A stretch of 64,000 bases of DNA from an uncultured delta proteobacterium (lineage in GTDB: Bacteria; Desulfobacterota; Binatia; UBA9968): NCBI GenBank assembly GCA_963755715.1, contig CAVWLW010000073.1, positions 1-64,000 of the forward strand, read 5' to 3'. Each line of letters starts with the position of its first letter. Positions within the stretch are counted from its first letter, which is position 1. The notes under the pieces were generated by a model. That model was not told where the DNA came from, made no database searches, and worked only from the letters and a program-made list of their open reading frames with translations. Made by a program: the position numbers and the translations under genes. This document shows positions 1 through 64,000 of the stretch, one piece after another.

Positions 1-37
1 CTTTCCGCACTCCGCGCTGCGAATATAAAAATCGCGG

Positions 38-64
38 GTTACGCAAAAATGAATCTCACGTTAA
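38..64 (-). promoter_or_regulatory. Pho-box-like array (3 x 11-bp repeats) for a gene left of the window
   Basis: Minus strand TTAAC-gtgaga-TTCAT-ttttgc-GTAAC, then 10 nt and TATATT (27-22). Confidence 0.7.
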
Positions 65-102
65 CACTGCGCAGCGCGGCAGGTGTACTAAATGATCGGC
101 GC

Positions 103-276
103 CTACTTTACTCGCGGCGGAAGATCTGTTCTGGAATCGGCCGCAGCTCGAACCAGCCCGCTGTTTACGAAAGATTCGCGTTCAGCGCTGCTCAGCTGCA
201 AGACCATCACCAGAAATAAACTTGGAAATAACAGGGAGAAAAAAAGCCAGCCGAGCACTTTGAGGTAGTCCTTCAT
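103..276 (-). CDS. Small membrane protein (57 aa, one TM segment)
   Basis: GGAGG SD before ATG at 276; MKDYLKVLGWLFFSLLFPSLFLVMVLQL hydrophobic helix. Confidence 0.5.
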   Translation of the reverse strand: MKDYLKVLGWLFFSLLFPSLFLVMVLQLSSAERESFVNSGLVRAAADSRTDLPPRVK

Positions 277-341
277 CTTCAGACCCTCCGATAGCATTTG
301 AACTCGTGCCGCTTGCGTAACTTCAATCAGCGAAAAATCCA

Positions 342-375
342 GGGGAGCCGCCCGAAACGAACGGCTCCCCGTCAA
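342..375 (-). repeat. GGGGAGCCG...CGGCTCCCC hairpin, copy 1 (terminator or cis-RNA)
   Basis: Minus strand TTGACGGGGAGCCGTTCGTTTCGGGCGGCTCCCC; near-identical copy at 2879-2916. Confidence 0.7.
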
Positions 376-414
376 TCCAACATTCGCGATCTTTAGCGTC
401 GCAGATAACCCGCG

Positions 415-2665
415 CTATTGCGCGCAGGACACCGGGTTGGCGGCGCAACTGCTCACCTCTTCGAGCAACGCTTGAGCTTGATTGACCAACTGCCTTCCGC
501 GAACTTCATCAAAGACCTGGTCATTGAAGGCCGCCCCGTCGAGCATCGCTTTCATGTCTTGCGCGATCGCGTCACGCTGGTCGGTCCAGCTCACAATCTT
601 ATTTGTGAGCGCAACGTAAACGGCGTCATTTGTAGAGTCTCCGCTTTTAAGCGCGGCGGTGGAAACCTTCAGGCTGTCCATACCGAGCTGACCGAAAGGC
701 GCGTTGATTTGTTTATAAATATTGGCGAATTCCCCCAGGGTCTGGGCGTGGCCGCGCAAACGGACGGGCTGGACATTCTTATCAACAGCTTCGGTCAACA
801 CGCGGCCGTCGTGAATGTAGCTATCCTGCAGTCCAAGAAGAGAAAGCATCGTCGGACGAACATCAGTGTGGTCGGACCAAGTGCTGTCGTCTTGGCCGCC
901 GGTGCTTACCCCCGGCCCGACCAGTCCTAGCCAGATGGTGGCTATCTCAGGCTGAATTCCGCCGTGGTTCCACGCAAACGTGGACGTCGGCGGGGTCGTC
1001 GGCACGGTGATGCAGGGCGAGGTGCAGTTCGCCGCGCCGGTAAAAAGGAAGTAATCCGGCTGGGCAAACATCGCGAGCGTCGGCGTTCGCTGTGGGTCGG
1101 CGGTGACCATGTGTAAGAGGTCCATTGCCACCGGGTCGGCAAGGGCGGCGGTCATAGTATCCGTCTGGCCCGTGTAGGGGTTGACTGCCGTGAGCTTGGA
1201 GACGGCGCGGCCGAACGCACGTGCGATGGAGCTTGTTGGTGACGGGTTGCCGGTGACGTAGATCGTCGGCGCCATGTCTGCATGAACAGTGAAAGGCGTT
1301 GTGATCCCTTGCTGGGTCGCCAGCAAGCCCGTTAAATTCCCGTTGACCTCGCCAACGAGGCTGTACGTGCACGGAGTTTTCACGCCATCACAATTAGGAT
1401 TTGTCGGCTGCGAGCCGACAAAATGGTCGCCTTCCTCGACGGTAAAAACAAAGAGCGTGTTGCTCTTGTTGATCCCGTGGGCCGCCAGCCGATCGAAGAA
1501 CTTGCCGAACGCCTCGTCATAATTTTTCAACTGCTGAACATAGTCCGCTTCACCAGGACCACGGGTCGCATGGATTTCGCCCGCGATACCGTGCTGGTCG
1601 TGCGCGTCCGAGATGTAGCCGAACGTGACCGGAATCCCAGCCTCCTGCATCTGCGCGATGTAGGCGAGTGTGGTGCTCGCGAACAGCCCATCGAACCCCG
1701 GAAAGCCCGGCTGGTTGAATTGGTCGGTGATCGGCTGGCCATTGAGATTGTTCACCGCCGTGCTGCCGCTGTGATGGCGGGATTCACGTATTTCCCTCCG
1801 AACAGGCCGAGGTGGCCGTTGTAGCCGCCCGGTTCGTCGGGCAAGAGGTCGGGCCGCGCGCGCGCATTGCCAGCGCAGATGCCGCCGCCCTTGCCGCAAT
1901 GGATCGCGAGGCCGACAAAGTCCGTCTGAGCAAGGTTTCGAGCCGCAGTGTTCGCCGCCGCTGCATTCGATGCCAGCGCTTCGGTGAATTCTGGCGAGCC
2001 TGCGCCAAAAACCTTTGTAATATCTCCAGTCGGGCCCGTGCTGGTATTCTCGAGAACGATGTTCGCCAGCGCCACCGCGCCGAAATCACAGCCGGCACGC
2101 GTATACGGCACCCAAGGCGCGGGTGCGTTCTTGGGCGTGCCGCTGTCCGCGTTCACCATGTTCGGGAGAGGATCGGCCGGAGGCGTTCCCGTATCGTCGA
2201 CCAGATCGGTCCAATACTTGAACGAAGAAGACGAAAGCGTGGTTCCGTCCGGCTTGAAATAACGGTACGAGTTGGCGACGGATTGCCCGTGCCGGTCTGA
2301 ATACATTCCAGTGAGGTTAGTCAAGATACCGTTAGCCGTGTGTGAGATAAGGACCGTGTGATTATTTGTCAACAGCGAGCCGTTGCCTCGAATAAAGTTG
2401 AGCAGATTCGGCATCTGCTCGAGATCCGATGGCACGTTCGGGTTGTCGCGCAGGAAATGCAGTTATCAAAGATGAGGAAGATGACGTGCTCAATGTTACC
2501 TTTCTCCGAGTTGAGCCGGCAGGCGCTGCTTGAAGCCTTCTTGCCGGGTTGAGCCGCCAAGCTCACTTCACCGGTTAAAACCACCATAGCGACGACGGAA
2601 AGAAAAATCTTGAGAAAATGAAAAAGATCCCTGTGCTTAATCATGCCGAAAAGTCGTGTTTGCAT
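415..2665 (-). CDS. Secreted alkaline-phosphatase-superfamily protein, split by two frameshifts (~2460, ~1755)
   Basis: AGGAGG SD, signal peptide, HVIFLIFDN start motif, SHTA, EEGDH, WNHGG, DHTDVRPTMLSLLGL...DGRVL; ORFs 2369-2665, 1752-2435 and 415-1899 join in sequence. Confidence 0.75.
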
Positions 2666-2732
2666 TGTCTTGCCTCCTGTTGGAATACTCGTCGTTGTCG
2701 ACGATGATATCGGACAAAAGAATCAACTCCCG

Positions 2733-2822
2733 TCAGCCGTAAACACTCACGACGACGGTGCCGAGGATTTCGAATAGGACACAAAGAAACAGCCACATGA
2801 TGAGCGGTATGTTTTCCCGCAA
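2733..2822 (-). CDS. Small hydrophobic ORF, 29 aa (MRENIPLIMWLFLCVLFEILGTVVVSVYG), below the ORF-track size range
   Basis: AGGGAGGT SD 6 nt before TTG start; single TM-like stretch; TGA at 2735-2733. Confidence 0.5.
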   Translation of the reverse strand: MRENIPLIMWLFLCVLFEILGTVVVSVYG

Positions 2823-2878
2823 GAAACCACCTCCCTTTTGTTTTGCCTCTCAAATGTCACCGCTCCCCCGAAGCCAGG

Positions 2879-2916
2879 TGGGGAGCCGTCCGAGACGAAA
2901 GACGGCTCCCCGGTCA
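2879..2916 (-). repeat. GGGGAGCCG...CGGCTCCCC hairpin, copy 2, in the leader downstream of a Pho promoter
   Basis: Minus strand TTGACCGGGGAGCCGTCTTTCGTCTCGGACGGCTCCCC. Confidence 0.7.
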
Positions 2917-2955
2917 ACGCGGGACGCGGAGTTGGACGCACGATAAGCGCATATT

Positions 2956-2993
2956 GTTACCATTGGGTCACCGCCAAATGATCTTTTGATGAA
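2956..2993 (-). promoter_or_regulatory. Pho-box-like array (4 repeats) upstream of the sORF and phosphatase
   Basis: TTCAT-N6-ATCAT-N6-GTGAC-N6-GTAAC, then 10 nt and TATCGT. Confidence 0.7.
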
Positions 2994-3009
2994 CCGGCCT
3001 CAGGCACCG

Positions 3010-3297
3010 CTATTTCCCGCCGTTGGCCAACGGCTGATCCAGCTCGATAATGATGAACTCGTTGTCATCAGGTTTGCCTGAACCGGCGTGTCGTCCGACA
3101 CTGAATGGGAAATTATTGTCGTCATGACACCGATGTGTTTGTGATCGAAGACGACAACATCTTCGATGTGTTAAATCGGAACCTGCGAAATGAAATCCCG
3201 TGCCCACGTCGCCAGCCAGCACGGGCTCCGAAAGCCGGTGCGTATCTTTAATATTCATGAGATCGACGAAGCCGATGAAAAATCTTACTCGTTTCAA
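3010..3297 (-). pseudogene. Internally deleted remnant of a phytase-like esterase (PF13449-type) gene
   Basis: N-terminal MKRVRFFIGF joined to a C-terminal tail; alternate frame gives IEDVVVFDHKHIGVM then DNNFPFSVGRHAGSGKPDDNEFIIIEL, the typical NDNNFPFSxGR..PDDNEFI ending. Confidence 0.65.
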
Positions 3298-3358
3298 ACA
3301 TATTCGTTCCTCCCGTTGAAAAAGATTTTGTGAAACGGATCGAAACTACGGCGAAAAT

Positions 3359-3407
3359 ATTAACGAGAGATGACGGTGGGTAAACTTAACAATGAATATC
3401 TAGTGAC
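3359..3407 (-). promoter_or_regulatory. Pho-box-like array (5 repeats)
   Basis: GTCAC-N6-TTCAT-N6-GTTTA-N6-GTCAT-N6-TTAAT, then 10 nt and TAGTTT. Confidence 0.7.
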
Positions 3408-3500
3408 GGGACGAAGAAGTTGCTATTCGGCAAACGAGAAACAATGAGCGATTAATTCTAATCGACACGTCGAAGGGAATTGCGAGGCTTAAGGGATCGG

Positions 3501-5580
3501 TTAAGCCGACAAGAGAATGGTTGGTCCGTCAGACGACGAAGCAACGACTTGGTAAAGCCGCTCCTGGGAGCGCAGCGGAGTGCCGTCAGTTGTTCGCGCG
3601 CGCAGGTAATTTCCATCGGATTGCATCCACCAACCCTTCACGTTGTCGGCCAGCTGAGTTTCGAGAATCTCTTTTAGTCGGTTTTGCAGCGCCGGCTCGA
3701 TAATCGGAAACGCAATCTCCACGCGCCGGTCGAAATTACGCTGCATCCAGTCAGCGGAGGCGAGCAAATAAACTGGCTCGCCGCCATTTTGAAAGTAGAA
3801 AACGCGCGCGTGCTCGAGATATCGATCGACAATGGAAAGCACGCGGATGCGCTCCGAGATGCCGGCGACGCCCGGCCGCAGGCTGCACATGCCGCGCACC
3901 AACAGATCGATTTGCACGCCGGCTTGGCTCGCCCGATAAAGCTCCTCGATCACTTCGGGATCGATCAGACTGTTCACCTTAACGATCACGCGCGCCGGGC
4001 GCCCGGCGCGGGCATGGTCCGCTTCTTTGCGGATTTGCGCAAGAAAATAATCTCTCAAGCCAACCGGCGCGAGCAGCAAATGATTGAATTTCTGCGGCCG
4101 CGTGTAACCGGTGAGTAAATTGAAAAGTTCGGTCAGATCTTCGCCAAAAGTTTTCCGGCACGTAAACAGGCCGAGGTCGCTATAGACACCGGCCGTGCGC
4201 GCGTTATAGTTGCCGGTAGCGAGGTGACAATAGCGGCGAATGCCGTCGACTTCCTGACGCACGATCAAACACACTTTGCAGTGAGTCTTATAACCGACTA
4301 ATCCGTACACCACGTGGGCCCCGACTTTTTCCAAGGCGCGCGCCCAGGTGATGTTGGCTTCCTCGTCGAAACGCGCCTGTAGCTCGACCAAAACTGAAAC
4401 TTCTTTGCCTGCTTCGGCCGCACGCGCCAACGCTTGCACGATGGGCGAAGCCGGACTGACGCGATAGAGCGTCATCTTGATCGCCAAGACCTTCGGATCC
4501 TTCGCTGCTTCTTCGACAAAGCGGGTCACCGCATCGAAGGTCTGGTAGGGATGAAATACCATGACGTCGCCGCTGCGTATGGCGCTCCAGATGTCCGGCG
4601 CGCGCTCGAGCGCGGAGATAGCGAGCGGGCTTTGCGGCCGGTCTTTCAAGCGCGGCGCGTTGATCGCGGCGTAGAGCTGAAACAGATCGGTAAACGCGGT
4701 AAATCCCGTGCCGGGGTAGAGATCTTCGACGCCGAGCTCGAGCTCTTCGACCAATTGCCCGACAATTTCTTTGGGCAACTCGGGATCGTATTGAAGCCGG
4801 ACCGCGTCGCCCATGCGCCGCTCGCGGATTCCTTGCTCGATCGTCGCCAGTAGATCCTCGTCGCGCCGCAGTATGCCGAAATCGGCGTCGCGCGTCACCC
4901 GAATCGCGTGACAAGAGATAATCTCAAAGCCGTGATAGAGCCGCGACAAATAATGGTGCAAGACGTCCTCCAACAGCATGAAGGCGTACTGGCCGTCGCG
5001 GCTTGGCAGCGGAATAAATCGCGGCGCCACTTGCGTCGGGATATGGACAATCGACAGATCCGTGTGCGGCAGGCGCGAGGCGATCCGTGTGCCGAGAGAA
5101 ACGACCAGGCAAAGTGAGCGATTCGCCAGATAGGGAAACGGATGTCCCGGATCGATGGCCAGCGGCGTGACGATCGGATACAAAGTGCGATGAAAATATT
5201 CTTCGAGAAATCGTTCCTGCTCACCGCTCATCTCTTCCGGCCGAACCAGATGAATCTCTTCGGCCGACAATTGCGACATAATGGTGTTGAGAAAACAGAG
5301 ATGTTGCTCTTCGGCAAGTTCATGAACCCGCTTCGAGATCGCGCTGAGCGTCTCTGCGTGAGTCCAGCCGTCCGGGCCGACGCTCAGGTCGCCGGCAAGG
5401 ATCAAGCGCTTGAGCCGCGCTACCCGCACCATAAAAAATTCATCTAAATTGGAACTAAAAATTGCCAGGAACTTGACCCGTTCCAGCACCGGCACGCTCT
5501 CTTGCTTCGCTTCTTCGAGCACGCGGCGATTGAATTCTAACCAGGATAACTCGCGGTTGATATAAGTAGTGGCGTCCATG
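3501..5580 (-). CDS. ppk1: Polyphosphate kinase 1
   Basis: YINRELSWLEFNRRVL, SNLDEFFMVRVA, ARFDEEANI, THCK phospho-His, RYLEHARV; start reassigned to MDATTY at 5580. Confidence 0.97.
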
Positions 5581-5681
5581 GGTTTGTGCTTTCTATGCGA
5601 AACTTTGAGGAGTATCGCGGAACTCTGCAGACGCATCCGTGCCATAAAGCCAAGCGTTTTAGGTGCGCCTGGAAGCCTAGT

Positions 5682-5708
5682 GTTACAAAAATGTGAACTT
5701 CTCGTTAA
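5682..5708 (-). promoter_or_regulatory. Pho-box-like array upstream of ppk1
   Basis: TTAAC-gagaag-TTCAC-attttt-GTAAC. Confidence 0.7.
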
Positions 5709-5880
5709 ATCGCTCACGTGAATGGAATTGTCGTAGCCCCTAAGGAAGGAAAAAAATTGCTCACTCTTTTTGGTTTCCGCAGCCCGCCGTGGTCGCGAAC
5801 GGCGCGCATCAGAGCGTCGCGCAGTGTGTCTGAGGCGCCAACAGCCGCTGTCCGATCAAGTGTGCGCTATCGAGAATTGA

Positions 5881-7062
5881 TCATACGCCAGTGCGCCAAT
5901 TCAACTCCGTTTCTTCGCTCGCCGGATGCGTCGGTTTGGCGATTGGCCTTCCCGTCGCGTCACCGTTAACTCCGTTCAAGCCAACGGTGCGGCCGGGAAA
6001 TCCAGCGGCATCGAAATACAGGTGATCGCCCACGACCTGCAATCGGAGCAGAGTCTGAAGTCCGTTGCCTGCTGGTGGCGAGAGCCGCGTCAAGTGTTTC
6101 ACCTGGGGCAAATCGTTCGCGCCGGTCTTGATTGTTTCGGACAGAACGCGGCCCACGAGATCGCCCTTTTTGGCCAGTTTTAAACCGAGAATATGCGCTG
6201 CGGTCATGCCGATATCGGCGTTGCTCGCCGGGGCCGGATCGACGAATCTGGAGCGAAAGCTCGGGCCAATGGCGGCCATAAAATTGCTCGTGTCGGCGCG
6301 GCTAAAACTACCGTGCATGCCTTGCCCCTGTTGCAGCGTGTGATCGGCCACGGTGACGCCGCACATCAAAGGCTCGCCGCAACCCGCCACAAAGGAACGA
6401 AAATTGATCACAATGGCGGGCAGTGGTGTGACTGCCGATCCTTTGAAATTGATCGCGCTCAGGGGCAAAGTTCCGGCGATGCTGCCAAGCGCATCATCGA
6501 CAAACAAGCCGCTGACGTAATCTTGACCGAGCAACATGTCGACAATTTTTACGACCAATTCTTTGGCATTCGCCTTGGGTAGATAAACCAGATCCGCTCC
6601 ACCATTGGCGGTGACCACGACGTCGGGTGAAATTGGATCAGGACCGATGAGACCGTTCGCTTTGCTCGAATGCTGGCCGGCGGTGAACTCGACCGGCGCA
6701 GACTTCGCGTCAGGATCGAAGAGGCGCATATCGAGCGCTTTCGCGATGTCGATGGCGACAAACCCCGGTGGCAACTGGCCGGGCGGAACATCTTTGTAAT
6801 TGATTTTCGATGCCGCGCTAGTTTGGCTGTCTTTGGAAATCGTGGAAAAGCCATGATCGGCGCTGACGATCACATCAGTCGTCGCGTCGAGCCCGAGTGC
6901 TTTTAATGTATCTAGAATTGCGGCCAAGTTATCATCGGCATTTTTGACGGCGGCTTGAGACGTCGGACCGTTGATACCCGGCACAAGCTGATTCAAGCTA
7001 TCGCCCTGGTTAGGTTGCGTGCCGTCCGGATCGCGCGACCAGAATACCAGCACGAACGGCTT
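5881..7062 (-). pseudogene. 5'-truncated alkaline phosphatase/nucleotide pyrophosphatase (NPP) family gene
   Basis: KPFVLVFWSRDPDGTQPNQGD, SADHGFST, GQGMHGSFSRAD motifs; signal peptide and N-terminal catalytic part absent, and the divergent gene starts at 7209. Confidence 0.75.
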
Positions 7063-7208
7063 CGCGAGTGCAAAACAGGCCGCGCGAAAAATCCGGTTCC
7101 GAGCAGAGAGAAAAATTCGCCAGCTTCACAGCCATCGCGTTGACGCTGGGATTTTCCTGGCATAGTTTCAGTTTCTGTTACGCGATCCCACGATCAGGAG
7201 ACATAAAC

Positions 7209-8078
7209 ATGCAAACCGACCGCTACGATTATTCGCCGATCATTCGCCGCCGGCCGTTTAGGTGGCCGAAGGGCGCGCGAGTCGCCCTGATGGTTGCGCC
7301 GAATATCGAATTTTTCCATATCGACAAAGTCATCCCCGGCGCGCCGAGCACGCAACTCCCCGACGTGACCGGCTATGCGCTGCGTGACTACGGCTCGCGC
7401 ATCGGCGTGTTTCGCATGATGGAAGTGCTCGACAAGCACGGCATTCGTGCCACGGTGCTGCTCAATGCCGACGTGTGCGCGCATCATCCGGCGATCATCG
7501 AAGAAGGCAATAAGCGCCAATGGGAGTGGCTCGGCCACGGCGTGACCAATAATCTGCGTATGAATCAATACCCCGCCGAAGAAGAGCGCTCGGTGATACG
7601 CCAAATACGCGAGACCATCGCCGCCGCGACCGGCACAGCGCCACGCGGTTGGCTCGGCCCGGGCGGCGGCGATGAGAGCCCGAACACGTTGGACCATTTA
7701 GCCGCGGAAGGTTTCGATTACGTTTGCGACTGGGGCTTTGACGATCAGCCTTGCGCCATGCGGGTAAAGTCGGGCCGCATGATCGCGATTCCTTACCAGC
7801 AAGGGCTCAATGACATTCGCGTGATTTTTCAGGGCGGCCACACGCCAAAGGATTGGTTGCAAATGGTGTGCGATCAGTTCGATACGTTGTATGCCGAAGG
7901 CACGACGCAGGGACGGGTAATGACGATACCGCTCCATCCATTTGTCATCGGTTTGGCGTTCCGCATTAAATATCTCGACCAGGCGCTTCAATACATTTGC
8001 GCGCACGACGGCGTATGGAAAGCGACGGGTGCCGAGATCGCCGATTATTATTATGCCAACTACGATCAGAAAGCGTGA
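7209..8078 (+). CDS. Polysaccharide deacetylase family protein (PuuE/allantoinase-like)
   Basis: YDYSPIIRRRPFRWP, DYGSRIGVFR, WLGHG, GWLGPG, PLHPFVIG; AGGAG SD. Confidence 0.85.
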   Translation: MQTDRYDYSPIIRRRPFRWPKGARVALMVAPNIEFFHIDKVIPGAPSTQLPDVTGYALRDYGSRIGVFRMMEVLDKHGIRATVLLNADVCAHHPAIIEEGNKRQWEWLGHGVTNNLRMNQYPAEEERSVIRQIRETIAAATGTAPRGWLGPGGGDESPNTLDHLAAEGFDYVCDWGFDDQPCAMRVKSGRMIAIPYQQGLNDIRVIFQGGHTPKDWLQMVCDQFDTLYAEGTTQGRVMTIPLHPFVIGLAFRIKYLDQALQYICAHDGVWKATGAEIADYYYANYDQKA

Positions 8079-8088
8079 GGACGCGAAG

Positions 8089-9078
8089 ATGAAAACCAAA
8101 CCATTCGCCTGCGGCATTTGTTTGCTGCTCCTCGGTGTATCCGCCGCAGCCGGCTTCAGCGCCGACCGGGTGGTGATCGGCAACGTGTCGCGCACGGTGG
8201 AGCAGTTGCCCAACTATGCCGCCACCGACAAAGGCTTTTTCGCGCAAGAGGGAATCCAAGGCGACGTGGTGTTGATCGGCTCCACTGACACGCTGATTCA
8301 GGCGCTCATCGCCGGGCAGGTGAACGTGGCGATCGTCGACCCGTCGGCGGCGATCAACGCGGTGGAGCGCGGCGCGGCGCTCAAGGTTATCGGCGGCACA
8401 GTGCCGGTCGCGGCCTATACGCTGGTAACCTGTCCCAAATACAAATCGATCAAAGATCTGAAAGGCACGATGATCGGCGTCGTGAGCCTGGTTTCCGGCA
8501 GCACGATTTTCTTGCGCGAGATGCTCAAGGCGGAAGGATTGGAGCTCAATCGCGATTACACGATCATTCAAAACGGCCCGACCGGCCAACGTCTCGCGAG
8601 TCTCAAGACTTGCAGCACGTCTGCGACGATGCTCCTCGGCGGCGATTTGCCGCGGTCGCGCGAGTTGGGGTTTCTGGAGATCGCGCGGCTTTCCGATTAC
8701 ATTCCCAACTTGCAATTCCATAGCCTGATCGTCGATAGCCGCTGGGCCGAGACGAACAGCCAACTGACGATCCGTTATCTCAAAGCGATGGTGCGCGCGA
8801 TGCAGTGGGCGCACGCCAACCGGGAACAAGCTGCCGAGTTGGTCAGCAAGCGTACCGGTATTCCCCTTAAATATACCCGCGCCACGGTCGACGAATATCT
8901 TTCTCAAGGCATCATCAGCCGCGACGGCTCGGTCAATCGCGAGGGCTTTCAACGCTTGATCGATTTGATGGGAGAGAGGCTATTCAAAAGCCGGCCCTAT
9001 CCCGCGCCGGAAAAATATCTCGATATGAGTTATCTGCGCCGAGCGCAGCAGGAGCTGGGAGTGACGTCGGGACGCTAA
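8089..9078 (+). CDS. ABC substrate-binding protein, NitT/TauT (SsuA-like)
   Basis: Signal peptide, DKGFFAQEGI, IKDLKG, YLDMSYL terminus. Confidence 0.85.
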   Translation: MKTKPFACGICLLLLGVSAAAGFSADRVVIGNVSRTVEQLPNYAATDKGFFAQEGIQGDVVLIGSTDTLIQALIAGQVNVAIVDPSAAINAVERGAALKVIGGTVPVAAYTLVTCPKYKSIKDLKGTMIGVVSLVSGSTIFLREMLKAEGLELNRDYTIIQNGPTGQRLASLKTCSTSATMLLGGDLPRSRELGFLEIARLSDYIPNLQFHSLIVDSRWAETNSQLTIRYLKAMVRAMQWAHANREQAAELVSKRTGIPLKYTRATVDEYLSQGIISRDGSVNREGFQRLIDLMGERLFKSRPYPAPEKYLDMSYLRRAQQELGVTSGR

Positions 9079-9131
9079 CGCAAAGTTAAATCACGGACGG
9101 TGAAAATTGGCGTGATGAAAAGAGGAAAGCA

Positions 9132-10145
9132 ATGAAGCGAATTAATAATCAAGTTTTTATTATCGTTTGCTGTTTCATGTGCTTCTCTTTGGCGGCGGCA
9201 TCGCTCTCCGAAGCCGCGGAGACGCAGCTCCGCAAGCTGCGGGTGGCGATCACGTCGCTGTCGGGATCGATGGCGGTGCCATGGCTGGCGCGCGACGCGG
9301 GCATTTTTAAAAAACACGGCTTGGAGGTCGAGGTGATCGCGACGCCGAGCGGTGTGGAGGGCATGAGCGCGCTGATCGCCGGAGAAATTACCTTTTTGCA
9401 AATCGCCGGCGCGACCACGGTGAGCGCTGCCGTCGGCGGCGCCGATGTCGTGGTGATCGGTACGACCATCGGCACGTTGGTGCAAAACCTGATGGTTCGT
9501 CCCGAGATCGAAAAATCCGAGCAACTGCGCGGCAAGTCAATCGGTATCACCCGTTTCGGCACCACCATCGACACGGGAGCGCGCATTGCGCTGCGCCATT
9601 TCGGGCTCGTGCCGGAGAAAGATGTATCGATCATACAAATCGGCGGCATGGAATCGATCGTGCCGGCGATGGCCGGCGGCCGCGTGCAAGGCGGCATCCT
9701 TTCCTATCCCGCGATCGGACAGGCCAAAAAGCTCGGCTTTCGCGAGCTGCTCGACATCGCCTCTTTGAACATGCCCTATGCATCCACGGGCATTGCAACG
9801 CGCGGCGAGGTCATTCGCAAAGAACCGGAACTCGTTCGCAAATACATGACCGCGCAGGTAGAGGCAATCGCGCGCATGAAGCGCGACCGGCCGTTTACGA
9901 TCGGCGTGATGAGCAAGTTCCTGCGCACGAATGATAACGAGCAGCTCGCCGAAGCGTACGATATCTACGCCAATAAGTATCTGCTCAAAGTGCCTCTGCC
10001 GACTGTCGAAGCGATCAGGCCGGTGCTCGAAGAGCTCGAACTGAGAAACCCGAAGGCGAAGGGCCAAGACCCGAAAAGATTTTTCGACGACCGTTTCGTG
10101 CGCGAGCTGCAAAGCAGCGGCTTTATCGATGCGCTCTACCGTTAA
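9132..10145 (+). CDS. ABC substrate-binding protein, NitT/TauT family
   Basis: Signal peptide, GIFKKHGLEVE, LRGKSIGITRFG. Confidence 0.88.
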   Translation: MKRINNQVFIIVCCFMCFSLAAASLSEAAETQLRKLRVAITSLSGSMAVPWLARDAGIFKKHGLEVEVIATPSGVEGMSALIAGEITFLQIAGATTVSAAVGGADVVVIGTTIGTLVQNLMVRPEIEKSEQLRGKSIGITRFGTTIDTGARIALRHFGLVPEKDVSIIQIGGMESIVPAMAGGRVQGGILSYPAIGQAKKLGFRELLDIASLNMPYASTGIATRGEVIRKEPELVRKYMTAQVEAIARMKRDRPFTIGVMSKFLRTNDNEQLAEAYDIYANKYLLKVPLPTVEAIRPVLEELELRNPKAKGQDPKRFFDDRFVRELQSSGFIDALYR

Positions 10146-10158
10146 GGATTGGCGCACA

Positions 10159-11151
10159 ATGATGCAACGAATTTTCGCGATCGTTTTTCTTGGCGTGCTG
10201 GCGCTGTCTGCCACCGCGGTTTCCGCGCAAGAAGGGCGCAGGTTGAGAGCCGGTTACGCTTCGCTTTCCGGTAATATTACGCCGCTCTGGGCGGCGCGCG
10301 AAGCCGGCTTGTTCAAGAAGTATGGGATCGATATCGATCTCATCGCCTTCCCGAGCGGCACGGAGGGGATGGCGGCAATGATCGCCGGCGAAATCGAGTT
10401 TCTCGCCATTGCCGGCAGCACGACCGCCAGCGCCGCCATCGGCGGCGCCGATGTATTGAGCATGGCTTTGATCAACGATCGTTTATTAACCAGCCTGGTG
10501 GTCGGTCCGGCGATTCAGAAACCGGAAGATCTCAAAGGCAAATCCGTCGGCATCAGCCGCTTCGGCACATCGGTCGATACGGCAGCGCGCATCGCGATCC
10601 AACATTATGGGTGGGAACCGATCAAGGATGTCTCTTTGGTGCAAGTCGGCGCCGTGTCGTCGGCGGTTGCGGCGCTGCGCGGCGGTCGTATTCAGGCCGC
10701 AATTCTTTCCTACCCGACGATCATTCAGGCGCGTCGCGAAGGCTTTCGCGAGATGTTGGACATCGCCTCGCTCGGCACGCCTTATGCCGCTAACGGAATT
10801 ACGCTGCGGCGTAGCTTCATGCAGCAGCGCCGCGAGACCGCGACGAATTTTTTAAAAGCGTTTCTGGAAGCGATCGCGCGGGCAAAAAAAGACAAACCGT
10901 TCGCGCTGGAAGTAATGGGGAAGTATCTGCGCACCAAGGACCGCGAGCTGCTCGACGAAACTTACGAGTTTGCCGTCGGCAAATACTTAAAGTCGCGTCC
11001 TTACCCGACCGCAGAAGCCTTTCGTTCGGTCGTCAACGAACTGGCGCAAGTCAATCCGAAAGCCAAAGGCCAGGATCCGAAAAGATTTTACGACGACACG
11101 ATCTTGCAGGAATTGGACAAAAGCGGGTTCATCAACGGACTTTACCGCTAG
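10159..11151 (+). CDS. ABC substrate-binding protein, NitT/TauT family (tandem paralog of the previous gene)
   Basis: GLFKKYGIDID, LKGKSVGISRFG; shared NPKAKGQDPKRF.DD...SGFI..LYR tail. Confidence 0.88.
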   Translation: MMQRIFAIVFLGVLALSATAVSAQEGRRLRAGYASLSGNITPLWAAREAGLFKKYGIDIDLIAFPSGTEGMAAMIAGEIEFLAIAGSTTASAAIGGADVLSMALINDRLLTSLVVGPAIQKPEDLKGKSVGISRFGTSVDTAARIAIQHYGWEPIKDVSLVQVGAVSSAVAALRGGRIQAAILSYPTIIQARREGFREMLDIASLGTPYAANGITLRRSFMQQRRETATNFLKAFLEAIARAKKDKPFALEVMGKYLRTKDRELLDETYEFAVGKYLKSRPYPTAEAFRSVVNELAQVNPKAKGQDPKRFYDDTILQELDKSGFINGLYR

Positions 11152-11231
11152 GCGGGCGAAATACACTTCGGCGCGTTAGAATACGTGGCAACTGAAATAC
11201 GCTGCGCGGCACGGCTTCGCGAAAGCTTGTT

Positions 11232-12539
11232 TCAAGTCGGATCGACACCGACGGTTTCGCCCGCCGGCGTTGGTTCGATGATGATGCCACGCGCGACCAG
11301 GATCGGGCGCGCGGCTTCGCGTATGCGTGGCAATTGCGTGAGAAAAAGTAAACCGGCCAGCGCGCAGCCGATGCCGCCCACCGCGACAACCAAAGGAGCA
11401 CCGACGCGATCGGCGAACCAACCCGCTAACAGGCTGCCGAAAGGCGCCATGCCGACAAGCATCATCGAAAAAAGACTCATCACTCGACCGCGCATGGCGT
11501 CGTCGGCGAGGGTTTGCAACGCGGTATTGCTGGCAGCGATCAACACCATCCAGCCCATCCCGACGCCGGCGAGGAGTAAAAGCGACAGCCAAAATATTTT
11601 TGACAAAGTAAAAGCGATCAAGGCCACGCCGAACCCCAAAGTCGCGACCGCGATCACTCGACCAAGGCCGATAACAGACTTGCGCCACGCCAGCGAAAGT
11701 GCGCCGATCAGCGCGCCCAAGCCGACCGCGCCCATCATCAAGCCGAGAGCATCCGCGCCGCTTTTATGGATGTCCGCGGCAAAAACCGGCATCAGCGTGA
11801 TGTAAGGCATGCCCATGACGCCGACGACGCCAAGCAGTAACAAAACATCGCGAATCGGCGCTGTCGCAAACGTATAGCGAATCCCCGCGGTGAGCGAGCG
11901 GGCCAGCGACAGATGTCTAGTCGCACTCTCGCTTTGGCGCGGTAGTTTCATGGCCAACAGCGCGACGATAACAGCCAGATAACTGATCGCGTTGATCAAA
12001 AAACACGCGCCCTCGCCGAGCTTGGCGACGACGATGCCAGCAACGCCCGGGCCGATGATGCGCGCGGCATTGATCATCGAAGAGTTTAGTGCCACCGCAT
12101 TCGGCAAATCCTCGACGGCCACGAGTTTATGCACCAACGCTTGGCGCGCGGGCATGTCGAAGGCATTCACGGTGCCCAAGACCAGGCCCAGAATAATGAT
12201 GTGAACCGGCTGAACCCACCCCGAGAGCGTGAGCGCCGATAAGATGATCGCCTGCACGAGCGCGGCGCTTTGCGTCCAAACCGCGACACGGTGGGAAGAG
12301 TAGCGATCGCTAACGACACCGCCGATGGCGCCCAGTCCGAACACCGGGATCTGCGTGGCGAAGCCGACGACTCCGAGCAATGTGGCCGAGCCCGTGAGGC
12401 GATAGATGAGCCAGCTTTGCGCTACTTGCTGCATCCACGTGCCACACACAGAGATCAACTGCCCGGCAAGGTAGAGCCGATAATTGCGATGGCGTAGGGA
12501 GCGCCAAAGCGGCGATCCGACAAAAAGTGGCCGATGCAT
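11232..12539 (-). CDS. MFS transporter (MFS_3/H+ antiporter-like)
   Basis: SLRHRNYRLY.AGQLIS..GTWMQ, NAFDMPARQ, RGRVMSLF; ~12 TM. Confidence 0.9.
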   Translation of the reverse strand: MHRPLFVGSPLWRSLRHRNYRLYLAGQLISVCGTWMQQVAQSWLIYRLTGSATLLGVVGFATQIPVFGLGAIGGVVSDRYSSHRVAVWTQSAALVQAIILSALTLSGWVQPVHIIILGLVLGTVNAFDMPARQALVHKLVAVEDLPNAVALNSSMINAARIIGPGVAGIVVAKLGEGACFLINAISYLAVIVALLAMKLPRQSESATRHLSLARSLTAGIRYTFATAPIRDVLLLLGVVGVMGMPYITLMPVFAADIHKSGADALGLMMGAVGLGALIGALSLAWRKSVIGLGRVIAVATLGFGVALIAFTLSKIFWLSLLLLAGVGMGWMVLIAASNTALQTLADDAMRGRVMSLFSMMLVGMAPFGSLLAGWFADRVGAPLVVAVGGIGCALAGLLFLTQLPRIREAARPILVARGIIIEPTPAGETVGVDPT

Positions 12540-12722
12540 AAAGAGAAATCTAGCGCGGCATGACCGTCATGGCCTGCGTTGCGGATGTATCGATTATCCC
12601 ACGCGCAACGCCGAAAGCGAAGCACGCGGCGTCCGGCAGCCGAAAAAAGTTTTAAGAAAAGATTTTACGACGTCGGATTGAACGAGGGCAATTTATGAAA
12701 GTGTGAACAACGCTGGCGAGAA

Positions 12723-13613
12723 TTAGTTCAATGCCGGCAAATTATCGACCTTGGCGATCTGCAGCGAATCTCTTTTACCGCCTCTCATGCGGGTCATTTT
12801 CGCATCTGCCTCGTGCATGAGCTCGGCGAGAGTTCGCGGCGCCTTGGTGCAGGCAATCGCGCTGATAAAAAAGGTCAATGGCTGAGAAAGTTTGCGCCGC
12901 TCGTCGTTCAAAGCATTATGAAGCCGTTGTAGAATCAGATTGGCCGCATCCGATGCGACGTTCGGCAATAAGATAGCGAACGACGTGCCACCCATGCGCC
13001 CCACTAACTCGGACCGCGGCACATGTTGTTTTATAGTATGAGCAATCGTGCATATCATCTGGTCGCCCATCGGGTAACCGAATCGATGATTGATCCACTT
13101 GAAGCCGCTGATATCGACAAAGGCTAAGGTCATGGGTTCCAAGCCGAAGGCGCGATCCATCTCTTTTGCGGTCAGTTGATAAAAGGCATGGCCGTTGGGC
13201 AGACCGGTAAGAAAGTCGTGGCTCGCCAGTTTCAACAGCTCGTTAAGCTTGGCGCGAAGTTGAGCTTGCGTGATCGCAAAAAGGATGAACACGCTCGTGC
13301 GCATCAGCAGATTCCAGTAGGCGATCCAAACTGAAGAATAGAAACGGCCGCCGATGGCATCGATGGCGAACCAGACCAGCGAACCGAAAACAGCCAAATA
13401 GACTCCGGCTTCTCTAGAAACAAACCAGCTACCAATAAAGATCGGAACTAAGTAAAGGAGTAGAAAATGAATCTCGGTTCCTGTCCTGAAGTCGAAAATG
13501 CCCAGAAGGATCGTTAACGAAACGGCGTAAACGATCAGGGTTTTTTGCGATCGCCGTTCGAGAAATTTCGTAAGTGTTTGAATCAACCGAAAACCACCAA
13601 GTCGATCTTTCAT
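12723..13613 (-). CDS. Membrane-anchored degenerate GGDEF-domain protein
   Basis: 4 TM N-terminus; HDFLTGLPN, GRMGGTSF in place of GGDEF. Confidence 0.85.
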   Translation of the reverse strand: MKDRLGGFRLIQTLTKFLERRSQKTLIVYAVSLTILLGIFDFRTGTEIHFLLLYLVPIFIGSWFVSREAGVYLAVFGSLVWFAIDAIGGRFYSSVWIAYWNLLMRTSVFILFAITQAQLRAKLNELLKLASHDFLTGLPNGHAFYQLTAKEMDRAFGLEPMTLAFVDISGFKWINHRFGYPMGDQMICTIAHTIKQHVPRSELVGRMGGTSFAILLPNVASDAANLILQRLHNALNDERRKLSQPLTFFISAIACTKAPRTLAELMHEADAKMTRMRGGKRDSLQIAKVDNLPALN

Positions 13614-13883
13614 AGCGCGGCATTCTAGGTAAGGCTGGCCTTGCCGTCAAATAGAATCCTTCTATGACGGCCATAGAGCTCCTCTAATTCTCCCGCCGCC
13701 TCATAGTCGACGCGGGGGTTTCTCGACAGCGGTTGTCCGGCTCGGAGTAATTCACGAGCTATTTTTTTGTTGTTTGCCCAGGTGAAACTTGCTTTAATCG
13801 TGCCGGCATTGCCGCGAGCATAGACTAGACTGTCGGCCTGGCAACGAATTCGCCGCTCATTTTTTCACTGAGGAGGAGACCTT

Positions 13884-14915
13884 ATGTTTCGGATCAGCCG
13901 CCTTTGGTTGTTGATGCTGGGATTCGTATTCATTTGTGCCGCCCCGTCAGCGTTGGCGTTCGCTCAGGACAATTTTTACAGAGGGAAAACCATTCGGCTC
14001 GTTGTCGGGTTGGCGCCGGGCGGCGGCTTCGACACTTATTCGCGCGTGATTGCCCGGCACATCGGCAAGCATATTTCCGGCAATCCCACCACGATCGTCG
14101 ACAACATGCCCGGGGCAGCGAGCCTGCTCGCGGCGAATTACGTGTATAAAGCCGCCAAACCGGACGGCCTGACTATCGGCAACTTTGTCGGCGGACTGTC
14201 TTTTCAGCAAATGCTCGGATTGCCGGGCGTCGAGTTCGACGCGCTGAAGTTTGAATTTCTCGGCGTGCCGGCGACCGACAACTTCATGATCGGCGTGGCG
14301 AAGTCCACGGGAATCACCAGCGTCGAACAGTGGAAGGCTTCGGGTACGATAATCAAGATCGGCGGCGTCGCGCCGGGCGGCGGCACCGACGACATTCCCA
14401 AAGTCTTGAAAGCGACGCTCGGTCTGCCGCTCCAGCTGGTATCGGGTTACAAGGGCACCGGTCCGGTGCGCCTCGCGTTCAACGCCGGCGAAGTGCAAGG
14501 CGCGTGCAATTCTTGGGAATCGTTTAAAGCGACTTGGCGCGCGGAAATGGAAAAAGGCGAGGTTGTGCTGTTGGTTCAAGGAAACCTGAAGCCCCATCCC
14601 GAAGTTCCCAACGTTCCCTGGGCGATCGATCTGGCAAAAACCGAAGACGCCAAAAAAATGATTCTCACTTCGGCCCGGGTCAACGGCGTGCTCAATCGTT
14701 TTTACGTTTTACCACCCGGCACGCCGAAAGAGCGTGTGAATTTGTTGCGTAAGGCCTTCATGGACACGATGAAAGATCCGGAGTTTTTGGCTGACACGCA
14801 AAAAGCGAAGCTCGATCTCGACCCGATCGACGGCGCGGAGATCGAAAAACAAGTCAAGGAACTTTTCAAGTTGGAGCCCGCGTTGGTGAGCAGGATGAAG
14901 GAAATCCTGAAATAA
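13884..14915 (+). CDS. Tripartite tricarboxylate transporter substrate-binding protein (TctC/Bug family)
   Basis: FYRGKTIRLVVGLAPGGGFD, NMPGA, GYKG, PPGTP. Confidence 0.9.
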   Translation: MFRISRLWLLMLGFVFICAAPSALAFAQDNFYRGKTIRLVVGLAPGGGFDTYSRVIARHIGKHISGNPTTIVDNMPGAASLLAANYVYKAAKPDGLTIGNFVGGLSFQQMLGLPGVEFDALKFEFLGVPATDNFMIGVAKSTGITSVEQWKASGTIIKIGGVAPGGGTDDIPKVLKATLGLPLQLVSGYKGTGPVRLAFNAGEVQGACNSWESFKATWRAEMEKGEVVLLVQGNLKPHPEVPNVPWAIDLAKTEDAKKMILTSARVNGVLNRFYVLPPGTPKERVNLLRKAFMDTMKDPEFLADTQKAKLDLDPIDGAEIEKQVKELFKLEPALVSRMKEILK

Positions 14916-14977
14916 CTTTGAATCCAGCGTCTGGGATTTGTCGAACCGATCGGGGACGATGATTCGGTGTCGTCGCC

Positions 14978-16018
14978 TCAGCGTATCTGAAAAATTTCTT
15001 TCCACAACTTTTCGTATTTGGGAAACTCTTTGACGTCATCTTGGCCGAGCATATATGCGGCCGCGGGCCGCACTTTCTCTAAAGGCTCGACGTTGGGATG
15101 AGCGGGTGTTTCCCCCGCTTGCGCATAAACTCTTTGTCCCTCTTCACTGCCAACCCAGCGCGCCCAAAGCAGCGCCGTGTTCGGGTGCGGTGCGCCTTTG
15201 ATTATGCCAACGCTGCCGCCGATCTCACCGACGCCTTCGGTCAGCAATGGCTGGATAGGCGCGCCTTTTTTCACACGAGGCGGAAACTGATGCGCATAAC
15301 AGGTAAAACAGACGGGCCGTTGCCCCGCGACAAGAAACTCGATCAGTTGCGAGTGGCCGCGGTGAAACTCAACTTGATTGAGAGCGATGCGCTTTATCAA
15401 ATCGATCGCTTTTTCATCATTTTTGTATTTTGCTTTGGCAAAACCCAGCAATAACTGGAAGTCGCGCGATTCGCCCATCAGAGCGCCCTTCCACTTCGGG
15501 TTGGCAAGATCTTCGAAACCTTTGGGCTCTTCGCCTTTTTTGACGAGGTTGGTGTTCCAACCAATGATGAAATACTGCGTGTCCGTGGCGAGCCAAAATT
15601 CATTCTTCAGATGAGCGGGATAGGCGGCGGCCTCGGGAATCGTCAGCGGCGCCAGCAGTTTTTGCTCCGCCATCTGCGCGATGTAAGACAAACCGCCACC
15701 AAATACATCGGCAATGACTCGGCCGCCACGGCCTTCGGCAACGATGCGCGCGATCAGTTTGTCACCGGTTGCGTCGGTGTGGTCTACGGTTACTCCAGGA
15801 AAGCGTTTTTGAAACGCCGGCAGGATGACGTCGATCGAATTTCCGGAAAGAGACGCGTAAAGGTTTAACTTGCCGCCTTCCTTTTTTGTTTTTTCATGGA
15901 GCTCATCGAGAGATTCGCCTTTGGTCGGCGTGCTGGCCGCGTATGCATGAGACGCTATCTCAGCGGTCGAGATTAGAAAAAATCCTATCAGAAAATAAAG
16001 CGCGGCTTTGGTTTGCAT
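14978..16018 (-). CDS. ABC extracellular solute-binding protein (AfuA/iron-thiamine-like)
   Basis: Signal peptide, WNTNLV, DLANPKWKG, APHPNTALLW. Confidence 0.85.
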   Translation of the reverse strand: MQTKAALYFLIGFFLISTAEIASHAYAASTPTKGESLDELHEKTKKEGGKLNLYASLSGNSIDVILPAFQKRFPGVTVDHTDATGDKLIARIVAEGRGGRVIADVFGGGLSYIAQMAEQKLLAPLTIPEAAAYPAHLKNEFWLATDTQYFIIGWNTNLVKKGEEPKGFEDLANPKWKGALMGESRDFQLLLGFAKAKYKNDEKAIDLIKRIALNQVEFHRGHSQLIEFLVAGQRPVCFTCYAHQFPPRVKKGAPIQPLLTEGVGEIGGSVGIIKGAPHPNTALLWARWVGSEEGQRVYAQAGETPAHPNVEPLEKVRPAAAYMLGQDDVKEFPKYEKLWKEIFQIR

Positions 16019-16104
16019 GGGATCTCCTTGATGATGTCGCCGTCGCGTGCATCTTTGAAAAGGCGTTGCCGATGCACAGATATGCCAGAGTGCTTACTCG
16101 CTGT

Positions 16105-17118
16105 CTAGCGAAACGCCGGCATGACTTCTCTGGCGAACAAACGCATGGATTTCATGATTTCGGCGTGCGGGATAGCGCCGAAATTGAAAGTGGTCGTCAG
16201 GGTATCGAAATAGTAATTCTTCATCGCGTTGCGGATATTCCGAATGCACTGTTCCGGATTGCCGTAGTTGTTCCGCCCGGTGGCAAGCATCATCTCCCAA
16301 TCGTATTCGGCGGGCGCCGCGCTAAGCGACCGTCGCCCAATGCGAGAAATCTCGTCGTAGCGCTTGACCGCCGCCATGCCGGTCAACTTGGCCTGCTCCG
16401 AGTCTTCGTGCACATGAGTGCGCACGTGAAATTGGCAGTGCTTGTTGCTTGGATCGAAGCCGGCTTCGATCAGCCCTCGCTTCCATGCCTCGACGCCGAG
16501 ACAGACTTTTTCCGGCGGATGCGGATGGCCCACGGTCATGATGTGATAACCTTGGCGCCCGGCCCACCCTAAACCTTCCGCGGAAGTGCCGGCGACCCAA
16601 ATCGGCGGATGAGGCTGTTGCATCGGTCGGGGATAAAGCGTGAGCTCATCGAAACGCCAAAATTCACCCCTGTGGCTCGCGTGATCCTGGCCCCATGCTT
16701 TAAGAACTATCTCCAACGCTTCGTGCAGGCGTTGCCGATCGTTCTCCCTGGTGACCCCGAAAACCTTGTAGTCCATCTCCGTGTTGCCCGAGCCAATGCC
16801 GAACTCAAGCCTACCGCCGGAGATCGCGTCGACCATCGCGTAATCTTCGGCGCTGTGGAGAGGATGGCGCAATGGCAAGATCGCAATGCACGGACCGAGA
16901 TGAATTTTCGAAGTGCGCGCGGCGGCTGCGGCAAGCAACACTGCAGGGTTGGCGATCGGCCCGCCATAGCCGAGAAAATGGTGCTCGTTGAACATGAAAC
17001 ATTCCCAGCCCAGCTCTTCAGCCAGCGCCACCTGTTCAAGAATTTGCTCGTAGTAGACTTTGTACGGTGGATCGATGTCCGGAAAGTAGGTCGCGAGGAT
17101 GTTGATGTAAAATCGCAT
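16105..17118 (-). CDS. LLM-class flavin-dependent oxidoreductase
   Basis: NEHHF, AEDYAMVDAISGGRLEFGIG, QQPHPPIWVA. Confidence 0.92.
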   Translation of the reverse strand: MRFYINILATYFPDIDPPYKVYYEQILEQVALAEELGWECFMFNEHHFLGYGGPIANPAVLLAAAAARTSKIHLGPCIAILPLRHPLHSAEDYAMVDAISGGRLEFGIGSGNTEMDYKVFGVTRENDRQRLHEALEIVLKAWGQDHASHRGEFWRFDELTLYPRPMQQPHPPIWVAGTSAEGLGWAGRQGYHIMTVGHPHPPEKVCLGVEAWKRGLIEAGFDPSNKHCQFHVRTHVHEDSEQAKLTGMAAVKRYDEISRIGRRSLSAAPAEYDWEMMLATGRNNYGNPEQCIRNIRNAMKNYYFDTLTTTFNFGAIPHAEIMKSMRLFAREVMPAFR

Positions 17119-17149
17119 GCTGCCGCTTCAACTCATTGCGAATTGTATT

Positions 17150-18250
17150 CTAGAGCGCGTACAGAGCGCGCGCGTTGTCGCTCAAAATCTTTTGTTTGAC
17201 GTCGGCAGAAAGGTCGGCTCGATCCCTGAACACCTTGATCGCGTCGACGTCGCTGGAAGTATCGGTGTGGCCGTAATCGGTGCCGATCACGAGGCAGTCT
17301 TCACCGGCTTCGCGCACGATGTAAGCAATGTCGTCGGAGTTTTCACAAGTGACGTACATACCAAACTCGCGGATCGCGTTTGCCGGCCACTTTCTACCGA
17401 GCGTTTTGAAGCGATTCCTTGCTTCATGCATCACCCAAGGCAGCCACTGCGCGCTGGCTTCGATGAAGCCAAAACGGAGCTTGGGAAAAACATCGTGGAT
17501 CTCGCTCATGATGATGTCGTTGAACGCGCCGACGGTAGGAATGCGAAAGCGGTGAAAGGTCGACGCGATGCGCACCGGGTGGTTATACAAATCGGTGAGC
17601 CAAGGATTGCCATTGGCAATGTGAATGGCGATCGCGAGATCCAGTTTCTGAGCTTCGTCATAAATCGGATAAAAGTACGGATCGGCAAGCAAACGCTGAC
17701 CTTCGATCGGCCGCATCAAGACCGCGCAGGCGCCGTTTTCCTTGGACCAGCGAATCTGATCGAGAGCATCGGTCATGCTTAGAGTCGGCGCCATGCACGA
17801 CCAACGCAGCCGTCCTTTCCCTTGCTTCCAGATGTCGGCGAGCCAGCGATTCCAGCTCTTGCACAGCGCCACTTCCACCGCGGCGCGATCGGTGGCCGAT
17901 TCGATAAACATGGTGTTGTGCAACACTTGCACATCGACACCGATCTTATCCATGTGTTCGATCCGTAAATCGACGTTGCCCAGTTCGCGCGCCTCCTGCT
18001 CGTCGGCAAATTTACGGCCGACCTGCCGCGAGCGCCTTTCCAATTCCTCCGCGGAGAAGGCAGGAAAGCGAAATCCTCTCACCTTGCCGTCGATCACCCA
18101 GAACTGTAATCGAACGCCGGCCTCTTCGCGGGTCTCGAGCGAGATGGGACGATACTGGCGATCCGACGGGTCCATGAAGTCCCAAGTGTGCGCGCACTCA
18201 ACGACATGGGCATCGGCGTCGATCACTCGAGTATTCGTATCCGTGTTCAT
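17150..18250 (-). CDS. Amidohydrolase_2 family protein (ACMSD/LigW-like)
   Basis: IDADAHVVE, IAIHIA, IGTDYGH, ILSDNARALY. Confidence 0.88.
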   Translation of the reverse strand: MNTDTNTRVIDADAHVVECAHTWDFMDPSDRQYRPISLETREEAGVRLQFWVIDGKVRGFRFPAFSAEELERRSRQVGRKFADEQEARELGNVDLRIEHMDKIGVDVQVLHNTMFIESATDRAAVEVALCKSWNRWLADIWKQGKGRLRWSCMAPTLSMTDALDQIRWSKENGACAVLMRPIEGQRLLADPYFYPIYDEAQKLDLAIAIHIANGNPWLTDLYNHPVRIASTFHRFRIPTVGAFNDIIMSEIHDVFPKLRFGFIEASAQWLPWVMHEARNRFKTLGRKWPANAIREFGMYVTCENSDDIAYIVREAGEDCLVIGTDYGHTDTSSDVDAIKVFRDRADLSADVKQKILSDNARALYAL

Positions 18251-18397
18251 AAAATGATCCTCCTTCGCGCCGTCTCTCGTTTTAGTTGATATCCCGCGCT
18301 GGTGTCAATCAGCGCGTGCTGATCGTGCGTCATGCCGATTTTTTCATCGACGACGCTGGATATTTTGCCGGCTCTTGGACTAGATTAAGCGCTAAAG

Positions 18398-19270
18398 ATG
18401 CGCCCGGTTAAACGACCCAATCCGGATACGAGAAAACCCGTGCTCGTTGCGCCGCCGGGCGCGTGCGACACGCACCTTCATATTTACGGCCCGAGCGAAA
18501 TTTATCCGCTGAGCCCCGAGCGAAACTATACACCCGATCCACGCTCAACGCTGGAGGACTATTTAAAAGTTCACCACGCGCTCGGTTTGACACGCGCGGT
18601 CATCGTTACCGGCAGCGCCAACGGCACTGACAATCGGATTACCCTGGACGCATTGCAACACATGAAAGGAAATTTCAAAGGCCTCGCGCTGCTCGATCCG
18701 GCAATCACCGACGCCGAGTTATCGAAGCTGAAAGAAGGTGGCTTCACTGGTTTTCGTGTCAAAGCGAATGGCAGAGGCGGTTTGTCCTTCGAAGATACCA
18801 AGCGAATGATCGCGCGCACCGCGGGTTTCGGCTGGCACGTAGAATTCATGTCCCAATCGATGGCGGAAGTGATCGGTGCCGTGCCGTACTTGCATTCGCT
18901 CAAGGTGCCCTACGTTTTCGACCACGTCGCACACGCTGAGCCGCATCAAAATAAGAATGATCGCGAATTTGGCGAGCTGCTCGCTATTCTTAGAAATGAA
19001 GAGCATTCGTGGATCAACCTTTACAGTTTTTATCAATTGTCTGAAGCCGGGCCGCCGGATTACGCCGACATGATCGGTGTAATCCGTGAAATTATTGACG
19101 CTGCGCCGGATCGTGTCATCTGGGGCAGCAACTGGCCTCATGCGGGTGTCGCCGTACCCATGCCCAATGACGGCGATCTGCTCGATTTCCTTTTGACGGC
19201 CGCGCCCGACGAGTCCACACGCAACCGGATTCTCGTCGACAACCCGGCAAAACTCTACGGCTGGCCGTAA
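18398..19270 (+). CDS. Amidohydrolase, LigI/2-pyrone-4,6-dicarboxylate lactonase-like
   Basis: PPGACDTHLHIYG, FDHVA, IWGSNWPH, ILVDNPAKLYG. Confidence 0.85.
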   Translation: MRPVKRPNPDTRKPVLVAPPGACDTHLHIYGPSEIYPLSPERNYTPDPRSTLEDYLKVHHALGLTRAVIVTGSANGTDNRITLDALQHMKGNFKGLALLDPAITDAELSKLKEGGFTGFRVKANGRGGLSFEDTKRMIARTAGFGWHVEFMSQSMAEVIGAVPYLHSLKVPYVFDHVAHAEPHQNKNDREFGELLAILRNEEHSWINLYSFYQLSEAGPPDYADMIGVIREIIDAAPDRVIWGSNWPHAGVAVPMPNDGDLLDFLLTAAPDESTRNRILVDNPAKLYGWP

Positions 19271-19369
19271 ATCAAATATTCATCTTAAAATATGTTCCGA
19301 TGAAACCTATCGAGCGGCTTGAACTGTTAAAGATACCGCATGAATCCAACAAACCAGGAGGAATAAATT

Positions 19370-20095
19370 ATGTACGGTTGGCGCGCGCGCATCGGTCATG
19401 TCGCCCCCTCGCGCGGCGATACTTTGGTTTACGAGTTTTACCGCATGTTTCCCGAAGGCTTCATGATGCTCAATACCACGGGCACCGTGCGCCAGCTGGT
19501 CGATGACGATTTTGAAAAGCAGCTCCATCGAATCGAAGAAGCGGCGCAAGACCTGGTCGAAAACAACTGCGATTCGATTATCTTCAGCGGCTCGCCGCTC
19601 TTTACGCGCTTGCCGTTTGGCGCCGACCGCGAGCTTGGGCAAAAACTAAGCGATAAATTCGGCATCCCGGTGGCCGCGGGATTGACGGCGGAAGTCGAAG
19701 CTTTGAAGGCGATGAACTGCAAGAAGCTGGTCGTTGGCACGCCTTACCATGACGAGCTGAATCAGCGCTTGAAGCGCCACCTTGAAGCGTCCGGTTTCGA
19801 AGTCTTACAGATCGCCGGCTACGGCGTGCGCAAAAACGCCGAGCTTACGGATTTGCCGGTTCATGCTTCCTATAAAATAGCCAAACGTCTTTACGCCAAA
19901 GGGCGCGACGCGGACGGCATCTTCATCGCCTGTCCGCGCTGGCCGACGATCACCGACGTTCAATTGCTCGAAGACGAAATCGGCAAACCGGTCGTCACGA
20001 GCAGCTTGGCGTGTAGCTGGTACGCCATGAAACTGATCGACATTAAGGAACATGTAAAGGGATTTGGCCGCTTGATGGCAAGCCTGGGCAACTGA
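19370..20095 (+). CDS. Maleate isomerase/arylmalonate decarboxylase (Asp/Glu racemase) family protein
   Basis: YGWRARIG, GTPY, DGIFIAC, IGKPVVTS; only the second catalytic Cys is evident. Confidence 0.8.
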   Translation: MYGWRARIGHVAPSRGDTLVYEFYRMFPEGFMMLNTTGTVRQLVDDDFEKQLHRIEEAAQDLVENNCDSIIFSGSPLFTRLPFGADRELGQKLSDKFGIPVAAGLTAEVEALKAMNCKKLVVGTPYHDELNQRLKRHLEASGFEVLQIAGYGVRKNAELTDLPVHASYKIAKRLYAKGRDADGIFIACPRWPTITDVQLLEDEIGKPVVTSSLACSWYAMKLIDIKEHVKGFGRLMASLGN

Positions 20096-20191
20096 CGGGA
20101 AACCATTTTTCACGCCGCTTGCGCCGATTCTGTGTAGCGAGAGATCATTTCAAACGTCTAAGACACAGAACATCTCGCTCAGGAGGCGTCG

Positions 20192-20671
20192 ATGAATTGG
20201 ATCAAAGCGGTTTTGTTGACGGGAATATTGAGCAATCTGTTTTTGAGCGGAGCGCCGGCGGCTTTTGCGGCTGAAGGCGGGCGCGGCGACGCCTGCCGCC
20301 GTGGCGACCGTTTGCACATCGAAGATCTCGACATGTCGCCTGACCCGGTGGTCGAAGGCCAGCGCATTCGCGTCTGGAAGGTGCGCCTTCGTTTCGATGG
20401 GCAGCGCGAATGTGAAACCGATATCGTCATTCGCGAAGGCAGCAACGTCACTGGCAATATGCGCAATTATCGCCTTCGTCCCGGCGTGAATGCGATCGAG
20501 ATCCCAGCCAATGATGGCTTTCGCCTGCGCGGTCGCGAGCACTGTTTCAACGTGCAAGTCGATCTCGACGGCTCGCGCCAACCGGTCGACGCCGACCGCC
20601 GCTTTTGCGCCTCGCAGAGAACCATGTGGTCGATGCGCGAGTCCGACGATCGCTGGCGCTCGGATCGATAA
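20192..20671 (+). CDS. Secreted hypothetical protein, beta-rich, 4 Cys
   Basis: AGGAGG SD, signal peptide ending AFA. Confidence 0.7.
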   Translation: MNWIKAVLLTGILSNLFLSGAPAAFAAEGGRGDACRRGDRLHIEDLDMSPDPVVEGQRIRVWKVRLRFDGQRECETDIVIREGSNVTGNMRNYRLRPGVNAIEIPANDGFRLRGREHCFNVQVDLDGSRQPVDADRRFCASQRTMWSMRESDDRWRSDR

Positions 20672-20740
20672 AGACTATCACACTCCCCGAGGCTGCGGAG
20701 AATCTGCCGGGCCCAACGCGCCGAGCCGATTGCCGCAGCC

Positions 20741-21892
20741 TCATTGTCCCCAAACCTTTTTCGCCGTTTCGAGCATTACGTCCAACTTGCGGAACTGCTC
20801 CTCTTCCGTCAGTAAATTACCGCGCAGACTCGAAGCGAAGCCGCATTGCGGGCTGAGCGCCAACTGTGCGAGTGGCAAATAACGCGCCGCGTCGTCGATG
20901 CGGCGCCGCAACTCGTCGACGGTCTCGATCCGTCCGACTTTGGTCGTGATCAAACCGAGCACGACCGTCTTTCCTTTCGGCACGAACCGCAGCGGCTCAA
21001 AACCGCCGGCGCGCTCCGTGTCGTATTCTAAAAGTAGCCGCTGGTGCTTGAGTCCGTTGAAAAGCTTCTCGGCGATCGCATCGTAGTGGCCTTCACGATG
21101 CCACATGCTCTGACGATTGCCGCGGCAGATGTGAATCCCGAACGTCACGCCAGGACAATCGGCGATCACCTCGTTGTCGGCTTGGATCGAGCGCTCCATA
21201 ATCGCCATCGGCTCTTCGCCGCGCGCGCGCATCGCCGCCAGCGAATCCGCATCAATGTACGCCGTATAGCCCGGCGCATCGATGCCGACGTATCGGCAAC
21301 CGTCGCTTGCAAGCTGGCCGATCATCTCGCGTTCGACGGCGACCACATCACGCAAAAACTCGGCGGTGCCCGGATATACCGAACGCGATGCCTCGGCGTC
21401 ATAGCATTGTTGAATCCGGTCCGGTCCGATCAAAGTAACTTTGACCGGACGATCGGTTAGATTCTGAGCAAATCGATAGTCGTCGAGCAACGCGTTGTGT
21501 AGCAGTCTTAGTCGCCCGGTCACGCGCTTGCGATTGAGCAGGATCGGATCCTGCCCTTTGTGCGTGCTGACATCGCCGCCCTCGCTGCGCTTGAGCATTT
21601 CATGATAGCTCTTTACGCCCGCCTGCCATTCCTCGACACCCGCGACGACCGCAAAACTTTCCATGAAGCTCGTCCGGCGAAATTCGCCGTCGACTATGAT
21701 TGGCAGATCATGCGCGACCTGTTTCGCTACGACAGCGCGAATTGCCTCGTCTTGAGCTTGTTTCAGATCGGCTTCGCTCGCCTTTCCCTCGCCACAACTG
21801 GCGAAAGCGTCCTTGACCGACTGAGGTCTTAGTAGACTGCCGACGAGGTCAACGCGCATGGATTGGAGATCGATCGTTGAGGATGGGCTCAT
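20741..21892 (-). CDS. Cobalamin-independent methionine synthase II family (MetE C-terminal/YxjH-like)
   Basis: DLVGSLLRP, DGEFRR, HICRGN, LEYD, LSPQCGFAS Zn ligands. Confidence 0.9.
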   Translation of the reverse strand: MSPSSTIDLQSMRVDLVGSLLRPQSVKDAFASCGEGKASEADLKQAQDEAIRAVVAKQVAHDLPIIVDGEFRRTSFMESFAVVAGVEEWQAGVKSYHEMLKRSEGGDVSTHKGQDPILLNRKRVTGRLRLLHNALLDDYRFAQNLTDRPVKVTLIGPDRIQQCYDAEASRSVYPGTAEFLRDVVAVEREMIGQLASDGCRYVGIDAPGYTAYIDADSLAAMRARGEEPMAIMERSIQADNEVIADCPGVTFGIHICRGNRQSMWHREGHYDAIAEKLFNGLKHQRLLLEYDTERAGGFEPLRFVPKGKTVVLGLITTKVGRIETVDELRRRIDDAARYLPLAQLALSPQCGFASSLRGNLLTEEEQFRKLDVMLETAKKVWGQ

Positions 21893-22053
21893 CTTATAGG
21901 TCCTTTCGTTGGCAACATCGCAAACATTTTGCGACAAGTCGAAGTCTCGTGCCTTTGCGCGACTCACGCCGATTTCTTTGATTCTCTACTTCGCGCCCTT
22001 TGCGTTCTGTGCGGTCAAATTGTCTAATTTTATTGCGCCTCGACCGCACTCGG

Positions 22054-23040
22054 CTAACTGCCCTTTTGTTCGATCTCCTTCTTCACTTCACCGACCCAGC
22101 GCAGGTCCAAGAATTTTTCCGCGGCGACTGGCGCGTCCATTTTGAGCGGCAGGCGAATTTCGTATTCGAGAATGTTTTTGATTCCTTCCGCCGACGGCAG
22201 ACCCGGCACGCCTGGCGGCAGAGCGCGGGAATAGCCCTTGATCGCATCCGTCAGCATGGCTTTAGTGACGTTTCTGAGCTGGAGTCTTTTGACCGCCACA
22301 TCGGCGGCCTCGTCGGGCCGCTCGCGCAAAAACATCAAACCGCGGATTACGGCCCGCATCCAACGCTTGAGCTGCGCGGAATTTTCCGCGATCTTCTTAT
22401 CCGTCGTCACGTAGCCTTGAAATGGCAAGGGGAAAATATCGCCGAGGTAAGCGAGATTCCGCATGCCCTCTTTTTCCGCCGCCACGGCCCCGGCGGGGTC
22501 GAGCACCACCGCGGCGACGGCGCCGCTCTTGAGGCCAAGGATCTTGTCGGTGGGGCTGGTGCCAAGGGTGATTTTCGTGACGTCTTTTGCCGACAAGCCG
22601 GCGCGTTCGACAAACAGCGTCGTAAATCGATCCTCGCTGTCGCCAAGCAGCGCAACGCCGATTTTTTTCCCGCGCAGGTCGGTAACCTGGACGATCGCCG
22701 GGTGCACGATCAAATACCAAGTCGGCCGCTCGGTTTGATACATGATCGCTTTGAGCGGCGCGCCTTTCACCGCCGCTCTAAGCCCGCTTCCGCCCGCGCC
22801 GCTGTAATCCACGTCGCCGCTAATCAAGGCTGCGATACCGGCCGGGCCGCCGATGACGATCGTCTCATTTTCCAATCCTTCGTCCTTGAAAAAGCCTTTC
22901 GCATCCGCGGAAAAAATCGATAAGTAATTTAAATTCAGACCGGGGACCGAGGTGCGAATTCTTTCGGCTTCGGCGTGAGGGCTCAAAATAAACATCAAAA
23001 CTAGCGCCGCGAGCGCGCCGCAATGATTAGGGTGCGACAT
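22054..23040 (-). CDS. ABC substrate-binding protein, NitT/TauT family
   Basis: Own GAAGGAG SD and signal peptide MSHPNHCG...; second half of the apparent 667-aa ORF. Confidence 0.85.
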   Translation of the reverse strand: MSHPNHCGALAALVLMFILSPHAEAERIRTSVPGLNLNYLSIFSADAKGFFKDEGLENETIVIGGPAGIAALISGDVDYSGAGGSGLRAAVKGAPLKAIMYQTERPTWYLIVHPAIVQVTDLRGKKIGVALLGDSEDRFTTLFVERAGLSAKDVTKITLGTSPTDKILGLKSGAVAAVVLDPAGAVAAEKEGMRNLAYLGDIFPLPFQGYVTTDKKIAENSAQLKRWMRAVIRGLMFLRERPDEAADVAVKRLQLRNVTKAMLTDAIKGYSRALPPGVPGLPSAEGIKNILEYEIRLPLKMDAPVAAEKFLDLRWVGEVKKEIEQKGS

Positions 23041-23060
23041 GCTTTTTTCTCCTTCGCGGC

Positions 23061-24057
23061 TTATCGCTCGCTCAATTCGCGAATCGCCTGTTGCAGATAA
23101 CTCGTGATCGATATATTTCAGCGGATCGGGAAGCGGCCCTTTGATCTGCTCAGCATAAACCTGCATCGTGAACTTCAAACCTTCAAGATTGATTTCCGCG
23201 TTGGGGTGCCAGATACGATTGGCCGTGTAATATTCCCACCCCCGCCGCGCGAGCTCCGGCTTGAGCGGGATTTCCTTGGCGAGAAAATCGATCGCCGCTT
23301 CCTTGTTGGCGTAGAGCCAGCGATGGGCGCGCACCGCCCCCTTGAGGAAACGGACCAGCAGCGCGCGATTTTTTTCCGCCCAAGCTCGCTTTACGGTCAA
23401 CAACGATAGTTGATAGTTCGGGAAATAGTCTTTGAAATATCCGAGCACGTTGAAGCCTTGCTGTTCGGCGATGAAATCGAGCGGCACGACTAAATAGGTA
23501 GCGCCGATCTGTCCCGAGCTGAGCGCCGCCAGATTGAAGTTACCGCCGCCGACCGCCAAAAGCTTATAGTCAGCCGGATAATCCAAACCGTTTTGCTTGA
23601 GGATGAGTTTGAGAACATTCGTCGCGCCGGACGTCAACACCTGAACGCCGATGGTCGCGCCGCGCAAATCTTTGAGGCTTTTATAATTTTTCGCCGCGAC
23701 GATCGCTTGGGTCAAGCCATTGACCACGCCGCCGACGGCCAGCAAGTCGGCGCCGCTCGCGGCCGCGCCGATCGTTGCGTCGGCCGAGCCGAGCGCGAGG
23801 AGCAGCGATTCACTCACCAGCGCTTGCATGGTGATCGCCGTTCCTCGCAGCAGCACCGGCTGGACATCCAAGCCGAATTCATCGAAGAAACCCTTCTTGG
23901 TGCCGAGCCAGAACATGTTGGTGCCGATCGTTTTGGTGCCGACGCCGACAGGAAATTTTATTTTCTCCTGAGCCTCTGCAGCGCCGCTCGAAAGCATCAA
24001 ATTCAGCACCGAGTAAACCGTTAGCGCTAGCGCCACGACTTTGCTTCGATGTTCCAT
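23061..24057 (-). CDS. ABC substrate-binding protein, NitT/TauT family (frameshift near 23102)
   Basis: Removing one base restores YID.SYLQQAIRELSER-TAA, a typical family terminus. Confidence 0.8.
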
Positions 24058-24319
24058 GGATGAACCTCGCTCTGTCGGTCACCGTTGACTCAATAGTGAC
24101 GATAGACTCTAGAGCAGGCACACCATAGGTTAGACACGCGACTAGCGTCAAGGTGAAAATACCGATTTTGGCGGGTCGATCCGCCGAGTCTCGGCACAGC
24201 CGTCGTGTCACTATGCATTAACATTAGGTATTCTTGCCTGTGCCAAAACAACCTTGACAGTGCCATCACGATCGTGATTTATCGGAAATTATTTGAACCT
24301 TCCGCACAGGTGTTGAACA

Positions 24320-25309
24320 GTGCGACGCAGTCAACCGCGACTCCTCCTCGCTTTATCCGTGTTAGCGGCGTTTATGTTTGTAAACGTGAGCGTGTTAAGG
24401 GCGCAGAAGCTCCGCGTCGCCTACACGGCCTTCGCGGGCACCTTCACGATTCTTTGGCTGGGAAAAGAAGCGGGCCTCTATCAGAAATATGGCGCCGATA
24501 TGGATCTGCTCTACATTGGCTCGAGTACCAGAGCTGTCCAAGCGCTCCTTGGCGGCGATGTCGATATCGTATACTCGGCTGCGGGCGCGGTGGTCGATGC
24601 GAATCTCGCCGGCGCCGACCTGACGATGGTTGGTTGTCAGTATGACACAGGGCAAACCTCATTTTTCACGACTCCGCCGATTACCGGCATCGCCGCGCTC
24701 AAAGGCAAAGCCGTCGGCGTTTCGCGCTTCGGCGCGTTTTCAGATTTTGTCGCGCGTCACGTACTGATAAAAAATCGGCTCCAGCCGATCAAAGACGTCG
24801 CCCTGCTGCAACTCGGCGGCACCCAGGAAATCATTGCCGCCATGCAGAAGAATCTAGTCCAAGGCGGATCCATATCACTGCCGTTGACTCTGCAGGCGCG
24901 CAAGCTGGGTTTCAGGGAACTGCTCACGACGGAAACCATTGCGCTGCCGTTCGACTATGGCTGCTTCATCGTTAAAAGCTCGCAGGTGCGCACGAAACGC
25001 GAAGAGTTAAAGAAAGTCCTGCGCGCGACGATCGCCGCCTACGATTTGGCGATACAGGAGCCGGCGTTGGCAAAGAAAGCGATCGGCAAATACACCCGCA
25101 CGACCGACAATGAAACCCTCGACGCGACATACAAAGAGAACGTCAAGGATTATGCCTTGCGTGTTCCCTATGTGTCGGTCGCGGGGCTTTCCTCAATCAT
25201 CGATTTTCGCGCCGAGGCGACAGCCGAAGCAAAGAAGCTCGCGCTTGAAAAAATGTTCGACAACTCCCTGCTGCACGAGCTACAAAAAGAAATGACCGCG
25301 CCAAAGTAA
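24320..25309 (+). CDS. ABC substrate-binding protein, NitT/TauT family
   Basis: Signal peptide, GLYQKYG, LKGKAVGVSRFG. Confidence 0.85.
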   Translation: MRRSQPRLLLALSVLAAFMFVNVSVLRAQKLRVAYTAFAGTFTILWLGKEAGLYQKYGADMDLLYIGSSTRAVQALLGGDVDIVYSAAGAVVDANLAGADLTMVGCQYDTGQTSFFTTPPITGIAALKGKAVGVSRFGAFSDFVARHVLIKNRLQPIKDVALLQLGGTQEIIAAMQKNLVQGGSISLPLTLQARKLGFRELLTTETIALPFDYGCFIVKSSQVRTKREELKKVLRATIAAYDLAIQEPALAKKAIGKYTRTTDNETLDATYKENVKDYALRVPYVSVAGLSSIIDFRAEATAEAKKLALEKMFDNSLLHELQKEMTAPK

Positions 25310-25322
25310 AGGTAAAGCAATC

Positions 25323-26415
25323 ATGAAGCTCGGACTCTTCGACCACATGCAAAAGCACGATAGGCCCGCGCTGTCCTACGTCGAGCTGTATAAAAATCAT
25401 CTCGAAGTCGTGGAATGCGCCGATCAGGCCGGCATGGATTTTTATTTTGTCGCCGAGCATCACTTCGACATGGGATTTTCGGAATGTCCCAGCCCCGGCA
25501 GCTTTCTCGGCGCGGCGTCACAGCGAACCAAACGAATTCGTTTGGGTCCGCTGGTCTACGTCTTGCCATTGTGGAATCCGATCCGCGTCGCCGAAGAAGT
25601 CGCGCTGCTCGACAATCTCACCGAAGGCCGTTTGGAATGCGGCTTCGGCGCCGGTATCGGACCGTTTAGCTTCGCCGCTTACAATATTCCTTGGGAGCAA
25701 AAGCGCGAGATGACTCTGGAAGCGCTGCAAATCATCAGAGGCATCTGGACCCACGAATCGTTCACTTTCGAAGGCCGTTACTTTAAATGCAAAGATATCG
25801 ACTCTATCGATTCCGCTCGTGCAAAAGCCTCATCCGCCGCTCTGGATGCCGACGCGCAGCAAAGATTCCATCGAGGAGGCCGCCGCCAGCGCCATCAGCA
25901 CGATCCAGTGGGTGCCGGCTGGGATGAAAGCCGCGCGACGCGCCTTCGACGAGTACCGCGAAGTTTATCGACGCACCAAGCCTGCGGGGCCGAAACCGCA
26001 TATCGGCTTGATGCGCGAAATCTACGTCGCCGAAACCGATCGGCAAGCGCGCGCCGAAGGTGAATTTCACTGGAAGAATTTCTGGGAGCGGCGCGGCGGC
26101 GCGCGCACCTACGGCGCGCACGGATCAACTGGACTATCGACGATTCTCGACGGCAGCCGCCGGGGCGAACTGATGGACATGGAGCACTCCATCGCCGAAG
26201 GCTCGTTTATCTGCGGCGCGCCGGACACGGTCGTGGAACAAATCAAACGAATCGCCAACGACGCCGGCGCCGACACCTTTCTCGGTGAATTTACCTTCGG
26301 TGAGCTGACTCAGAAACAAGCCCTCAACTCGCTCGGTCTCTTCACCGAGCAAGTCATGCCGGAGCTGAAAAAGTTTGAGATCGACGCGCTGAATTTCCCC
26401 AAAGCCGACGGGTGA
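25323..26415 (+). CDS. LLM-class flavin-dependent oxidoreductase, frameshift ~25800
   Basis: AEHHF, AEEVALLDNLTEGRLE in one frame; QKPHPPLWM continues in ORF 25819-26415. Confidence 0.85.
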
Positions 26416-26521
26416 GCACTTTGGGGAAAATAAGATCTCACCATGAAGACCACGAAGGTCGCGAAGGCTTCGGACAATTAATTATGTTTTCCAGCCGACT
26501 GTCGCCGCACCGCTGTTAGAT

Positions 26522-27325
26522 TCACTTTCGCGGTGTTAACACCAGCACCTGTTTGTCCGAATCAACTGACATTTGAAAGCGGCCGAGGAAGTCGAATCCC
26601 AACAAGCCTTCGTAGCCGAGCTCCATAATGCGATCGTGAATACTGACCTGCATATTTTTTATTTCAGCTCTGCCCACTCGGATGGCCTCGACCAAGCCGA
26701 CATCCACGTTGACAACACCGCCGATTCCGACTCTTTTTTGTGAGCCCATGGAGAGCAACCGGAGGTCCCTGGCGATCCGCTTCGATACCATGGTTTGGGC
26801 GGCACCCGTATCCACCGCCAGATAACCCGTTGTACTGCTGTTTCCGTTTTTGAACGTAACCGGCACGACAATCTTGGGACCGTCGATCTTAACGGGAATG
26901 GTGATTGGCCCCGTCACCGGCGTGGTCGAGACGGGGTCCGAACCCCCGCTAACAGGTCCGACGAGCGTGGAGTCCTTCGGCAACGAGCGAAAGTGGTCGT
27001 CGATTTTTGCCGCACCCATCTTATCGCCGGCCTTGACCCAACCCACATTGCCGTTTCTCGTCTTCACCATGAACCACTTCAAGCCGCCGGCGCCGGTCAT
27101 CTCGGCAATGGGTAATAGCGCCTTCCCGTCCGCCGCCGATTCGATGACGGGAGAAGACTCGTCGGCGCTGGCGAACACCTGCACCTCACCGCTCTGCGCC
27201 GCCGTCTGCGGGCTCGAGGCAGCGTCCGCATGACGCATGACGCTGAATAAACTCAGCACCACAAAGACCGCGGCCCTGAGTAGAAGTTCCCTTGGGTTTT
27301 TCGAGCGGGGTTGCAAGATCATCAT
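26522..27325 (-). CDS. Secreted retropepsin-like aspartyl protease with N-terminal SH3-like domain
   Basis: GAGGAG SD, signal peptide, WFMVKTRNGNVGWV, AVDTGA, GLLGFDFL. Confidence 0.8.
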   Translation of the reverse strand: MMILQPRSKNPRELLLRAAVFVVLSLFSVMRHADAASSPQTAAQSGEVQVFASADESSPVIESAADGKALLPIAEMTGAGGLKWFMVKTRNGNVGWVKAGDKMGAAKIDDHFRSLPKDSTLVGPVSGGSDPVSTTPVTGPITIPVKIDGPKIVVPVTFKNGNSSTTGYLAVDTGAAQTMVSKRIARDLRLLSMGSQKRVGIGGVVNVDVGLVEAIRVGRAEIKNMQVSIHDRIMELGYEGLLGFDFLGRFQMSVDSDKQVLVLTPRK

Positions 27326-27444
27326 TAGGTTTGATCTCCTCGTGTTTTTTGTGGCCGGCACCATGGGGCGCGATCCGATATCACCAATCGTTTGAGAACG
27401 CCACCTAGTCGGTGCGCGCAGCGGTATTCGCGAATCCAATGGCC

Positions 27445-28775
27445 TCATGCGCCGGCAAGCTCCGTCGGTAACCGCCATCTCCGGCTTTTCGATACTCTGC
27501 CTGTCGATCGTCAATGCGACGCATGCGGCGATCAAACCCAGACAACCGCCAACAAGAAAAGCATATTGATAATCGCCGAAATGAACGCGCGCCCAGCCGC
27601 CAAGGATCGCCGCGGACGCGCCGCCAAGTTGATGGAAGACGAAAACCAAACCGAATATTCTACCGACTCCTTCTGATCCGAAGCTGCGCGCGATGATCGT
27701 TGCCGTCGCCGGCCCGGAAGCGTACCAGTCGAGACCGTACATCACGGCGAAGACGAATAAACCGATCGGCTCAGACACAAACGGCAGAATAAACAGCGAC
27801 GATCCGCGCAGCGCGTAGACAACCGCGAGAACCTTGCGCGGATCGATGCGGTCGACCAGCCAGCCGGAAAATGTCGTGCCGATAAAGCTCGCGCCGCCCA
27901 TGATTCCGACCGCGGTCGCAGCGGTCAGTTGCGGAATGCCGCGCTCGATCGCATGCGGGATCAGATGCGTGCCGATAAGACCGTTGGCCGTAACACCGCA
28001 AATAAAAAAACAACCGCTCAAAATCCAGAAGGTCGAAGTTCCGAAAACTTCGGATAGAGTGGACATTGATATCGGACGAATCTCGCCCTGAGCGAAACTG
28101 CGCCCCCGCGTCGAGCCGCTTTCATCGGGCGAACGATACGGCTCGAGACCGACGTCGGCGGGATTATCGCGCATCCATAACCAAATGAATCGGAATCAAA
28201 AGCGCCGAGGCGGCTGCCATCGCCATCAGCGCGCTGCGCCAGCCGCTGCCAACGACCATCGCCATCAAGAGCGGCAAATAAATCACCTGCCCTGCTGCGT
28301 TGGCGTTGGTCATGATGCCGATCGCAAGACCGCGCCGGCTGACAAACCAGCGGCTCGCGATGCTCGCTCCCAATGCCGGCGTCACACCGGTTGCGATGCC
28401 CAGAACAATTCCCCACAAGACAATCAATTGCCAGAGCTCCTGCACAAAGACTGTTCCAACCAGGCCCAAGGCGATCGTCGTCAGGCTGCCGAGAATGACG
28501 CGGCGCGCGCCGATGCGATCGATCAGCCAGCCGCCGATCGGCGCAAACACTCCCAACAGCAAAAGATTCAAGCTCGCCGCCGACGCGATCGCCGTGCGGC
28601 TCCAACCGAATTCGGCTTCCAGAGGATGAATCAGCACCGACGGCGCCGAGCGAATCCCGGCGGCGGTCAAGTTGGCGAGAAAACTGAGCGCGACTATGAA
28701 CCAGCCGTAGTAAAACGGGACGAAAATCGGCAACCGCGCCACGCCGGATTTTTCAACTTCGTGATTCATGGCCAT
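27445..28775 (-). CDS. MFS transporter (OFA/YbfB-like), frameshifts ~28180 and ~27465
   Basis: FYYGWFIV, LEAEFGWSR, WFVSRRGLA, FFICGVTANGLIGTHLIP; pieces in ORFs 28164-28775 and 26522-28174. Confidence 0.8.
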
Positions 28776-28875
28776 CGTCTATCACAAAAGAGCTGAACCG
28801 AGAATGAGGGATGCATCGCGCGAAAATTCAAATTGCTCCCGTAATGAATTAACCCTCAGAAGCCGCCAACCCAAT

Positions 28876-30499
28876 TTAAAACACGTCTACGATAACTCCT
28901 TCATCGCCGCGCAATTGAAGCTCGTCAGCTAATTTCTCTCCGGCACGATCGAGATGAGTGGAAAGCCGCAATGCCGCCCTCGCCTCGAGCTCACCGAGAT
29001 TGAAGCTCCGCGCGAAGTTGCTGAAATTGAGCACGATCAAAAACCGGCGCTCGCCGGCCTTGCGCATGTAGGCGACCAGATCATCGCCCGTCGGCAGCGC
29101 CGAATAATCGCCGACAGACAATGCCGGCTCCGCCCGGCGCAGCCCGATTAAGCGATGATACAAAGTCAGAATCGATCGAGGATCATCGCGCAACACAGCT
29201 ACGTTATTCATCGAAAAATCGTCAGCAATCGGCAGCCACGGCGCGCCGGTGGTAAAACCGGCAGCCATGCCATCACTCCATTGCATCGGCGTGCGTACCG
29301 GATCGCGACCCAATCCCAGGCCCGGCACATTCTTCTCGAAGGGATCCTGCACCCGGTGAAACGGAATCGCGACATCGTGCATGCCGATCTCGTCGCCATA
29401 ATACATCGTCGGCGTGCCACGCAGCGTCAACAACAGCATCGCCGCCACGCGCGCTTGCGCCGCTCCCGCGCGCGTCGCGATGCGCGGCTTATCGTGATTG
29501 CCGAGCACCCAATTCGGCCAAGCGTAAGACGGCAGCAACCCTTCATAACGCTCGACAGCGGTGGCGATCTCTTTGGCTTTCCACGGCAGCCGGATCAATT
29601 GAAAATTAAACGGCAGATGCGCGCCCTGCCCGCTCGCGCCGTAGTAAGCCATCAGCCGCTCTACCGGTAGATAGATCTCGCCGACTAACATGCGATCATC
29701 GTACTCTTCGACGACGTCGCGCATCAGCGCGACGATTTCTTGCACTTCGGGTAGATCGGCCGTGTAAGTCGCAAGTAATTCCCGGTACGGCGACATACCG
29801 GGTTTAAAATCGGGATTAGCCGGGTTGTCGCGGAACTCGGTGTCTTTGACTAAATGATGCATCACGTCGACGCGAAATCCATCAACGCCGCGCTCGAGCC
29901 AAAAGCGCAGCACATCGAGCATCGCCCGCTGCACTTCCGGATTGCGCCAGTTGAGATCCGGCTGCTCTTTGAGAAACGCGTGGTAGTAATACTGTCCGGT
30001 CTCTTTCGTCCCATTCCCACGCGCCGCCGCCAAAATTGGCGCGCCAATTATTCGGCGGGCCGCCGCCCGGCGCCGGATCGCGCCAAATATACCAGTCGCG
30101 CTTGGCGCTCTGGCGCGACGAGCGCGACTCGACGAACCATGGATGCTGGTCGGAAGTATGATTGGGGACATAATCGAGCAAGAGCTTCATGCCGCGCGCA
30201 TGAACATCGGCGAGCAAGGCATCGAAGTCTGCCAGCGTGCCGAAGATCGGATCGATGTCGGTATAATTGCTGACGTCGTAACCGAAATCCGCCATCGGCG
30301 ACGGATAAATCGGCGAGATCCAGATGGCGTCGACGCCGAGCCATTGAAGATAATCGAGCCGGCTCCGTATGCCGCCGAGATCGCCGATGCCGTCGCCGTT
30401 ACTGTCCATGAACGAGCGCGGATAAATTTGATAAATAATGCCGCGTTCCCACCAACGAAAATTTTCCAAATCCGCGTCTTTGTGAACTAAGTCGGCCAT
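28876..30499 (-). CDS. GH13 alpha-glucosidase/oligo-1,6-glucosidase, frameshift ~30010
   Basis: IYQIYPRSFMDSNGDGIGDL, PNHTSDQHPWF, GFRVDV, VGEIY, LGNHD. Confidence 0.92.
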
Positions 30500-30693
30500 T
30501 TAAACCCTCGTCTTGCACACCATCGACTTAGACATCCGCGACGTCTGGTCGCATGTCTCGAGACGGCGAATCGCGCTTGATCGCGCCATTATAGACTGTT
30601 TGACAATTTTGGGGGAGCGCAGGGCGGCGATTGCCGGCAATACGTTAGCGGGAACCGATTCGATCAAATAGGGAAGAAGACTTTCTTGACGCG

Positions 30694-32300
30694 TTACTCG
30701 ACGATCTCGATCGCAAGCCGGTAAGCGGGCAACCGATAGCCGTGCGACAGCGCGGGAAAATCGCGAGCGTAGGTCAGAAACGGCGTCTGATAATTCCACG
30801 GCACGCGATCTTTGCCTCGGTAGATCGCCGGGTAGAGATCGATCAGATGAGTCCCCGGCTCTCCCGTTGCAACGAGATTGATGGTCACATCGCCGTTGGT
30901 GTTAAAACCGCAGGCATAACCCATCGCGGCATTGTCGTAGGTCACGGCAACGGTATTATCGAGCTCAGTCCAGCCGACGCCTTTGATCTGCACGGTGAAA
31001 GTTTCGCCGACTTTGACTCGTTTCGGCTTCACCGCCACCAAGACTCTGCTCGACATAGTACGGGCATTTCGAGCAGCATTCGATTGCGCGGCTGCTAGTT
31101 TCATCGTGTGCCAGCCGCCGAGATCATCCGGGATCTGCAGGGTAGTGCTCAATGAGCCGTCTGACTTGGTCGTCGCATTCGAAAGCGGGACATTCTCCAA
31201 GATTCCAGCCGCTGGGCCCATGCGGTTACCCCTCGCCGTGACGAAGAACAGATCCAACTTCCGTATTCGGCGGGAGCCCGGTCGTTCGCAAGGTGGTCTG
31301 CGACAGAATCGGTCCCGAAGCAGGATTCAATGTCGCAACAGTGGATGACGCCGCTTTAAGACCCATGGTTGTCCGCGGCGCATGGCTGCTGAGCCGGGCC
31401 AACCCGGTCGTTGTCCGGCCACTGGAGAGCGTCGGGCGGCGGGCCGGCGTCCTTGGTAACGTTGAACACAAAACGAAACTCTTGTTGGTTGTCGAGATGA
31501 GCGTAGATATAATCCTGCGGCGATTGCTGGGTATTGAGATAGGCGCCAGGCGCGTAGGCGGTGCTGTTGTTGAGTTGGATGATATGCTTGCCGGGAGGTC
31601 CTGCCGCGCGAATCTGCAAGACAGCGGTGCCCCGAGTCGTCACTGCCGATATCTCGCCGGTGTATTTGTTGTCGTAGCGCAGCGCCATGAATTGCTCGAA
31701 GCCCTGCCAACCCATTCCTTTCACCGTGACTGTGATCGGTGTTCCAACCGGCCCTTCGGTCGGCGTCAATGCGGCGCTTCGGAGAATGCGAAAACCGCCG
31801 CGCGCCGCGTCCTGTCCATCGATCACCGCGTAGAGATCGTGCACCTCGCCAAAGTCTTCCGGCGCGGCGAACTTTGCGCTCACTCGGCCTTGGGCATCGA
31901 CCAACGCGTTGCCGAAAGCGACGCGTTTCTCGTCGTATTTGCGCTCGTGGTACTCAATATTGTCGGCCATCACCTTGGTCGCATAAATAGCTTCGGCCGT
32001 GCTCCAAAAAAATTCCACTTTCTTGCCCGGCGTGAGCCCGTCCCCCATCACTGTGAAAGAATCTCCCACGTAGCCCTTAACCGGCTCGACCTTGAGCAGC
32101 TTTAGGGGTGCCACTGGGGCGCTTGGCCTGGTGACTTGAGCGACGATCGACGGGGTAGGCAATGCGGTAGTTGGACGAGCGGTGGGCCCGGACGGAGCGT
32201 TGGAGCCATCGGCCCCTAGCAATCCGAGCAGGATTAGAAGCGAAAGCGCCAGTCCTGTGATCGACAGCCCCGCCCTGACGCGACCGGTAACGGTTTTAAT
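30694..32300 (-). CDS. Secreted hypothetical protein with duplicated Ig-like beta modules (frameshifts ~31400, ~31258)
   Basis: GAGGTG SD then ATT at 32300 and a hydrophobic signal; internal repeat VKGMGW..YDNKYTG / IKGVGW..YDNAAMG. Confidence 0.7.
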
Positions 32301-32311
32301 CCTGCACCTCG

Positions 32312-33010
32312 TTAGTCAACGATCCTCACACGCGTATCTTGCGTTGGGGTTTTCTGGATCGGCGGGATGAAAGTCGCCGTGCGGCCGTCTTTCGCGGTTA
32401 TCACGAGGCTGTAGTCCAGCTTGCCCAACGGGTAATCTGGCGGAATGTCCCAAAAGGCATCCCACATCCAAGCCGAATCGGGCAGGGCGGTTGCAGATCC
32501 TCGGATGGCCCATCGCGCGACCAGTTCTTCGCCATGCGGTAATCTTACCTTGACTGTTGCTCCATCTCGATCGGCAACCCGCTTACCCGTCGAGGTGTCG
32601 AGGATCTCGAAGCGAAAGACGAGCCTCATGCCACGCTTGAACACGCCGCTTTGGACACACGGTGTAGATGCGGCGACGCCATATTTGGTGGTGTTATTGC
32701 TCGTCAAAGTTTCCACATAGAAGAAGAATGGACCCACCGGCTCATAGTAGGACGCGGGCGTCGTGCGCGGCGGTTGAGGAGGTGGAGGGCCAGCCGTGGG
32801 CGGCGGCGCCTTTTGCGCCCCGACGAGGACCGTGACACCAGCCTCCGTGGAGGATTTCTTTTGCAGCTCCGTGGCGGAGACTTGCTCCTTTGCTTTATCC
32901 TGCTCGCTTTGCGTGGCTACGGATGGCCCACAGCTCGCGATCATCCACGGGATAAGAATTAGCAATACAACGAAGATCAGGCTTCGATTGAGCGGTCCGA
33001 ATAATGCCAT
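32312..33010 (-). CDS. Hypothetical lipoprotein
   Basis: Lipobox-like IASC, Pro-rich linker, WDIPPDYPLG beta domain. Confidence 0.7.
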   Translation of the reverse strand: MALFGPLNRSLIFVVLLILIPWMIASCGPSVATQSEQDKAKEQVSATELQKKSSTEAGVTVLVGAQKAPPPTAGPPPPQPPRTTPASYYEPVGPFFFYVETLTSNNTTKYGVAASTPCVQSGVFKRGMRLVFRFEILDTSTGKRVADRDGATVKVRLPHGEELVARWAIRGSATALPDSAWMWDAFWDIPPDYPLGKLDYSLVITAKDGRTATFIPPIQKTPTQDTRVRIVD

Positions 33011-33176
33011 AATTTTGCCTCTCTGATGCGAGTTCAGATCTAAAGCACCCTGTTCCTTTGGCAATGAGCCCGCGTTAAGACGATCTCAAGTCGAGCCATA
33101 AATCTGCGCTAGATTAGGAGAGACCTCCATCGCCTGTCAAGCTCAAATAAATGCACTGTTGTGCACTCGTTAAGGA

Positions 33177-34829
33177 TTACTCGCCGCTCGTTCCAAACAC
33201 TGATTGGACGATCTGCCAGGCTTCGTCCTGAATGGCCTTTAGATGGTCTTCTGAACGGAGACTTTCCGCGTAGATTTTACACAAATCTTCGGTGCCCGAG
33301 GGGCGCACGGCAAACCAACCGTTGGGCGCGGTGACTTTCAGGCCGCCGATATCGGCGCCGTTTCCCGGCGCGTGGGTCAGCTTGGCCTGAATCGGTTCGC
33401 CGGCAAGCTCCTTCGCCGCGAGGGCTTCCGGCCGAAGCGACTTCAGAGCCTTTTTTTGCGCCGCCGTCGCCGGCAGATCCATGCGCGCGTAATACGGACG
33501 GCCAAGCTCCTTGGTCAATTCCTCGTACCACGCGCCGGGCTCACGCCCGGTCGTGGCGATGATCTCCGCGGCGAGCAAAGCCAGAATGATGCCGTCTTTG
33601 TCCGTCGTCCAAACCGTTCCATCGCGGCAAAGAAAACTGGCGCCGGCGCTCTCCTCGCCGCCAAAGCAGATCGTTCCTTCGAACAGACCTTGAGAAAACC
33701 ATTTGAATCCGACGGGAACTTCGAAAAGCTTTCGGCCGAGCCGCCCGACGACCCGATCGATGAGCGAACTGCTCACCAGCGTTTTGCCGACCGCGGCGTT
33801 TTTGCTCCACTGCGGTCGATGCGAGAGCAAATAGTGAATCGCCACGGCGAGGTAATGGTTTGGATTCATTAGACCGAGCGACGGCGTGACGATACCGTGA
33901 CGATCCGAGTCGGCGTCATTTCCCACTGCGATTTGAAATTGATCTTTGAGACTTACCAAACTCGCCATCGCGTACGGGCTCGAGCAATCCATCCTGATCT
34001 TGCCGTCATGATCCAAAGTCATGAAGCGAAATGTCGGATCGATCTTGTCGTTGACGACGGTGAGATCGAGTTCGTAACGCTCGGCAATTCTTTGCCAATA
34101 GGCGAGCGCCGCGCCACCGAGCGGATCGACCCCAATTTTTATCCGCGCCGAGCGAATCGGGTCCAGGTCGATCACCGCGGTCAGATCATCGACGTAGGGA
34201 CCGAGCAAGTCGTCTTCATGCGTGGTTGGAGATTGAAGCGCTGCGGCGTAGGCAATCCTTTTCACCGAGCGATTATTTTCGCGCAGCAGCCCGTTGGCTC
34301 GATTTTGAATCCAATCGGTAACATCAGTATCAGCCGGGCCGCCCTGCGGCGGATTATATTTAAAGCCACCATCCGCCGGCGGATTGTGCGACGGTGTGAT
34401 GACGATGCCGTCGGCCAAGCCGGCGTTTTTGCCACGGTTATGAACTAAGATCGCTCGTGAAATTGACGGCGTGGGCGTGAAACCGTCGCCGCGCTGAATG
34501 ACCGTTTCCACGCCGTTGGCGGCGAGCACTTCGAGCGCACTCTTTTGCGCCGGGCCCGATACCGCATGCGTGTCTTTACCCATGAAGAGCGGCCCCGAGA
34601 TATTTTTGCTCGCGCGGTACTCGCAGATCGCCTGCGTGATGGCGAGAATATGCGCTTCATTGAGCGTGTTATCGAGGGGACTACCGCGGTGGCCGCTGGT
34701 GCCGAAGCTGACCAATTGCTGCGGGTTTTCAGGGTCGGGCTTGCGCTCGTAGTAGGCTTTTTCGAGCCGGTCAAGGTCTATCAAGATATCGGCGGGCGCG
34801 GGCTTTCCCGCCAGGGGATGAATGGCCAT
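33177..34829 (-). CDS. pgm: Phosphoglucomutase (alpha-D-glucose-1,6-bisphosphate-dependent)
   Basis: [34 protein letters not shown]. Confidence 0.96.
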
Positions 34830-34911
34830 GTTCAAATCCTTTCACGACGCTGCGGCGCATTAGTTCAACGCTGTTCGGCAAGTTTTTTATACAACGACGT
34901 GAGGGCAGATC

Positions 34912-35122
34912 CTAGTGGCGTATCTTCCATGCACGACGGGCGCGATCGCCGGGATCGTAAATCATGCTCGGCATGTGCGACGGAACAATAAAGTACGCGA
35001 GCACGTTTTCCCAGGGATGTTCGGGTACAAGGACGGGATCGCCGTATTTCCCAGCGCCGCCCTGCTTGAACTCGATTCTTTCCAGCGTTCCGATCTGACT
35101 AGAGTGGGAAAACTATTTTCAT
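34912..35122 (-). pseudogene. Possible short gene remnant (beta-propeller hydrolase-like)
   Basis: Minus strand reads ...GKYGDPVLVPEHPWENVLAYFIVPSHMPSMIYDPGD..WK-; ATG at 35122 is out of frame by one base. Confidence 0.35.
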
Positions 35123-35143
35123 TCGGCGCTGACTGCGAGCGAA

Positions 35144-36163
35144 TCAGAGATGCTGCAGCGCCGGCATCACCCGTTCGGCAAACAGGCGAATATTTTTGAG
35201 AGCCATCTCTTGCGGCATGCCGCCAAAATGAAAAGTGCCGGAGAATGTCGTGATGCCGCCTTCTTCGTGCCAGCGCCGAATCGTGTCGCTGCAGCGCTCC
35301 GGATCGCCGACGATGATAAAGCCCCGCGCCATGTCAGAACCGATATCGTGTTCGGTCAAACGGCGCTCGGGATCGGCCGCCTGGTGAAGATCGGTGTAAT
35401 TTTTCATGAAGGGCACCGCCTCGCGCATGCCGCGCTCGAAACTATCCGAGACGTAGATGTGAAACTTGCCTAACACTTCACGCCCGACGAAATCATGCCC
35501 GCGCGCGGCCAAGCCGCGGCGGTAAATCTTTACCAGCTCGTGCAAGGCATCCGTCGTCGGATGGACGAAGGGCACTGTCATCAAGTCGTAGTCCATTTCG
35601 CCTGCCCAGCGAAAAGTCTCTTCGCTGTGCGTTGCGCCGACCCATATCGGCGGGTGCGGCCGCTGCACCGGCTTGGGTAGAATGTTTACGTTGTCGTAGC
35701 TATAGAACTCGCCGTGAAAATTGACCGGCGCGTCAGACCATGCCTGGCGAATAATCTCCGCGCTTTCATGGAAACGCGCCGTCGCTTCGTCCCGGCTTGC
35801 GCCGAATTTTCGATACTCGACCGGCTCGCTGCCTTTGCCGATACCGAAATCGATGCGGCCATCGGAGATGACGTCGGCCATGGCGTAGGACTCCGCCAAA
35901 TCCAAAGGATTGTGCAGCGGCAGCACCGCGACGGCGACGCCGAGACGAATGCGTGAAGTCATCTGTGCTGCCGCGGCGAGAAATGTCGGCGGATGCGGCA
36001 ATGTGCCGCCGTAACCGCCGAAGTGGTGCTCGGTCACCCACGCTTGATCGAAGCCGAGTTTTTCCACTTCGATAATTTGCTCGAACATGCGGCGGTAGAA
36101 ATCGGCCAGCATGCCGTCAGTCTCGGGCATATAGGTGGGCAGAATGTGCGTGCCGAATTTCAT
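35144..36163 (-). CDS. LLM-class flavin-dependent oxidoreductase
   Basis: TEHHF, AESYAMADVISDGRIDFGIG, VQRPHPPIWVG. Confidence 0.92.
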   Translation of the reverse strand: MKFGTHILPTYMPETDGMLADFYRRMFEQIIEVEKLGFDQAWVTEHHFGGYGGTLPHPPTFLAAAAQMTSRIRLGVAVAVLPLHNPLDLAESYAMADVISDGRIDFGIGKGSEPVEYRKFGASRDEATARFHESAEIIRQAWSDAPVNFHGEFYSYDNVNILPKPVQRPHPPIWVGATHSEETFRWAGEMDYDLMTVPFVHPTTDALHELVKIYRRGLAARGHDFVGREVLGKFHIYVSDSFERGMREAVPFMKNYTDLHQAADPERRLTEHDIGSDMARGFIIVGDPERCSDTIRRWHEEGGITTFSGTFHFGGMPQEMALKNIRLFAERVMPALQHL

Positions 36164-36179
36164 CGTTATCGCGCTCCCG

Positions 36180-37205
36180 TTAGAAAAGAATCGACTTCAA
36201 CTTCGCCACCAAACCCGTATCGAGCTTGAAAATCCCCTCCACGGTTTTTCGCATATCTTCGGCGGTCACCGGCGCGAGGCCGATCTTTGCTTTATCCGCT
36301 TCGCCGATGAATTCAGGGTCTTTGACGGTCTCTTGCAAAGCTTTCTGCAGAATCTGCGCGCGCTCGTTCGGCGTGCCGGGCGGAAGCGCGAGAGTCTTGG
36401 TGATCTTGCTCGGATAGTGAATGCCGTATTCGATCAATTGTTTGGCTTCCACCGTCTTGGCGAGATCGATGGCGAGCGGCACCCCGGCCAAGTCGGCAAA
36501 GGCTTTGGGCACCGTCTGCAGCACGACCACGACGGTGCCCGACTCAAGCGCTTTTTGCCAAGTGCCGCGCATGGAATCCCAACCCCAGGTCGTGCCGTCG
36601 ATCTCGCCGCTCTCCGCGGCGATGCGCATATCCGCGGTTCCCTTGTAACCGGAGATAACTTGGATCGGCAGATTGAGCGCGGCTTTGACGACCTTGATGA
36701 CGTTGTCCGTGCCGAAGGCGCCCGGCCCCGTAGTGCCTAACTTCAGCGGCGATTTCGCCGCGAACCATTTTTCCATGTTATTGACGCCGCTTGCTTTGGT
36801 CAGTGCGATCGCGCTCTCATCGCGCGCCACGGCGCCGACAAAGACAAACTTTTGCGTATCGAATTCGACTCCCGGTTGCCCCATCAATTGACTGTAGGCG
36901 AACCCGCCGCTGAAGTGGCCGAAGGTGAGACCGTCGGGCTTGGCGACTTTAAAAATATGATTGGCCGCGAGCAGACTGCCGGCGCCGGTCATGTTCTCGA
37001 CCAAAATTGTCGGATGGCCGGGAATATACTTGGGCATATGCCGCGACAGCATGCGCGCCAACGCGTCGTAACCGCCGCCGGGCGAGAAGCCGACGATGAT
37101 GCGAATGGTTTTGCCTTCGTAAAAGTTGCTCTGAGCGATGCCACTTCGAGCCGTGAAAACCGTCAAGGCAACGAGCAAAGCCACGCTGAGAACAGTCTTT
37201 GTCAT
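36180..37205 (-). CDS. TctC/Bug family substrate-binding protein
   Basis: AGGAGG SD; FYEGKTIRIIVGFSPGGGYD, GYKG, PPGTP. Confidence 0.9.
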   Translation of the reverse strand: MTKTVLSVALLVALTVFTARSGIAQSNFYEGKTIRIIVGFSPGGGYDALARMLSRHMPKYIPGHPTILVENMTGAGSLLAANHIFKVAKPDGLTFGHFSGGFAYSQLMGQPGVEFDTQKFVFVGAVARDESAIALTKASGVNNMEKWFAAKSPLKLGTTGPGAFGTDNVIKVVKAALNLPIQVISGYKGTADMRIAAESGEIDGTTWGWDSMRGTWQKALESGTVVVVLQTVPKAFADLAGVPLAIDLAKTVEAKQLIEYGIHYPSKITKTLALPPGTPNERAQILQKALQETVKDPEFIGEADKAKIGLAPVTAEDMRKTVEGIFKLDTGLVAKLKSILF

Positions 37206-37328
37206 CGGCCTGCCTCCTTGCGAATCGCACACAGCAGTTGCTGCGCGCCAGTACAATTGCTGGGTCCAAACCTAGTTTAACCGACGGTTAGGCGTCAAGC
37301 CGAAAAGAAAGTGAATGCGATGTGTTGC

Positions 37329-38192
37329 TTAGCCGAGCTTCGCTTCTTGGAGCTGATCCTGCCAGACATGCTCCGGCTTGAATCCGAGCAGGCGCCGCGC
37401 TTTGGTCGAATCGACGCAGCTCCAATGCGTGCCGGCGATCTTTTTTATTTTTGCGCCTTTGGGCAGATATTTTTTCACCAGCTCGAGGGTCGGCTGGATC
37501 ATGCAGTTGTTCGGCGCCGACGCGATGAAAACTTCATGGCCGGTGAATTTCGCTTCCAGCGCCAACCGGCAAGTCGTCGCCGCGTCGCGCGCGTCGATAT
37601 ACGTCCAAAAGCCGTTGGCCCGCGACGACGGATTGCGCCAGCGTTCTCTGAAACTCTCGTAGGAAAGATCGAAATTGACGCCGGGGAAACGCAAGCTGCT
37701 GATCGTCATATCTTTGTGAACGGAAACGATCGAGTCGGCGATTTTTTCCCCGAGCACTTTAGAAAGTCCATAGGAATCCTGCGGGTTCGAAGGATGCTCC
37801 TCGTCGAGCGGCAGATAGTCGGGCGCCCAAAGTTTCACCGCGTAGATAAAACCGAACGCAGCCGTGCTCGACGCCAGAACGACTTTTTTAACTTTTGCAT
37901 CCGCCGCGGCGCGCAACACATTGTAGGTCGACGAAACGTTGTTGCTGAGGGTTTCCGCGTCCGGCGCCAGATTGGGCGCCTGATAGGCGCCCAGATGAAC
38001 GATGCCGTAAGCGTTTTTGAGCGCTTCGAAGAGATCACCCGAGTGGCGCAGATCGACGAGCCAACTCGGACATAATTTTTCCCGTGGCGGCACTCTATCG
38101 AGACTGAGAACTTGAAAACCGTGCGTCAGCAGATCGCGAATCACAAACTGTCCCAACCTTCCACTGCCGCCCGTGACCACAACTTTTCTCAT
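37329..38192 (-). CDS. NAD-dependent epimerase/dehydratase (SDR)
   Basis: VTGGSGRLG, YGLSK. Confidence 0.9.
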   Translation of the reverse strand: MRKVVVTGGSGRLGQFVIRDLLTHGFQVLSLDRVPPREKLCPSWLVDLRHSGDLFEALKNAYGIVHLGAYQAPNLAPDAETLSNNVSSTYNVLRAAADAKVKKVVLASSTAAFGFIYAVKLWAPDYLPLDEEHPSNPQDSYGLSKVLGEKIADSIVSVHKDMTISSLRFPGVNFDLSYESFRERWRNPSSRANGFWTYIDARDAATTCRLALEAKFTGHEVFIASAPNNCMIQPTLELVKKYLPKGAKIKKIAGTHWSCVDSTKARRLLGFKPEHVWQDQLQEAKLG

Positions 38193-38292
38193 TCCAGTAA
38201 AATCTCCTCCGCTCAATCGCTATCTTACGCATTGAACGGTTTAAGCGGCTGAATGTATTTGAACTCTAGTTTTCCGTCTTTAGTGCGTCGTT

Positions 38293-39328
38293 CTATCGCT
38301 TCGGTATCAGCAGGTCCTTGAGCTTGGCGATCAACGGCGGCGGCAGGTCGTACAGACCGGCGAACGTCTTCGCCGTGGTCGGCCCATCGATCGGGCGCAA
38401 TTTCCAAGTCGGCTTTTTTCGCTTCGGCACGGAGCTCGGGATCGCCCAAGGTTTTGACAAACGCTTGTTGTAAAACCTGCAACCGATCCGGCGGCGTTCC
38501 GGGCGCCGTGGAGAGAGGAAACTGATAGACGTGAACGTTGTCCGCCACCCGAAGCAGCGTGCGCGCTTCGTCGCTCTTGGCGTAGTTGATCGCCAACGGA
38601 ATCTTTTTTAGATCGGGATGGGACTTGAGCGTGGCTTGCAGCACGACATGAATTTTTCCCGATTCCATCTGGCTGCGCCATGTGACCTTGGTCGCTTGCC
38701 ATGACGCACAGAGGCCGTCGGCTTCACCGCTTTCTACCGCGAGCCGTGCCTCGGCGCCGCCTTTGTACCCTTCGACCATTTCCAGCGGCAAGTGGAGGGC
38801 TTCTTTGAGCAGTTTGGGGACGTCGGACAGACTCGTTCCCGGCCCGATCGACGCGATCTTCAACGGCCGTTTGGCAGCAAACCAGTCGTCGACGGTTTTG
38901 ATGCCGCTCTCCCGATTGAAGTGACAAGCCGTATCGTAAGGACCTGGGATACCCACCCAGCCCACTTTGCGGCCATCGAACTTGGTCGCGTCGTTTCCCA
39001 TAATATGCTGCAAGATCAGCGGCGATGCCCAAGCGGCGATCGTCAGACCATCCGGCTTGACCCGGTTGTAAAGATGATTCGCGGCGATGATTCCACCGGC
39101 ACCGGGCATGTTTTCCACGATCCTTGTCGGGTTGCCGGTTACGTGCTTGCCGATGTGACGGGCGAGCAGCCGGGTATATTGATCGTAGGTCCCGCCGGGT
39201 GAATAGCCGACGATGAAAGTCAGCGTTTTATCTTTGAGAAATTCCTGCGCTTGCAGCGACGATACTAAGCTGAGCGCGATCGCAGCTGCGGTCAAAACAA
39301 CCCGTAATTTGGCTCTTGCAATCATCAT
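38293..39328 (-). CDS. TctC/Bug family substrate-binding protein, frameshift ~38392
   Basis: VGYSPGGTYD, NMPGAGG; corrected tail PIDGPTTAKTFAGLYDLPPPLIAKLKDLLIPKR-. Confidence 0.85.
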
Positions 39329-39485
39329 GATCTCCTTGGCGGCAACCTTTCGTTTGTCTGTGGGAATTGGCCCATAGGCCCGAAACTACTACATCCGGTT
39401 GTGTGCTTCCACAATCGACCGGCCAGAAATCTCACTCACGACGACGCCGATCACACGGACAACTGGCCTGTCCCGAGTCGAGCAA

Positions 39486-39539
39486 GTAACCGCAGCTTAA
39501 CCTGTGCTTAACCAATCCGTAATCAAATTTTAGTATTAT
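39486..39539 (+). promoter_or_regulatory. Pho-box-like array (4 repeats) plus -10
   Basis: GTAAC-N6-TTAAC-N6-TTAAC-N6-GTAAT, then 10 nt and TATTAT; core CTTAACCTgtgCTTAACC. Confidence 0.8.
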
Positions 39540-39582
39540 GAGCGGAATTAGTTCACGTCAAAGCTGCTTGAGGAGTGAAACG

Positions 39583-40941
39583 ATGGCGCAGGTTAAATTG
39601 GACATGCCGTACTTGAAAATTATCCCGCCTGGGTTTTGGTTCGTACTGTTCATTGCCTTCGCCGCCCACCCGGCGCTGGCGCAAAATAAGGTGATCGCAA
39701 CCTACACATTCCCCGAAATACCGATCAAGGAGTTTCAAAATAAGAAATTCCCCGGTTCCGTCGCCAACGACCATAAAGTTCTCTTGGGCTCGGTCGGCAG
39801 CGACCTGTGGCACGACCCGAAAGGTCCGCGTGACGAATTTTGGATGTTGACCGATCGGGGGCCCAATGGACAAATCGCCGTTGACGGAAAGAACCGGCGC
39901 ACTTTTTGGGTACCGGAGTTCGATCCGACGATCGTCAAAGTCAAACCCGAAGGTAAAGCGATCCGAATCCTAGAGGCGATTCCAATTGTCGGCCAATCGG
40001 GCAAGCCCATAACCGGAATGCCTAATCTCAAAGATGTCGACGAGACACCGTACAATTATTCGGCGCAGGAAGTGCTGCCTTTCAATCCCAACGGCCTCGA
40101 TACCGAAGGTCTGGTCCGCACCGCCGCCGGTGATTTCTGGATCGCCGATGAGTATAGCCCATCACTCGTGCACGTCGACCGAACGGGTAAGGTCATTAAA
40201 CGCTACGTGCCCGAGGGACTGAAACTCGAGGGCACAGACTATCCGGTTGCGAAAGTTTTGCCGTCGATCTACGGCAAAAGGAAGATCAATCGCGGCTTCG
40301 AAGGACTGGCGCTGAGCGCCGACGAAAAGACACTCTATACCGTGCTGCAAAGCCCGCTTTTGAATCCCGACCGTAAAATCGGCGATACCTCGCGCAACAC
40401 CCGAGTGCTGGTATTCGACATCGCCAGCGAGAAAGTTACCGCCGAGTACGCCTACCGCTTCGACGTGTCGACGCAGTTCGATCCCAATCCCAAAAATACC
40501 CCCGACGAAATGAAGCTCTCGGGCGTGATCGCGATCAATCCGACGACGTTGCTCGTGCTCGAGCGCACCGATCTGGTCGCCAAGCTTTATAGTGTCGATT
40601 TCAGTGAGGCAACGAATATTCTGAATAGCAAATGGAATGACGCCCAAACGGCTCCCTCCCTCGAAGCGCTGAGCGATCCGTCGGCCGCGGCGGTGCGGAC
40701 GTTGCCCAAAACACTGGTCGTCGACCTAAGCTCTCTCGACGGTGTGCCCGAAAAGATCGAAGGCATCGCTTTGCTCGACGCGCAGACTCTTGCGATCTCG
40801 AACGACAATGATTTCGATAGCGAAGAAAGCAAATACGACAGCGAGGGCAATAATCTTGGCAAAGGCAAGAAAAGCCAGATCCTCTTGATCTCTCTCGACA
40901 AACCGCTGCCTTTACCGAAAGCCACCGTGTCCGCCCGCTAA
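39583..40941 (+). CDS. Esterase-like activity of phytase family protein (PF13449-type)
   Basis: TDRGPN, LDTEGL, DEYSP, NRGFEGLA, EKIEGI, NDNDF. Confidence 0.9.
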   Translation: MAQVKLDMPYLKIIPPGFWFVLFIAFAAHPALAQNKVIATYTFPEIPIKEFQNKKFPGSVANDHKVLLGSVGSDLWHDPKGPRDEFWMLTDRGPNGQIAVDGKNRRTFWVPEFDPTIVKVKPEGKAIRILEAIPIVGQSGKPITGMPNLKDVDETPYNYSAQEVLPFNPNGLDTEGLVRTAAGDFWIADEYSPSLVHVDRTGKVIKRYVPEGLKLEGTDYPVAKVLPSIYGKRKINRGFEGLALSADEKTLYTVLQSPLLNPDRKIGDTSRNTRVLVFDIASEKVTAEYAYRFDVSTQFDPNPKNTPDEMKLSGVIAINPTTLLVLERTDLVAKLYSVDFSEATNILNSKWNDAQTAPSLEALSDPSAAAVRTLPKTLVVDLSSLDGVPEKIEGIALLDAQTLAISNDNDFDSEESKYDSEGNNLGKGKKSQILLISLDKPLPLPKATVSAR

Positions 40942-41003
40942 ATCCGGCAATGCAGCGCGATCTTTTCGCCTGGTAAGGTCGAGAAAGCCGCAACAAGCAA
41001 CAC

Positions 41004-41041
41004 TTCAAGAAAAATTTACCTAAGCGTCGCCCACGCTTAAC
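41004..41041 (+). promoter_or_regulatory. Pho-box-like array upstream of GDPD
   Basis: TTCAA-N6-TTTAC-N6-GTCGC-N6-TTAAC. Confidence 0.55.
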
Positions 41042-41093
41042 GCGGATGGGCGAATAGGAACCAGCAAATTTGACAGCGAAAGGATTGGTTCCT

Positions 41094-42407
41094 ATGCACA
41101 AACATCAACGACAATTCAAACAGCCACGCGGCGCATCGAGATATGACGACCCGCTCGATTTCGTCGCGCGATTTACCCCGCCGAGCGAAGCTTGGTTACG
41201 CAGCGTTTGCTGCTTGCTCTTTCTGCTTCTGGGCGCAACGCCCGCCGTGGCCGCCCCGCACGACGAATTTCCCCATCCGTTGGTCATCGGGCATCGCGGC
41301 ACGCACGGCTATCTGCCGGCTCACACCTTGGCGGGCTACGCCTTGGCGATCGAGCTGGGCGCGGACTTTATCGAGCCAGACTTAGTCGCGACTAAAGATG
41401 GCCAGTTGATCGCGCGCCACGAGCCGAATCTGATTGCCACCACCGATGTCAGCCGACGGCCGGAATTCGCCAATCGCAAACGCAAAGCGATTATTGATGG
41501 TGCCGAAGAAGAAGGATGGTTCGCATCCGATTTCACTCTCAAAGAGATTAAAACGCTGAGGGTGGTTCAAGACTTCGCCGACCGGCCGCAAGAGTTCAAC
41601 GACTTGTTTGAAATCCCCACATTCGAAGAGGTGATCGCGCTCGCCAAGCGAAAATCAAAAGAAAAGGGCCGGACTATCGGCATTTATCCTGAGACCAAGC
41701 ATCCGACTTATCATAAGAGCCTGGGCCTGCCGCTGGAAGCGCGTCTGGTCAAGATCCTCAAAGCCGAAGGATGGGATCATCCCGATGCGCCGGTATTCAT
41801 CCAGTCGTTCGAACAAACCAACTTAAAAGAATTGCGCAAGATAACGCGCAACAGGCTCATTCAACTCGTTGACGCTAACGACGTGAACCCGGATGGCACG
41901 TTGGATTACACCGCGCCGTTTGACCGGCCCTACGACTGGACCGTTTCGAAGGACCCAAAGCTATTGAGCCGCACTTTTGGCTTTTTCGCCACTGACGAAG
42001 GGTTGAAGGAGATCAAGAGTTATGCCGACGGCATCGGTCCGTGGAAACGCTACATCGTAAGCACCGTGGCGGCAAACCTACCTGGGCCCGGCGAAGCGAG
42101 TCTCAAGCTCCTACCGCCGAACGATCTGATCGAGCGAGCGCACAAGGCCGGTCTGCTCGTTCACAGCTGGACTTTTCGCAACGAGCAGCGCCGTCTGGTG
42201 AGCGACTACGCGGGAAATCCGATAAACGAATACTTACAATTTTACGACCTCGGTATCGACGGCGTATTCTCGGATTTCGCCGACACCGCGGTCGCCGCGC
42301 GGGTTTTATTTAAGCTCGTGGACACTCCCGGCTTCGCGCGCTGTTTTACCGAGGGACCCGATAAGTTTCAACGCGCGGAGAGCTCCGACTGTTTGAATTT
42401 GGAATAG
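41094..42407 (+). CDS. glpQ: Glycerophosphodiester phosphodiesterase
   Basis: [46 protein letters not shown]; true start may be downstream. Confidence 0.92.
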
Positions 42408-42434
42408 CGGATCCTTTCTTCTTGGGGGCGAATC

Positions 42435-42472
42435 GAGGGAGGGCTGGACAATCCAGCCCCTCCCTCTTTTTA
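42435..42472 (+). terminator. Rho-independent terminator after glpQ
   Basis: GAGGGAGGGCTGGA-caa-TCCAGCCCCTCCCTC followed by TTTTT. Confidence 0.8.
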
Positions 42473-42521
42473 TTTCTTTCGATTTCTAGTCCTCGGACAC
42501 GCACCACGCTCGTGATGGGCT

Positions 42522-42575
42522 GTTACGCAGACTTCGTTCATTTGTAACCCACGCGACATATGCGTGGATTATTTT
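42522..42575 (+). promoter_or_regulatory. Pho-box-like array plus -10 upstream of the GT4 operon
   Basis: GTTAC-N6-TTCGT-N6-GTAAC-N6-GACAT, then 10 nt and TATTTT. Confidence 0.6.
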
Positions 42576-42616
42576 ACCGCAAGATCGAGGGCGCTCTTTC
42601 GGGTATTTAGCGCCTC

Positions 42617-43923
42617 ATGCGCGGCGTACCTGCGGTCGCGCACATGGCCATGACGATGATGATGCAGCCGAAAAATTTATCCGGGTCCCGATCCGAAGCG
42701 ACAAATCAGCGACACCTTTGTCTCGTCACGGAGACTTATCCGCCTGAAGTCAACGGCGTCGCTCAGACGATGGCGCACCTGATGGACGGTTTGCGCTTGC
42801 AGGGCTACTCGGTATCGCTGGTTCGGCCGCGCCAGCACAGCTTCGACGGCTCCGATTATCGTTATCAGCCCGGCGCCACATTGGTTCGGAGTCTACCGTT
42901 GCCCGGCTATCGCGGATTGCACATCGGCGTGCCCGCCAGCGCCGCGCTGCGGCGTTGTTGGACCGAGCGCCGCCCGGATATCATCTATGTCGCGACCCAA
43001 GGTCCGCTGGGCTGGTCGGCGGTTAGCACTGCGCGTCAGCTCGGACATACCCGTGTTCAGCGGCTTTCCACACCAACTTCGACGCCTATTCGAAGCACTA
43101 TCATGCCGGCTGGCTGCGCTTTTTGATCTGGCGCTATTTGTCCGCTTTTCATAACCGTACGGCCGGCACCTTGGTGCCCTGCGCCGAGCTGCGCGGTCGA
43201 TTGCAGGCGATGGGATTGCGCAACATCGGCGTGCTCGGCCGCGGCGTCGACGCTGAGCTATTCACGCCGCGCCGGCGCAATTTGGCCCTGCGGCGCGCCT
43301 GGCGCGCCGCGCCGGATGATTTGGTGGCCTTGTACGTCGGGCGGCTCGCGCCGGAAAAGAACCTGAACCTTGCCATAGAATCCTATCGAGCGATGCAGCG
43401 CGTCAACGCCGCCGTGAAATTCGTCCTCGTCGGCGACGGCCCGCTGCGCGCCGCGCTGCAAAAAAAACATCCCGATCTTATTTTCTGCGGCATGCGCACG
43501 GGCGAGCGATTGGCCGAGCATTATGCTTCCGCGGATGTCTTTCTTTTTCCGAGCGAGACCGAAACCTTCGGCAACGTAACGTTGGAAGCGCTGGCAAGCG
43601 GACTGGCCGTCGTCGCCTATGATTACGCCGCCGCGCGGCTGCACATCAAAAACGGCACGAACGGCATCCTCGTGCCTTATGGAGAGGCGCTCGCCTTCGT
43701 CGATGCCGCGGCGAAACTGGCGCGCGCACCTCAAGCGCTCGCTGACATGCGCCAACAAGCCCGCCAGCATGCCGCGTCTCTCGACTGGCAGCTAGTGGTT
43801 AAAAGATTCGCCGCGTTCCTGCTGGGCGATCCGGCGCGGCTTCCTAGTGCGAGCAGCGACAGGAAGGCTGAATCTATCGAGACCATACCGGCCTATTACC
43901 GGCGCGGCCTAACCTTGCCATGA
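42617..43923 (+). CDS. GT4 glycosyltransferase (Agt/MgtA-like glycolipid synthase), frameshift ~43050
   Basis: VTETYPPEVNGVA, FHTNF, RGVD, YVGRLAPEKN, SETETFGNVTLEALASG. Confidence 0.88.
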
Positions 43924-43942
43924 AAAACGGGAGGGCACAGAG

Positions 43943-46210
43943 ATGCTAATGGAAGACACAATCCAGCGGTGGACGGCCTGCGTCGATGCGCGCACGATCG
44001 AGACCTGTCGACTTGATTCGATGGACGGCTGGTTTCTGTTGGGCCTTTTTCTCCTTGTCTTGCTCGCGATCTACGCGTGCCGAAAGGTTTTGACCCTTAT
44101 CCTGACCTGGCGCGCGCTGGCTTGGCTGCCAAGCTTGTCGCGGCGCTTGTCGAATTGGGTGAAAGCGCGCGACTACACGGAAGAGGAATTTTTTCGCGCT
44201 GACGGCGCGGCAGGTCCGTGGGTTGAGCGACGCAAACAGGCTCTCGACCAGCTCGCCGCCCTTCTCCAGACGCAGCATCAACAGTCGATTGCTTGGGCCA
44301 AGGCGCTCTGCGACAGCTTTTCGGATCTCCGTTTCACCGACGCCAATCGAGTGCCGTTTCCCTTCGCGCGCGTGATGCGCGAAAAATTTAACCTTTGCTC
44401 CGTGGTCACGGCGTCGCAAGGTCCGCGACTAAAAAACCTCGACGGTCATTGGACGATCGACGTGAGCGGTTCCTATGGCGTCAACGTCGCGGGCTTCGAC
44501 CGTTACAAAGAGTGGATCGAAAAAGGTTGGGAGCGGGTCAAAGATCTCGGCGCGGTGTTGGGGCCGGTGCACCCGATCGTGGCCGACAATATTGCTAGGC
44601 TCAAGACCCTTTCGCACATGGACGAAGTGTCGTTTCACATGAGCGGCACCGAGGCGGTCATGGCCGCCGTGCGCCTGGCCCGTTTCAATACGCGGAGAAA
44701 ACTGATCGTCTGTTTTTCCGGTGCCTATCACGGCTGGTGGGACGGCGTGCAACCGGGGCTGGGCAGCGAGCGCCCCCTGGACGATTGTCTCACCCTCAAG
44801 GACCTCGATCCGAAATCGCTGGACGTGATCCGCCGCCGCGCGCGAGAAATCGCCGGCGTGCTGGTCAATCCGGTGCAATCGTTTCATCCCAACTCGCCGC
44901 CGCCCAACGATGCGATCCTGCTCACCAGCGATGTCCGGAAAACCGAGGACTCCACCGCGCGCTATGCCGAGTGGCTGCGCCAGTTGCGCGAACTGTGCAG
45001 CGCCTATGAGATTCCGCTGATTTTCGACGAAGTCTACTCCGGCTTTCGCCTCGCCCCTGGGGGCGCGCAGGAATACTTCGCCGTGCGCGCCGATATGGTC
45101 GTGTACGGGAAAACCGTGGCGGGCGGCCTGCCGATCGGCGTCGTGTGCGGCAAGAAAACACTGATGCGGCGCTTCGATCCGAAGTTGCCCATGCGCATCG
45201 CCTACGTTGTCGGCACGTTTTCCGGCCATCCGGGCGTGATGGGCGCGATGAACGAATTTTTGCGCTGGGTGAGCGCGACGGATACGGCAAAACTGTATGA
45301 GGAATCGAATCGGCGTTGCACCGAATGGGTGCGCGCGACCAATCAAAAATTGGTCGCTGCCACGCTGCCCCTGCGCCTGGTGAACCTGGCGACGATATGG
45401 ACGGTGCTCTTCAAAGAACCCAGCCGCTACAATTGGCTGCTGCAGTACTATCTGCGCGCCGAAGGGGTCACGCTCAGTTGGGTCGGCACCGGGCGCTGCT
45501 TAAGCAGCATGGACTTTACGAATGATGACTATCTTGCCTTGCAGGAAAAACTACTCAACGCCGCGCGCCAGATGAAAAGTGACGCCTGGTGGTTGACCGC
45601 AAAAGAATATCCGGGAAGGGAGAAAAATATGCGCACGCGTCTCATACGGGAAATGTTGGGGAGTCTGGTTCAAGTGCCCAAGCCTTTGACGACCTTTTAT
45701 GCGGAAGTGATGCGGCGAAAAGCAGACGATCATCACGCTTCGCACAGCAATGGAATCAACCAATTTTTTCATCTGTTGAGCTCCAGCGTCTTTATTTATT
45801 GCTACATTTTGGCGTTTGCCGATCTCACCACGGCGATGTGTTTAGGATTGGCTTCCCTGTTTGTGCGCCAATTCGGCCACGCGATCTTGGAGCCCCCTTG
45901 CCACGACAAGGAAGCTTTGCTGTTGGGTTACAACACGCGCAATAAGACGCTGATCGTGCTCGGCTATGTAGCGATTCCGATCGTTCAGATGATGCAGGCC
46001 GGCGCGTGGTCGCTGACGGTCTTTAGAGCGCTCATTGCTCCCATCGCGCTCAATTGGTTTCTTTGGACGCTGCTCGTAGTGCTCGGACGGGTAACTTATC
46101 TCGTGTGGAAACACGACTTTCGCATCTCGATGATTTGGTTTATCAAACTGATTACCGATCCTTTGACCGATATCTTTGCCTATTTTCCGCGCTGGCCGCA
46201 GCGCGCCTGA
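43943..46210 (+). CDS. Class-III PLP aminotransferase/aminomutase (HemL-like) with N-terminal TM and C-terminal Mpo1-like membrane domain
   Basis: SGTEAVMAAVRLAR, GAYHG, LIFDEVYSGFR, YGKTVAGGLPIG (PLP Lys); C-terminal HHASHSNGINQFFH and QFGHAILEPP. Confidence 0.85.
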   Translation: MLMEDTIQRWTACVDARTIETCRLDSMDGWFLLGLFLLVLLAIYACRKVLTLILTWRALAWLPSLSRRLSNWVKARDYTEEEFFRADGAAGPWVERRKQALDQLAALLQTQHQQSIAWAKALCDSFSDLRFTDANRVPFPFARVMREKFNLCSVVTASQGPRLKNLDGHWTIDVSGSYGVNVAGFDRYKEWIEKGWERVKDLGAVLGPVHPIVADNIARLKTLSHMDEVSFHMSGTEAVMAAVRLARFNTRRKLIVCFSGAYHGWWDGVQPGLGSERPLDDCLTLKDLDPKSLDVIRRRAREIAGVLVNPVQSFHPNSPPPNDAILLTSDVRKTEDSTARYAEWLRQLRELCSAYEIPLIFDEVYSGFRLAPGGAQEYFAVRADMVVYGKTVAGGLPIGVVCGKKTLMRRFDPKLPMRIAYVVGTFSGHPGVMGAMNEFLRWVSATDTAKLYEESNRRCTEWVRATNQKLVAATLPLRLVNLATIWTVLFKEPSRYNWLLQYYLRAEGVTLSWVGTGRCLSSMDFTNDDYLALQEKLLNAARQMKSDAWWLTAKEYPGREKNMRTRLIREMLGSLVQVPKPLTTFYAEVMRRKADDHHASHSNGINQFFHLLSSSVFIYCYILAFADLTTAMCLGLASLFVRQFGHAILEPPCHDKEALLLGYNTRNKTLIVLGYVAIPIVQMMQAGAWSLTVFRALIAPIALNWFLWTLLVVLGRVTYLVWKHDFRISMIWFIKLITDPLTDIFAYFPRWPQRA

Positions 46211-46249
46211 TCCAGCTTCGCCATATCTCAGGACGAAACACCTTGTCAC

Positions 46250-46786
46250 GTGAGTCTATGGATCTTTCTTTGTGCCGCGGCATTGCTGAGCCTGGAGCGG
46301 ATTTGCTACCTGTGGATTTGGCGCGCACCCGGAGCTTTCTGTGCCCTGTGCGCCCGTCCCGCAATCACGCGGATCGGCACGCCGGTCGATGTCTTACAGT
46401 TCCTTTTTTGTGGCTTCAAGATACTGCAATGCGCCGTGTTTCTCGCTTGGTGTTTTGCCTATGGAAACGGATCGCTGTGGCCGCCCAGCAGCGATCCGCT
46501 GTCCTTGACGCTTGGAGCGGCGCTCTTGATCGGCGGTCAAATCCTCAATATCAGCGTGTTCTATCGCCTGGGCAAGGTCGGGGTATTTTATGGCAATAAG
46601 TTCGGCTACCCAACGTCTTGGGTGCGCAAGTTTCCGTTTTCGTGTTTAAGACATCCCCAGTATATCGGCGCTTTGCTGTCCATCTGGGGGTTTTTCTTGG
46701 TGATGCGTTTTCCCCAGGACGATTGGTATATCCTGCCCGCACTCGAAACGCTGTATTACGTTCTCGGCGCGTATTGGGAGCAATAA
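46250..46786 (+). CDS. PEMT-family phospholipid N-methyltransferase (plant PLMT/Opi3-like)
   Basis: LN..VFYRLGKVGVFYGNKFG...WVRKFPFSCLRHPQYIG; ~4 TM. Confidence 0.8.
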   Translation: MSLWIFLCAAALLSLERICYLWIWRAPGAFCALCARPAITRIGTPVDVLQFLFCGFKILQCAVFLAWCFAYGNGSLWPPSSDPLSLTLGAALLIGGQILNISVFYRLGKVGVFYGNKFGYPTSWVRKFPFSCLRHPQYIGALLSIWGFFLVMRFPQDDWYILPALETLYYVLGAYWEQ

Positions 46787-46808
46787 TTGGAAACCTGCGC
46801 GACCCTGT

Positions 46809-47144
46809 TCAATGGGCACCGATGCAGCGCTTGCTTTCGGCTTCGATCTCCCAGGCCTGCAAGCATCTACGAATCCCATGCGCGCTCAAGCCGAGCACGG
46901 CGCATATGGACTCGAAGGAATACAGATCCTCGCGATCGTTTTGAAAAAACCACGCACGATCGGCTTTGAACAATTTATTCGGGTTATGCAAATTTTTGCG
47001 AAAGTTCAGCAAGGCATCCTTCAATACGGCCAGCATGAGATCGCACTCCGGAAGCGCATGTTCGTTGCTTCTAACTGTACGCCAAAAAATAGCGCTCTCC
47101 ACGTCGTCGCTTTCTGGGTATTGAATCGTTGAGATCAAATCCAT
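46809..47144 (-). CDS. Conserved hypothetical protein
   Basis: AAAGGAG SD; PExxLMLAVLxDA...W...FSFESICxVLGL pattern. Confidence 0.7.
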   Translation of the reverse strand: MDLISTIQYPESDDVESAIFWRTVRSNEHALPECDLMLAVLKDALLNFRKNLHNPNKLFKADRAWFFQNDREDLYSFESICAVLGLSAHGIRRCLQAWEIEAESKRCIGAH

Positions 47145-47255
47145 GGCGCTGCTCCTTTCCGATCGAATCTAGGCTCGCGCATTTCCGGCTACCGATCCCA
47201 ATGGCCGTCAAGATCGCGACACCGCCGTCAAAGGTCAGTATTGTGGATACCAACG

Positions 47256-47282
47256 GTTACGGTGAGATTAACACGCCGCTAA
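47256..47282 (-). promoter_or_regulatory. Pho-box-like array upstream of the 111-aa hypothetical gene
   Basis: TTAGC-N6-TTAAT-N6-GTAAC, then 10 nt and CACAAT. Confidence 0.55.
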
Positions 47283-47428
47283 ATTTGCCGACGTTTGCTC
47301 CGCCGCTTGAGCCGCCGAGCCACATCGGTAGCTTTATCTCGGTTCGGTTACAACGTTCCTGACAGCTACGATTTGAAGCTCAAACGGGCGCCACAGACAC
47401 TCCGCTGTCGCGTTCATTCGATTCCAAG

Positions 47429-47962
47429 TCAAAAACTCTCGGCGATCTCTCCAAGCACAGGCACTCGCCACACGGGTGTGGAACGCGTGGACTGATGAGG
47501 TTCGATCGAAAGAACCGGACAAGGCGCGTTCCTGCTGACAGTTTCAGCGATGCGGCGCGTGAAAAACCGAGTGAGCGCGCTTTTTTTGCGCCGGGACAAA
47601 ACGATCAGATCGACATCCTCCTGGATTGCTGCGACAACAATTTCCTCCGCCGCTCTACCCTGCCCTGCCCTGGGTTTCCACGCGACGCCGCTACTTTCAG
47701 CGCCGAACGTGGCACAGACAAACTGCCTCACGCGGTATTCGGCTTCCGTGAGAAGCTGATCCGTTTTGAACTTGGACAGCAGTTGCGACCATTGATAGTA
47801 AGGCTCCACTTCACAGCAAGCGTATTGGCTCAGACGGGGAAACAACGTCGCATGGAAAATAATCAGTTGAGCACGATTTTTTTTAGCCAGCGAGAGCCCG
47901 TAAGCAATCCCGTCTTTGGAATTGACCGTGAGATCCGTCGGGCAGAGAATTCTTTGACTCAT
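47429..47962 (-). CDS. Universal stress protein
   Basis: AGGAGG SD; RILCPTD, DVDLIVL, AETVSRNAPCPVL. Confidence 0.88.
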   Translation of the reverse strand: MSQRILCPTDLTVNSKDGIAYGLSLAKKNRAQLIIFHATLFPRLSQYACCEVEPYYQWSQLLSKFKTDQLLTEAEYRVRQFVCATFGAESSGVAWKPRAGQGRAAEEIVVAAIQEDVDLIVLSRRKKSALTRFFTRRIAETVSRNAPCPVLSIEPHQSTRSTPVWRVPVLGEIAESF

Positions 47963-48259
47963 TTTAAAACCTCCTGCAAAAATTAGGTCCACTCATCCAC
48001 GCTCGCTTTTCGTCGCGAGTACAGCTTGAAAGTCTTTATCGTCGGATGAATTACCTTAACTGATTTCTTGCTTGGTTAAAGAAGGCAGGGTTGCGGGTGC
48101 GCAGAAATCCGATGAAGTCTTTGTAAACGGCATGGAGAACAATAAAAACCAGGCCACGGAACCGGAGTCGAGAGATTACGAACCCGGCGTGAACGATCAC
48201 GGCCACTAAAGAATTGCGAGGCGAAAGTCCGGACACGGATGCCGAAGCAGTAAGCCGCG

Positions 48260-48796
48260 CTATGACGCCAGCAACCAAGACGCGACGTATCCGCCGATCA
48301 GGCCGCCGGCAATCACATCGGTAGGATAATGTAGACCGAGGACAACACGAGACAGCGCGATCAAACTGCTGGCGGGAATGAGCACAAGAGACAACTCTGC
48401 GTGGTGCGCGCCAGCGATCATAGAGAAAGCAACCGCGTGCATCGTATGTCCCGAAGGAAAACTGTATTGGTCGAGCGGTGCGGTGCCGAGACAGATCTCT
48501 TTGCTGACGACATCGGGTCGAGGTCGGCCGGTGAGATTTTTGACAGCCTTGTAGAGCGCCAAGTTGACGATGCCGACAATCACCATATTCCAGGAAGTCG
48601 CCAGCCCCTTCTCGCCGTAGATCAAGGGCAGTGCGACCATGAGCAAGTACCAAGCTTTGCCATCGCCGATCCAACTGACCAGGACAAAGAACTTTTTGAT
48701 TTTTGGCGCGCGGGACATACGGTTCAGCAGCCCGCAAACAACGATCTCACGGTCCGCGACCCATCTGACCAGCACAATCGATTGAACCTTACCCAT
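48260..48796 (-). CDS. PAP2 family lipid phosphatase
   Basis: KxxxxRPRP, SFPSGH, SRVVLGLHYPTDV. Confidence 0.92.
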   Translation of the reverse strand: MGKVQSIVLVRWVADREIVVCGLLNRMSRAPKIKKFFVLVSWIGDGKAWYLLMVALPLIYGEKGLATSWNMVIVGIVNLALYKAVKNLTGRPRPDVVSKEICLGTAPLDQYSFPSGHTMHAVAFSMIAGAHHAELSLVLIPASSLIALSRVVLGLHYPTDVIAGGLIGGYVASWLLAS

Positions 48797-48835
48797 AGGA
48801 GTTTCCCGACTCGGAAGAAATTTTCGCCGTTGGAA

Positions 48836-48873
48836 ATTGCATTCTCTTAAACGGGCGGTTAAATGTTCTTGAC
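48836..48873 (-). promoter_or_regulatory. Pho-box-like array upstream of PAP2
   Basis: GTCAA-N6-TTAAC-N6-TTTAA-N6-GCAAT, then 10 nt and GAAAAT. Confidence 0.65.
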
Positions 48874-49024
48874 GCCTTTCCCCGCTGCAACCACCCTTCT
48901 CTCGAGTCTCTGCTCAAACAAACCGTCGCAAAAGGTCTCATAACGCGTAGTGTCAAAATCGCCATTGACGCCAGCGTTATCAGGCGCGTATGCTTCCGGC
49001 CAAATCGTCTTTTGGAGGTGCTCC

Positions 49025-49660
49025 ATGTTTGAGATCGGCGGTAAACAGATTCCAGCGACTTTGGCGGAGCTCGTAGAACCCAAGCGTGCGGCGTTGTTGC
49101 TTTGGGACATGGAAAACGCCATCGCCCCCAATGCGTTCAACTACCAAGACATCCTGGCCAATCTAAAAATGCTCGCCGCGCTCGCTCGCGAGAGCGGCGT
49201 GCCGGTTTTCTATTCCGTACAAACCGGCTTTGATTTATTGAAAGAAGAAGCCGGCGTCTGGGTGCGCGTGCGCATGAAACGGGCCAAGGCCACGGAGCCA
49301 AGTCAACTGTTGAAAGAGAAAGAAGATCCGCATGACCGGGAAATCGTCGAGCCGCTCAAGCCTCAGGCGAAAGATATCGTCTTTCAAAAGCGCCGGCCCG
49401 ATGGCTTCGTCGGCACCGACTTCGATCTCATGTTGCGCAGCAACGGCGTGCGTACGATCTTGATCGGCGGCGTCGCCACCGAAGGCGGCGTTGAAGGCAC
49501 GGCGCGCAGCGCGCGAAATCTCGGCTACGACGTCGTCGTCTTGAAAGACTGCGTCGGCTCGCGCAACCGCGAGCTCCACGAGCTCGCCTTGAAGCTCATG
49601 GAGCAGACTCACTTCGACGTCGCCACGTCAGGTGAGATCGCAAATATCTGGCGGCGTTAG
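49025..49660 (+). CDS. Isochorismatase/cysteine hydrolase family protein (nucleophile Cys replaced)
   Basis: ALLLWDMEN, KRRPDGF.GTD, GVATEGGVEGTAR. Confidence 0.85.
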   Translation: MFEIGGKQIPATLAELVEPKRAALLLWDMENAIAPNAFNYQDILANLKMLAALARESGVPVFYSVQTGFDLLKEEAGVWVRVRMKRAKATEPSQLLKEKEDPHDREIVEPLKPQAKDIVFQKRRPDGFVGTDFDLMLRSNGVRTILIGGVATEGGVEGTARSARNLGYDVVVLKDCVGSRNRELHELALKLMEQTHFDVATSGEIANIWRR

Positions 49661-49674
49661 GGAACGATCGCACT

Positions 49675-50656
49675 ATGCGGATCGCTTGGCTTGCCGCCTT
49701 CTCCATTGGCTTGTTTTCGTCACTTGTTCGCGCCGCCGATGAAAGGACCATCGAAGCCGCGCGCAAAGAAGGCGCGGTGAGTTTCTACACCACCATGGCG
49801 GCCACGGAGAGCAAGCTTTTCGCCGACGCCTTTCAAAGTAAATATCCATCTCTCAAAGTCGAGATCACCCGCCTCGGCAGCGACAAATTACTGCAACGGA
49901 TACTCACCGAAAACCGCGCCGGCCGCGGACTGTTTGACGCAACCAGCAACAGCGGCTTCGAAATGCACTTGTTGAACAAGGCACGCTTACTCGCCCGTTA
50001 TCAGTCGCCGGAATTCAACGCCTTCGTTGCCGACTCCAAGGACCGCGCAGGATATTGGGTCGATATGTATTCCAACGTCCGAGTTCTCACTTACAACAGT
50101 CGGTCTGGTGCCCAAGGAAAAGGTGCCGCGCAATTATGAGGACCTCCTCGATCCGGGATGGAAGGGCGCCATCGGTTTTCCCGAAGCGCAGTACGCCTGG
50201 TACGGCACAATGCTGCGTGTGATGGGCGAAGAGAAAGGCAAAAAATTTATGCAGGCGCTCGGACGCCAGGAGCTTCAGTACCGCGCCTCGCAGGTTTTGA
50301 TCACCCAATTCGTCGCCGCCGGAGAATTCAATTTGGGCTTTGTCTATGACAACCAGGTACTCCGATTCAAGAAAGAAGGGGCACCGCTCGGCGTGGCGCC
50401 GCTGCCGTTCGTGACCAAGAATATGCACCCGCTGGGCCTCGCCGCCGCCGCGCCGCATCCGAACGCCGGCAAACTGTTCATCGACTACATGCTATCGCGG
50501 GAGGCGCAGACACTGATGAAAGCTCTTGGCCGCGTCGTCTCTCGATCGGATATTTCTCAGGACGAGCTCGGCCGCTTCAAGCTGATCGCCGACGATGTCA
50601 CCCTGGCCGACCGCATCAATCCACTGATGGAAGAATATAAAAAATATTTCCAATGA
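49675..50656 (+). CDS. ABC extracellular solute-binding protein (AfuA-like), frameshift ~50100
   Basis: ARKEGAVSFYT, DLLDPGWKG, APHPNAGKLFIDY. Confidence 0.82.
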
Positions 50657-50811
50657 AGAGAATCAGAAAGAGCACGAGGCGCGCGCTTTGTCGGACGTTT
50701 GATCGGCGACGGAATGCGCCTCAGACAGCCGCTACGATGCGAGGCGGCGCTTGCTAGACACCGCCTCGCAAATTATGCCGTAGCGACCGTCAGCCGATTC
50801 GGCAATCGGGG

Positions 50812-51312
50812 TCAAAGAGGCTGATAGGCGAGGCGTTTCATCTTTTGTGTGTTCTTTCCCTCGATGCGTAACAACCCCGTTGTGGCGACCCGCTTCGGCG
50901 AGTGCACGTCGCCTTCGTTGTAAATGTGCGCCATCCCAGGTTTGAGCGCGTAGACTCGGGCGCGCCGGACTTTTCCCGGTTTGCCGTCGGCGGCGGGCTC
51001 GATAATTTCCCAATCGCTCATTTCCGTCTCGCCGAATGCTTGGCCATAGATCGCCCAGGAGCTGCCGTGATCGTGCGGATTGGCTTCTCTCGCGTCACGG
51101 TTTACATGGGCACAGACACAAAAACCCAGTTGGGGATCTTCATAGATGATCTGCCGATCGGGTGTGTTGTCGTTGACGTAAGTCGCAATGAACTTTTCGT
51201 CTTTCAGCGCCGCTTCGACCAGAGCGCGAACTTTTTCACGCCCAGTCGGGCTGGGATCTTCTTTCAAGACACGCTGAACATCGGCTGCGAATGATTCGAG
51301 TGTAAGCGCCAT
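50812..51312 (-). CDS. Cupin, cysteine/thiol dioxygenase-like
   Basis: PHDHGSSWAIYG and GDVHSP 3-His motif; AAGGAG SD. Confidence 0.75.
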   Translation of the reverse strand: MALTLESFAADVQRVLKEDPSPTGREKVRALVEAALKDEKFIATYVNDNTPDRQIIYEDPQLGFCVCAHVNRDAREANPHDHGSSWAIYGQAFGETEMSDWEIIEPAADGKPGKVRRARVYALKPGMAHIYNEGDVHSPKRVATTGLLRIEGKNTQKMKRLAYQPL

Positions 51313-51479
51313 AGCAAGTCTCCTTTTCCGTGGCTCAAAAACGTATTCGGTCAATAAGACAAAATTTAAGCTACTGCAACACCCGGTAGCGCTGTCTCGG
51401 CTCGGACCCGGTTCGGGACAAACTCACAACCTCAGAGAAGATCGCTTCAACGACACCCTGAGTCCGACAGTAGAATGAC

Positions 51480-53956
51480 TTAGCGCTTGAAAAGTCCCTC
51501 CAAGCCGCGCCGAATCTTATCTTCCGTCGAGCTTTTCTTCTTTTTCGTATCACTGTCGTTCGGCGTCTCGTTTTGCTGCGCCGCGGCATCTTTGCCGCCG
51601 CCGAGAAACGCTTTTGCAGATCGTCGGCTCCCTTGCGCATAAAACCGCGCTGAACCAACTGTCCTAGATAGCGCGTGTCGGGTTTGGGCTTCACATTGGG
51701 CATCCGGCCGCTTAACACAAACGGCACTTCAAGCTGCCCCTGATCATTTAAAAGATATTTAGTCTCACGGGCAGATTGGCTGAGATCAGCGGACAAACGT
51801 TGAGAAAAACTGAGCGTAGAGCGAAAATCGACCTTGCGCGTAAAATCCACCCAACCTTCGCCTTGCACCAGGAAATCCGCGGCCGACATGCGCAGGTTCT
51901 TGACGTTGATGCGGCCGTCAGCCACATCAAAATTCGCTTTTAACTCTTTGAATTCTGTGTCCTTCGCCGTAAACGTTTCCGGATATTTCTGGCGCAGCGA
52001 CGGATTGATGATATTCGTGAGGCCGGGCATGCCGGTGATCCCGGTGAGCGCGCCATCGGCGATATTGAAATTGAGTAATGCGCCTTGCAGCACTTCCGCG
52101 TCCCCCTGGCCGCGCAACGCCGGCTTGATCTCCTCCCAATTTTTACCGCTGCCGGAAAGTTTCATGTTCGCGTTCATTTGCCCACGGATATCTCGTTCCG
52201 CTTTCGGATCGAGCGCTGCATAGAGATCCTTGACGTCGATTCCCTGGACTTTCGAGGCGATGGAAAAGCGCGGCACCGCTTCCTTGAAAGAGTACTCGCC
52301 TTCGACCTGCACTGCGCCGCTGAGCGTGTTGACCCGCAGGCTGCGAATATTGGCGACTTTATCGGCCAAAGAAACGGTCGCGTCGAGGCCTTTGTACGGG
52401 ACGTTATAAAGCGTGCCGTCCGCCGAGTTCAATTTTCCTTGGTAAGTCATGTTGCCGTTCGCCATGGCGAATTGGCCTTCGCTCCTCAGATTGCGAATCA
52501 CATCGGCCTTGCGTTCCTCGCCCAGCGACGCGCTGTAATCGGCGGGCCAAAGTTCCGCTGTCGACATCTTGTACGTAAGAGTCAGCGGCGCAAACTTTTG
52601 GATGGCCGCGGCCAACTGAATGCGCGACTTTCCGAGACTCAAGGTCATATCGCTGATATCCGCTTTTTGGCCGGTGAAATTGATTCTCGTGTCGAGATTC
52701 TCGATCGGCTTGGAAAACTCCGGCGGTTTGGCGCTGGCTTTCTTCAAACTCAACACACCCTGAACCTCCGGCACGGCTCCTTTGTCCATCTTGCCGCGCA
52801 CTTTGGCTTGAAGCTCCAATGTGCCTGCGAGTTGATAGCTCGCGATCGCCGGAACGATTTTATCCCAACCTTCGAGAGAAGCTGGTTTGGAATCAACGGA
52901 GAGATTAAGGAACGCGCCGTTGCCGAATTGAATATCTCCCGCGGTAGCCAAGTCCAGCGTGTGAAGCCTAAGTTGGCCTTTGCGAATAGTAAGCTTGTCG
53001 CCAGCGTAGCGGGCATCGGCGGTGAGCGTTAGCGGCATGCCGGCGGGCTTTTGAAATGTTTTGCCATAACGCACCGCCCCTTCCGTGCCTTCAATCTTGC
53101 CGTTCACCGCCAGATCCTTCAGCGTGCCGTTGAACTTTAAATCCTTAACGCGAAACACGCCGGTCAAATCGATGTCCTTGCCCAGAGCGCTTTTCAACTT
53201 CGGCGCCGCGGCGTTGAGGCGGGTCGCATCGAATGGATCGATGTCGAGCTCGCCGTTCAAAGGCACCTGCGTAAAATCGCCGTCCGGACGGAGCGGGCCG
53301 ACTTTGCTGGTTAATTTTAAATTCTGCTTACCGGCATAGACGGCGGCGGCAAGCTTGACCGAGAAGGCCCGATTAAAATCGAAATCTTCCACCTTCAAAT
53401 CGATTTGCTGCAGGCGCAAGTCGGTACCGTCTTTGCGGTCGAGGTAATGAATATCACCGCCGGAAAGATCGACCAGGGAAACCAACCATGCCGGCTGGCC
53501 CGGTTCTTTGGCTGGGGCTTCTTTTTTCTGTTTTGCCGGAGTCTCTTTCTTTTCCTTGGCGCCTTTCCCGATGGTGGAAAAATTGAATTTGCCATCGGCG
53601 TTACGAACGATCTGAATCACTGGATCGTGAAGAATGACTCTCTTGACCTGGACTTCCTTTCTAAGCAACGGCCAAAACCGGAGATTGACCTGGAGATCTT
53701 TGGCGCGGACAAATTCGCCCGACGAATAGGCCGGATCGTCGCTCATAGTAAAATCCGCAATTCTCGCGCCGAGGCCGCTCCACAGCGTTGCCTGCACCTC
53801 GCCCATCGAGACCTTTCTTCCAAGCGCGTCCTCGGCTTGCGCGATCAAGTAGCCTTTATTGCGCGCGATCAACGAATTGATATTGAGCAATAGCAGGAAC
53901 CCGACGACCACCGTGATCACTACAATGGCGCCGGCGACGATGATCCATTTACGCAT
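51480..53956 (-). CDS. AsmA family protein, frameshift near C-terminus
   Basis: N-terminal anchor, EDALGRKV, DGKFNFSTI, beta-groove repeats; corrected end IRRGLEGLFKR-. Confidence 0.88.
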
Positions 53957-54226
53957 CAACCCTCCTGACAATACAAAATGCGTTCTCTTCGACGCCCACG
54001 GTGGAAAATTGGATACCAAAGCGGAGGTTTGAAATACCGTCGGGGATCGAAAATGACAGTATAATATCTTCCGAGAAAAAGAGTAGCGGGATCGCCGTCG
54101 GCCCGCAACAGTGACGTAGCGCGTTCCGCTCAGCCGCGGGCGCTCGGTCGCAACGGCGTCTCAAAAAATCAACTGATAAAAGCTCGCAAAAAAACTAATC
54201 GAGCCCACTGCCTTGCAGGGCGGATC

Positions 54227-55057
54227 TTAGCCGCCCTCTGCGGATTGTGCCGGCCTAGCCGTGAGAATCGGCCGACGCCTCACCTCGATGAGACCCGGGG
54301 AAGGGCGTCCGATATGAATATGCGGCCCGGTGGCCATGTTGCGTACTGCGCGACGAAAGGCAATAAAAGGTATGCCGCTCCGATGCAGATACGCCATTAG
54401 GCTGCGGCCTTCCTCACTATCCGGCGCTATCGGGACGTCAACAGCGCCGCGATGATCGAGGCTCATGCGCTCATGAGTCGAGGTCTGCCCGAAGGCGCTG
54501 ATCGGCAGCGAGCGACCGAAACGCGCTAGAAAGAATTGGGCAATTTTTTTCGTGTCGGCAAGCGACCAGGGGCCAGCGCCGTTGTAGCACATGTAAGAAG
54601 CCGTCTCGTCGTAACCTCCCAGAGGCAACTCCGCAAGTCGCTCGGATTCTTCTTCAGCCGCTTCCGGCGTCAGTGCCAAAGCGATGTCGTCTTCGCTGAT
54701 CCGCTGCTGTATCTGCGCCATCGCCTGCCGTGTCTCAGCTAATCGCTGCTCGCTCTTGTCTACGTCCAGCCGGGAAATCGCATTTTCCTCGTATAGTTTC
54801 TTTTTCATTTCGTAATCCGCGACTTGGTTTTGCAATTCGCTCTCGTATTGCGGCAAAGAGTCGCGGAGGTTTTGTCGCGAAAGGTTCGTGCACTCAATGA
54901 GCTGCGCTCGCGTCGCTGCCAATTTATTCTGCGACGATGTGACTTGCGCTGAGCGGGTGCTGCGGACGGGCTTTTTTTGTTTGGCGTCTGCGCCTAGGCT
55001 CACGGTCGAATAAAAGACAACGAGTCCGGTTAGAATCCAAAGATGTGCTCAGCTTCA
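54227..55057 (-). CDS. Secreted coiled-coil protein with putative Hedgehog/DD-peptidase-like Zn domain
   Basis: Signal WILTGLVVFYSTVSLGA joined by a frameshift near the start; DHRGAVD and PHIHIG motifs. Confidence 0.6.
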
Positions 55058-55499
55058 TAACCGTCCGGTCGAAGCGATAGGCGCATGCGTTATGTTCTCC
55101 GGGATTCGAGTTTAGTCGACAAAGAGAAGAGAACGATGCCGCGTTATCCTGGAGGTTTGAGCATGAACACAACAAAATATATGCCAAACATTCACTTGTT
55201 TTCTTTTACGATTGTTTATCGTAGTGGATGCGTACGAGACCGATCAGTATATCCTTCACCAGAGCCAGCTTCAGTCGGTTTTTTTCAGACAACGACTGGA
55301 GAGCACAGTAAACGTCATCGATCTGTTGGAGCAGGAAGCAACAGAGGAAACGCTCGGCGTCGGTCAGCGTATTTTCGCGTCCATCGAACTTTCTTAGCAG
55401 AGGTTTAGGAGAGAGTGGATGAAGGACTTGCGCAAGAGTGCTCGCAGCGTTCACGATGACTGAGATTCGGCTAATCTCTCACTCGCCGCTCGGCACGAC

Positions 55500-55670
55500 C
55501 GTGCGACCGCGACTCTTGCACTTTATAATAAGATGATATGCGCGGCGCTTATGAGGGATTCTTTGTCCAAGCCATCGTTGGGATACACGGCGACGCCGAT
55601 GCTCGCGGTTATTACCGGTCCGTCGCGGTCATCGGCGAGTCGGTGCGAAATCCGCCCGGCGACTCGATGA
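55500..55670 (-). pseudogene. GGDEF C-terminal remnant
   Basis: RVAGRISHRLADDRDGPVITASIGVAVYPNDGLDKESLISAA, then stop/frameshift; no N-terminal part. Confidence 0.6.
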
Positions 55671-55788
55671 CTAGATTAGCCAAAAAAAGCGTCAATTTTA
55701 GCCATTGTAGCTAGGCCAAAATGTTAGCAGCTCAAGGGGCGGCAAGTGGGCCTAACATGGCTGTTTAGGCGCGGTGGTTTGAATCGTC

Positions 55789-56163
55789 CTAAAACGGCTG
55801 GAACAGTTCGATCGGATTGCCCGAAGGATCTTCGACTAAGATTTGCTTGCCGCCGTTGCCGGTGACGATTTCGTTACGGAAGCGCGCTCCCGTCTTTTTT
55901 AATTTCTCGACCGTCGCCGCCAAATCCTCGACTTCAATCTGGATGCGATTCCAACCGCCCGGAACGGGACTTTTGCCGTCTGGCATGGTTTGTCCGGCGC
56001 CACCGGCGCCGGGCCGGTTGAGCAATAACTGCAAGTCGCCGCGCGACATGCTCGCGAAGCCCGGCGCTGGATGCATGTCGAGCTTGAAGCCGAGAATATC
56101 GGCATAGAAGGGAATCGCCCGATCGACGTCATCGACAATGTATCGAACATTGACCTTGCCCAT
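55789..56163 (-). CDS. VOC/glyoxalase family protein
   Basis: GGAGGTG SD; VRYIVDDVD, EDPSGNPIELFQP. Confidence 0.9.
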   Translation of the reverse strand: MGKVNVRYIVDDVDRAIPFYADILGFKLDMHPAPGFASMSRGDLQLLLNRPGAGGAGQTMPDGKSPVPGGWNRIQIEVEDLAATVEKLKKTGARFRNEIVTGNGGKQILVEDPSGNPIELFQPF

Positions 56164-56273
56164 GATTGTTTCACCTCCAAAAATAAATTTCCGGCACGAC
56201 AAATGAAGAATCCGGCAACCATTTCGCGTGCCTCGAATTCGAGGAAAGAAGCGCACTGCGACGCTCGGCTTTT

Positions 56274-57653
56274 TTACTGCAACGGCCGTAGCCCTTGCAG
56301 CAACGTCGGCAGCAATTCAGACACGGTCGGGTGGATGTGCATCGCCCGGCTCACGGTCGTATAAGGTGCTTTGGCGTACATGACATCGAGCAGGACGTGA
56401 ACCACTTCATCGCCGGTGACGCCCAGGATCGCCGCGCCGAGGATCGCCTTCGTTTGTGCATCGACGATGACCTTCATGAAGCCCTGAGTCTCACCCTTCT
56501 CGACCGCTCGGCTGACGTTGGCCATGGCACGAGTGGCGACCAGCGCCTGGCGCCCCGAAGCTCGGACTTCCGCTTCGGTCATGCCGGCGCGGCCGAGCGG
56601 CGGATCGATGAAAAGCGCGTAGGTCATGATCCGGTCGGTGACTTTGCGTGGATCGTTGTCGAGAAGATTCGCCGCGACGATCTCATAATCGTTGTACGCC
56701 GTGTGCGTGAACGCGCCTTTGCGGTTGCAGTCGCCGAGCGCCCAGATGCCGGAAACATTCGTGCGCAGTTGATCGTCGACCTTGATATAGCCGGCGCTGT
56801 CGGTTTCCACACCGGCTTTGTCCAAGCCCAAATCCACGGTATTCGGCACTCGCCCGACAGCGAGCAACAAGTGCGAACCTATCACTTGCCGGCTCTCCTC
56901 GGCGCAATCGAGACCGACAACAATCCGCTCGTTTTGCCGGCCCGTGGTGATGCATTCGGCGTTCAAGCGAATCGTGATGCCTTCTGCTTCCAGGATTTTT
57001 TGCACCGCCGCGGAAACATCTTCGTCTTCGCGCGAAATCAGGCGCGACGCTTTTTCGACGATCGTGACCTGAGCGCCGAAACGCCGGTACATCTGCGCGA
57101 ATTCCAGGCCGATATAGCTGCCGCCGACGATGATCAAATGCTCCGGCAAAAAATCCACGTCCATCATGCTCGAATTCGTGAGGTAACGCACCTCATTTAA
57201 GCCGGGCAACGGTGGGATAAACGCGCGACCGCCGACGTTGATGAAAATTTTTTCCGCTTCCAGGACCTCGTCGTTTACGCGCACGATGCGCGGGCCTTCG
57301 AAACGCGCATGGCCGAGATATACGGTGCCGTTTTTAAGACCGCGCATCCAACCCTCCACCCCCTTGTTCGAACGGCCGGAGATTTCATCCTTGCGCGCTT
57401 TGACTCTTTTCATGTCGACGCCGATATTTCCGTCGATCGCCACGCCATACTCGGCGGCGCGCCGCGCCAGATACGCGGCATAGGCGCTCGCCACCAAGGT
57501 CTTGGTCGGGATGCATCCGGTGTTGACGCACGTGCCGCCGAAATGTTTGCGCTCGACGACCGCCACTCTCATGCCCGCCGTCGACAAACGCGCGGCCAGC
57601 GCCGGCCCGGCTTGGCCGGTGCCGATCACAATCGCATCGAACCGTACGGTCAT
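56274..57653 (-). CDS. FAD-dependent pyridine nucleotide-disulfide oxidoreductase (RclA/YkgC-like)
   Basis: IGTGQAG, GGTCVNTGCIPTK, GGSYIGLE, HPTVSE. Confidence 0.9.
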   Translation of the reverse strand: MTVRFDAIVIGTGQAGPALAARLSTAGMRVAVVERKHFGGTCVNTGCIPTKTLVASAYAAYLARRAAEYGVAIDGNIGVDMKRVKARKDEISGRSNKGVEGWMRGLKNGTVYLGHARFEGPRIVRVNDEVLEAEKIFINVGGRAFIPPLPGLNEVRYLTNSSMMDVDFLPEHLIIVGGSYIGLEFAQMYRRFGAQVTIVEKASRLISREDEDVSAAVQKILEAEGITIRLNAECITTGRQNERIVVGLDCAEESRQVIGSHLLLAVGRVPNTVDLGLDKAGVETDSAGYIKVDDQLRTNVSGIWALGDCNRKGAFTHTAYNDYEIVAANLLDNDPRKVTDRIMTYALFIDPPLGRAGMTEAEVRASGRQALVATRAMANVSRAVEKGETQGFMKVIVDAQTKAILGAAILGVTGDEVVHVLLDVMYAKAPYTTVSRAMHIHPTVSELLPTLLQGLRPLQ

Positions 57654-57937
57654 AGTTTCCCCCCATGCGCCCTCGGCCTAGTCTAATACGACCGTTTAGT
57701 CGAAAGTTCGACGCTTTAGACGACCTTTCTCTTTCGTGTGAGATTCCCGATCGTCGTGCGCCAGTTAGTTTTGATTCTAGCTTATCTCGGCGCAAGTTGA
57801 AGAGCCGGGCGCAAAGAAGGCTAAAAGAGATGAAATCTTCCATTCCATGCAGGGTAATCCCTGCACTGAGCAAACTTTCTTCCGTGTCATTGTGAAACAA
57901 ATTGTGGAAAATCAATCAAATAATCTTTTGCCTTGCG

Positions 57938-57952
57938 TGGCATCAATGTTGC
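57938..57952 (+). promoter_or_regulatory. Sigma54-type -24/-12 promoter
   Basis: TGGCATCAATGTTGC, exact GG-N10-GC spacing. Confidence 0.65.
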
Positions 57953-58015
57953 GCTCTCCCTTGGCATTTCGGCCATAAACATCGATTTCTCGATTACCTG
58001 TCCTAAATCTGCAGA

Positions 58016-60706
58016 GTGGAAGGGAGCCTATTCATTGTGAATTTGCCTACGCCGTCATACATCGAGCTATATCGTGCGCGGTTTGGTGAGTTGGATCTGG
58101 ATGAGTCGGATAAGGTTCCTAAACAGAAGCGCGTTATAAACGACGGCGAAATATTTTTAAGAAGCAATGGAACTTCACCTTTAGCTAAGAAAATTCCGAC
58201 GCATCTCAACTCATCCCCCGGTAAAATTCAACGGCCGCATGTCGGCGGTAAATTCTTATTCGTCGGCAACGAAAAATTTTGGGTGCGAGGAGTCACCTAC
58301 GGAGCATTCAGACCGGGTCCAAACGGTCAGGAGTATCATGACCCAACGGTTCTGGAGAGAGACTTTTCTCTGATGGCCGCGAACGGACTCAATGCAGTCC
58401 GTATTCCACATACGATGCCGCCGCGGGAGCTTCTCGACATCGCTCAAAAACATGGCCTTCGTGTCATGGTCGGGTTATCTGCAGAACAGTATGCGGGCTT
58501 TTTGATTGACCGAAAAGGTGCTCCTGACGTTGAAGAATTGGTGCGCGCAAAAGTGCGTTCCTGTGCAGGACATCCTGCGCTTCTTTGTTATGCGCTTGGG
58601 AATGAGATCGCCGCACCTGTCGTTCGGTGGCTGGGCCGCGGACGAGTAGAGAGTTATCTCGAGAGCCTGTACTGGGCGGTGAAAGCAGAAGACCCGAACG
58701 CCCTCGTCACTTACGTAAATTATCCTACAACCGAATACCTTCATCTTCCTTTCTTAGATCTCGTGACTTTCAACGTTTACCTTGAATCGGAGAACCAGCT
58801 TGACGGCTACTTGGCCCGACTCCATAATATTGCCGGAGATCGACCCCTGCTGATGAGCGAGATCGGTCTCGACAGTCTTAGAAATGGCGAGACAACGCAG
58901 GCGCAGGCACTCGAGTGGCAACTCCGCAGTACCTTCGCGCCGGGCTGTGCAGGGGCCTTCATATTTTCGTGGACTGATGAGTGGCACAGGGCGGGTGCCG
59001 AAGTCGAAGACTGGGCATTTGGCATCACCGCTCGTGATCGTCGTCCCAAACCCGCTCTCAAAGCGGTCCGGGAGGCATTCACCAAGGTCCCCTTCGCAAA
59101 GGAACTCCACTGGCCGAAGGTTTCTGTCATCGTATGTACCTTTAACGGCAGCCGCACTCTCTCTGAATGTTTGGAAAGTTTGCTAAGGCTTGAGTATCCT
59201 AACTACGAAGTAATCGTGGTGAACGATGGTTCGACGGATGCTACTGCAAAGATTGCCCATAGCTATGGCTTTCGAGTGATAACAACCGAAAATCGCGGAC
59301 TCTCTTCCGCGCGCAATACGGGACTCAATGCAGCTACGGGAGAAATCGTCGCGTATATTGACGATGATGCCTACCCCGACCCGCACTGGTTAAAATATAT
59401 TGCCAGTGCGTTCATGAATTCGAAACATGTTGGAGTCGGCGGTCCGAACATCGCACCGCCCAATGATGGACCTATTGCCGAGTGCGTCGCCCATTCCCCG
59501 GGAAACCCGGTGCACATTCTGCTGTCCGACACTGAGGCCGAACATATTCCCGGATGCAATATGGCCTTTCGCAAAACCGCTCTGGAAGCCATTGGCGGAT
59601 TCGATCCGCAATTTCGCATTGCCGGAGACGATGTGGACGTTTGCTGGCGCCTGCAGCAAAAAGGGTGGACTCTAGGATACAGCCCAGGAGCAATGGTTTG
59701 GCACCACCGGCGTAATTCGATTCGAGCCTATTGGAAGCAGCAGCGCAATTACGGCAAAGCGGAATCGTTTTTGGAGAAAAAATGGCCGGAGAAGTACAAT
59801 CTCGCGGGCCATGTCACGTGGGCGGGCCGAGTCTACGGGAATGGCCACCAATATAAGGCATGGAGCCAAGGACGGATTTATCATGGCGTGTGGGGCAGCG
59901 CGCCCTTCCAGTCTATTTACCAATCACCGGCCGGGGCCTTAGAATCTTGGTTGTCCATGCCCGAATGGTACTTGGCCGTCGCCGCGCTTCTTCCGATTGT
60001 TGCGCTCGGCTTCCTCTGGTTTCCCTTATTCTATGCTCTGCCGTTCCTGGCGTTAGTGCTTTACGCACCGATTTTCCAAGCCGTGATTAGTTCGTCACGA
60101 GTCGGCTTTTCAGCCGCGCGAAGATCTCCCTTTGACTGGGTTAAACTGCGCAGCGTCACGGCACTGCTGCATTTACTCCAACCTCTGGCGCGCCTAAGCG
60201 GACGCCTGCGTTCCGGACTCACTTTCTGGAGATACAAGGCATCCGGCTTTGTGATGCCCTGGCCGCGGAAATTTGCCGTTTGGACCGAGCATTGGCGCGA
60301 TCCCAATGAAAGATTGAAATCTTTCGAAGCGGATTTGCGCAAGGCGGGGGTTTACGTTCGGCGAGGCGGAGATTACGATCGATGGGACTTGGAAGTGCGT
60401 GCCGGGTTGCTTGGCTTTGCGCGCTTGCTCATGGCGGTGGAGGATCACGGTGCCGGTAACCAATTTGTCCGAGTTCGGCTCTGGCCTAAGTGTTCACTGC
60501 TGGAGCTTCTTCTTCCCTTTTTATCCATTTCCCTTTCCGCTGCGGCAGCGCTTGATAACGCATGGGTGGCTTCCGCTATCCTAGGTCTGTTGAGCGTTTT
60601 TCTAACGATATACAGTCTGCGTGGTTGCGGGAGCGCCATTGCCGCAATCCTTCGCACCTTCCAGCATTCGGATGCCATTCATGACAGACAAAAAGAAATA
60701 CAATAG
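58016..60706 (+). CDS. Fusion of clan GH-A (GH2-like) TIM-barrel, GT2 glycosyltransferase and TM domain; start uncertain
   Basis: RGVTYG, LGNEI, LMSEIG, WTDEW; VSVIVCTFN, VNDGS, YIDDDA, PGCNMAFR, GDDVD. Confidence 0.85.
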   Translation: MEGSLFIVNLPTPSYIELYRARFGELDLDESDKVPKQKRVINDGEIFLRSNGTSPLAKKIPTHLNSSPGKIQRPHVGGKFLFVGNEKFWVRGVTYGAFRPGPNGQEYHDPTVLERDFSLMAANGLNAVRIPHTMPPRELLDIAQKHGLRVMVGLSAEQYAGFLIDRKGAPDVEELVRAKVRSCAGHPALLCYALGNEIAAPVVRWLGRGRVESYLESLYWAVKAEDPNALVTYVNYPTTEYLHLPFLDLVTFNVYLESENQLDGYLARLHNIAGDRPLLMSEIGLDSLRNGETTQAQALEWQLRSTFAPGCAGAFIFSWTDEWHRAGAEVEDWAFGITARDRRPKPALKAVREAFTKVPFAKELHWPKVSVIVCTFNGSRTLSECLESLLRLEYPNYEVIVVNDGSTDATAKIAHSYGFRVITTENRGLSSARNTGLNAATGEIVAYIDDDAYPDPHWLKYIASAFMNSKHVGVGGPNIAPPNDGPIAECVAHSPGNPVHILLSDTEAEHIPGCNMAFRKTALEAIGGFDPQFRIAGDDVDVCWRLQQKGWTLGYSPGAMVWHHRRNSIRAYWKQQRNYGKAESFLEKKWPEKYNLAGHVTWAGRVYGNGHQYKAWSQGRIYHGVWGSAPFQSIYQSPAGALESWLSMPEWYLAVAALLPIVALGFLWFPLFYALPFLALVLYAPIFQAVISSSRVGFSAARRSPFDWVKLRSVTALLHLLQPLARLSGRLRSGLTFWRYKASGFVMPWPRKFAVWTEHWRDPNERLKSFEADLRKAGVYVRRGGDYDRWDLEVRAGLLGFARLLMAVEDHGAGNQFVRVRLWPKCSLLELLLPFLSISLSAAAALDNAWVASAILGLLSVFLTIYSLRGCGSAIAAILRTFQHSDAIHDRQKEIQ

Positions 60707-62502
60707 TTTTGAGCTTTACCGGCGGCTATTACTTGAAGTAAGGCCTTATTACACGCACATAGGGGCGATTCTATTGATCACCTTGTTATCGCCCCCCCTC
60801 GCTCTGCTGATCCCATTGCCTTTGAAAATTGCGGTCGATAGCGTCATTGGCTCCCGTCCAATACCAGCGTTTCTACAGCAAGTAATACCTGAGGCTGTCA
60901 CCGGGTCTCCTAATGGCATGGTGACGTTCGTCGTGGCTCTAATGATGCTCGTTGCCCTTCTCGGCGGACTCCAACGGGTCGCTAGTACGTTGTTGCGCAC
61001 CTATACTGGCGAAAAGTTAACATTAGCATTCCGAAACAAACTGTTTCGCCACGTCCAGCGGCTTTCGGTCTCATATCACGATACGAGAGGAACAACTGAT
61101 TCCACCTATCGCATCCAGTATGATGCTCCTGCGATTCAATGGATAGCCGTCGATGGTTTGATACCTTTTGTCGCTTCAGCATTGACTGTCGCCGGGATGA
61201 TTTACATTATCGCCCTGCTCGACTCGCAGTTAGCGCTGGTTGCGATCGCAGTTACACCAGTTTTATACCTTGGCGCGCGAACGTTTAATTCGCGGCTTCG
61301 CAACCAGTGGGGCGATATTATGCACTTGGAAAGTTCCGCTTTTTCCGTAGTGCAAGAAGCCCTAAGTGCCTTGCGCGTGGTTAAAGCCTTCGGTCAAGAA
61401 GAGCGAGAACAAGAGCGTTTTGTTCGTCACTCTAGCGAGAGCTTTTCTAGCACGAGTTCGGGCTGCATGGTCAGAAGGGGCTTTCGATCTTCTGATTGGA
61501 ACTACTACGGCAGCCGGAACAGCTGCAGTCTTATTTTTGGGTCTGCGACATGTCCAGTCAGGGAGCTTAACACTCGGCGAGTTGATGATGGTCATGTCCT
61601 ACCTGGCACAGCTATTCGGACCCTTGGCGTCACTTAGCGAGATGACGGCACGTGCGCAACGCTCACTTGCCAGTGCGGAGCGCGCATTCGCGCTTTTGGA
61701 TGAAGCCCCTGACGTCGTTGAAAATAAAAATGGAGTGCCGATATCTCATGCGAGCGGAGCGATAACCTTCCAGGACGTTTGCTTTGCCTATAACGGCGAG
61801 AGTCCGGTGTTGAGTGACATCTCGTTCGCAATCAAGCCTGGCACTCGAGTCGGTATCATGGGTATGACCGGCGGAGGAAAGTCAACGCTGGTTAGTTTGT
61901 TGACCCGATTCCACGACCCGACTCAAGGCCAAATCCTGCTCGATGGTGTTAATCTTCGGGATTACAAGCTAGGGGAGCTTCGCAATCAGTTCGGCATCGT
62001 CCTTCAAGAATCCATACTTTTTTCGACCAGCATCGGCGAGAACATTGCCTATGCACGTCCCGGTGCCTCGCAAGATGAAATCGTTGAGGCTGCAAAAGCC
62101 GCTAAAGCGCATGAGTTTATAGCTCGGCTTCCGCACGGCTATGGTACGATGGTGGGTGAGCGTGGAATGCAATTATCCGGCGGACAGCGCCAGCGGATTG
62201 CGCTCGCACGGGCTTTTCTGAAGAATGCTCCCATTCTCATCCTCGATGAGCCGACAAGCTCCATCGATATAAAAACAGAAAGAGAAATTATCGAGGTGAT
62301 GGAGCGTCTTAGCATTGGGCGCACCGTCTTTATCATCGCCCATCGCTTGTCTACCTTGAAACACTGCGATCTACTCCTTGGCATTGAACATGGCCAAGTC
62401 GCCTTTATCCGGTCCGACGTTTCAAAGGCCATAGGAGATCCCTCCGTTTTCGTGGCACCTCACACGTACCCTTTATCTCGAGAAGAGAAATTTGGAGGGT
62501 AA
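60681..62502 (+). CDS. ABC exporter, fused permease and ATPase, frameshift ~61445
   Basis: TM domain, GMTGGGKST, LSGGQRQR, ILILDEPTS. Confidence 0.9.
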
Positions 62503-62529
62503 GCCTCATCTTCGGGTTAAGCCGCTCAC

Positions 62530-63669
62530 ATGGGTATCACGGTCTGTATCGCTCCGGTAAGAACGCTGGAGTACCCCGAGGGCGGTGGTCATCTATGGGA
62601 GTATCTCAATTGGGCACTTGGGCTACGTGCAGTCGGCTGTAAAGTAATCTGGCTCGAAGCTGTAGCCCCTAATTCTCCACCTGCCGAACTACGAGCCAAC
62701 GTTTCCGCCCTGAAACTTCGTTTAGAGCGCTACGGTCTTGTGAATTCCTTGGCTCTCTATTCCTCGACTGACGGTCCTCTGCCTGCAGATTTAACCGCTA
62801 TGGGATGTCTGGACCTGGATGCCGCCGCAGCAAGGCGGATCTCTTGTTAGAGTTTCCCTATGACACTCCGCTGCATGTTGTAAAGCGTTTCCGGAGGTCA
62901 GCCTTGTTAGACATTGACCCGGGTTTATCGCAGACCTGGATCAGCAAAGGACGAATAAGCCTGACTCCGCACGATGTGTACTTTACGACCGGGGAGACCG
63001 TTGGTCAGGCGGGAACACGGATCCCTGATCTGGGATTGAATTGGATTTATACGCCTCCATGCGTGGCTCTCGACTGGTGGCCGCGGCATGAGGCAAAAAC
63101 TAAAGCGCCGTTTACCACCGTGGCTCACTGGTATGCCGGCGGATGGTTAGAGGACGATGCAAACGCACACTTGGACGACAAACGGAGCGGCTTTCTACCC
63201 TTCGTGGAGATGCCAAGTCTCACAGATCATCCGCTGGAGTTGGCTCTCGACTTGAAGCCAGCAGACGAGCAGTGGTGTATGCTTGGAAGACCGCGGCTGG
63301 CGTGTAGTTGACTCTCATAGAGTTGCGGCGACCCCATGGGACTATCAGCGCTACATTCAAGACTCTTTCGGTGAGTTTAGTTGCGCCAAACCCGCTTGTT
63401 TGAAACTCGAAAATGCCTGGGTCAGCAACCGAACACTTTGCTACTTGGCCAGCGGCAAGCCAGCCGTTGTCCAACATACAGGGCCGAGTCGATTTCTGCC
63501 GGATTCCGCCGGATTATTTCGGTTCCGCGACCTAAAGCAAGCGGCGCAGTTCGTTGAGAAAGTAGTGATCGATTACGAGAACCAGTGCAAGCTCGCTCGG
63601 GCTCTGGCGGAGGAGTACTTCGATGCAAGGAATGTCGTTGGAGTTCTCCTCGAACGGGCGTTGTCGTAA
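62530..63669 (+). CDS. Putative GT-B glycosyltransferase-like protein, frameshifts ~62830 and ~63283
   Basis: GGGHLWEYLNWALGLRAVG, DIDPG..Q, FTTVAHW, YQRYIQ.S.GEFS.AK, CYLASGKP. Confidence 0.65.
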
Positions 63670-63748
63670 ATTGAATTATGGATTCGTCTCTGGCGCGTAA
63701 TTGATAGCGCTTCACACCGGCTCGACGGACCAGATCCAGAGGTCGGCA

Positions 63749-64000
63749 ATGAGCAGAAATTTGCGACTCATTATTATGGGCATACTGGGACGAACGCCGT
63801 TAGCAGGAGTGTCGTGGCAGGTCTTGCATTTTCTTGAAGGCTTCCGACGGCTGGGGTACGACGTTTACTATATCGAGGATACTGGAGGCTGGGCGTATAA
63901 TCCTCTGCAGAAGACACACGGCAATGGGTCCGAAAATACCCATGCTAGCAACTGCCAATACGCCGTCAATTATGTGGCCAAACTCATGTCTTCGTTCGGC
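63749..64000 (+). CDS. Paralogous glycosyltransferase-like protein, runs off the window edge
   Basis: MSRNLRLIIMGILGRTPLAGVSWQVLHFLEGFRRLGYDVYYIED resembles the N-terminus of the preceding gene. Confidence 0.6.
   Translation, partial: MSRNLRLIIMGILGRTPLAGVSWQVLHFLEGFRRLGYDVYYIEDTGGWAYNPLQKTHGNGSENTHASNCQYAVNYVAKLMSSFG

Follow-up and report, generated by a model that had tools for sequence, protein, structure and literature searches.

A 64,000-nt stretch of contig CAVWLW010000073.1 from an uncultured soil bacterium of Candidatus Binatia, referred to here as the window, carries nine arrays of short repeated motifs, raising the question of whether they are the operators of a phosphate-starvation (Pho) regulon and which regulator would read them. 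A first-pass annotation had proposed a Pho regulon, and our analysis supported that reading. Direct inspection of the sequence confirmed that all nine arrays are real and lie where that annotation had placed them. Every one consists of three to five head-to-tail units of c[T/G]T[A/C]A[C/T] with a period of 11 bp. The consensus is on the minus strand in s1 (38-64), s2 (2956-2993), s3 (3359-3407), s4 (5682-5708), s8 (47256-47282), and s9 (48836-48873), and on the plus strand in s5 (39486-39523), s6 (41004-41041), and s7 (42522-42559). As had been claimed, each array points towards the next gene on its own strand; the exception, s1, faces off the end of the contig. Among the 33 units of the window, from which alone the window matrix was built, the first core position is G in 15 and T in 17. 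In the 48 training units, the core is preceded by C in 33 and ends in C in 38, its T and A are both invariant (48/48), and its first position is G in 19 and T in 29.

The -10-like hexamers that had been named for seven of the nine arrays were all found, each starting exactly 10 nt past the last pentamer. When gaps of 4-18 nt were compared, gap 10 stood out, with five of nine hexamers beginning with TA and seven of nine fitting.A...T against 0-2 of nine at any of the 14 remaining gaps; the unit treated as 'last' in an array was picked by the first-pass annotation, a choice that favours the 10-nt figure, and the one taken in s7 is a poor unit (GACAT). The same geometry was seen in all 15 pstS arrays of eight genomes, where a TA-starting hexamer lies exactly 10 nt past the last pentamer, and, as TA...T, in all four same-genus orthologues of the phytase-like gene described below, each of which is preceded by an array.

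The motif was enriched over shuffled DNA, a check named in the first-pass annotation, and over other spacings. The strict pattern KTMAY-N6-KTMAY-N6-KTMAY matched four times in the window (s1, s4, and twice in s5) against 0.01 expected, and none of 100 shuffles reached four; with N5 or N7 spacing, the window contained no strict match. When up to two mismatches were allowed, there were 19 matches against 11.4 ± 3.7 expected, a number reached by three of 100 shuffles, and 14 of the 19 fell inside eight of the nine arrays; the corresponding N7 control gave 12 matches against 10.6 expected. An independent matrix, trained only on the pstS promoters of seven other genomes, gave eight hits in the window at period 11 and 0-1 at periods 9, 10, 12, 13, and 14. 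Outside the window, its strict use gave 64 hits at period 11 versus 52-95 at other periods; because of this and because a unit carries only about 5 bits of information, weak sites are not callable from sequence alone.

The arrays fall into two clusters, the first of which (0-5.7 kb) comprises the off-contig target of s1, a secreted esterase-like gene, and ppk. The units of s1 (22..67, minus strand) are TTAAC, TTCAT, and GTAAC, followed after 10 nt by TATATT (22-27). In s2 (2940..2993, minus), which has an orthologous array in genome G033, TTCAT, ATCAT, GTGAC, and GTAAC are followed after 10 nt by TATCGT (2940-2945). Its probable target is the esterase-like gene (415..2665, minus), which is split into three reading-frame pieces (2369-2665, 1752-2435, and 415-1899) and resembles the sulfatase/PehA (alkaline-phosphatase) superfamily only faintly. 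The least secure array is s3 (3343..3407, minus; GTCAC, TTCAT, GTTTA, GTCAT, TTAAT, 10 nt, TAGTTT at 3343-3348), downstream of which are small ORFs only (3010-3303). The strong units TTAAC, TTCAC, and GTAAC of s4 (5656..5711, minus), with TAAAAC at gap 20 (5656-5661), precede the polyphosphate kinase 1 gene ppk (3501..5579, minus). Of ten same-genus orthologues of this ppk, nine had an array, which lies 72-104 nt from the start, versus one of eight for the paralogue type; of the two ppk paralogues, just one thus has the putative Pho-box array.

The second cluster (39.4-48.9 kb) shares its gene order and arrays with genomes G018 and G014. The best site of the window, s5 (39483..39539, plus; GTAAC, TTAAC, TTAAC, GTAAT, 10 nt, TATTAT at 39534-39539), precedes the gene for a secreted phytase-like esterase (PF13449; 39583..40941, plus). 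Next is s6 (41001..41057, plus; TTCAA, TTTAC, GTCGC, TTAAC, 10 nt, and the weak -10 GAATAG) before a GlpQ-like glycerophosphodiester phosphodiesterase (GDPD) gene (41070..42407, plus), whose single orthologue, in G018, is also preceded by an array, including the odd GTCGC unit. The operon behind s7 (42519..42575, plus; GTTAC, TTCGT, GTAAC, GACAT, 10 nt, TATTTT at 42570-42575) spans 42617..46786 (plus) and encodes a GT4 glycosyltransferase, split at about 43123, a membrane-anchored 755-aa HemL-like PLP protein, and a PEMT-like methyltransferase; arrays precede both glycosyltransferase orthologues. On the minus strand, s8 (47240..47285; TTAGC, TTAAT, GTAAC, 10 nt, CACAAT at 47240-47245) precedes a gene for a 111-aa protein of no known family (46809..47144), and two of its three closest orthologues have an array. 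Finally, s9 (48820..48873, minus; GTCAA, TTAAC, TTTAA, GCAAT, 10 nt, GAAAAT at 48820-48825) precedes a PAP2-family lipid phosphatase gene (48260..48796, minus), with arrays before both orthologues; a universal stress protein gene (47429-47962) lies downstream on the same strand. RNA-library contigs from four soil runs cover inner parts only of the phytase-like and GDPD genes and no transcript start.

A scan of the 7.4-Mb genome with the window matrix placed the promoters of ppx, pstS, and two nucleotide pyrophosphatases at ranks 1-4 outside the window. The sites are C47:21412-21444, before ppx (Ppx-GppA) and the following LMWPc, His_Phos, and CHAD genes; C47:16166-16198, 39 nt before pstS; and C44:6812 and C23:1367, each before a PF01663 gene. 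In non-coding DNA outside the window, 11 arrays scored ≥18 at period 11, versus 2-6 per period at nine other periods (7-16). We compared the pstS promoters of this genome and seven relatives (71-84% PstS identity): the proximal array was present in 8/8 genomes and the distal one in 7/8, our genome having both, and the pentamers were conserved while the spacers drifted. The predicted presence of the motif upstream of pstS was thus borne out twice over, and targets both inside and outside the window are mostly phosphorus-scavenging or polyphosphate genes, as had been noted. The proposal that the motif is lineage-specific did not hold, because pstS loci of several other phyla likewise have TTAAC-type 11-bp arrays upstream of the gene.

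These arrays are very probably Pho boxes, that is, operator sites of PhoB. OmpR-family regulators generally recognise tandem repeats spaced by about one helical turn, and at least two further full-length members (C61:6739-7398 and C57:120049-120711) are encoded in this genome, so that the arrays might instead serve such a regulator with no relation to phosphate. We consider this most improbable. The strongest sites are found upstream of pstS, ppx, ppk, three phosphodiesterase-type genes, the phytase-like gene, and the GDPD gene. Moreover, contig C47 carries the operon pstS-pstC-pstA-pstB-phoU-phoB-histidine kinase, with phoB at C47:10821-11546, in keeping with the earlier remark that the regulator is absent from the window. 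Its best family (NCBIfam) model is TIGR02154 PhoB, at 275.6 bits, below the curated cut-off of 296.2. Its recognition helix, RTVDVHIRRLRKA, matches that of E. coli PhoB (PDB 1gxp, PhoB-DNA; 3t72, PhoB-sigma4-DNA) in every residue, and this regulator is the only one in the genome with a PhoB-type helix; those of the other two OmpR-type regulators differ at most positions. These results argue for a Pho regulator, as the first-pass annotation had assumed.

Even with PhoB as the regulator, the nine arrays might not all be functional, or not in the same way. They differ in how secure they are: s3 has no support from conservation, and at s4 a -10 is missing from the 10-nt gap. The real sites might be limited to the strong arrays (s1, s4, s5, and perhaps s2, s6, and s8), with s3, s7, and s9 being chance look-alikes in AT-richer intergenic DNA, which we regard as possible but on the unlikely side. 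The two-mismatch pattern is just mildly above shuffles, and the leave-one-out expectations per window are 0.01 (s5), 0.18 (s1), 0.19 (s6), 0.22 (s4), 0.24 (s3), 0.74 (s8), 0.76 (s2), 5.6 (s7), and 21.8 (s9), so that s7 and s9 are indistinguishable from chance by this measure. With the independent matrix, the expectations are 0.03 (s1), 3.3 (s3), and 8.4 (s9); s3 and s9 are weak by sequence, and s7 is weak in one of two tests. Against chance, arrays with matching unusual units (GTAAC n6 GACAY; TTAAA/TTCAA n6 GAAAT) occupy the corresponding position in both glycosyltransferase-operon orthologues and both PAP2 orthologues. These arrays score 14.0-15.5, whereas arrays scoring ≥14 with the window matrix number about 90 per 14.7 million strand positions (about one per 160 kb of strand). 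Conservation thus rescues s9 and s7 but not s3, for which no conserved counterpart was found in 30 genomes, although it has five in-phase units and TAGTTT at 10 nt. It is also conceivable, though we think it quite unlikely, that PhoB binds some arrays without activating, the ppk array being repressive or transcriptionally inert. Many inert PhoB sites are described for E. coli (PMC10294691, in excerpt), and a -10 at 10 nt was found before ppk neither in our genome nor in any of nine orthologues. However, the array is kept in nearly all ppk orthologues, and the best -10-like hexamer at gaps of 6-26 nt lies at 21 nt (10 + 11) in six of nine orthologues and at 20 nt in our genome. This position, one helical turn further off behind a degenerate fourth unit, fits the usual activating geometry.

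Bacillus subtilis PhoP boxes are TTAACA-like repeats, which the Binatia arrays resemble in being 11-nt direct repeats. With PhoB as the reader of the arrays, the mechanism is of a known, textbook kind, and the promoters are built like classical E. coli ones. By the E. coli paradigm, low phosphate would lead the kinase encoded beside phoB to phosphorylate PhoB, which would then bind in head-to-tail order, each 11-bp unit accommodating a single DNA-binding domain. The promoter-proximal unit, ending 10 bp before a TAnnnT-like -10 and occupying the usual -35 position, would let bound PhoB recruit the sigma-70 holoenzyme and switch the gene on. E. coli pho boxes likewise lie 10 bp upstream of a -10 of the form TAN3T/A (excerpt of PMC1906773), and pstS is the flagship target in both. 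Unlike in E. coli, the Binatia core prefers [T/G]TAAC over TGTCAT, though GTCAC and GTCAT units occur, the arrays have three to five units rather than the minimal two, and the kinase has an extra C-terminal LMWPc domain. The earlier likening of CTTAACC to the cyanobacterial SphR box also held: according to the same excerpt, SphR binds at least three tandem 8-bp repeats of CTTAACCT with 3-bp linkers, an arrangement that these arrays share, and the box is nearly the same as their consensus cTTAACc. The likeness concerns the box; in the units analysed here, the first core position has G about as often as T, and the host is not a cyanobacterium. Pho-box units are 11 nt long (excerpt of PMC4415409), and the Binatia arrays resemble those of Streptomyces PhoP in having 11-nt direct repeats, which in Streptomyces occur in variable number in simple and complex operators (excerpt of PMC2275107). 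They differ from Streptomyces PhoP sites in their core, which is GTTCACC there (PMC4415409, same excerpt).

To a specialist, such a mechanism is tidy rather than surprising, and the value of the arrays lies in a first testable map, from DNA alone, of the phosphate-starvation regulon in an uncultured soil lineage, Candidatus Binatia; among the top-ranked literature matches, we found no paper pairing Binatia or Binatota with a Pho box, PhoB, or a Pho regulon. As a tentative and rather unlikely reading, the 39.4-48.9 kb cluster could be a conserved phosphate-starvation island, combining phytase-like and GDPD scavenging with an undescribed, PhoB-switched pathway of membrane-lipid remodelling at its core. 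The genes of that pathway would be those for the GT4 glycosyltransferase, the 755-aa HemL-like PLP enzyme, the PEMT-like methyltransferase, and PAP2, and the 111-aa protein would act as a small new component of polyphosphate or Pho control. The map gives a physiological context to genes without an assigned function, namely the 111-aa family, the split esterase-like gene, and the glycosyltransferase/PLP/PEMT-like operon, as well as the C44 181-aa protein and 352-aa protein (faint TAT-signal match, below the family threshold). As a separate observation, the 111-aa protein is also encoded near a ppk orthologue in G014, and G031 and G037 have a weaker relative close to ppk.

The nine 11-bp-periodic arrays of the window form two clusters, and their identification as PhoB-type promoters is supported. 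Inspection of the window sequence confirmed all nine at the coordinates reported in the first-pass annotation: s1 (38-64), s2 (2956-2993), s3 (3359-3407), s4 (5682-5708), s8 (47256-47282), and s9 (48836-48873) on the minus strand, and s5 (39486-39523), s6 (41004-41041), and s7 (42522-42559) on the plus strand. Each array consisted of three to five units spaced 11 nt apart in one orientation, with the core [T/G]T[A/C]A[C/T] (KTMAY). Among the 33 pooled window units, core position 2 was T in 31 and position 4 was A in 29; position 1 was T in 17, G in 15, and A in one, position 3 was A in 17 and C in 11, and position 5 was C in 19 and T in 11. The unit flanks carried next to no information. The seven -10-like hexamers listed in that annotation were likewise found, exactly 10 nt past the last pentamer in 7/9 arrays; the predicted -10 elements include those at 22-27, 2940-2945, 39534-39539, 42570-42575, 47240-47245, and 48820-48825. 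At this gap, 5/9 arrays had a TA-starting hexamer and 7/9 fitted.A...T, compared with 0-2/9 at each of the remaining gaps from 4 to 18. The match counts of a combined array and -10 score were barely altered when the gap was set to 8, 9, 11, or 12, because the hexamer contributes few bits, and the -10 spacing was therefore assessed separately.

The strict pattern KTMAY-N6-KTMAY-N6-KTMAY matched the window four times (s1, s4, and s5 twice), where 100 shuffles gave an expectation of 0.01, and the spacing controls with N5 or N7 gave no match in the window, bearing out the anticipated enrichment over shuffled sequence. When up to two mismatches were allowed, 19 matches were found against 11.4 ± 3.7 expected, a number reached by 3 of 100 shuffles; 14 of the 19 were inside eight of the nine arrays, and the corresponding N7 control gave 12 matches against 10.6 expected. 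An independent matrix, trained only on the pstS promoters of seven other genomes (48 units and 13 hexamers), gave eight window sites at period 11 but none or one at periods 9, 10, 12, 13, and 14. One of the eight (32525-32570) is intragenic and probably a chance match; it was the single match between the two clusters (7000-38200), where no credible array was found. That interval is dense in genes for NMT1/TctC-type solute-binding proteins, luciferase-like monooxygenases, and amidohydrolases. At the same threshold, the genome outside the window contained 64 sites at period 11 versus 52-95 at other periods. Such sites are therefore much more concentrated in the window than in the genome as a whole, and weak sites are not callable by the independent matrix alone.

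The expected number of equal-or-better sites per window, according to the independent matrix and to leave-one-out scoring, respectively, was 0.01 and 0.01 for s5, 0.03 and 0.18 for s1, 0.16 and 0.22 for s4, 0.36 and 0.19 for s6, 0.37 and 0.74 for s8, 0.47 and 5.6 for s7, 0.54 and 0.76 for s2, 3.3 and 0.24 for s3, and 8.4 and 21.8 for s9. In a genome-wide word-distance histogram, KTAAC pairs peaked at 11 nt (27 vs about 11). With a wider word set, the histogram was dominated by codon periodicity, and matrices were therefore used in its place.

As the decisive test, a matrix built from the window units alone was run over the whole genome (7.4 Mb in 76 contigs, the window being the first 64 kb of contig C73). 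The pstS site that the first-pass annotation had predicted was detected at C47:16166-16198, 39 nt upstream of the gene and among the four best arrays outside the window. The other three were an array before ppx (C47:21412-21444), in which Ppx-GppA is in two pieces followed by LMWPc, His_Phos, and CHAD genes, and the arrays of two nucleotide pyrophosphatase genes (PF01663; C44:6812-6844 and C23:1367-1399). Next in rank were a site on contig C50, before the genes for a solute-binding protein and its permease, and two arrays on contig C44 before an uncharacterised 181-aa gene with a universal stress protein gene downstream of it. When only non-coding DNA outside the window was counted, period 11 yielded 11 arrays with scores of at least 18, and every other period between 7 and 16 yielded 2-6. 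From roughly rank 10 downwards, both matrices also picked up chance sites that were intragenic or AT-rich, and we do not claim regulon membership there, for instance for C74:149643, upstream of an epimerase gene, or C67:85293, upstream of a short-chain dehydrogenase gene. The C44 arrays constitute a second array cluster, this one outside the window (C44:6800-13800, locus L009), preceding the split nucleotide pyrophosphatase gene, a gene whose 352-aa product matches a TAT signal only faintly and below threshold, and, with two arrays, the 181-aa and universal stress protein genes. Family searches with the 181-aa and 352-aa proteins gave nothing useful.

The regulator is absent from the window, as had been stated, and phoB sits on C47 in the order pstS-pstC-pstA-pstB-phoU-phoB, followed by a PAS/HisKA/HATPase kinase gene with an added LMWPc domain. 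The best family model for the regulator was TIGR02154 PhoB, with 275.6 bits, below the cut-off of 296.2. Its DNA-binding domain spans residues about 135-241. In the recognition helix, RTVDVHIRRLRKA, it matches E. coli PhoB (PDB 1gxp/3t72) at every residue, and the helices of two further full-length OmpR-type regulators of the genome differ from the PhoB helix. The adjoining PhoR-like kinase (C47:8627-10861, minus strand; L012:628-2862 in the extracted locus) has sCache-like, HAMP, PAS, HisKA, and HATPase domains and a C-terminal LMWPc (low-molecular-weight phosphotyrosine phosphatase) domain, a fusion that is unusual for a phosphate sensor.

The nearest PstS relatives (71-84% identity) were from Candidatus Binatia or 'uncultured delta proteobacterium'. 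The pstS promoter of our genome has a proximal array (CTTAAC, CGTAAC, CGTAAC, 10 nt, TAATTA) and a distal four-unit array; in this genome and seven relatives, the proximal array was present in 8/8 and the distal array in 7/8. All 15 arrays had a TA-starting hexamer exactly 10 nt downstream, with conserved pentamers and varying spacers. The four phytase-like orthologues of the s5 target found in 30 relatives all had a four-unit array 43-64 nt upstream of the start, with TACTTT, TATTTT, TACCTT, and TACCTT at 10 nt. The sole GDPD orthologue found, in the same-genus genome G018, has an array sharing the odd GTCGC unit of s6. Arrays on the gene strand preceded the glycosyltransferase operon in both orthologues (G018 and G014), the G018 unit series being that of s7, and the arrays of both PAP2 orthologues end in TTAAA/TTCAA-n6-GAAAT, as in s9. 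For the 111-aa gene downstream of s8, 2/3 closest orthologues had arrays, with ACATAG or GCATAG at 10 nt versus CACAAT in the window, and s2 has a counterpart array in G033. Sites scoring at least 14 occurred at a background of about 90 per 14.7 million strand positions, and the placements before orthologues are therefore not chance. For s3, searching 30 genomes of the same genus at the DNA level gave one partial match, not covering s3, and no counterpart. s1 points off the contig end; in G033, the relative with the best alignment, similarity to the window begins only at position 63, and no array is present at that place. Overall, s1, s2, s4, s5, s6, s7, and s8 are secure by sequence, conservation, or both, s9 is conserved yet weak by sequence, and s3 is uncertain as a Pho-box array.

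The ppk promoter (s4) is a variant. The genome has two ppk1 paralogues, 75% identical (window 3501-5579 and C45:16435-18462). A three-unit array scoring 17-25 was located 72-104 nt upstream of the start in 9/10 window-type orthologues (at least 79% identity), and an array was found for the other type in 1/8 loci across the genus. A -10 at 10 nt was absent in 10/10 window-type promoters, and the ppk array may be a repressing or inert site. Over gaps of 6-26, the best -10-like hexamer was at 21 nt (10 + 11) in 6/9 ppk orthologues and at 20 nt (5656-5661) in our genome; this gap fits a putative fourth, degenerate unit (CTTGG/CTTTG-like) adjoining the -10.

In E. coli, Pho boxes are described as repeats of 8 bp separated by 3-bp linkers, 10 bp upstream of a -10 TAN3T/A, and SphR is described as binding at least three CTTAACCT repeats (PMC1906773); Pho boxes have also been defined as 11-nt direct repeat units with the core CTGTCAT in E. 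coli and GTTCACC in Streptomyces (PMC4415409). The window sites have the repeat unit length, linkers, and -10 distance in common with the boxes so described, and the promoter mechanism is the classical one, already known. The core set KTMAY includes the E. coli GTCAT/GTCAC, whereas the preference here is for TTAAC/GTAAC. A matrix scan also detected TTAAC-type arrays in 11-bp phase upstream of pstS in Bdellovibrio, Acidobacteria, Clostridiaceae, Cloacimonadota, Dictyoglomota, Desulfobaccales, Phycisphaerales (with TAAATT at 10 nt), and other loci, the start positions in these other-phyla loci (L028, L035, L055, L085, and others) being estimated from alignment only. Photorhabdus pstS loci had the TGTCAT form. 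This form of Pho box is therefore widespread, not lineage-specific as the first-pass annotation had proposed. Judged by their titles, none of the papers listed in literature searches linked Binatia or Binatota to the Pho box, PhoB, or the Pho regulon. The arrays are of value as an annotation aid for this uncultured group and in drawing uncharacterised genes into the regulon.

Many genes appear as two or three reading-frame fragments that overlap, as for the GT4 glycosyltransferase (window 42617-43923), the esterase-like protein (415-2665), an MFS transporter (26522-28775), the nucleotide pyrophosphatase (C44:6908-8612), and ppx (C47:19816-21365). Their orthologues in G018 are single ORFs, and the splits look like assembly indel errors or recent pseudogenes. 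Contigs from soil RNA libraries (four runs, three studies) cover 39897-40586 and 41697-42082 with 95-99% likeness; this cover is uninformative on start, strand, and level, and the uncovered parts carry no meaning either way. A family search with the small ORF 3010-3297 gave nothing useful. The 111-aa protein (46809-47144) matched no Pfam or NCBIfam family; it has many paralogues in the genus, and the closest cluster to it in the ESM Atlas is an unnamed one from Binatota. A gene of this family is near the ppk orthologue in G014, and a weaker relative (about 40% identity) is near ppk in G031 and G037. The 755-aa protein of the s7 operon (43943-46210) begins with a membrane anchor, has a HemL-like PLP domain at residues about 151-495, and carries three hydrophobic segments in its C-terminal part. 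Its gene keeps this place, flanked by the GT4 and PEMT-like genes, in both G018 and G014, and the protein is possibly involved in lipid head-group chemistry.

Follow-up and report, generated by a model that had tools for sequence, protein, structure and literature searches.

A widespread and unstudied family of bacterial membrane enzymes, routinely named HemL, sits in gene clusters for the remodelling of membrane lipids. One of its members, P0001, is a protein of 755 aa encoded in a 64-kb window, the window being the whole stretch of DNA that was analysed. It joins an amino-transferring domain to an iron-oxygenase-like domain, and since its gene lies among genes for the lipid response to phosphate starvation, P0001 probably helps to build a phosphorus-free, nitrogen-bearing membrane lipid. 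The reading that we prefer, to which we give a probability of about 45%, is that the protein is an oxidase-transaminase module that would attach an amine to the head group of a lipid as membranes are remodelled under phosphate starvation, with N-methylation of the amine as the following step. The replacement of phospholipids by phosphorus-free lipids is one of the main microbial answers to phosphate scarcity, and the known routes lead to glycolipids (Agt/Pgt), a betaine lipid (BtaAB) and ornithine lipids.

The open reading frame is real and intact, being a single uninterrupted frame as claimed in a preliminary description of this DNA, and the three-part architecture proposed there is also borne out (Table 1). 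Five transmembrane (TM) helices are present, one N-terminal and four in the tail. The N-terminal hydrophobic helix, likewise noted before, is evident from a Kyte-Doolittle maximum of 2.24 within residues 29-56 and from the AlphaFold2 model of P0001, in which residues 26-56 are helical. Upstream of this helix there are 3 K/R and 6 D/E residues, and downstream 7 K/R and 2 D/E, a charge bias that by the positive-inside rule would put the PLP domain on the cytoplasmic side. Pfam profile scans of P0001 gave no carrier-protein, PP-binding, ketosynthase, condensation or acyl-activating domain, in contrast to P0326, which has PP-binding, ketosynthase and condensation domains.

Table 1. Positions, in the window, of the fusion gene, its parts and the neighbouring features.
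Feature	Position	Strand	Basis or context
P0001, 755-aa fusion protein	43943..46210	+	From N- to C-terminus: TM anchor, class-III PLP aminotransferase core and Mpo1-like 4-TM tail
N-terminal TM helix, residues 29-56	44027..44110	+	Hydropathy and AlphaFold2 model
PLP-dependent class-III aminotransferase core, residues about 130-560	44330..45622	+	PF00202; SGTE, D362, K390
Mpo1-like membrane tail, residues 580-755	45680..46207	+	Remote PF06127 match, invariant residues
Invariant tail residues, first group: D596, H601, N606, H610	45728-45772	+	Alignment
Invariant tail residues, second group: R642, Q643, G645, H646, E650	45866-45892	+	Alignment
Invariant tail residues, third group: W732, K735, D739, T742	46136-46168	+	Alignment
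GT4 glycosyltransferase, lipid-glycosyltransferase type, first gene of the apparent operon	42617..43923	+	Profile matches
PEMT-family (PF04191) membrane methyltransferase, 178 aa	46250..46786	+	PF04191 57.2 bits; starts 40 nt after the fusion gene
Pho-box-like phased hexamers (TGTTAC ... GTTCAT. TGTAAC)	42521..42548	+	69 nt upstream of the GT4 start
GlpQ-like glycerophosphodiester phosphodiesterase	41070..42407	+	Profile matches; context
Phytase-like esterase (PF13449)	39538..40941	+	Context
PAP2 lipid phosphatase	48260..48796	-	Profile matches; context

The core is a class-III PLP-dependent aminotransferase. Profile PF00202 matches P0001 at 94.5 bits (cut-off 30.5; Pfam profile scan) and is found in 40/40 family members. 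The PLP lysine, described earlier as retained, is K390 in VVYGKTVAGG (codon 45110-45112), which in the alignment falls on YGK in the AMT domain of mycosubtilin synthase; D362 and the SGTE motif at about 233-238 (S234-G235-T-E237) align with the same domain, and K390, D362 and S234-G235-x-E237 are invariant in all 40 aligned family members. As is usual in this fold, K390 would form the Schiff base, D362 would pair with the pyridine nitrogen and SGTE would bind the phosphate. The AMT domain is also the nearest solved relative of the core, both by sequence (163.8 bits, E 4.4e-47) and in a Foldseek comparison (E 1.7e-26, TM 0.82, 27% identity), whereas no GSA aminomutase exceeds 106 bits. In the plasmid collection, the next-nearest sequences come from Ralstonia lipopeptide PKS/NRPS enzymes, whose AMT domains have 32.6% identity over residues 135-576, and the sugar C-6' aminotransferases 7lld and 7lm0 are likewise among the structural and sequence relatives. 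The initial label of a GSA-aminomutase-like core thus holds for the subfamily, which is the same, but not for the closest kinship.

The tail (residues about 580-755) consists, by hydropathy and in the AlphaFold2 model, of four hydrophobic helices followed by an amphipathic C-terminal helix. The two motifs first seen in it, of the types HxNxxNxxxH and QFGHxxxE, are present as H601-S-N-G-I-N606-Q-F-F-H610 and Q643-F-G-H646-A-I-L-E650; motifs of these types are typical of Mpo1/DUF962 proteins. In members down to 25% identity, H601, N606, H610, Q643, G645, H646 and E650 are invariant, unlike N603, which is variable; over that range, the tail keeps 17 polar or aromatic residues unchanged. The histidine motifs lie on the first two TM helices of the tail, within the stretch aligned to positions 12-66 of the 95 in the PF06127 profile. 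When the whole protein was compared with Pfam at E up to 10, P0001 matched PF06127 at 12.5 bits (E 0.17), below the cut-off of 24; the homologue P0260 reaches 38.6 bits (E 1.2e-9) and P0244 22.2 bits, and only 1 of the 22 proteins scanned exceeds the cut-off. At E up to 1, the profile matches 32/40 fused members (best E 1.2e-9) and 35/35 stand-alone tails (best E 3.3e-5), the latter all sub-threshold, the first at 21.2 bits against 24. The stand-alone tails match PF06127 alone, no other family recurs on the tail, and its Atlas neighbours are bacterial membrane proteins of ~200 aa, some of them labelled Mpo1-like. Through remote, transitive homology, these matches point to the tail as a distant relative of the Mpo1-like/PF06127 family; the earlier assignment to Mpo1/DUF962 leans on P0260 and on the stand-alone tails, whereas P0001 itself stays below threshold. 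A search for short relatives of the P0260 tail gave no match at E up to 0.001 among 393 candidates, and the short relatives of the P0001 tail are mostly pieces of this fusion cut off on short contigs. A structure model of a stand-alone tail (pLDDT 89, pTM 0.83) had no Foldseek match in the PDB at E up to 0.001, and the best match, a KDEL receptor (E 0.43, TM 0.19), was rejected as meaningless as a fold relative.

Core and tail are coupled, either fused or encoded by neighbouring genes, as the preliminary description had supposed. We sampled 80 loci, 40 of the fused clade and 40 of its sister (split) clade. In the fused clade, the tail lies within the same reading in 38/40 loci and the remaining two stop at a contig edge; in the sister clade, a separate tail gene is found in 36/40 loci, and it is directly downstream and convergent in 31/40. 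The stand-alone tails have 58 invariant positions and align to residues 582-751 of P0001 (hhalign probability 99.8%, E 1e-29), and the core-only proteins of the split clade also carry the N-terminal anchor. The suspicion that the fusion could be an assembly artefact is answered by at least 120 protein clusters of full-length relatives, 69-86% identical to P0001 over the whole length, and by the full-length fusion in 38 of the 80 genome loci.

Genes within about 6 kb were counted in the same 80 loci. A GT4 glycosyltransferase is present in 61/80, and in 18/40 fused loci it lies directly upstream (45-66% identity). The best NCBIfam families of these neighbours are lipid glycosyltransferases, with 137-150 bits against GlcNAc-PG synthase and 80-99 bits against monoglucosyl-DAG synthase, both below cut-off. 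A PEMT-like homologue lies directly downstream in 21/40 fused loci, and a PmtA-like class I methyltransferase, which in NCBIfam scores best against "phospholipid N-methyltransferase PmtA" (156 bits, below cut-off), occurs in 12/40 split loci. Further neighbours are Metallophos genes, LpxH- or PlcP-like (26/80 loci), BtaA-like DUF3419 genes (6/40 fused loci) and, in single loci each, PhoD, alkaline phosphatase, PhoR/PhoB, PPK2 and UDP-glucose dehydrogenase. In the split clade, no neighbour is more common than a genuine PS decarboxylase (TIGR00163 160.8 bits, cut-off 111.75), which occurs in 32/40 split and 0/40 fused loci. Carrier-protein, ketosynthase and acyl-activating genes do not recur among the neighbour families scanned. 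The conserved GT4, N-methyltransferase, PlcP-like, BtaA-like and Pho genes fit the lipid substrate proposed at the outset; the preliminary description made no mention of the phosphate-starvation lipid-remodelling context or of the methyltransferase partner.

Part of this company is found in the window, where the apparent operon runs from the GT4 gene through the fusion gene to the PEMT-family gene (Table 1). Two frame shifts, near 43046 and 43068, break the GT4 gene as given into two ORFs (42617-43126 and 43123-43923). Besides the phytase-like, GDPD and PAP2 genes, the window encodes ppk1 and a type I phosphodiesterase, and a hairpin with a T-run lies at about 42425-42472, between the GlpQ-like gene and the operon. 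The Pho-box-like search pattern, which was derived from the operon site itself, matches the 64 kb at one other place, ~100 nt ahead of ppk1, where 0.21 matches would be expected per window, and similar repeats occur in Binatia loci. Regulation of the operon by the Pho system is putative and suggested by these sites. Within 6 kb on either side of the fusion there is no Metallophos/PlcP-like gene; a sigma-70 promoter scan of 42300-47500 gave no sites, terminator-like sites in that interval were at chance level, and no Rfam family was detected across the whole 64-kb window.

We propose that P0001 could act as a bifunctional inner-membrane enzyme, with the N-terminal TM helix and the C-terminal 4-TM domain holding a cytoplasmic PLP aminotransferase at the membrane. 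The invariant His, Asp and Glu residues of the tail would, in the topology we infer, all face the cytoplasmic side of the membrane, where the tail may bind a metal and use O2 to convert a lipid head-group moiety into a carbonyl. Fatty-acyl ketones and sugar aldehydes are what the nearest relatives of the aminotransferase aminate, and in a second step it would convert this carbonyl into a primary amine; N-methylation of the amine would fall to the PEMT-like enzyme, whose gene comes directly after. The GT4 encoded directly upstream would supply the likeliest substrate, a glycosyl-lipid, an alternative being the diacylglycerol on which the GT4 would also act. The operon would then belong to the phosphate-starvation lipid-remodelling repertoire, with a cationic or zwitterionic product that could take the place of PE or PC. 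Two precedents are relevant here: plcP-agt clusters with Pho boxes produce MGDG and GADG under phosphorus stress (PMC4796936), and OlsG, a relative of phospholipid N-methyltransferases, methylates a phosphorus-free aminolipid (PMC12971839).

Some observations count against the oxidase-transaminase reading. The sole characterised Mpo1 reaction shortens a 2-hydroxy fatty acid by one carbon, and its product is an acid, while a transaminase needs an aldehyde or ketone (PMC10398889). The PS decarboxylase of the split loci is left unexplained by the scheme, the PF06127 score of P0001 is low, as are those of the stand-alone tails, the tail resembles no solved structure, the window has no Metallophos/PlcP-like gene within the 6 kb scanned on either side, and its GT4 is frame-shifted as given. 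Moreover, the GT4 or BtaAB neighbours may share just a regulon with the fusion, and not a pathway. A stronger version of the proposal is that the fusion, the GT4 and the PEMT-like enzyme form a hitherto undescribed pathway, its product a phosphorus-free membrane lipid whose head group bears a primary-to-quaternary amine; we put this forward tentatively, as less likely than not. The carrier of the amine would be either a glycosyl-diacylglycerol or the glycerol of diacylglycerol itself, in the second case a natural trimethylammonium lipid, and phosphate starvation would be the condition in which abundant lineages of soil bacteria and nitrifiers (Binatia, Rokubacteria, Acidobacteriota, Nitrospira) make it. 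We found no biochemical or expression data for any family member and no literature on this fusion or on the function of bacterial DUF962 proteins among the main texts searched, which cover few subscription journals.

The order of the two reactions could also be the opposite. In such a scheme, PS, PE, BtaA-made diacylglycerylhomoserine or ornithine lipid would first be deaminated to a 2-oxo acid or aldehyde, which the Mpo1-like domain would then cleave or decarboxylate oxidatively, as in alpha-oxidation. This trimming of head groups would agree with the removal of C1 from a 2-hydroxy acid by Mpo1 (PMC10398889); the frequent PS decarboxylase of the split clade and the BtaA-like genes of the fused loci, would-be suppliers of an alpha-amino-acid lipid, also speak for it. 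On the other hand, the nearest relatives of the core (the PKS AMT domain, GSA aminomutase, beta-transaminases and sugar C-6' aminotransferases) install or move amines at non-alpha positions, the recurrence of two unrelated kinds of lipid N-methyltransferase, PEMT-like and PmtA-like, fits better with an amine as the product, and the decarboxylase never accompanies the fused form. We consider this order unlikely.

A still lower probability is given to chemistry on the fatty chain, in which the Mpo1-like domain would oxidise a 2-hydroxy or 3-hydroxy acyl chain or a sphingoid-type lipid and the AMT-like core would aminate it, to give a fatty amine or a fatty acyl chain that bears an amino group. 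The nearest solved relative of the core does aminate a beta-keto fatty acyl chain, and the Ralstonia lipopeptide AMT domains are of the same type; yeast Mpo1 takes 2-hydroxy fatty acids from sphingolipid breakdown (PMC10398889), and one split system lies on a Sphingomonas replicon. However, P0001 has none of the carrier-protein, ketosynthase or acyl-activating domains of such systems, none recurs among the neighbour families scanned, and the neighbours that do recur (GT4, N-methyltransferases, PS decarboxylase, PlcP-like) are head-group enzymes.

It appears very unlikely that the tail is non-catalytic, serving just to anchor the protein in the membrane or to sense a metal or a lipid, and leaves the aminotransferase alone to act on a lipid or a soluble amine. 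The weak PF06127 match of P0001 and the absence of any solved structure resembling the tail, whose metal site is only putative, would allow for it, but an anchor without activity would hardly be expected to hold its polar and aromatic residues invariant at identity as low as 25%, nor to be kept as a separate neighbouring gene in most split loci, and the protein, like the core-only proteins, already has an anchor at its N-terminus. As for a membrane-tethered HemL (glutamate-1-semialdehyde 2,1-aminomutase) serving tetrapyrrole synthesis, the automatic annotation in its favour (HemL models lead the NCBIfam matches, and the JGI name "glutamate-1-semialdehyde 2,1-aminomutase" stands on 50 of 120 relatives among the matches listed) is outweighed to the point of dismissal by scores of 164.4 bits for the HemL equivalog TIGR00713 (cut-off 527.3) and 161.2 bits for NF000818 (cut-off 398), by only 22-26% identity (TM about 0.75) to solved GSA aminomutases, by the closer kinship with the PKS AMT domain and by the lack of tetrapyrrole genes among the neighbours scanned. 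True HemL has ~430 aa and is soluble, and P0001, judged by its profile scores and TM helices, is not HemL; both this claim and the prediction that pipelines would mislabel it as hemL had been made beforehand and proved right.

Among known systems, the AMT domain of MycA, the mycosubtilin synthase (PDB 6KFM/6KFU), is like the P0001 core in its class-III fold, YGK lysine and DE(V/I) aspartate, and acts on a lipid-like carbonyl, a likeness drawn from the best sequence and fold match. It works inside a PKS/NRPS on a carrier-bound beta-ketoacyl substrate, whereas P0001, without carrier or synthase domains, is membrane-anchored at both ends and encoded in a lipid head-group gene cluster. HemL belongs to the same class-III PLP subfamily, but its profile has 423 positions (TIGR00713), against the 755 aa and TM helices of P0001. 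Yeast Mpo1, the 2-hydroxy fatty acid dioxygenase (PF06127, formerly DUF962), is a membrane enzyme of lipid oxidation (PMC10398889). The tail is akin to it through the match to PF06127, with histidine motifs on the first two TM helices; it differs in being fused to, or encoded beside, an aminotransferase, and the homology is remote. Activity of the Mpo1 kind, an oxidation of a 2-hydroxy acid dependent on Fe2+ and O2, would be putative for the tail. PlcP-Agt clusters have much the same gene company, with a GT4 lipid glycosyltransferase, a metallophosphoesterase, BtaA/BtaB-like and Pho genes and Pho-box-like sites, but neither an aminotransferase nor an Mpo1-like protein figures in them as described in the literature cited here (PMC4796936); GT4 and Metallophos are likened to Agt and PlcP by type. 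Pairs of an oxidase and a class-III aminotransferase, the latter of the GenB type (C-6' aminotransferases, PDB 7LLD/7LM0), offer an analogy of function: a sugar hydroxyl is taken by way of the aldehyde to the amine, with a GSA-aminomutase-like enzyme for the amination, but these enzymes for aminoglycoside 6'-amino sugars are soluble and act on soluble pseudo-oligosaccharides. The partner oxidases of GenB-type aminotransferases are not known to be related to Mpo1. The methyltransferase partners belong to the PEMT family (as in the window) or are PmtA-like and may be compared with PmtA, PEMT and OlsG, although none of the partners reaches an NCBIfam equivalog cut-off.

If a new aminolipid were indeed the product, the remodelling repertoire would gain an extra pathway, soil and nitrifier ecology a biomarker lipid, and the Mpo1/DUF962 superfamily, still poorly understood, a role in bacteria; the systematic misannotation by which hemL is overcounted in metagenomes would also be put right. 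Should the undescribed route exist as outlined, the Mpo1-like family would have a second chemistry, other than alpha-oxidation and paired with a transaminase. The fused and split forms make a clean Rosetta-stone pair for experiments. In Nitrospira moscoviensis NSP M-1, the operon of GT4, fusion and PEMT-like genes lies at about 4,470,400-4,477,200 of NZ_CP011801.1, and a split set lies at 69,535-73,627 of NZ_CP155753.1 in Sphingomonas parapaucimobilis YK209. The family occurs in at least 592 genome stretches and in several phyla, and taxa with full-length relatives include Binatia, Rokubacteria, Acidobacteriota and the cultured Nitrospira moscoviensis; P0002, at 86% identity, is among the closest relatives of P0001. 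Long N-terminal extensions are seen in P0243, P0245 and P0246, and long ORFs also in loci L012 and L059; in L059, the upstream GT4 lies in another frame, and the long ORF there is therefore an over-extended call.

The fusion protein P0001 is encoded in one open frame and has the three parts attributed to it in the preliminary description: a transmembrane helix, a PLP-dependent core and a transmembrane tail. In the AlphaFold2 model (mean pLDDT 80.9, pTM 0.67) the strongly hydrophobic residues 29-56 make up a long helix. The core matches the class-III aminotransferase family PF00202, and the last ~175 residues include four hydrophobic helices, with a further, amphipathic one at the C-terminus. 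The PLP lysine is kept as K390 within VVYGKTVAGG, and the histidine motifs of the tail read as first noted, H601-x-N-x-x-N606-x-x-x-H610 and Q643-F-G-H646-x-x-x-E650. With three K/R and six D/E before the N-terminal helix and seven K/R and two D/E after it, we infer from the positive-inside rule that the PLP domain lies at the cytoplasmic side; tracing the helices of the model would bring every invariant polar residue of the tail to this same face of the membrane.

The fusion is real and no assembly artefact. A word-indexed search of 5.8 billion proteins gave at least 120 clusters, among the matches listed, with 69-86% identity to P0001 across 93-100% of its length. That such proteins would be mislabelled hemL was foreseen correctly: 50 of these 120 listed relatives carry the JGI label "glutamate-1-semialdehyde 2,1-aminomutase", and the NCBI names on five are all "aminotransferase class III-fold" enzymes. 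The same architecture recurs at 25-45% identity in P0244, P0260, P0263, P0352, P0362 and P0373, as found by exhaustive search of 50%-identity representatives. A genome scan with one genome per species yielded at least 592 confirmed stretches, the best 80 of which were examined as loci; all locus counts here refer to these best 80. Forty belong to the fused clade, with members in Binatia, Rokubacteria/Methylomirabilota, Vicinamibacterales and other Acidobacteriota, Nitrospira (N. moscoviensis NSP M-1 among them, from its complete genome), Myxococcota and Thermodesulfobacteriota, besides several MAGs of Pseudomonadota and a single one of Actinomycetota. The tail is in the same gene as the core in 38 of the 40, and the remaining two (L025 and L034) stop at a contig edge. 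In a quick FastTree of the core, the Nitrospira copies are nested within Binatia copies (rows L018, L021, L026, L038 and L069 against L007 and L009), and P0001 groups with a Vicinamibacterales copy and Rokubacteria copies. As the gene tree is at odds with the phyla, movement of the gene among soil lineages by transfer is suggested.

The other 40 of the best 80 loci form a split clade, in which a core-only protein of ~540-600 aa, 43-50% identical to P0001 residues ~30-580, shares the N-terminal helix. In 36 of them a tail homologue of 200-240 aa is encoded by a gene of its own; this gene follows the core directly, in convergent orientation, in 31 and is no more than ~5 kb away in four more. Four split loci have no tail gene: L043 and L068 end near the core, and the zetaproteobacterial L041 and L047 show none in the available flank. 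These last two (Mariprofundus / Zetaproteobacteria; downstream flanks of 1.4 kb and ~5 kb, respectively) are the only tail-less core loci among the best 80 without a contig-edge explanation. In hhalign the stand-alone tails match the fused family over its residues 582-751, with a probability of 99.8% and E 1e-29. In the core tree, 38 split rows group together with support 100 and are sister to the fused forms, and the two "split" rows within the fused clade are the contig-truncated L025 and L034. Five very divergent fused forms branch beneath both clades, which would suggest an ancestral fusion followed by one fission, but their branches are long. Fusion in one lineage and adjacency in another is the classic evidence that two parts, here core and tail, would function together. 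A solitary stand-alone tail gene, annotated "Blr4581 protein", was also seen with transposases around it on symbiosis-type plasmids, namely pNK6a of Bradyrhizobium diazoefficiens (L081) and seven other Bradyrhizobium plasmids; no aminotransferase is annotated in the 16.5 kb shown.

PF00202, expected from the preliminary description, is the sole Pfam family above threshold in P0001 (94.5 bits against a cut-off of 30.5). An assignment of the core to HemL itself was rejected, the hemL equivalog model reaching 164.4 bits against a cut-off of 527.3. By sequence, the AMT domain of mycosubtilin synthase is the best solved match, with 163.8 bits and E 4.4e-47 against 106 bits for the highest-scoring GSA aminomutase among solved structures, and the top Foldseek match agrees (6KFM, E 1.7e-26, TM 0.82, 27% identity). 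The next solved relatives are beta-transaminases, the 3-aminobenzoate synthase PctV and the aminoglycoside C-6' aminotransferases GenB3 and GenB4; in a plasmid/chromid collection, a Sphingomonas family member is followed by the AMT domains of Ralstonia hybrid NRPS/PKS proteins (32.6% identity, residues 135-576). The carbonyls aminated by this class-III branch are ketones or aldehydes in positions not alpha to a carboxylate. Since all 40 aligned members share K390, D362 and the SGTE motif without change, the core should be catalytically competent.

The proposed Mpo1-like nature of the tail is supported by remote homology across the family; P0001 itself falls short of PF06127, with 12.5 bits against a cut-off of 24 (E 0.17; residues 598-650 on profile positions 12-66 of 95). 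The divergent homologue P0260 lies above the cut-off (38.6 bits, E 1.2e-9), and five others match at the same place with 14-22 bits. When whole alignments were scanned at E up to 1, PF06127 was found in 32 of 40 fused members and all 35 stand-alone tails, and no other Pfam family recurred on the tail in either set. In a protein-language-model atlas the tail adjoins ~200-aa bacterial membrane proteins, one neighbouring cluster being partly PF06127 and one auto-named "Mpo1-like". Judged by these profile matches and neighbours, the tail is a remote subfamily of the Mpo1-like superfamily, outside PF06127 by Pfam's own criterion. Seventeen of its residues are invariant down to 25% identity (D596, H601, N606, H610, S613, S614, R642, Q643, G645, H646, E650, G662, K668, W732, K735, D739 and T742). 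The stand-alone tail model is confident (pLDDT 89, pTM 0.83), and a fold search with it found no solved structure resembling it.

The glycosyltransferase GT4 stops 20 nt 5' of the fusion, and a 178-aa PEMT-family methyltransferase begins 40 nt 3' of it. Among the best 80 loci, 18 of 40 fused loci have a GT4 with 45-66% identity to that of the window directly before the fusion, 61 of 80 have some GT4 within ~6 kb, and in 21 of 40 fused loci a PEMT-like gene directly follows. The best models for intact GT4 orthologues are those of lipid glycosyltransferases, GlcNAc-phosphatidylglycerol synthase (137-150 bits) and monoglucosyl-diacylglycerol synthase (80-99 bits), all under the equivalog cut-offs. 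LpxH-like metallophosphoesterases, a family that includes PlcP, occur near 17 loci of the fused clade and nine of the split clade; six fused loci have BtaA-like DUF3419 together with a class I methyltransferase nearby, and 12 split loci a PmtA-like class I methyltransferase. In the split clade, 32 of 40 loci also have a bona fide phosphatidylserine decarboxylase, which scores above the TIGR00163 cut-off, and none of the 40 fused loci has one. Further neighbours come from one locus each: PhoD, immediately upstream, in L030; alkaline phosphatase with 5'-nucleotidase in L019; and, in L051, PPK2, UDP-glucose dehydrogenase, PhoR and PhoB. The window is itself rich in genes for phosphorus scavenging or storage (ppk1, type I phosphodiesterase, phytase-like esterase, GlpQ-type, PAP2); no PlcP-like gene was found in it within 6 kb to either side of the fusion. 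The same gene company is seen in plcP-agt lipid-remodelling clusters, for which Pho boxes and the making of MGDG and GADG under phosphorus stress are described (PMC4796936, PMC9239053). We regard a phosphate-starvation lipid context as probable for the fusion.

Coordinates of the features discussed, in the window unless a locus is named
Feature	Position	Strand	Remark
P0001 fusion	43943..46210	+	one open frame, 755 aa
P0001 residues 1-28	43943-44026		before the TM helix
GT4	42617-43923		three frames
Candidate Pho box	42521-42548		69 nt upstream of GT4 start
Second pattern match	5682-5709	-	~100 nt upstream of conserved ppk1 start
ppk1 (polyphosphate kinase 1)	3501 to ~5579	-	
ppk1 and type I phosphodiesterase/nucleotide pyrophosphatase	3501-7053		
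Phytase-like esterase and GlpQ-type glycerophosphodiester phosphodiesterase	39538-42407		just upstream of operon
PAP2 phosphatase	48260-48796		downstream
Solute-binding protein pair	49675-50656		apparent frame change
ABC exporter pair	60621-62502		apparent frame change
Phosphatidylserine decarboxylase, example in split clade (L040-L080)	L063:4992-5906	-	TIGR00163
Solitary tail gene, pNK6a	L081:8145-8639		

Upstream of GT4 are phased hexamers, TGTTAC...GTTCAT.TGTAAC. The pattern derived from this site (TGTWAC-N16-TGTWAC, at most one mismatch) has one other match in the whole 64 kb, which is the only independent one because the pattern was taken from the first; 0.21 matches are expected per window by chance, and two or more occurred in 3 of 100 shuffles. 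The second site, before ppk1, reads TTTAAC / GTTCAC / TGTAAC at exact 11-bp steps, and Binatia loci have similar phased GTTCAC / GTTCAA / TGTCAA repeats 5' of their GT4. These repeats are suggestive of a putative Pho box upstream of the GT4-fusion operon.

We propose that the protein works as a two-step module on the inner membrane, at its cytoplasmic side: the Mpo1-like domain would oxidise a lipid head-group position to a carbonyl, and the tethered aminotransferase would turn this into a primary amine. The enzyme encoded next to it, PEMT-like in the fused clade and PmtA-like in the split clade, would then methylate the amine. We give this scheme as a whole a probability of roughly 0.45; the domain identities and the coupling of the two parts are considerably more secure. 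The strongest hint that the product may be a lipid amine is the repeated presence, next to the module, of lipid N-methyltransferases of two unrelated kinds, and OlsG is a precedent for methylating a phosphorus-free aminolipid (PMC12971839). As GT4 is the commonest partner, a GT4-made glycosyl-lipid would be the first candidate substrate, and diacylglycerol itself the second, any one particular substrate being unlikely. Amination of a glycosyl-lipid would have an analogue in the aminoglycoside-type route, where an oxidase and a GenB-type enzyme together give 6'-amino sugars.

Against the proposed scheme stand the sub-threshold PF06127 membership of the tail, the lack of a PlcP-like gene near the fusion in the window, the phosphatidylserine decarboxylase tie in the split clade, for which the scheme does not account, and the known chemistry of yeast Mpo1, a single-step 2-hydroxy fatty acid dioxygenase of alpha-oxidation (PMC10398889) whose product is an acid and not a transaminase-usable carbonyl. 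The gene neighbours may also share one regulon without sharing one pathway. In the main rival the two steps are swapped, so that deamination of an amino-acid or amine head group would come before its oxidative cleavage. Mpo1 chemistry and the neighbouring decarboxylase and BtaA genes are better accounted for in this way than by amination of an oxidised head group; the aminotransferase subfamily and the recurrent methyltransferases are accounted for less well. A search of full-text literature, with most subscription journals outside its scope, found no prior study of the fusion, of what DUF962 proteins do in bacteria, or of any aminotransferase belonging to plcP-type clusters. The individual domains are of known kinds; the architecture, its split counterpart and their place in phosphate-starvation lipid clusters appear undescribed.

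The window's GT4 runs to ~43045 in one frame, then through 43047-43067 in a second and from 43069 in a third, the changes near 43046 and 43068 falling within ~25 nt; in L001, L002, L008 and L014 a single frame encodes the same GT4 peptide (…LGIPVFSGFHTNF…). Either the assembly is in error here or the gene is a young pseudogene. Two more gene pairs look split in this way: a solute-binding protein (a 154-aa ORF without a Pfam hit and a 209-aa ORF matching only the C-terminal part of the SBP profiles) and an ABC exporter, whose membrane-domain and ATPase ORFs overlap in different frames. Parts of P0001 also recur at 100% identity in other assemblies, where they are called as short genes although the contigs are long. 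Given these cases together, there is a fair suspicion that assembly indel errors lie behind the frame changes, and we do not call the operon decayed.

Residues 1-28 of P0001 are conserved in close relatives (consensus …RW.AC…C.L…DGW), contain two conserved cysteines and, by the topology argument, would face the periplasm.
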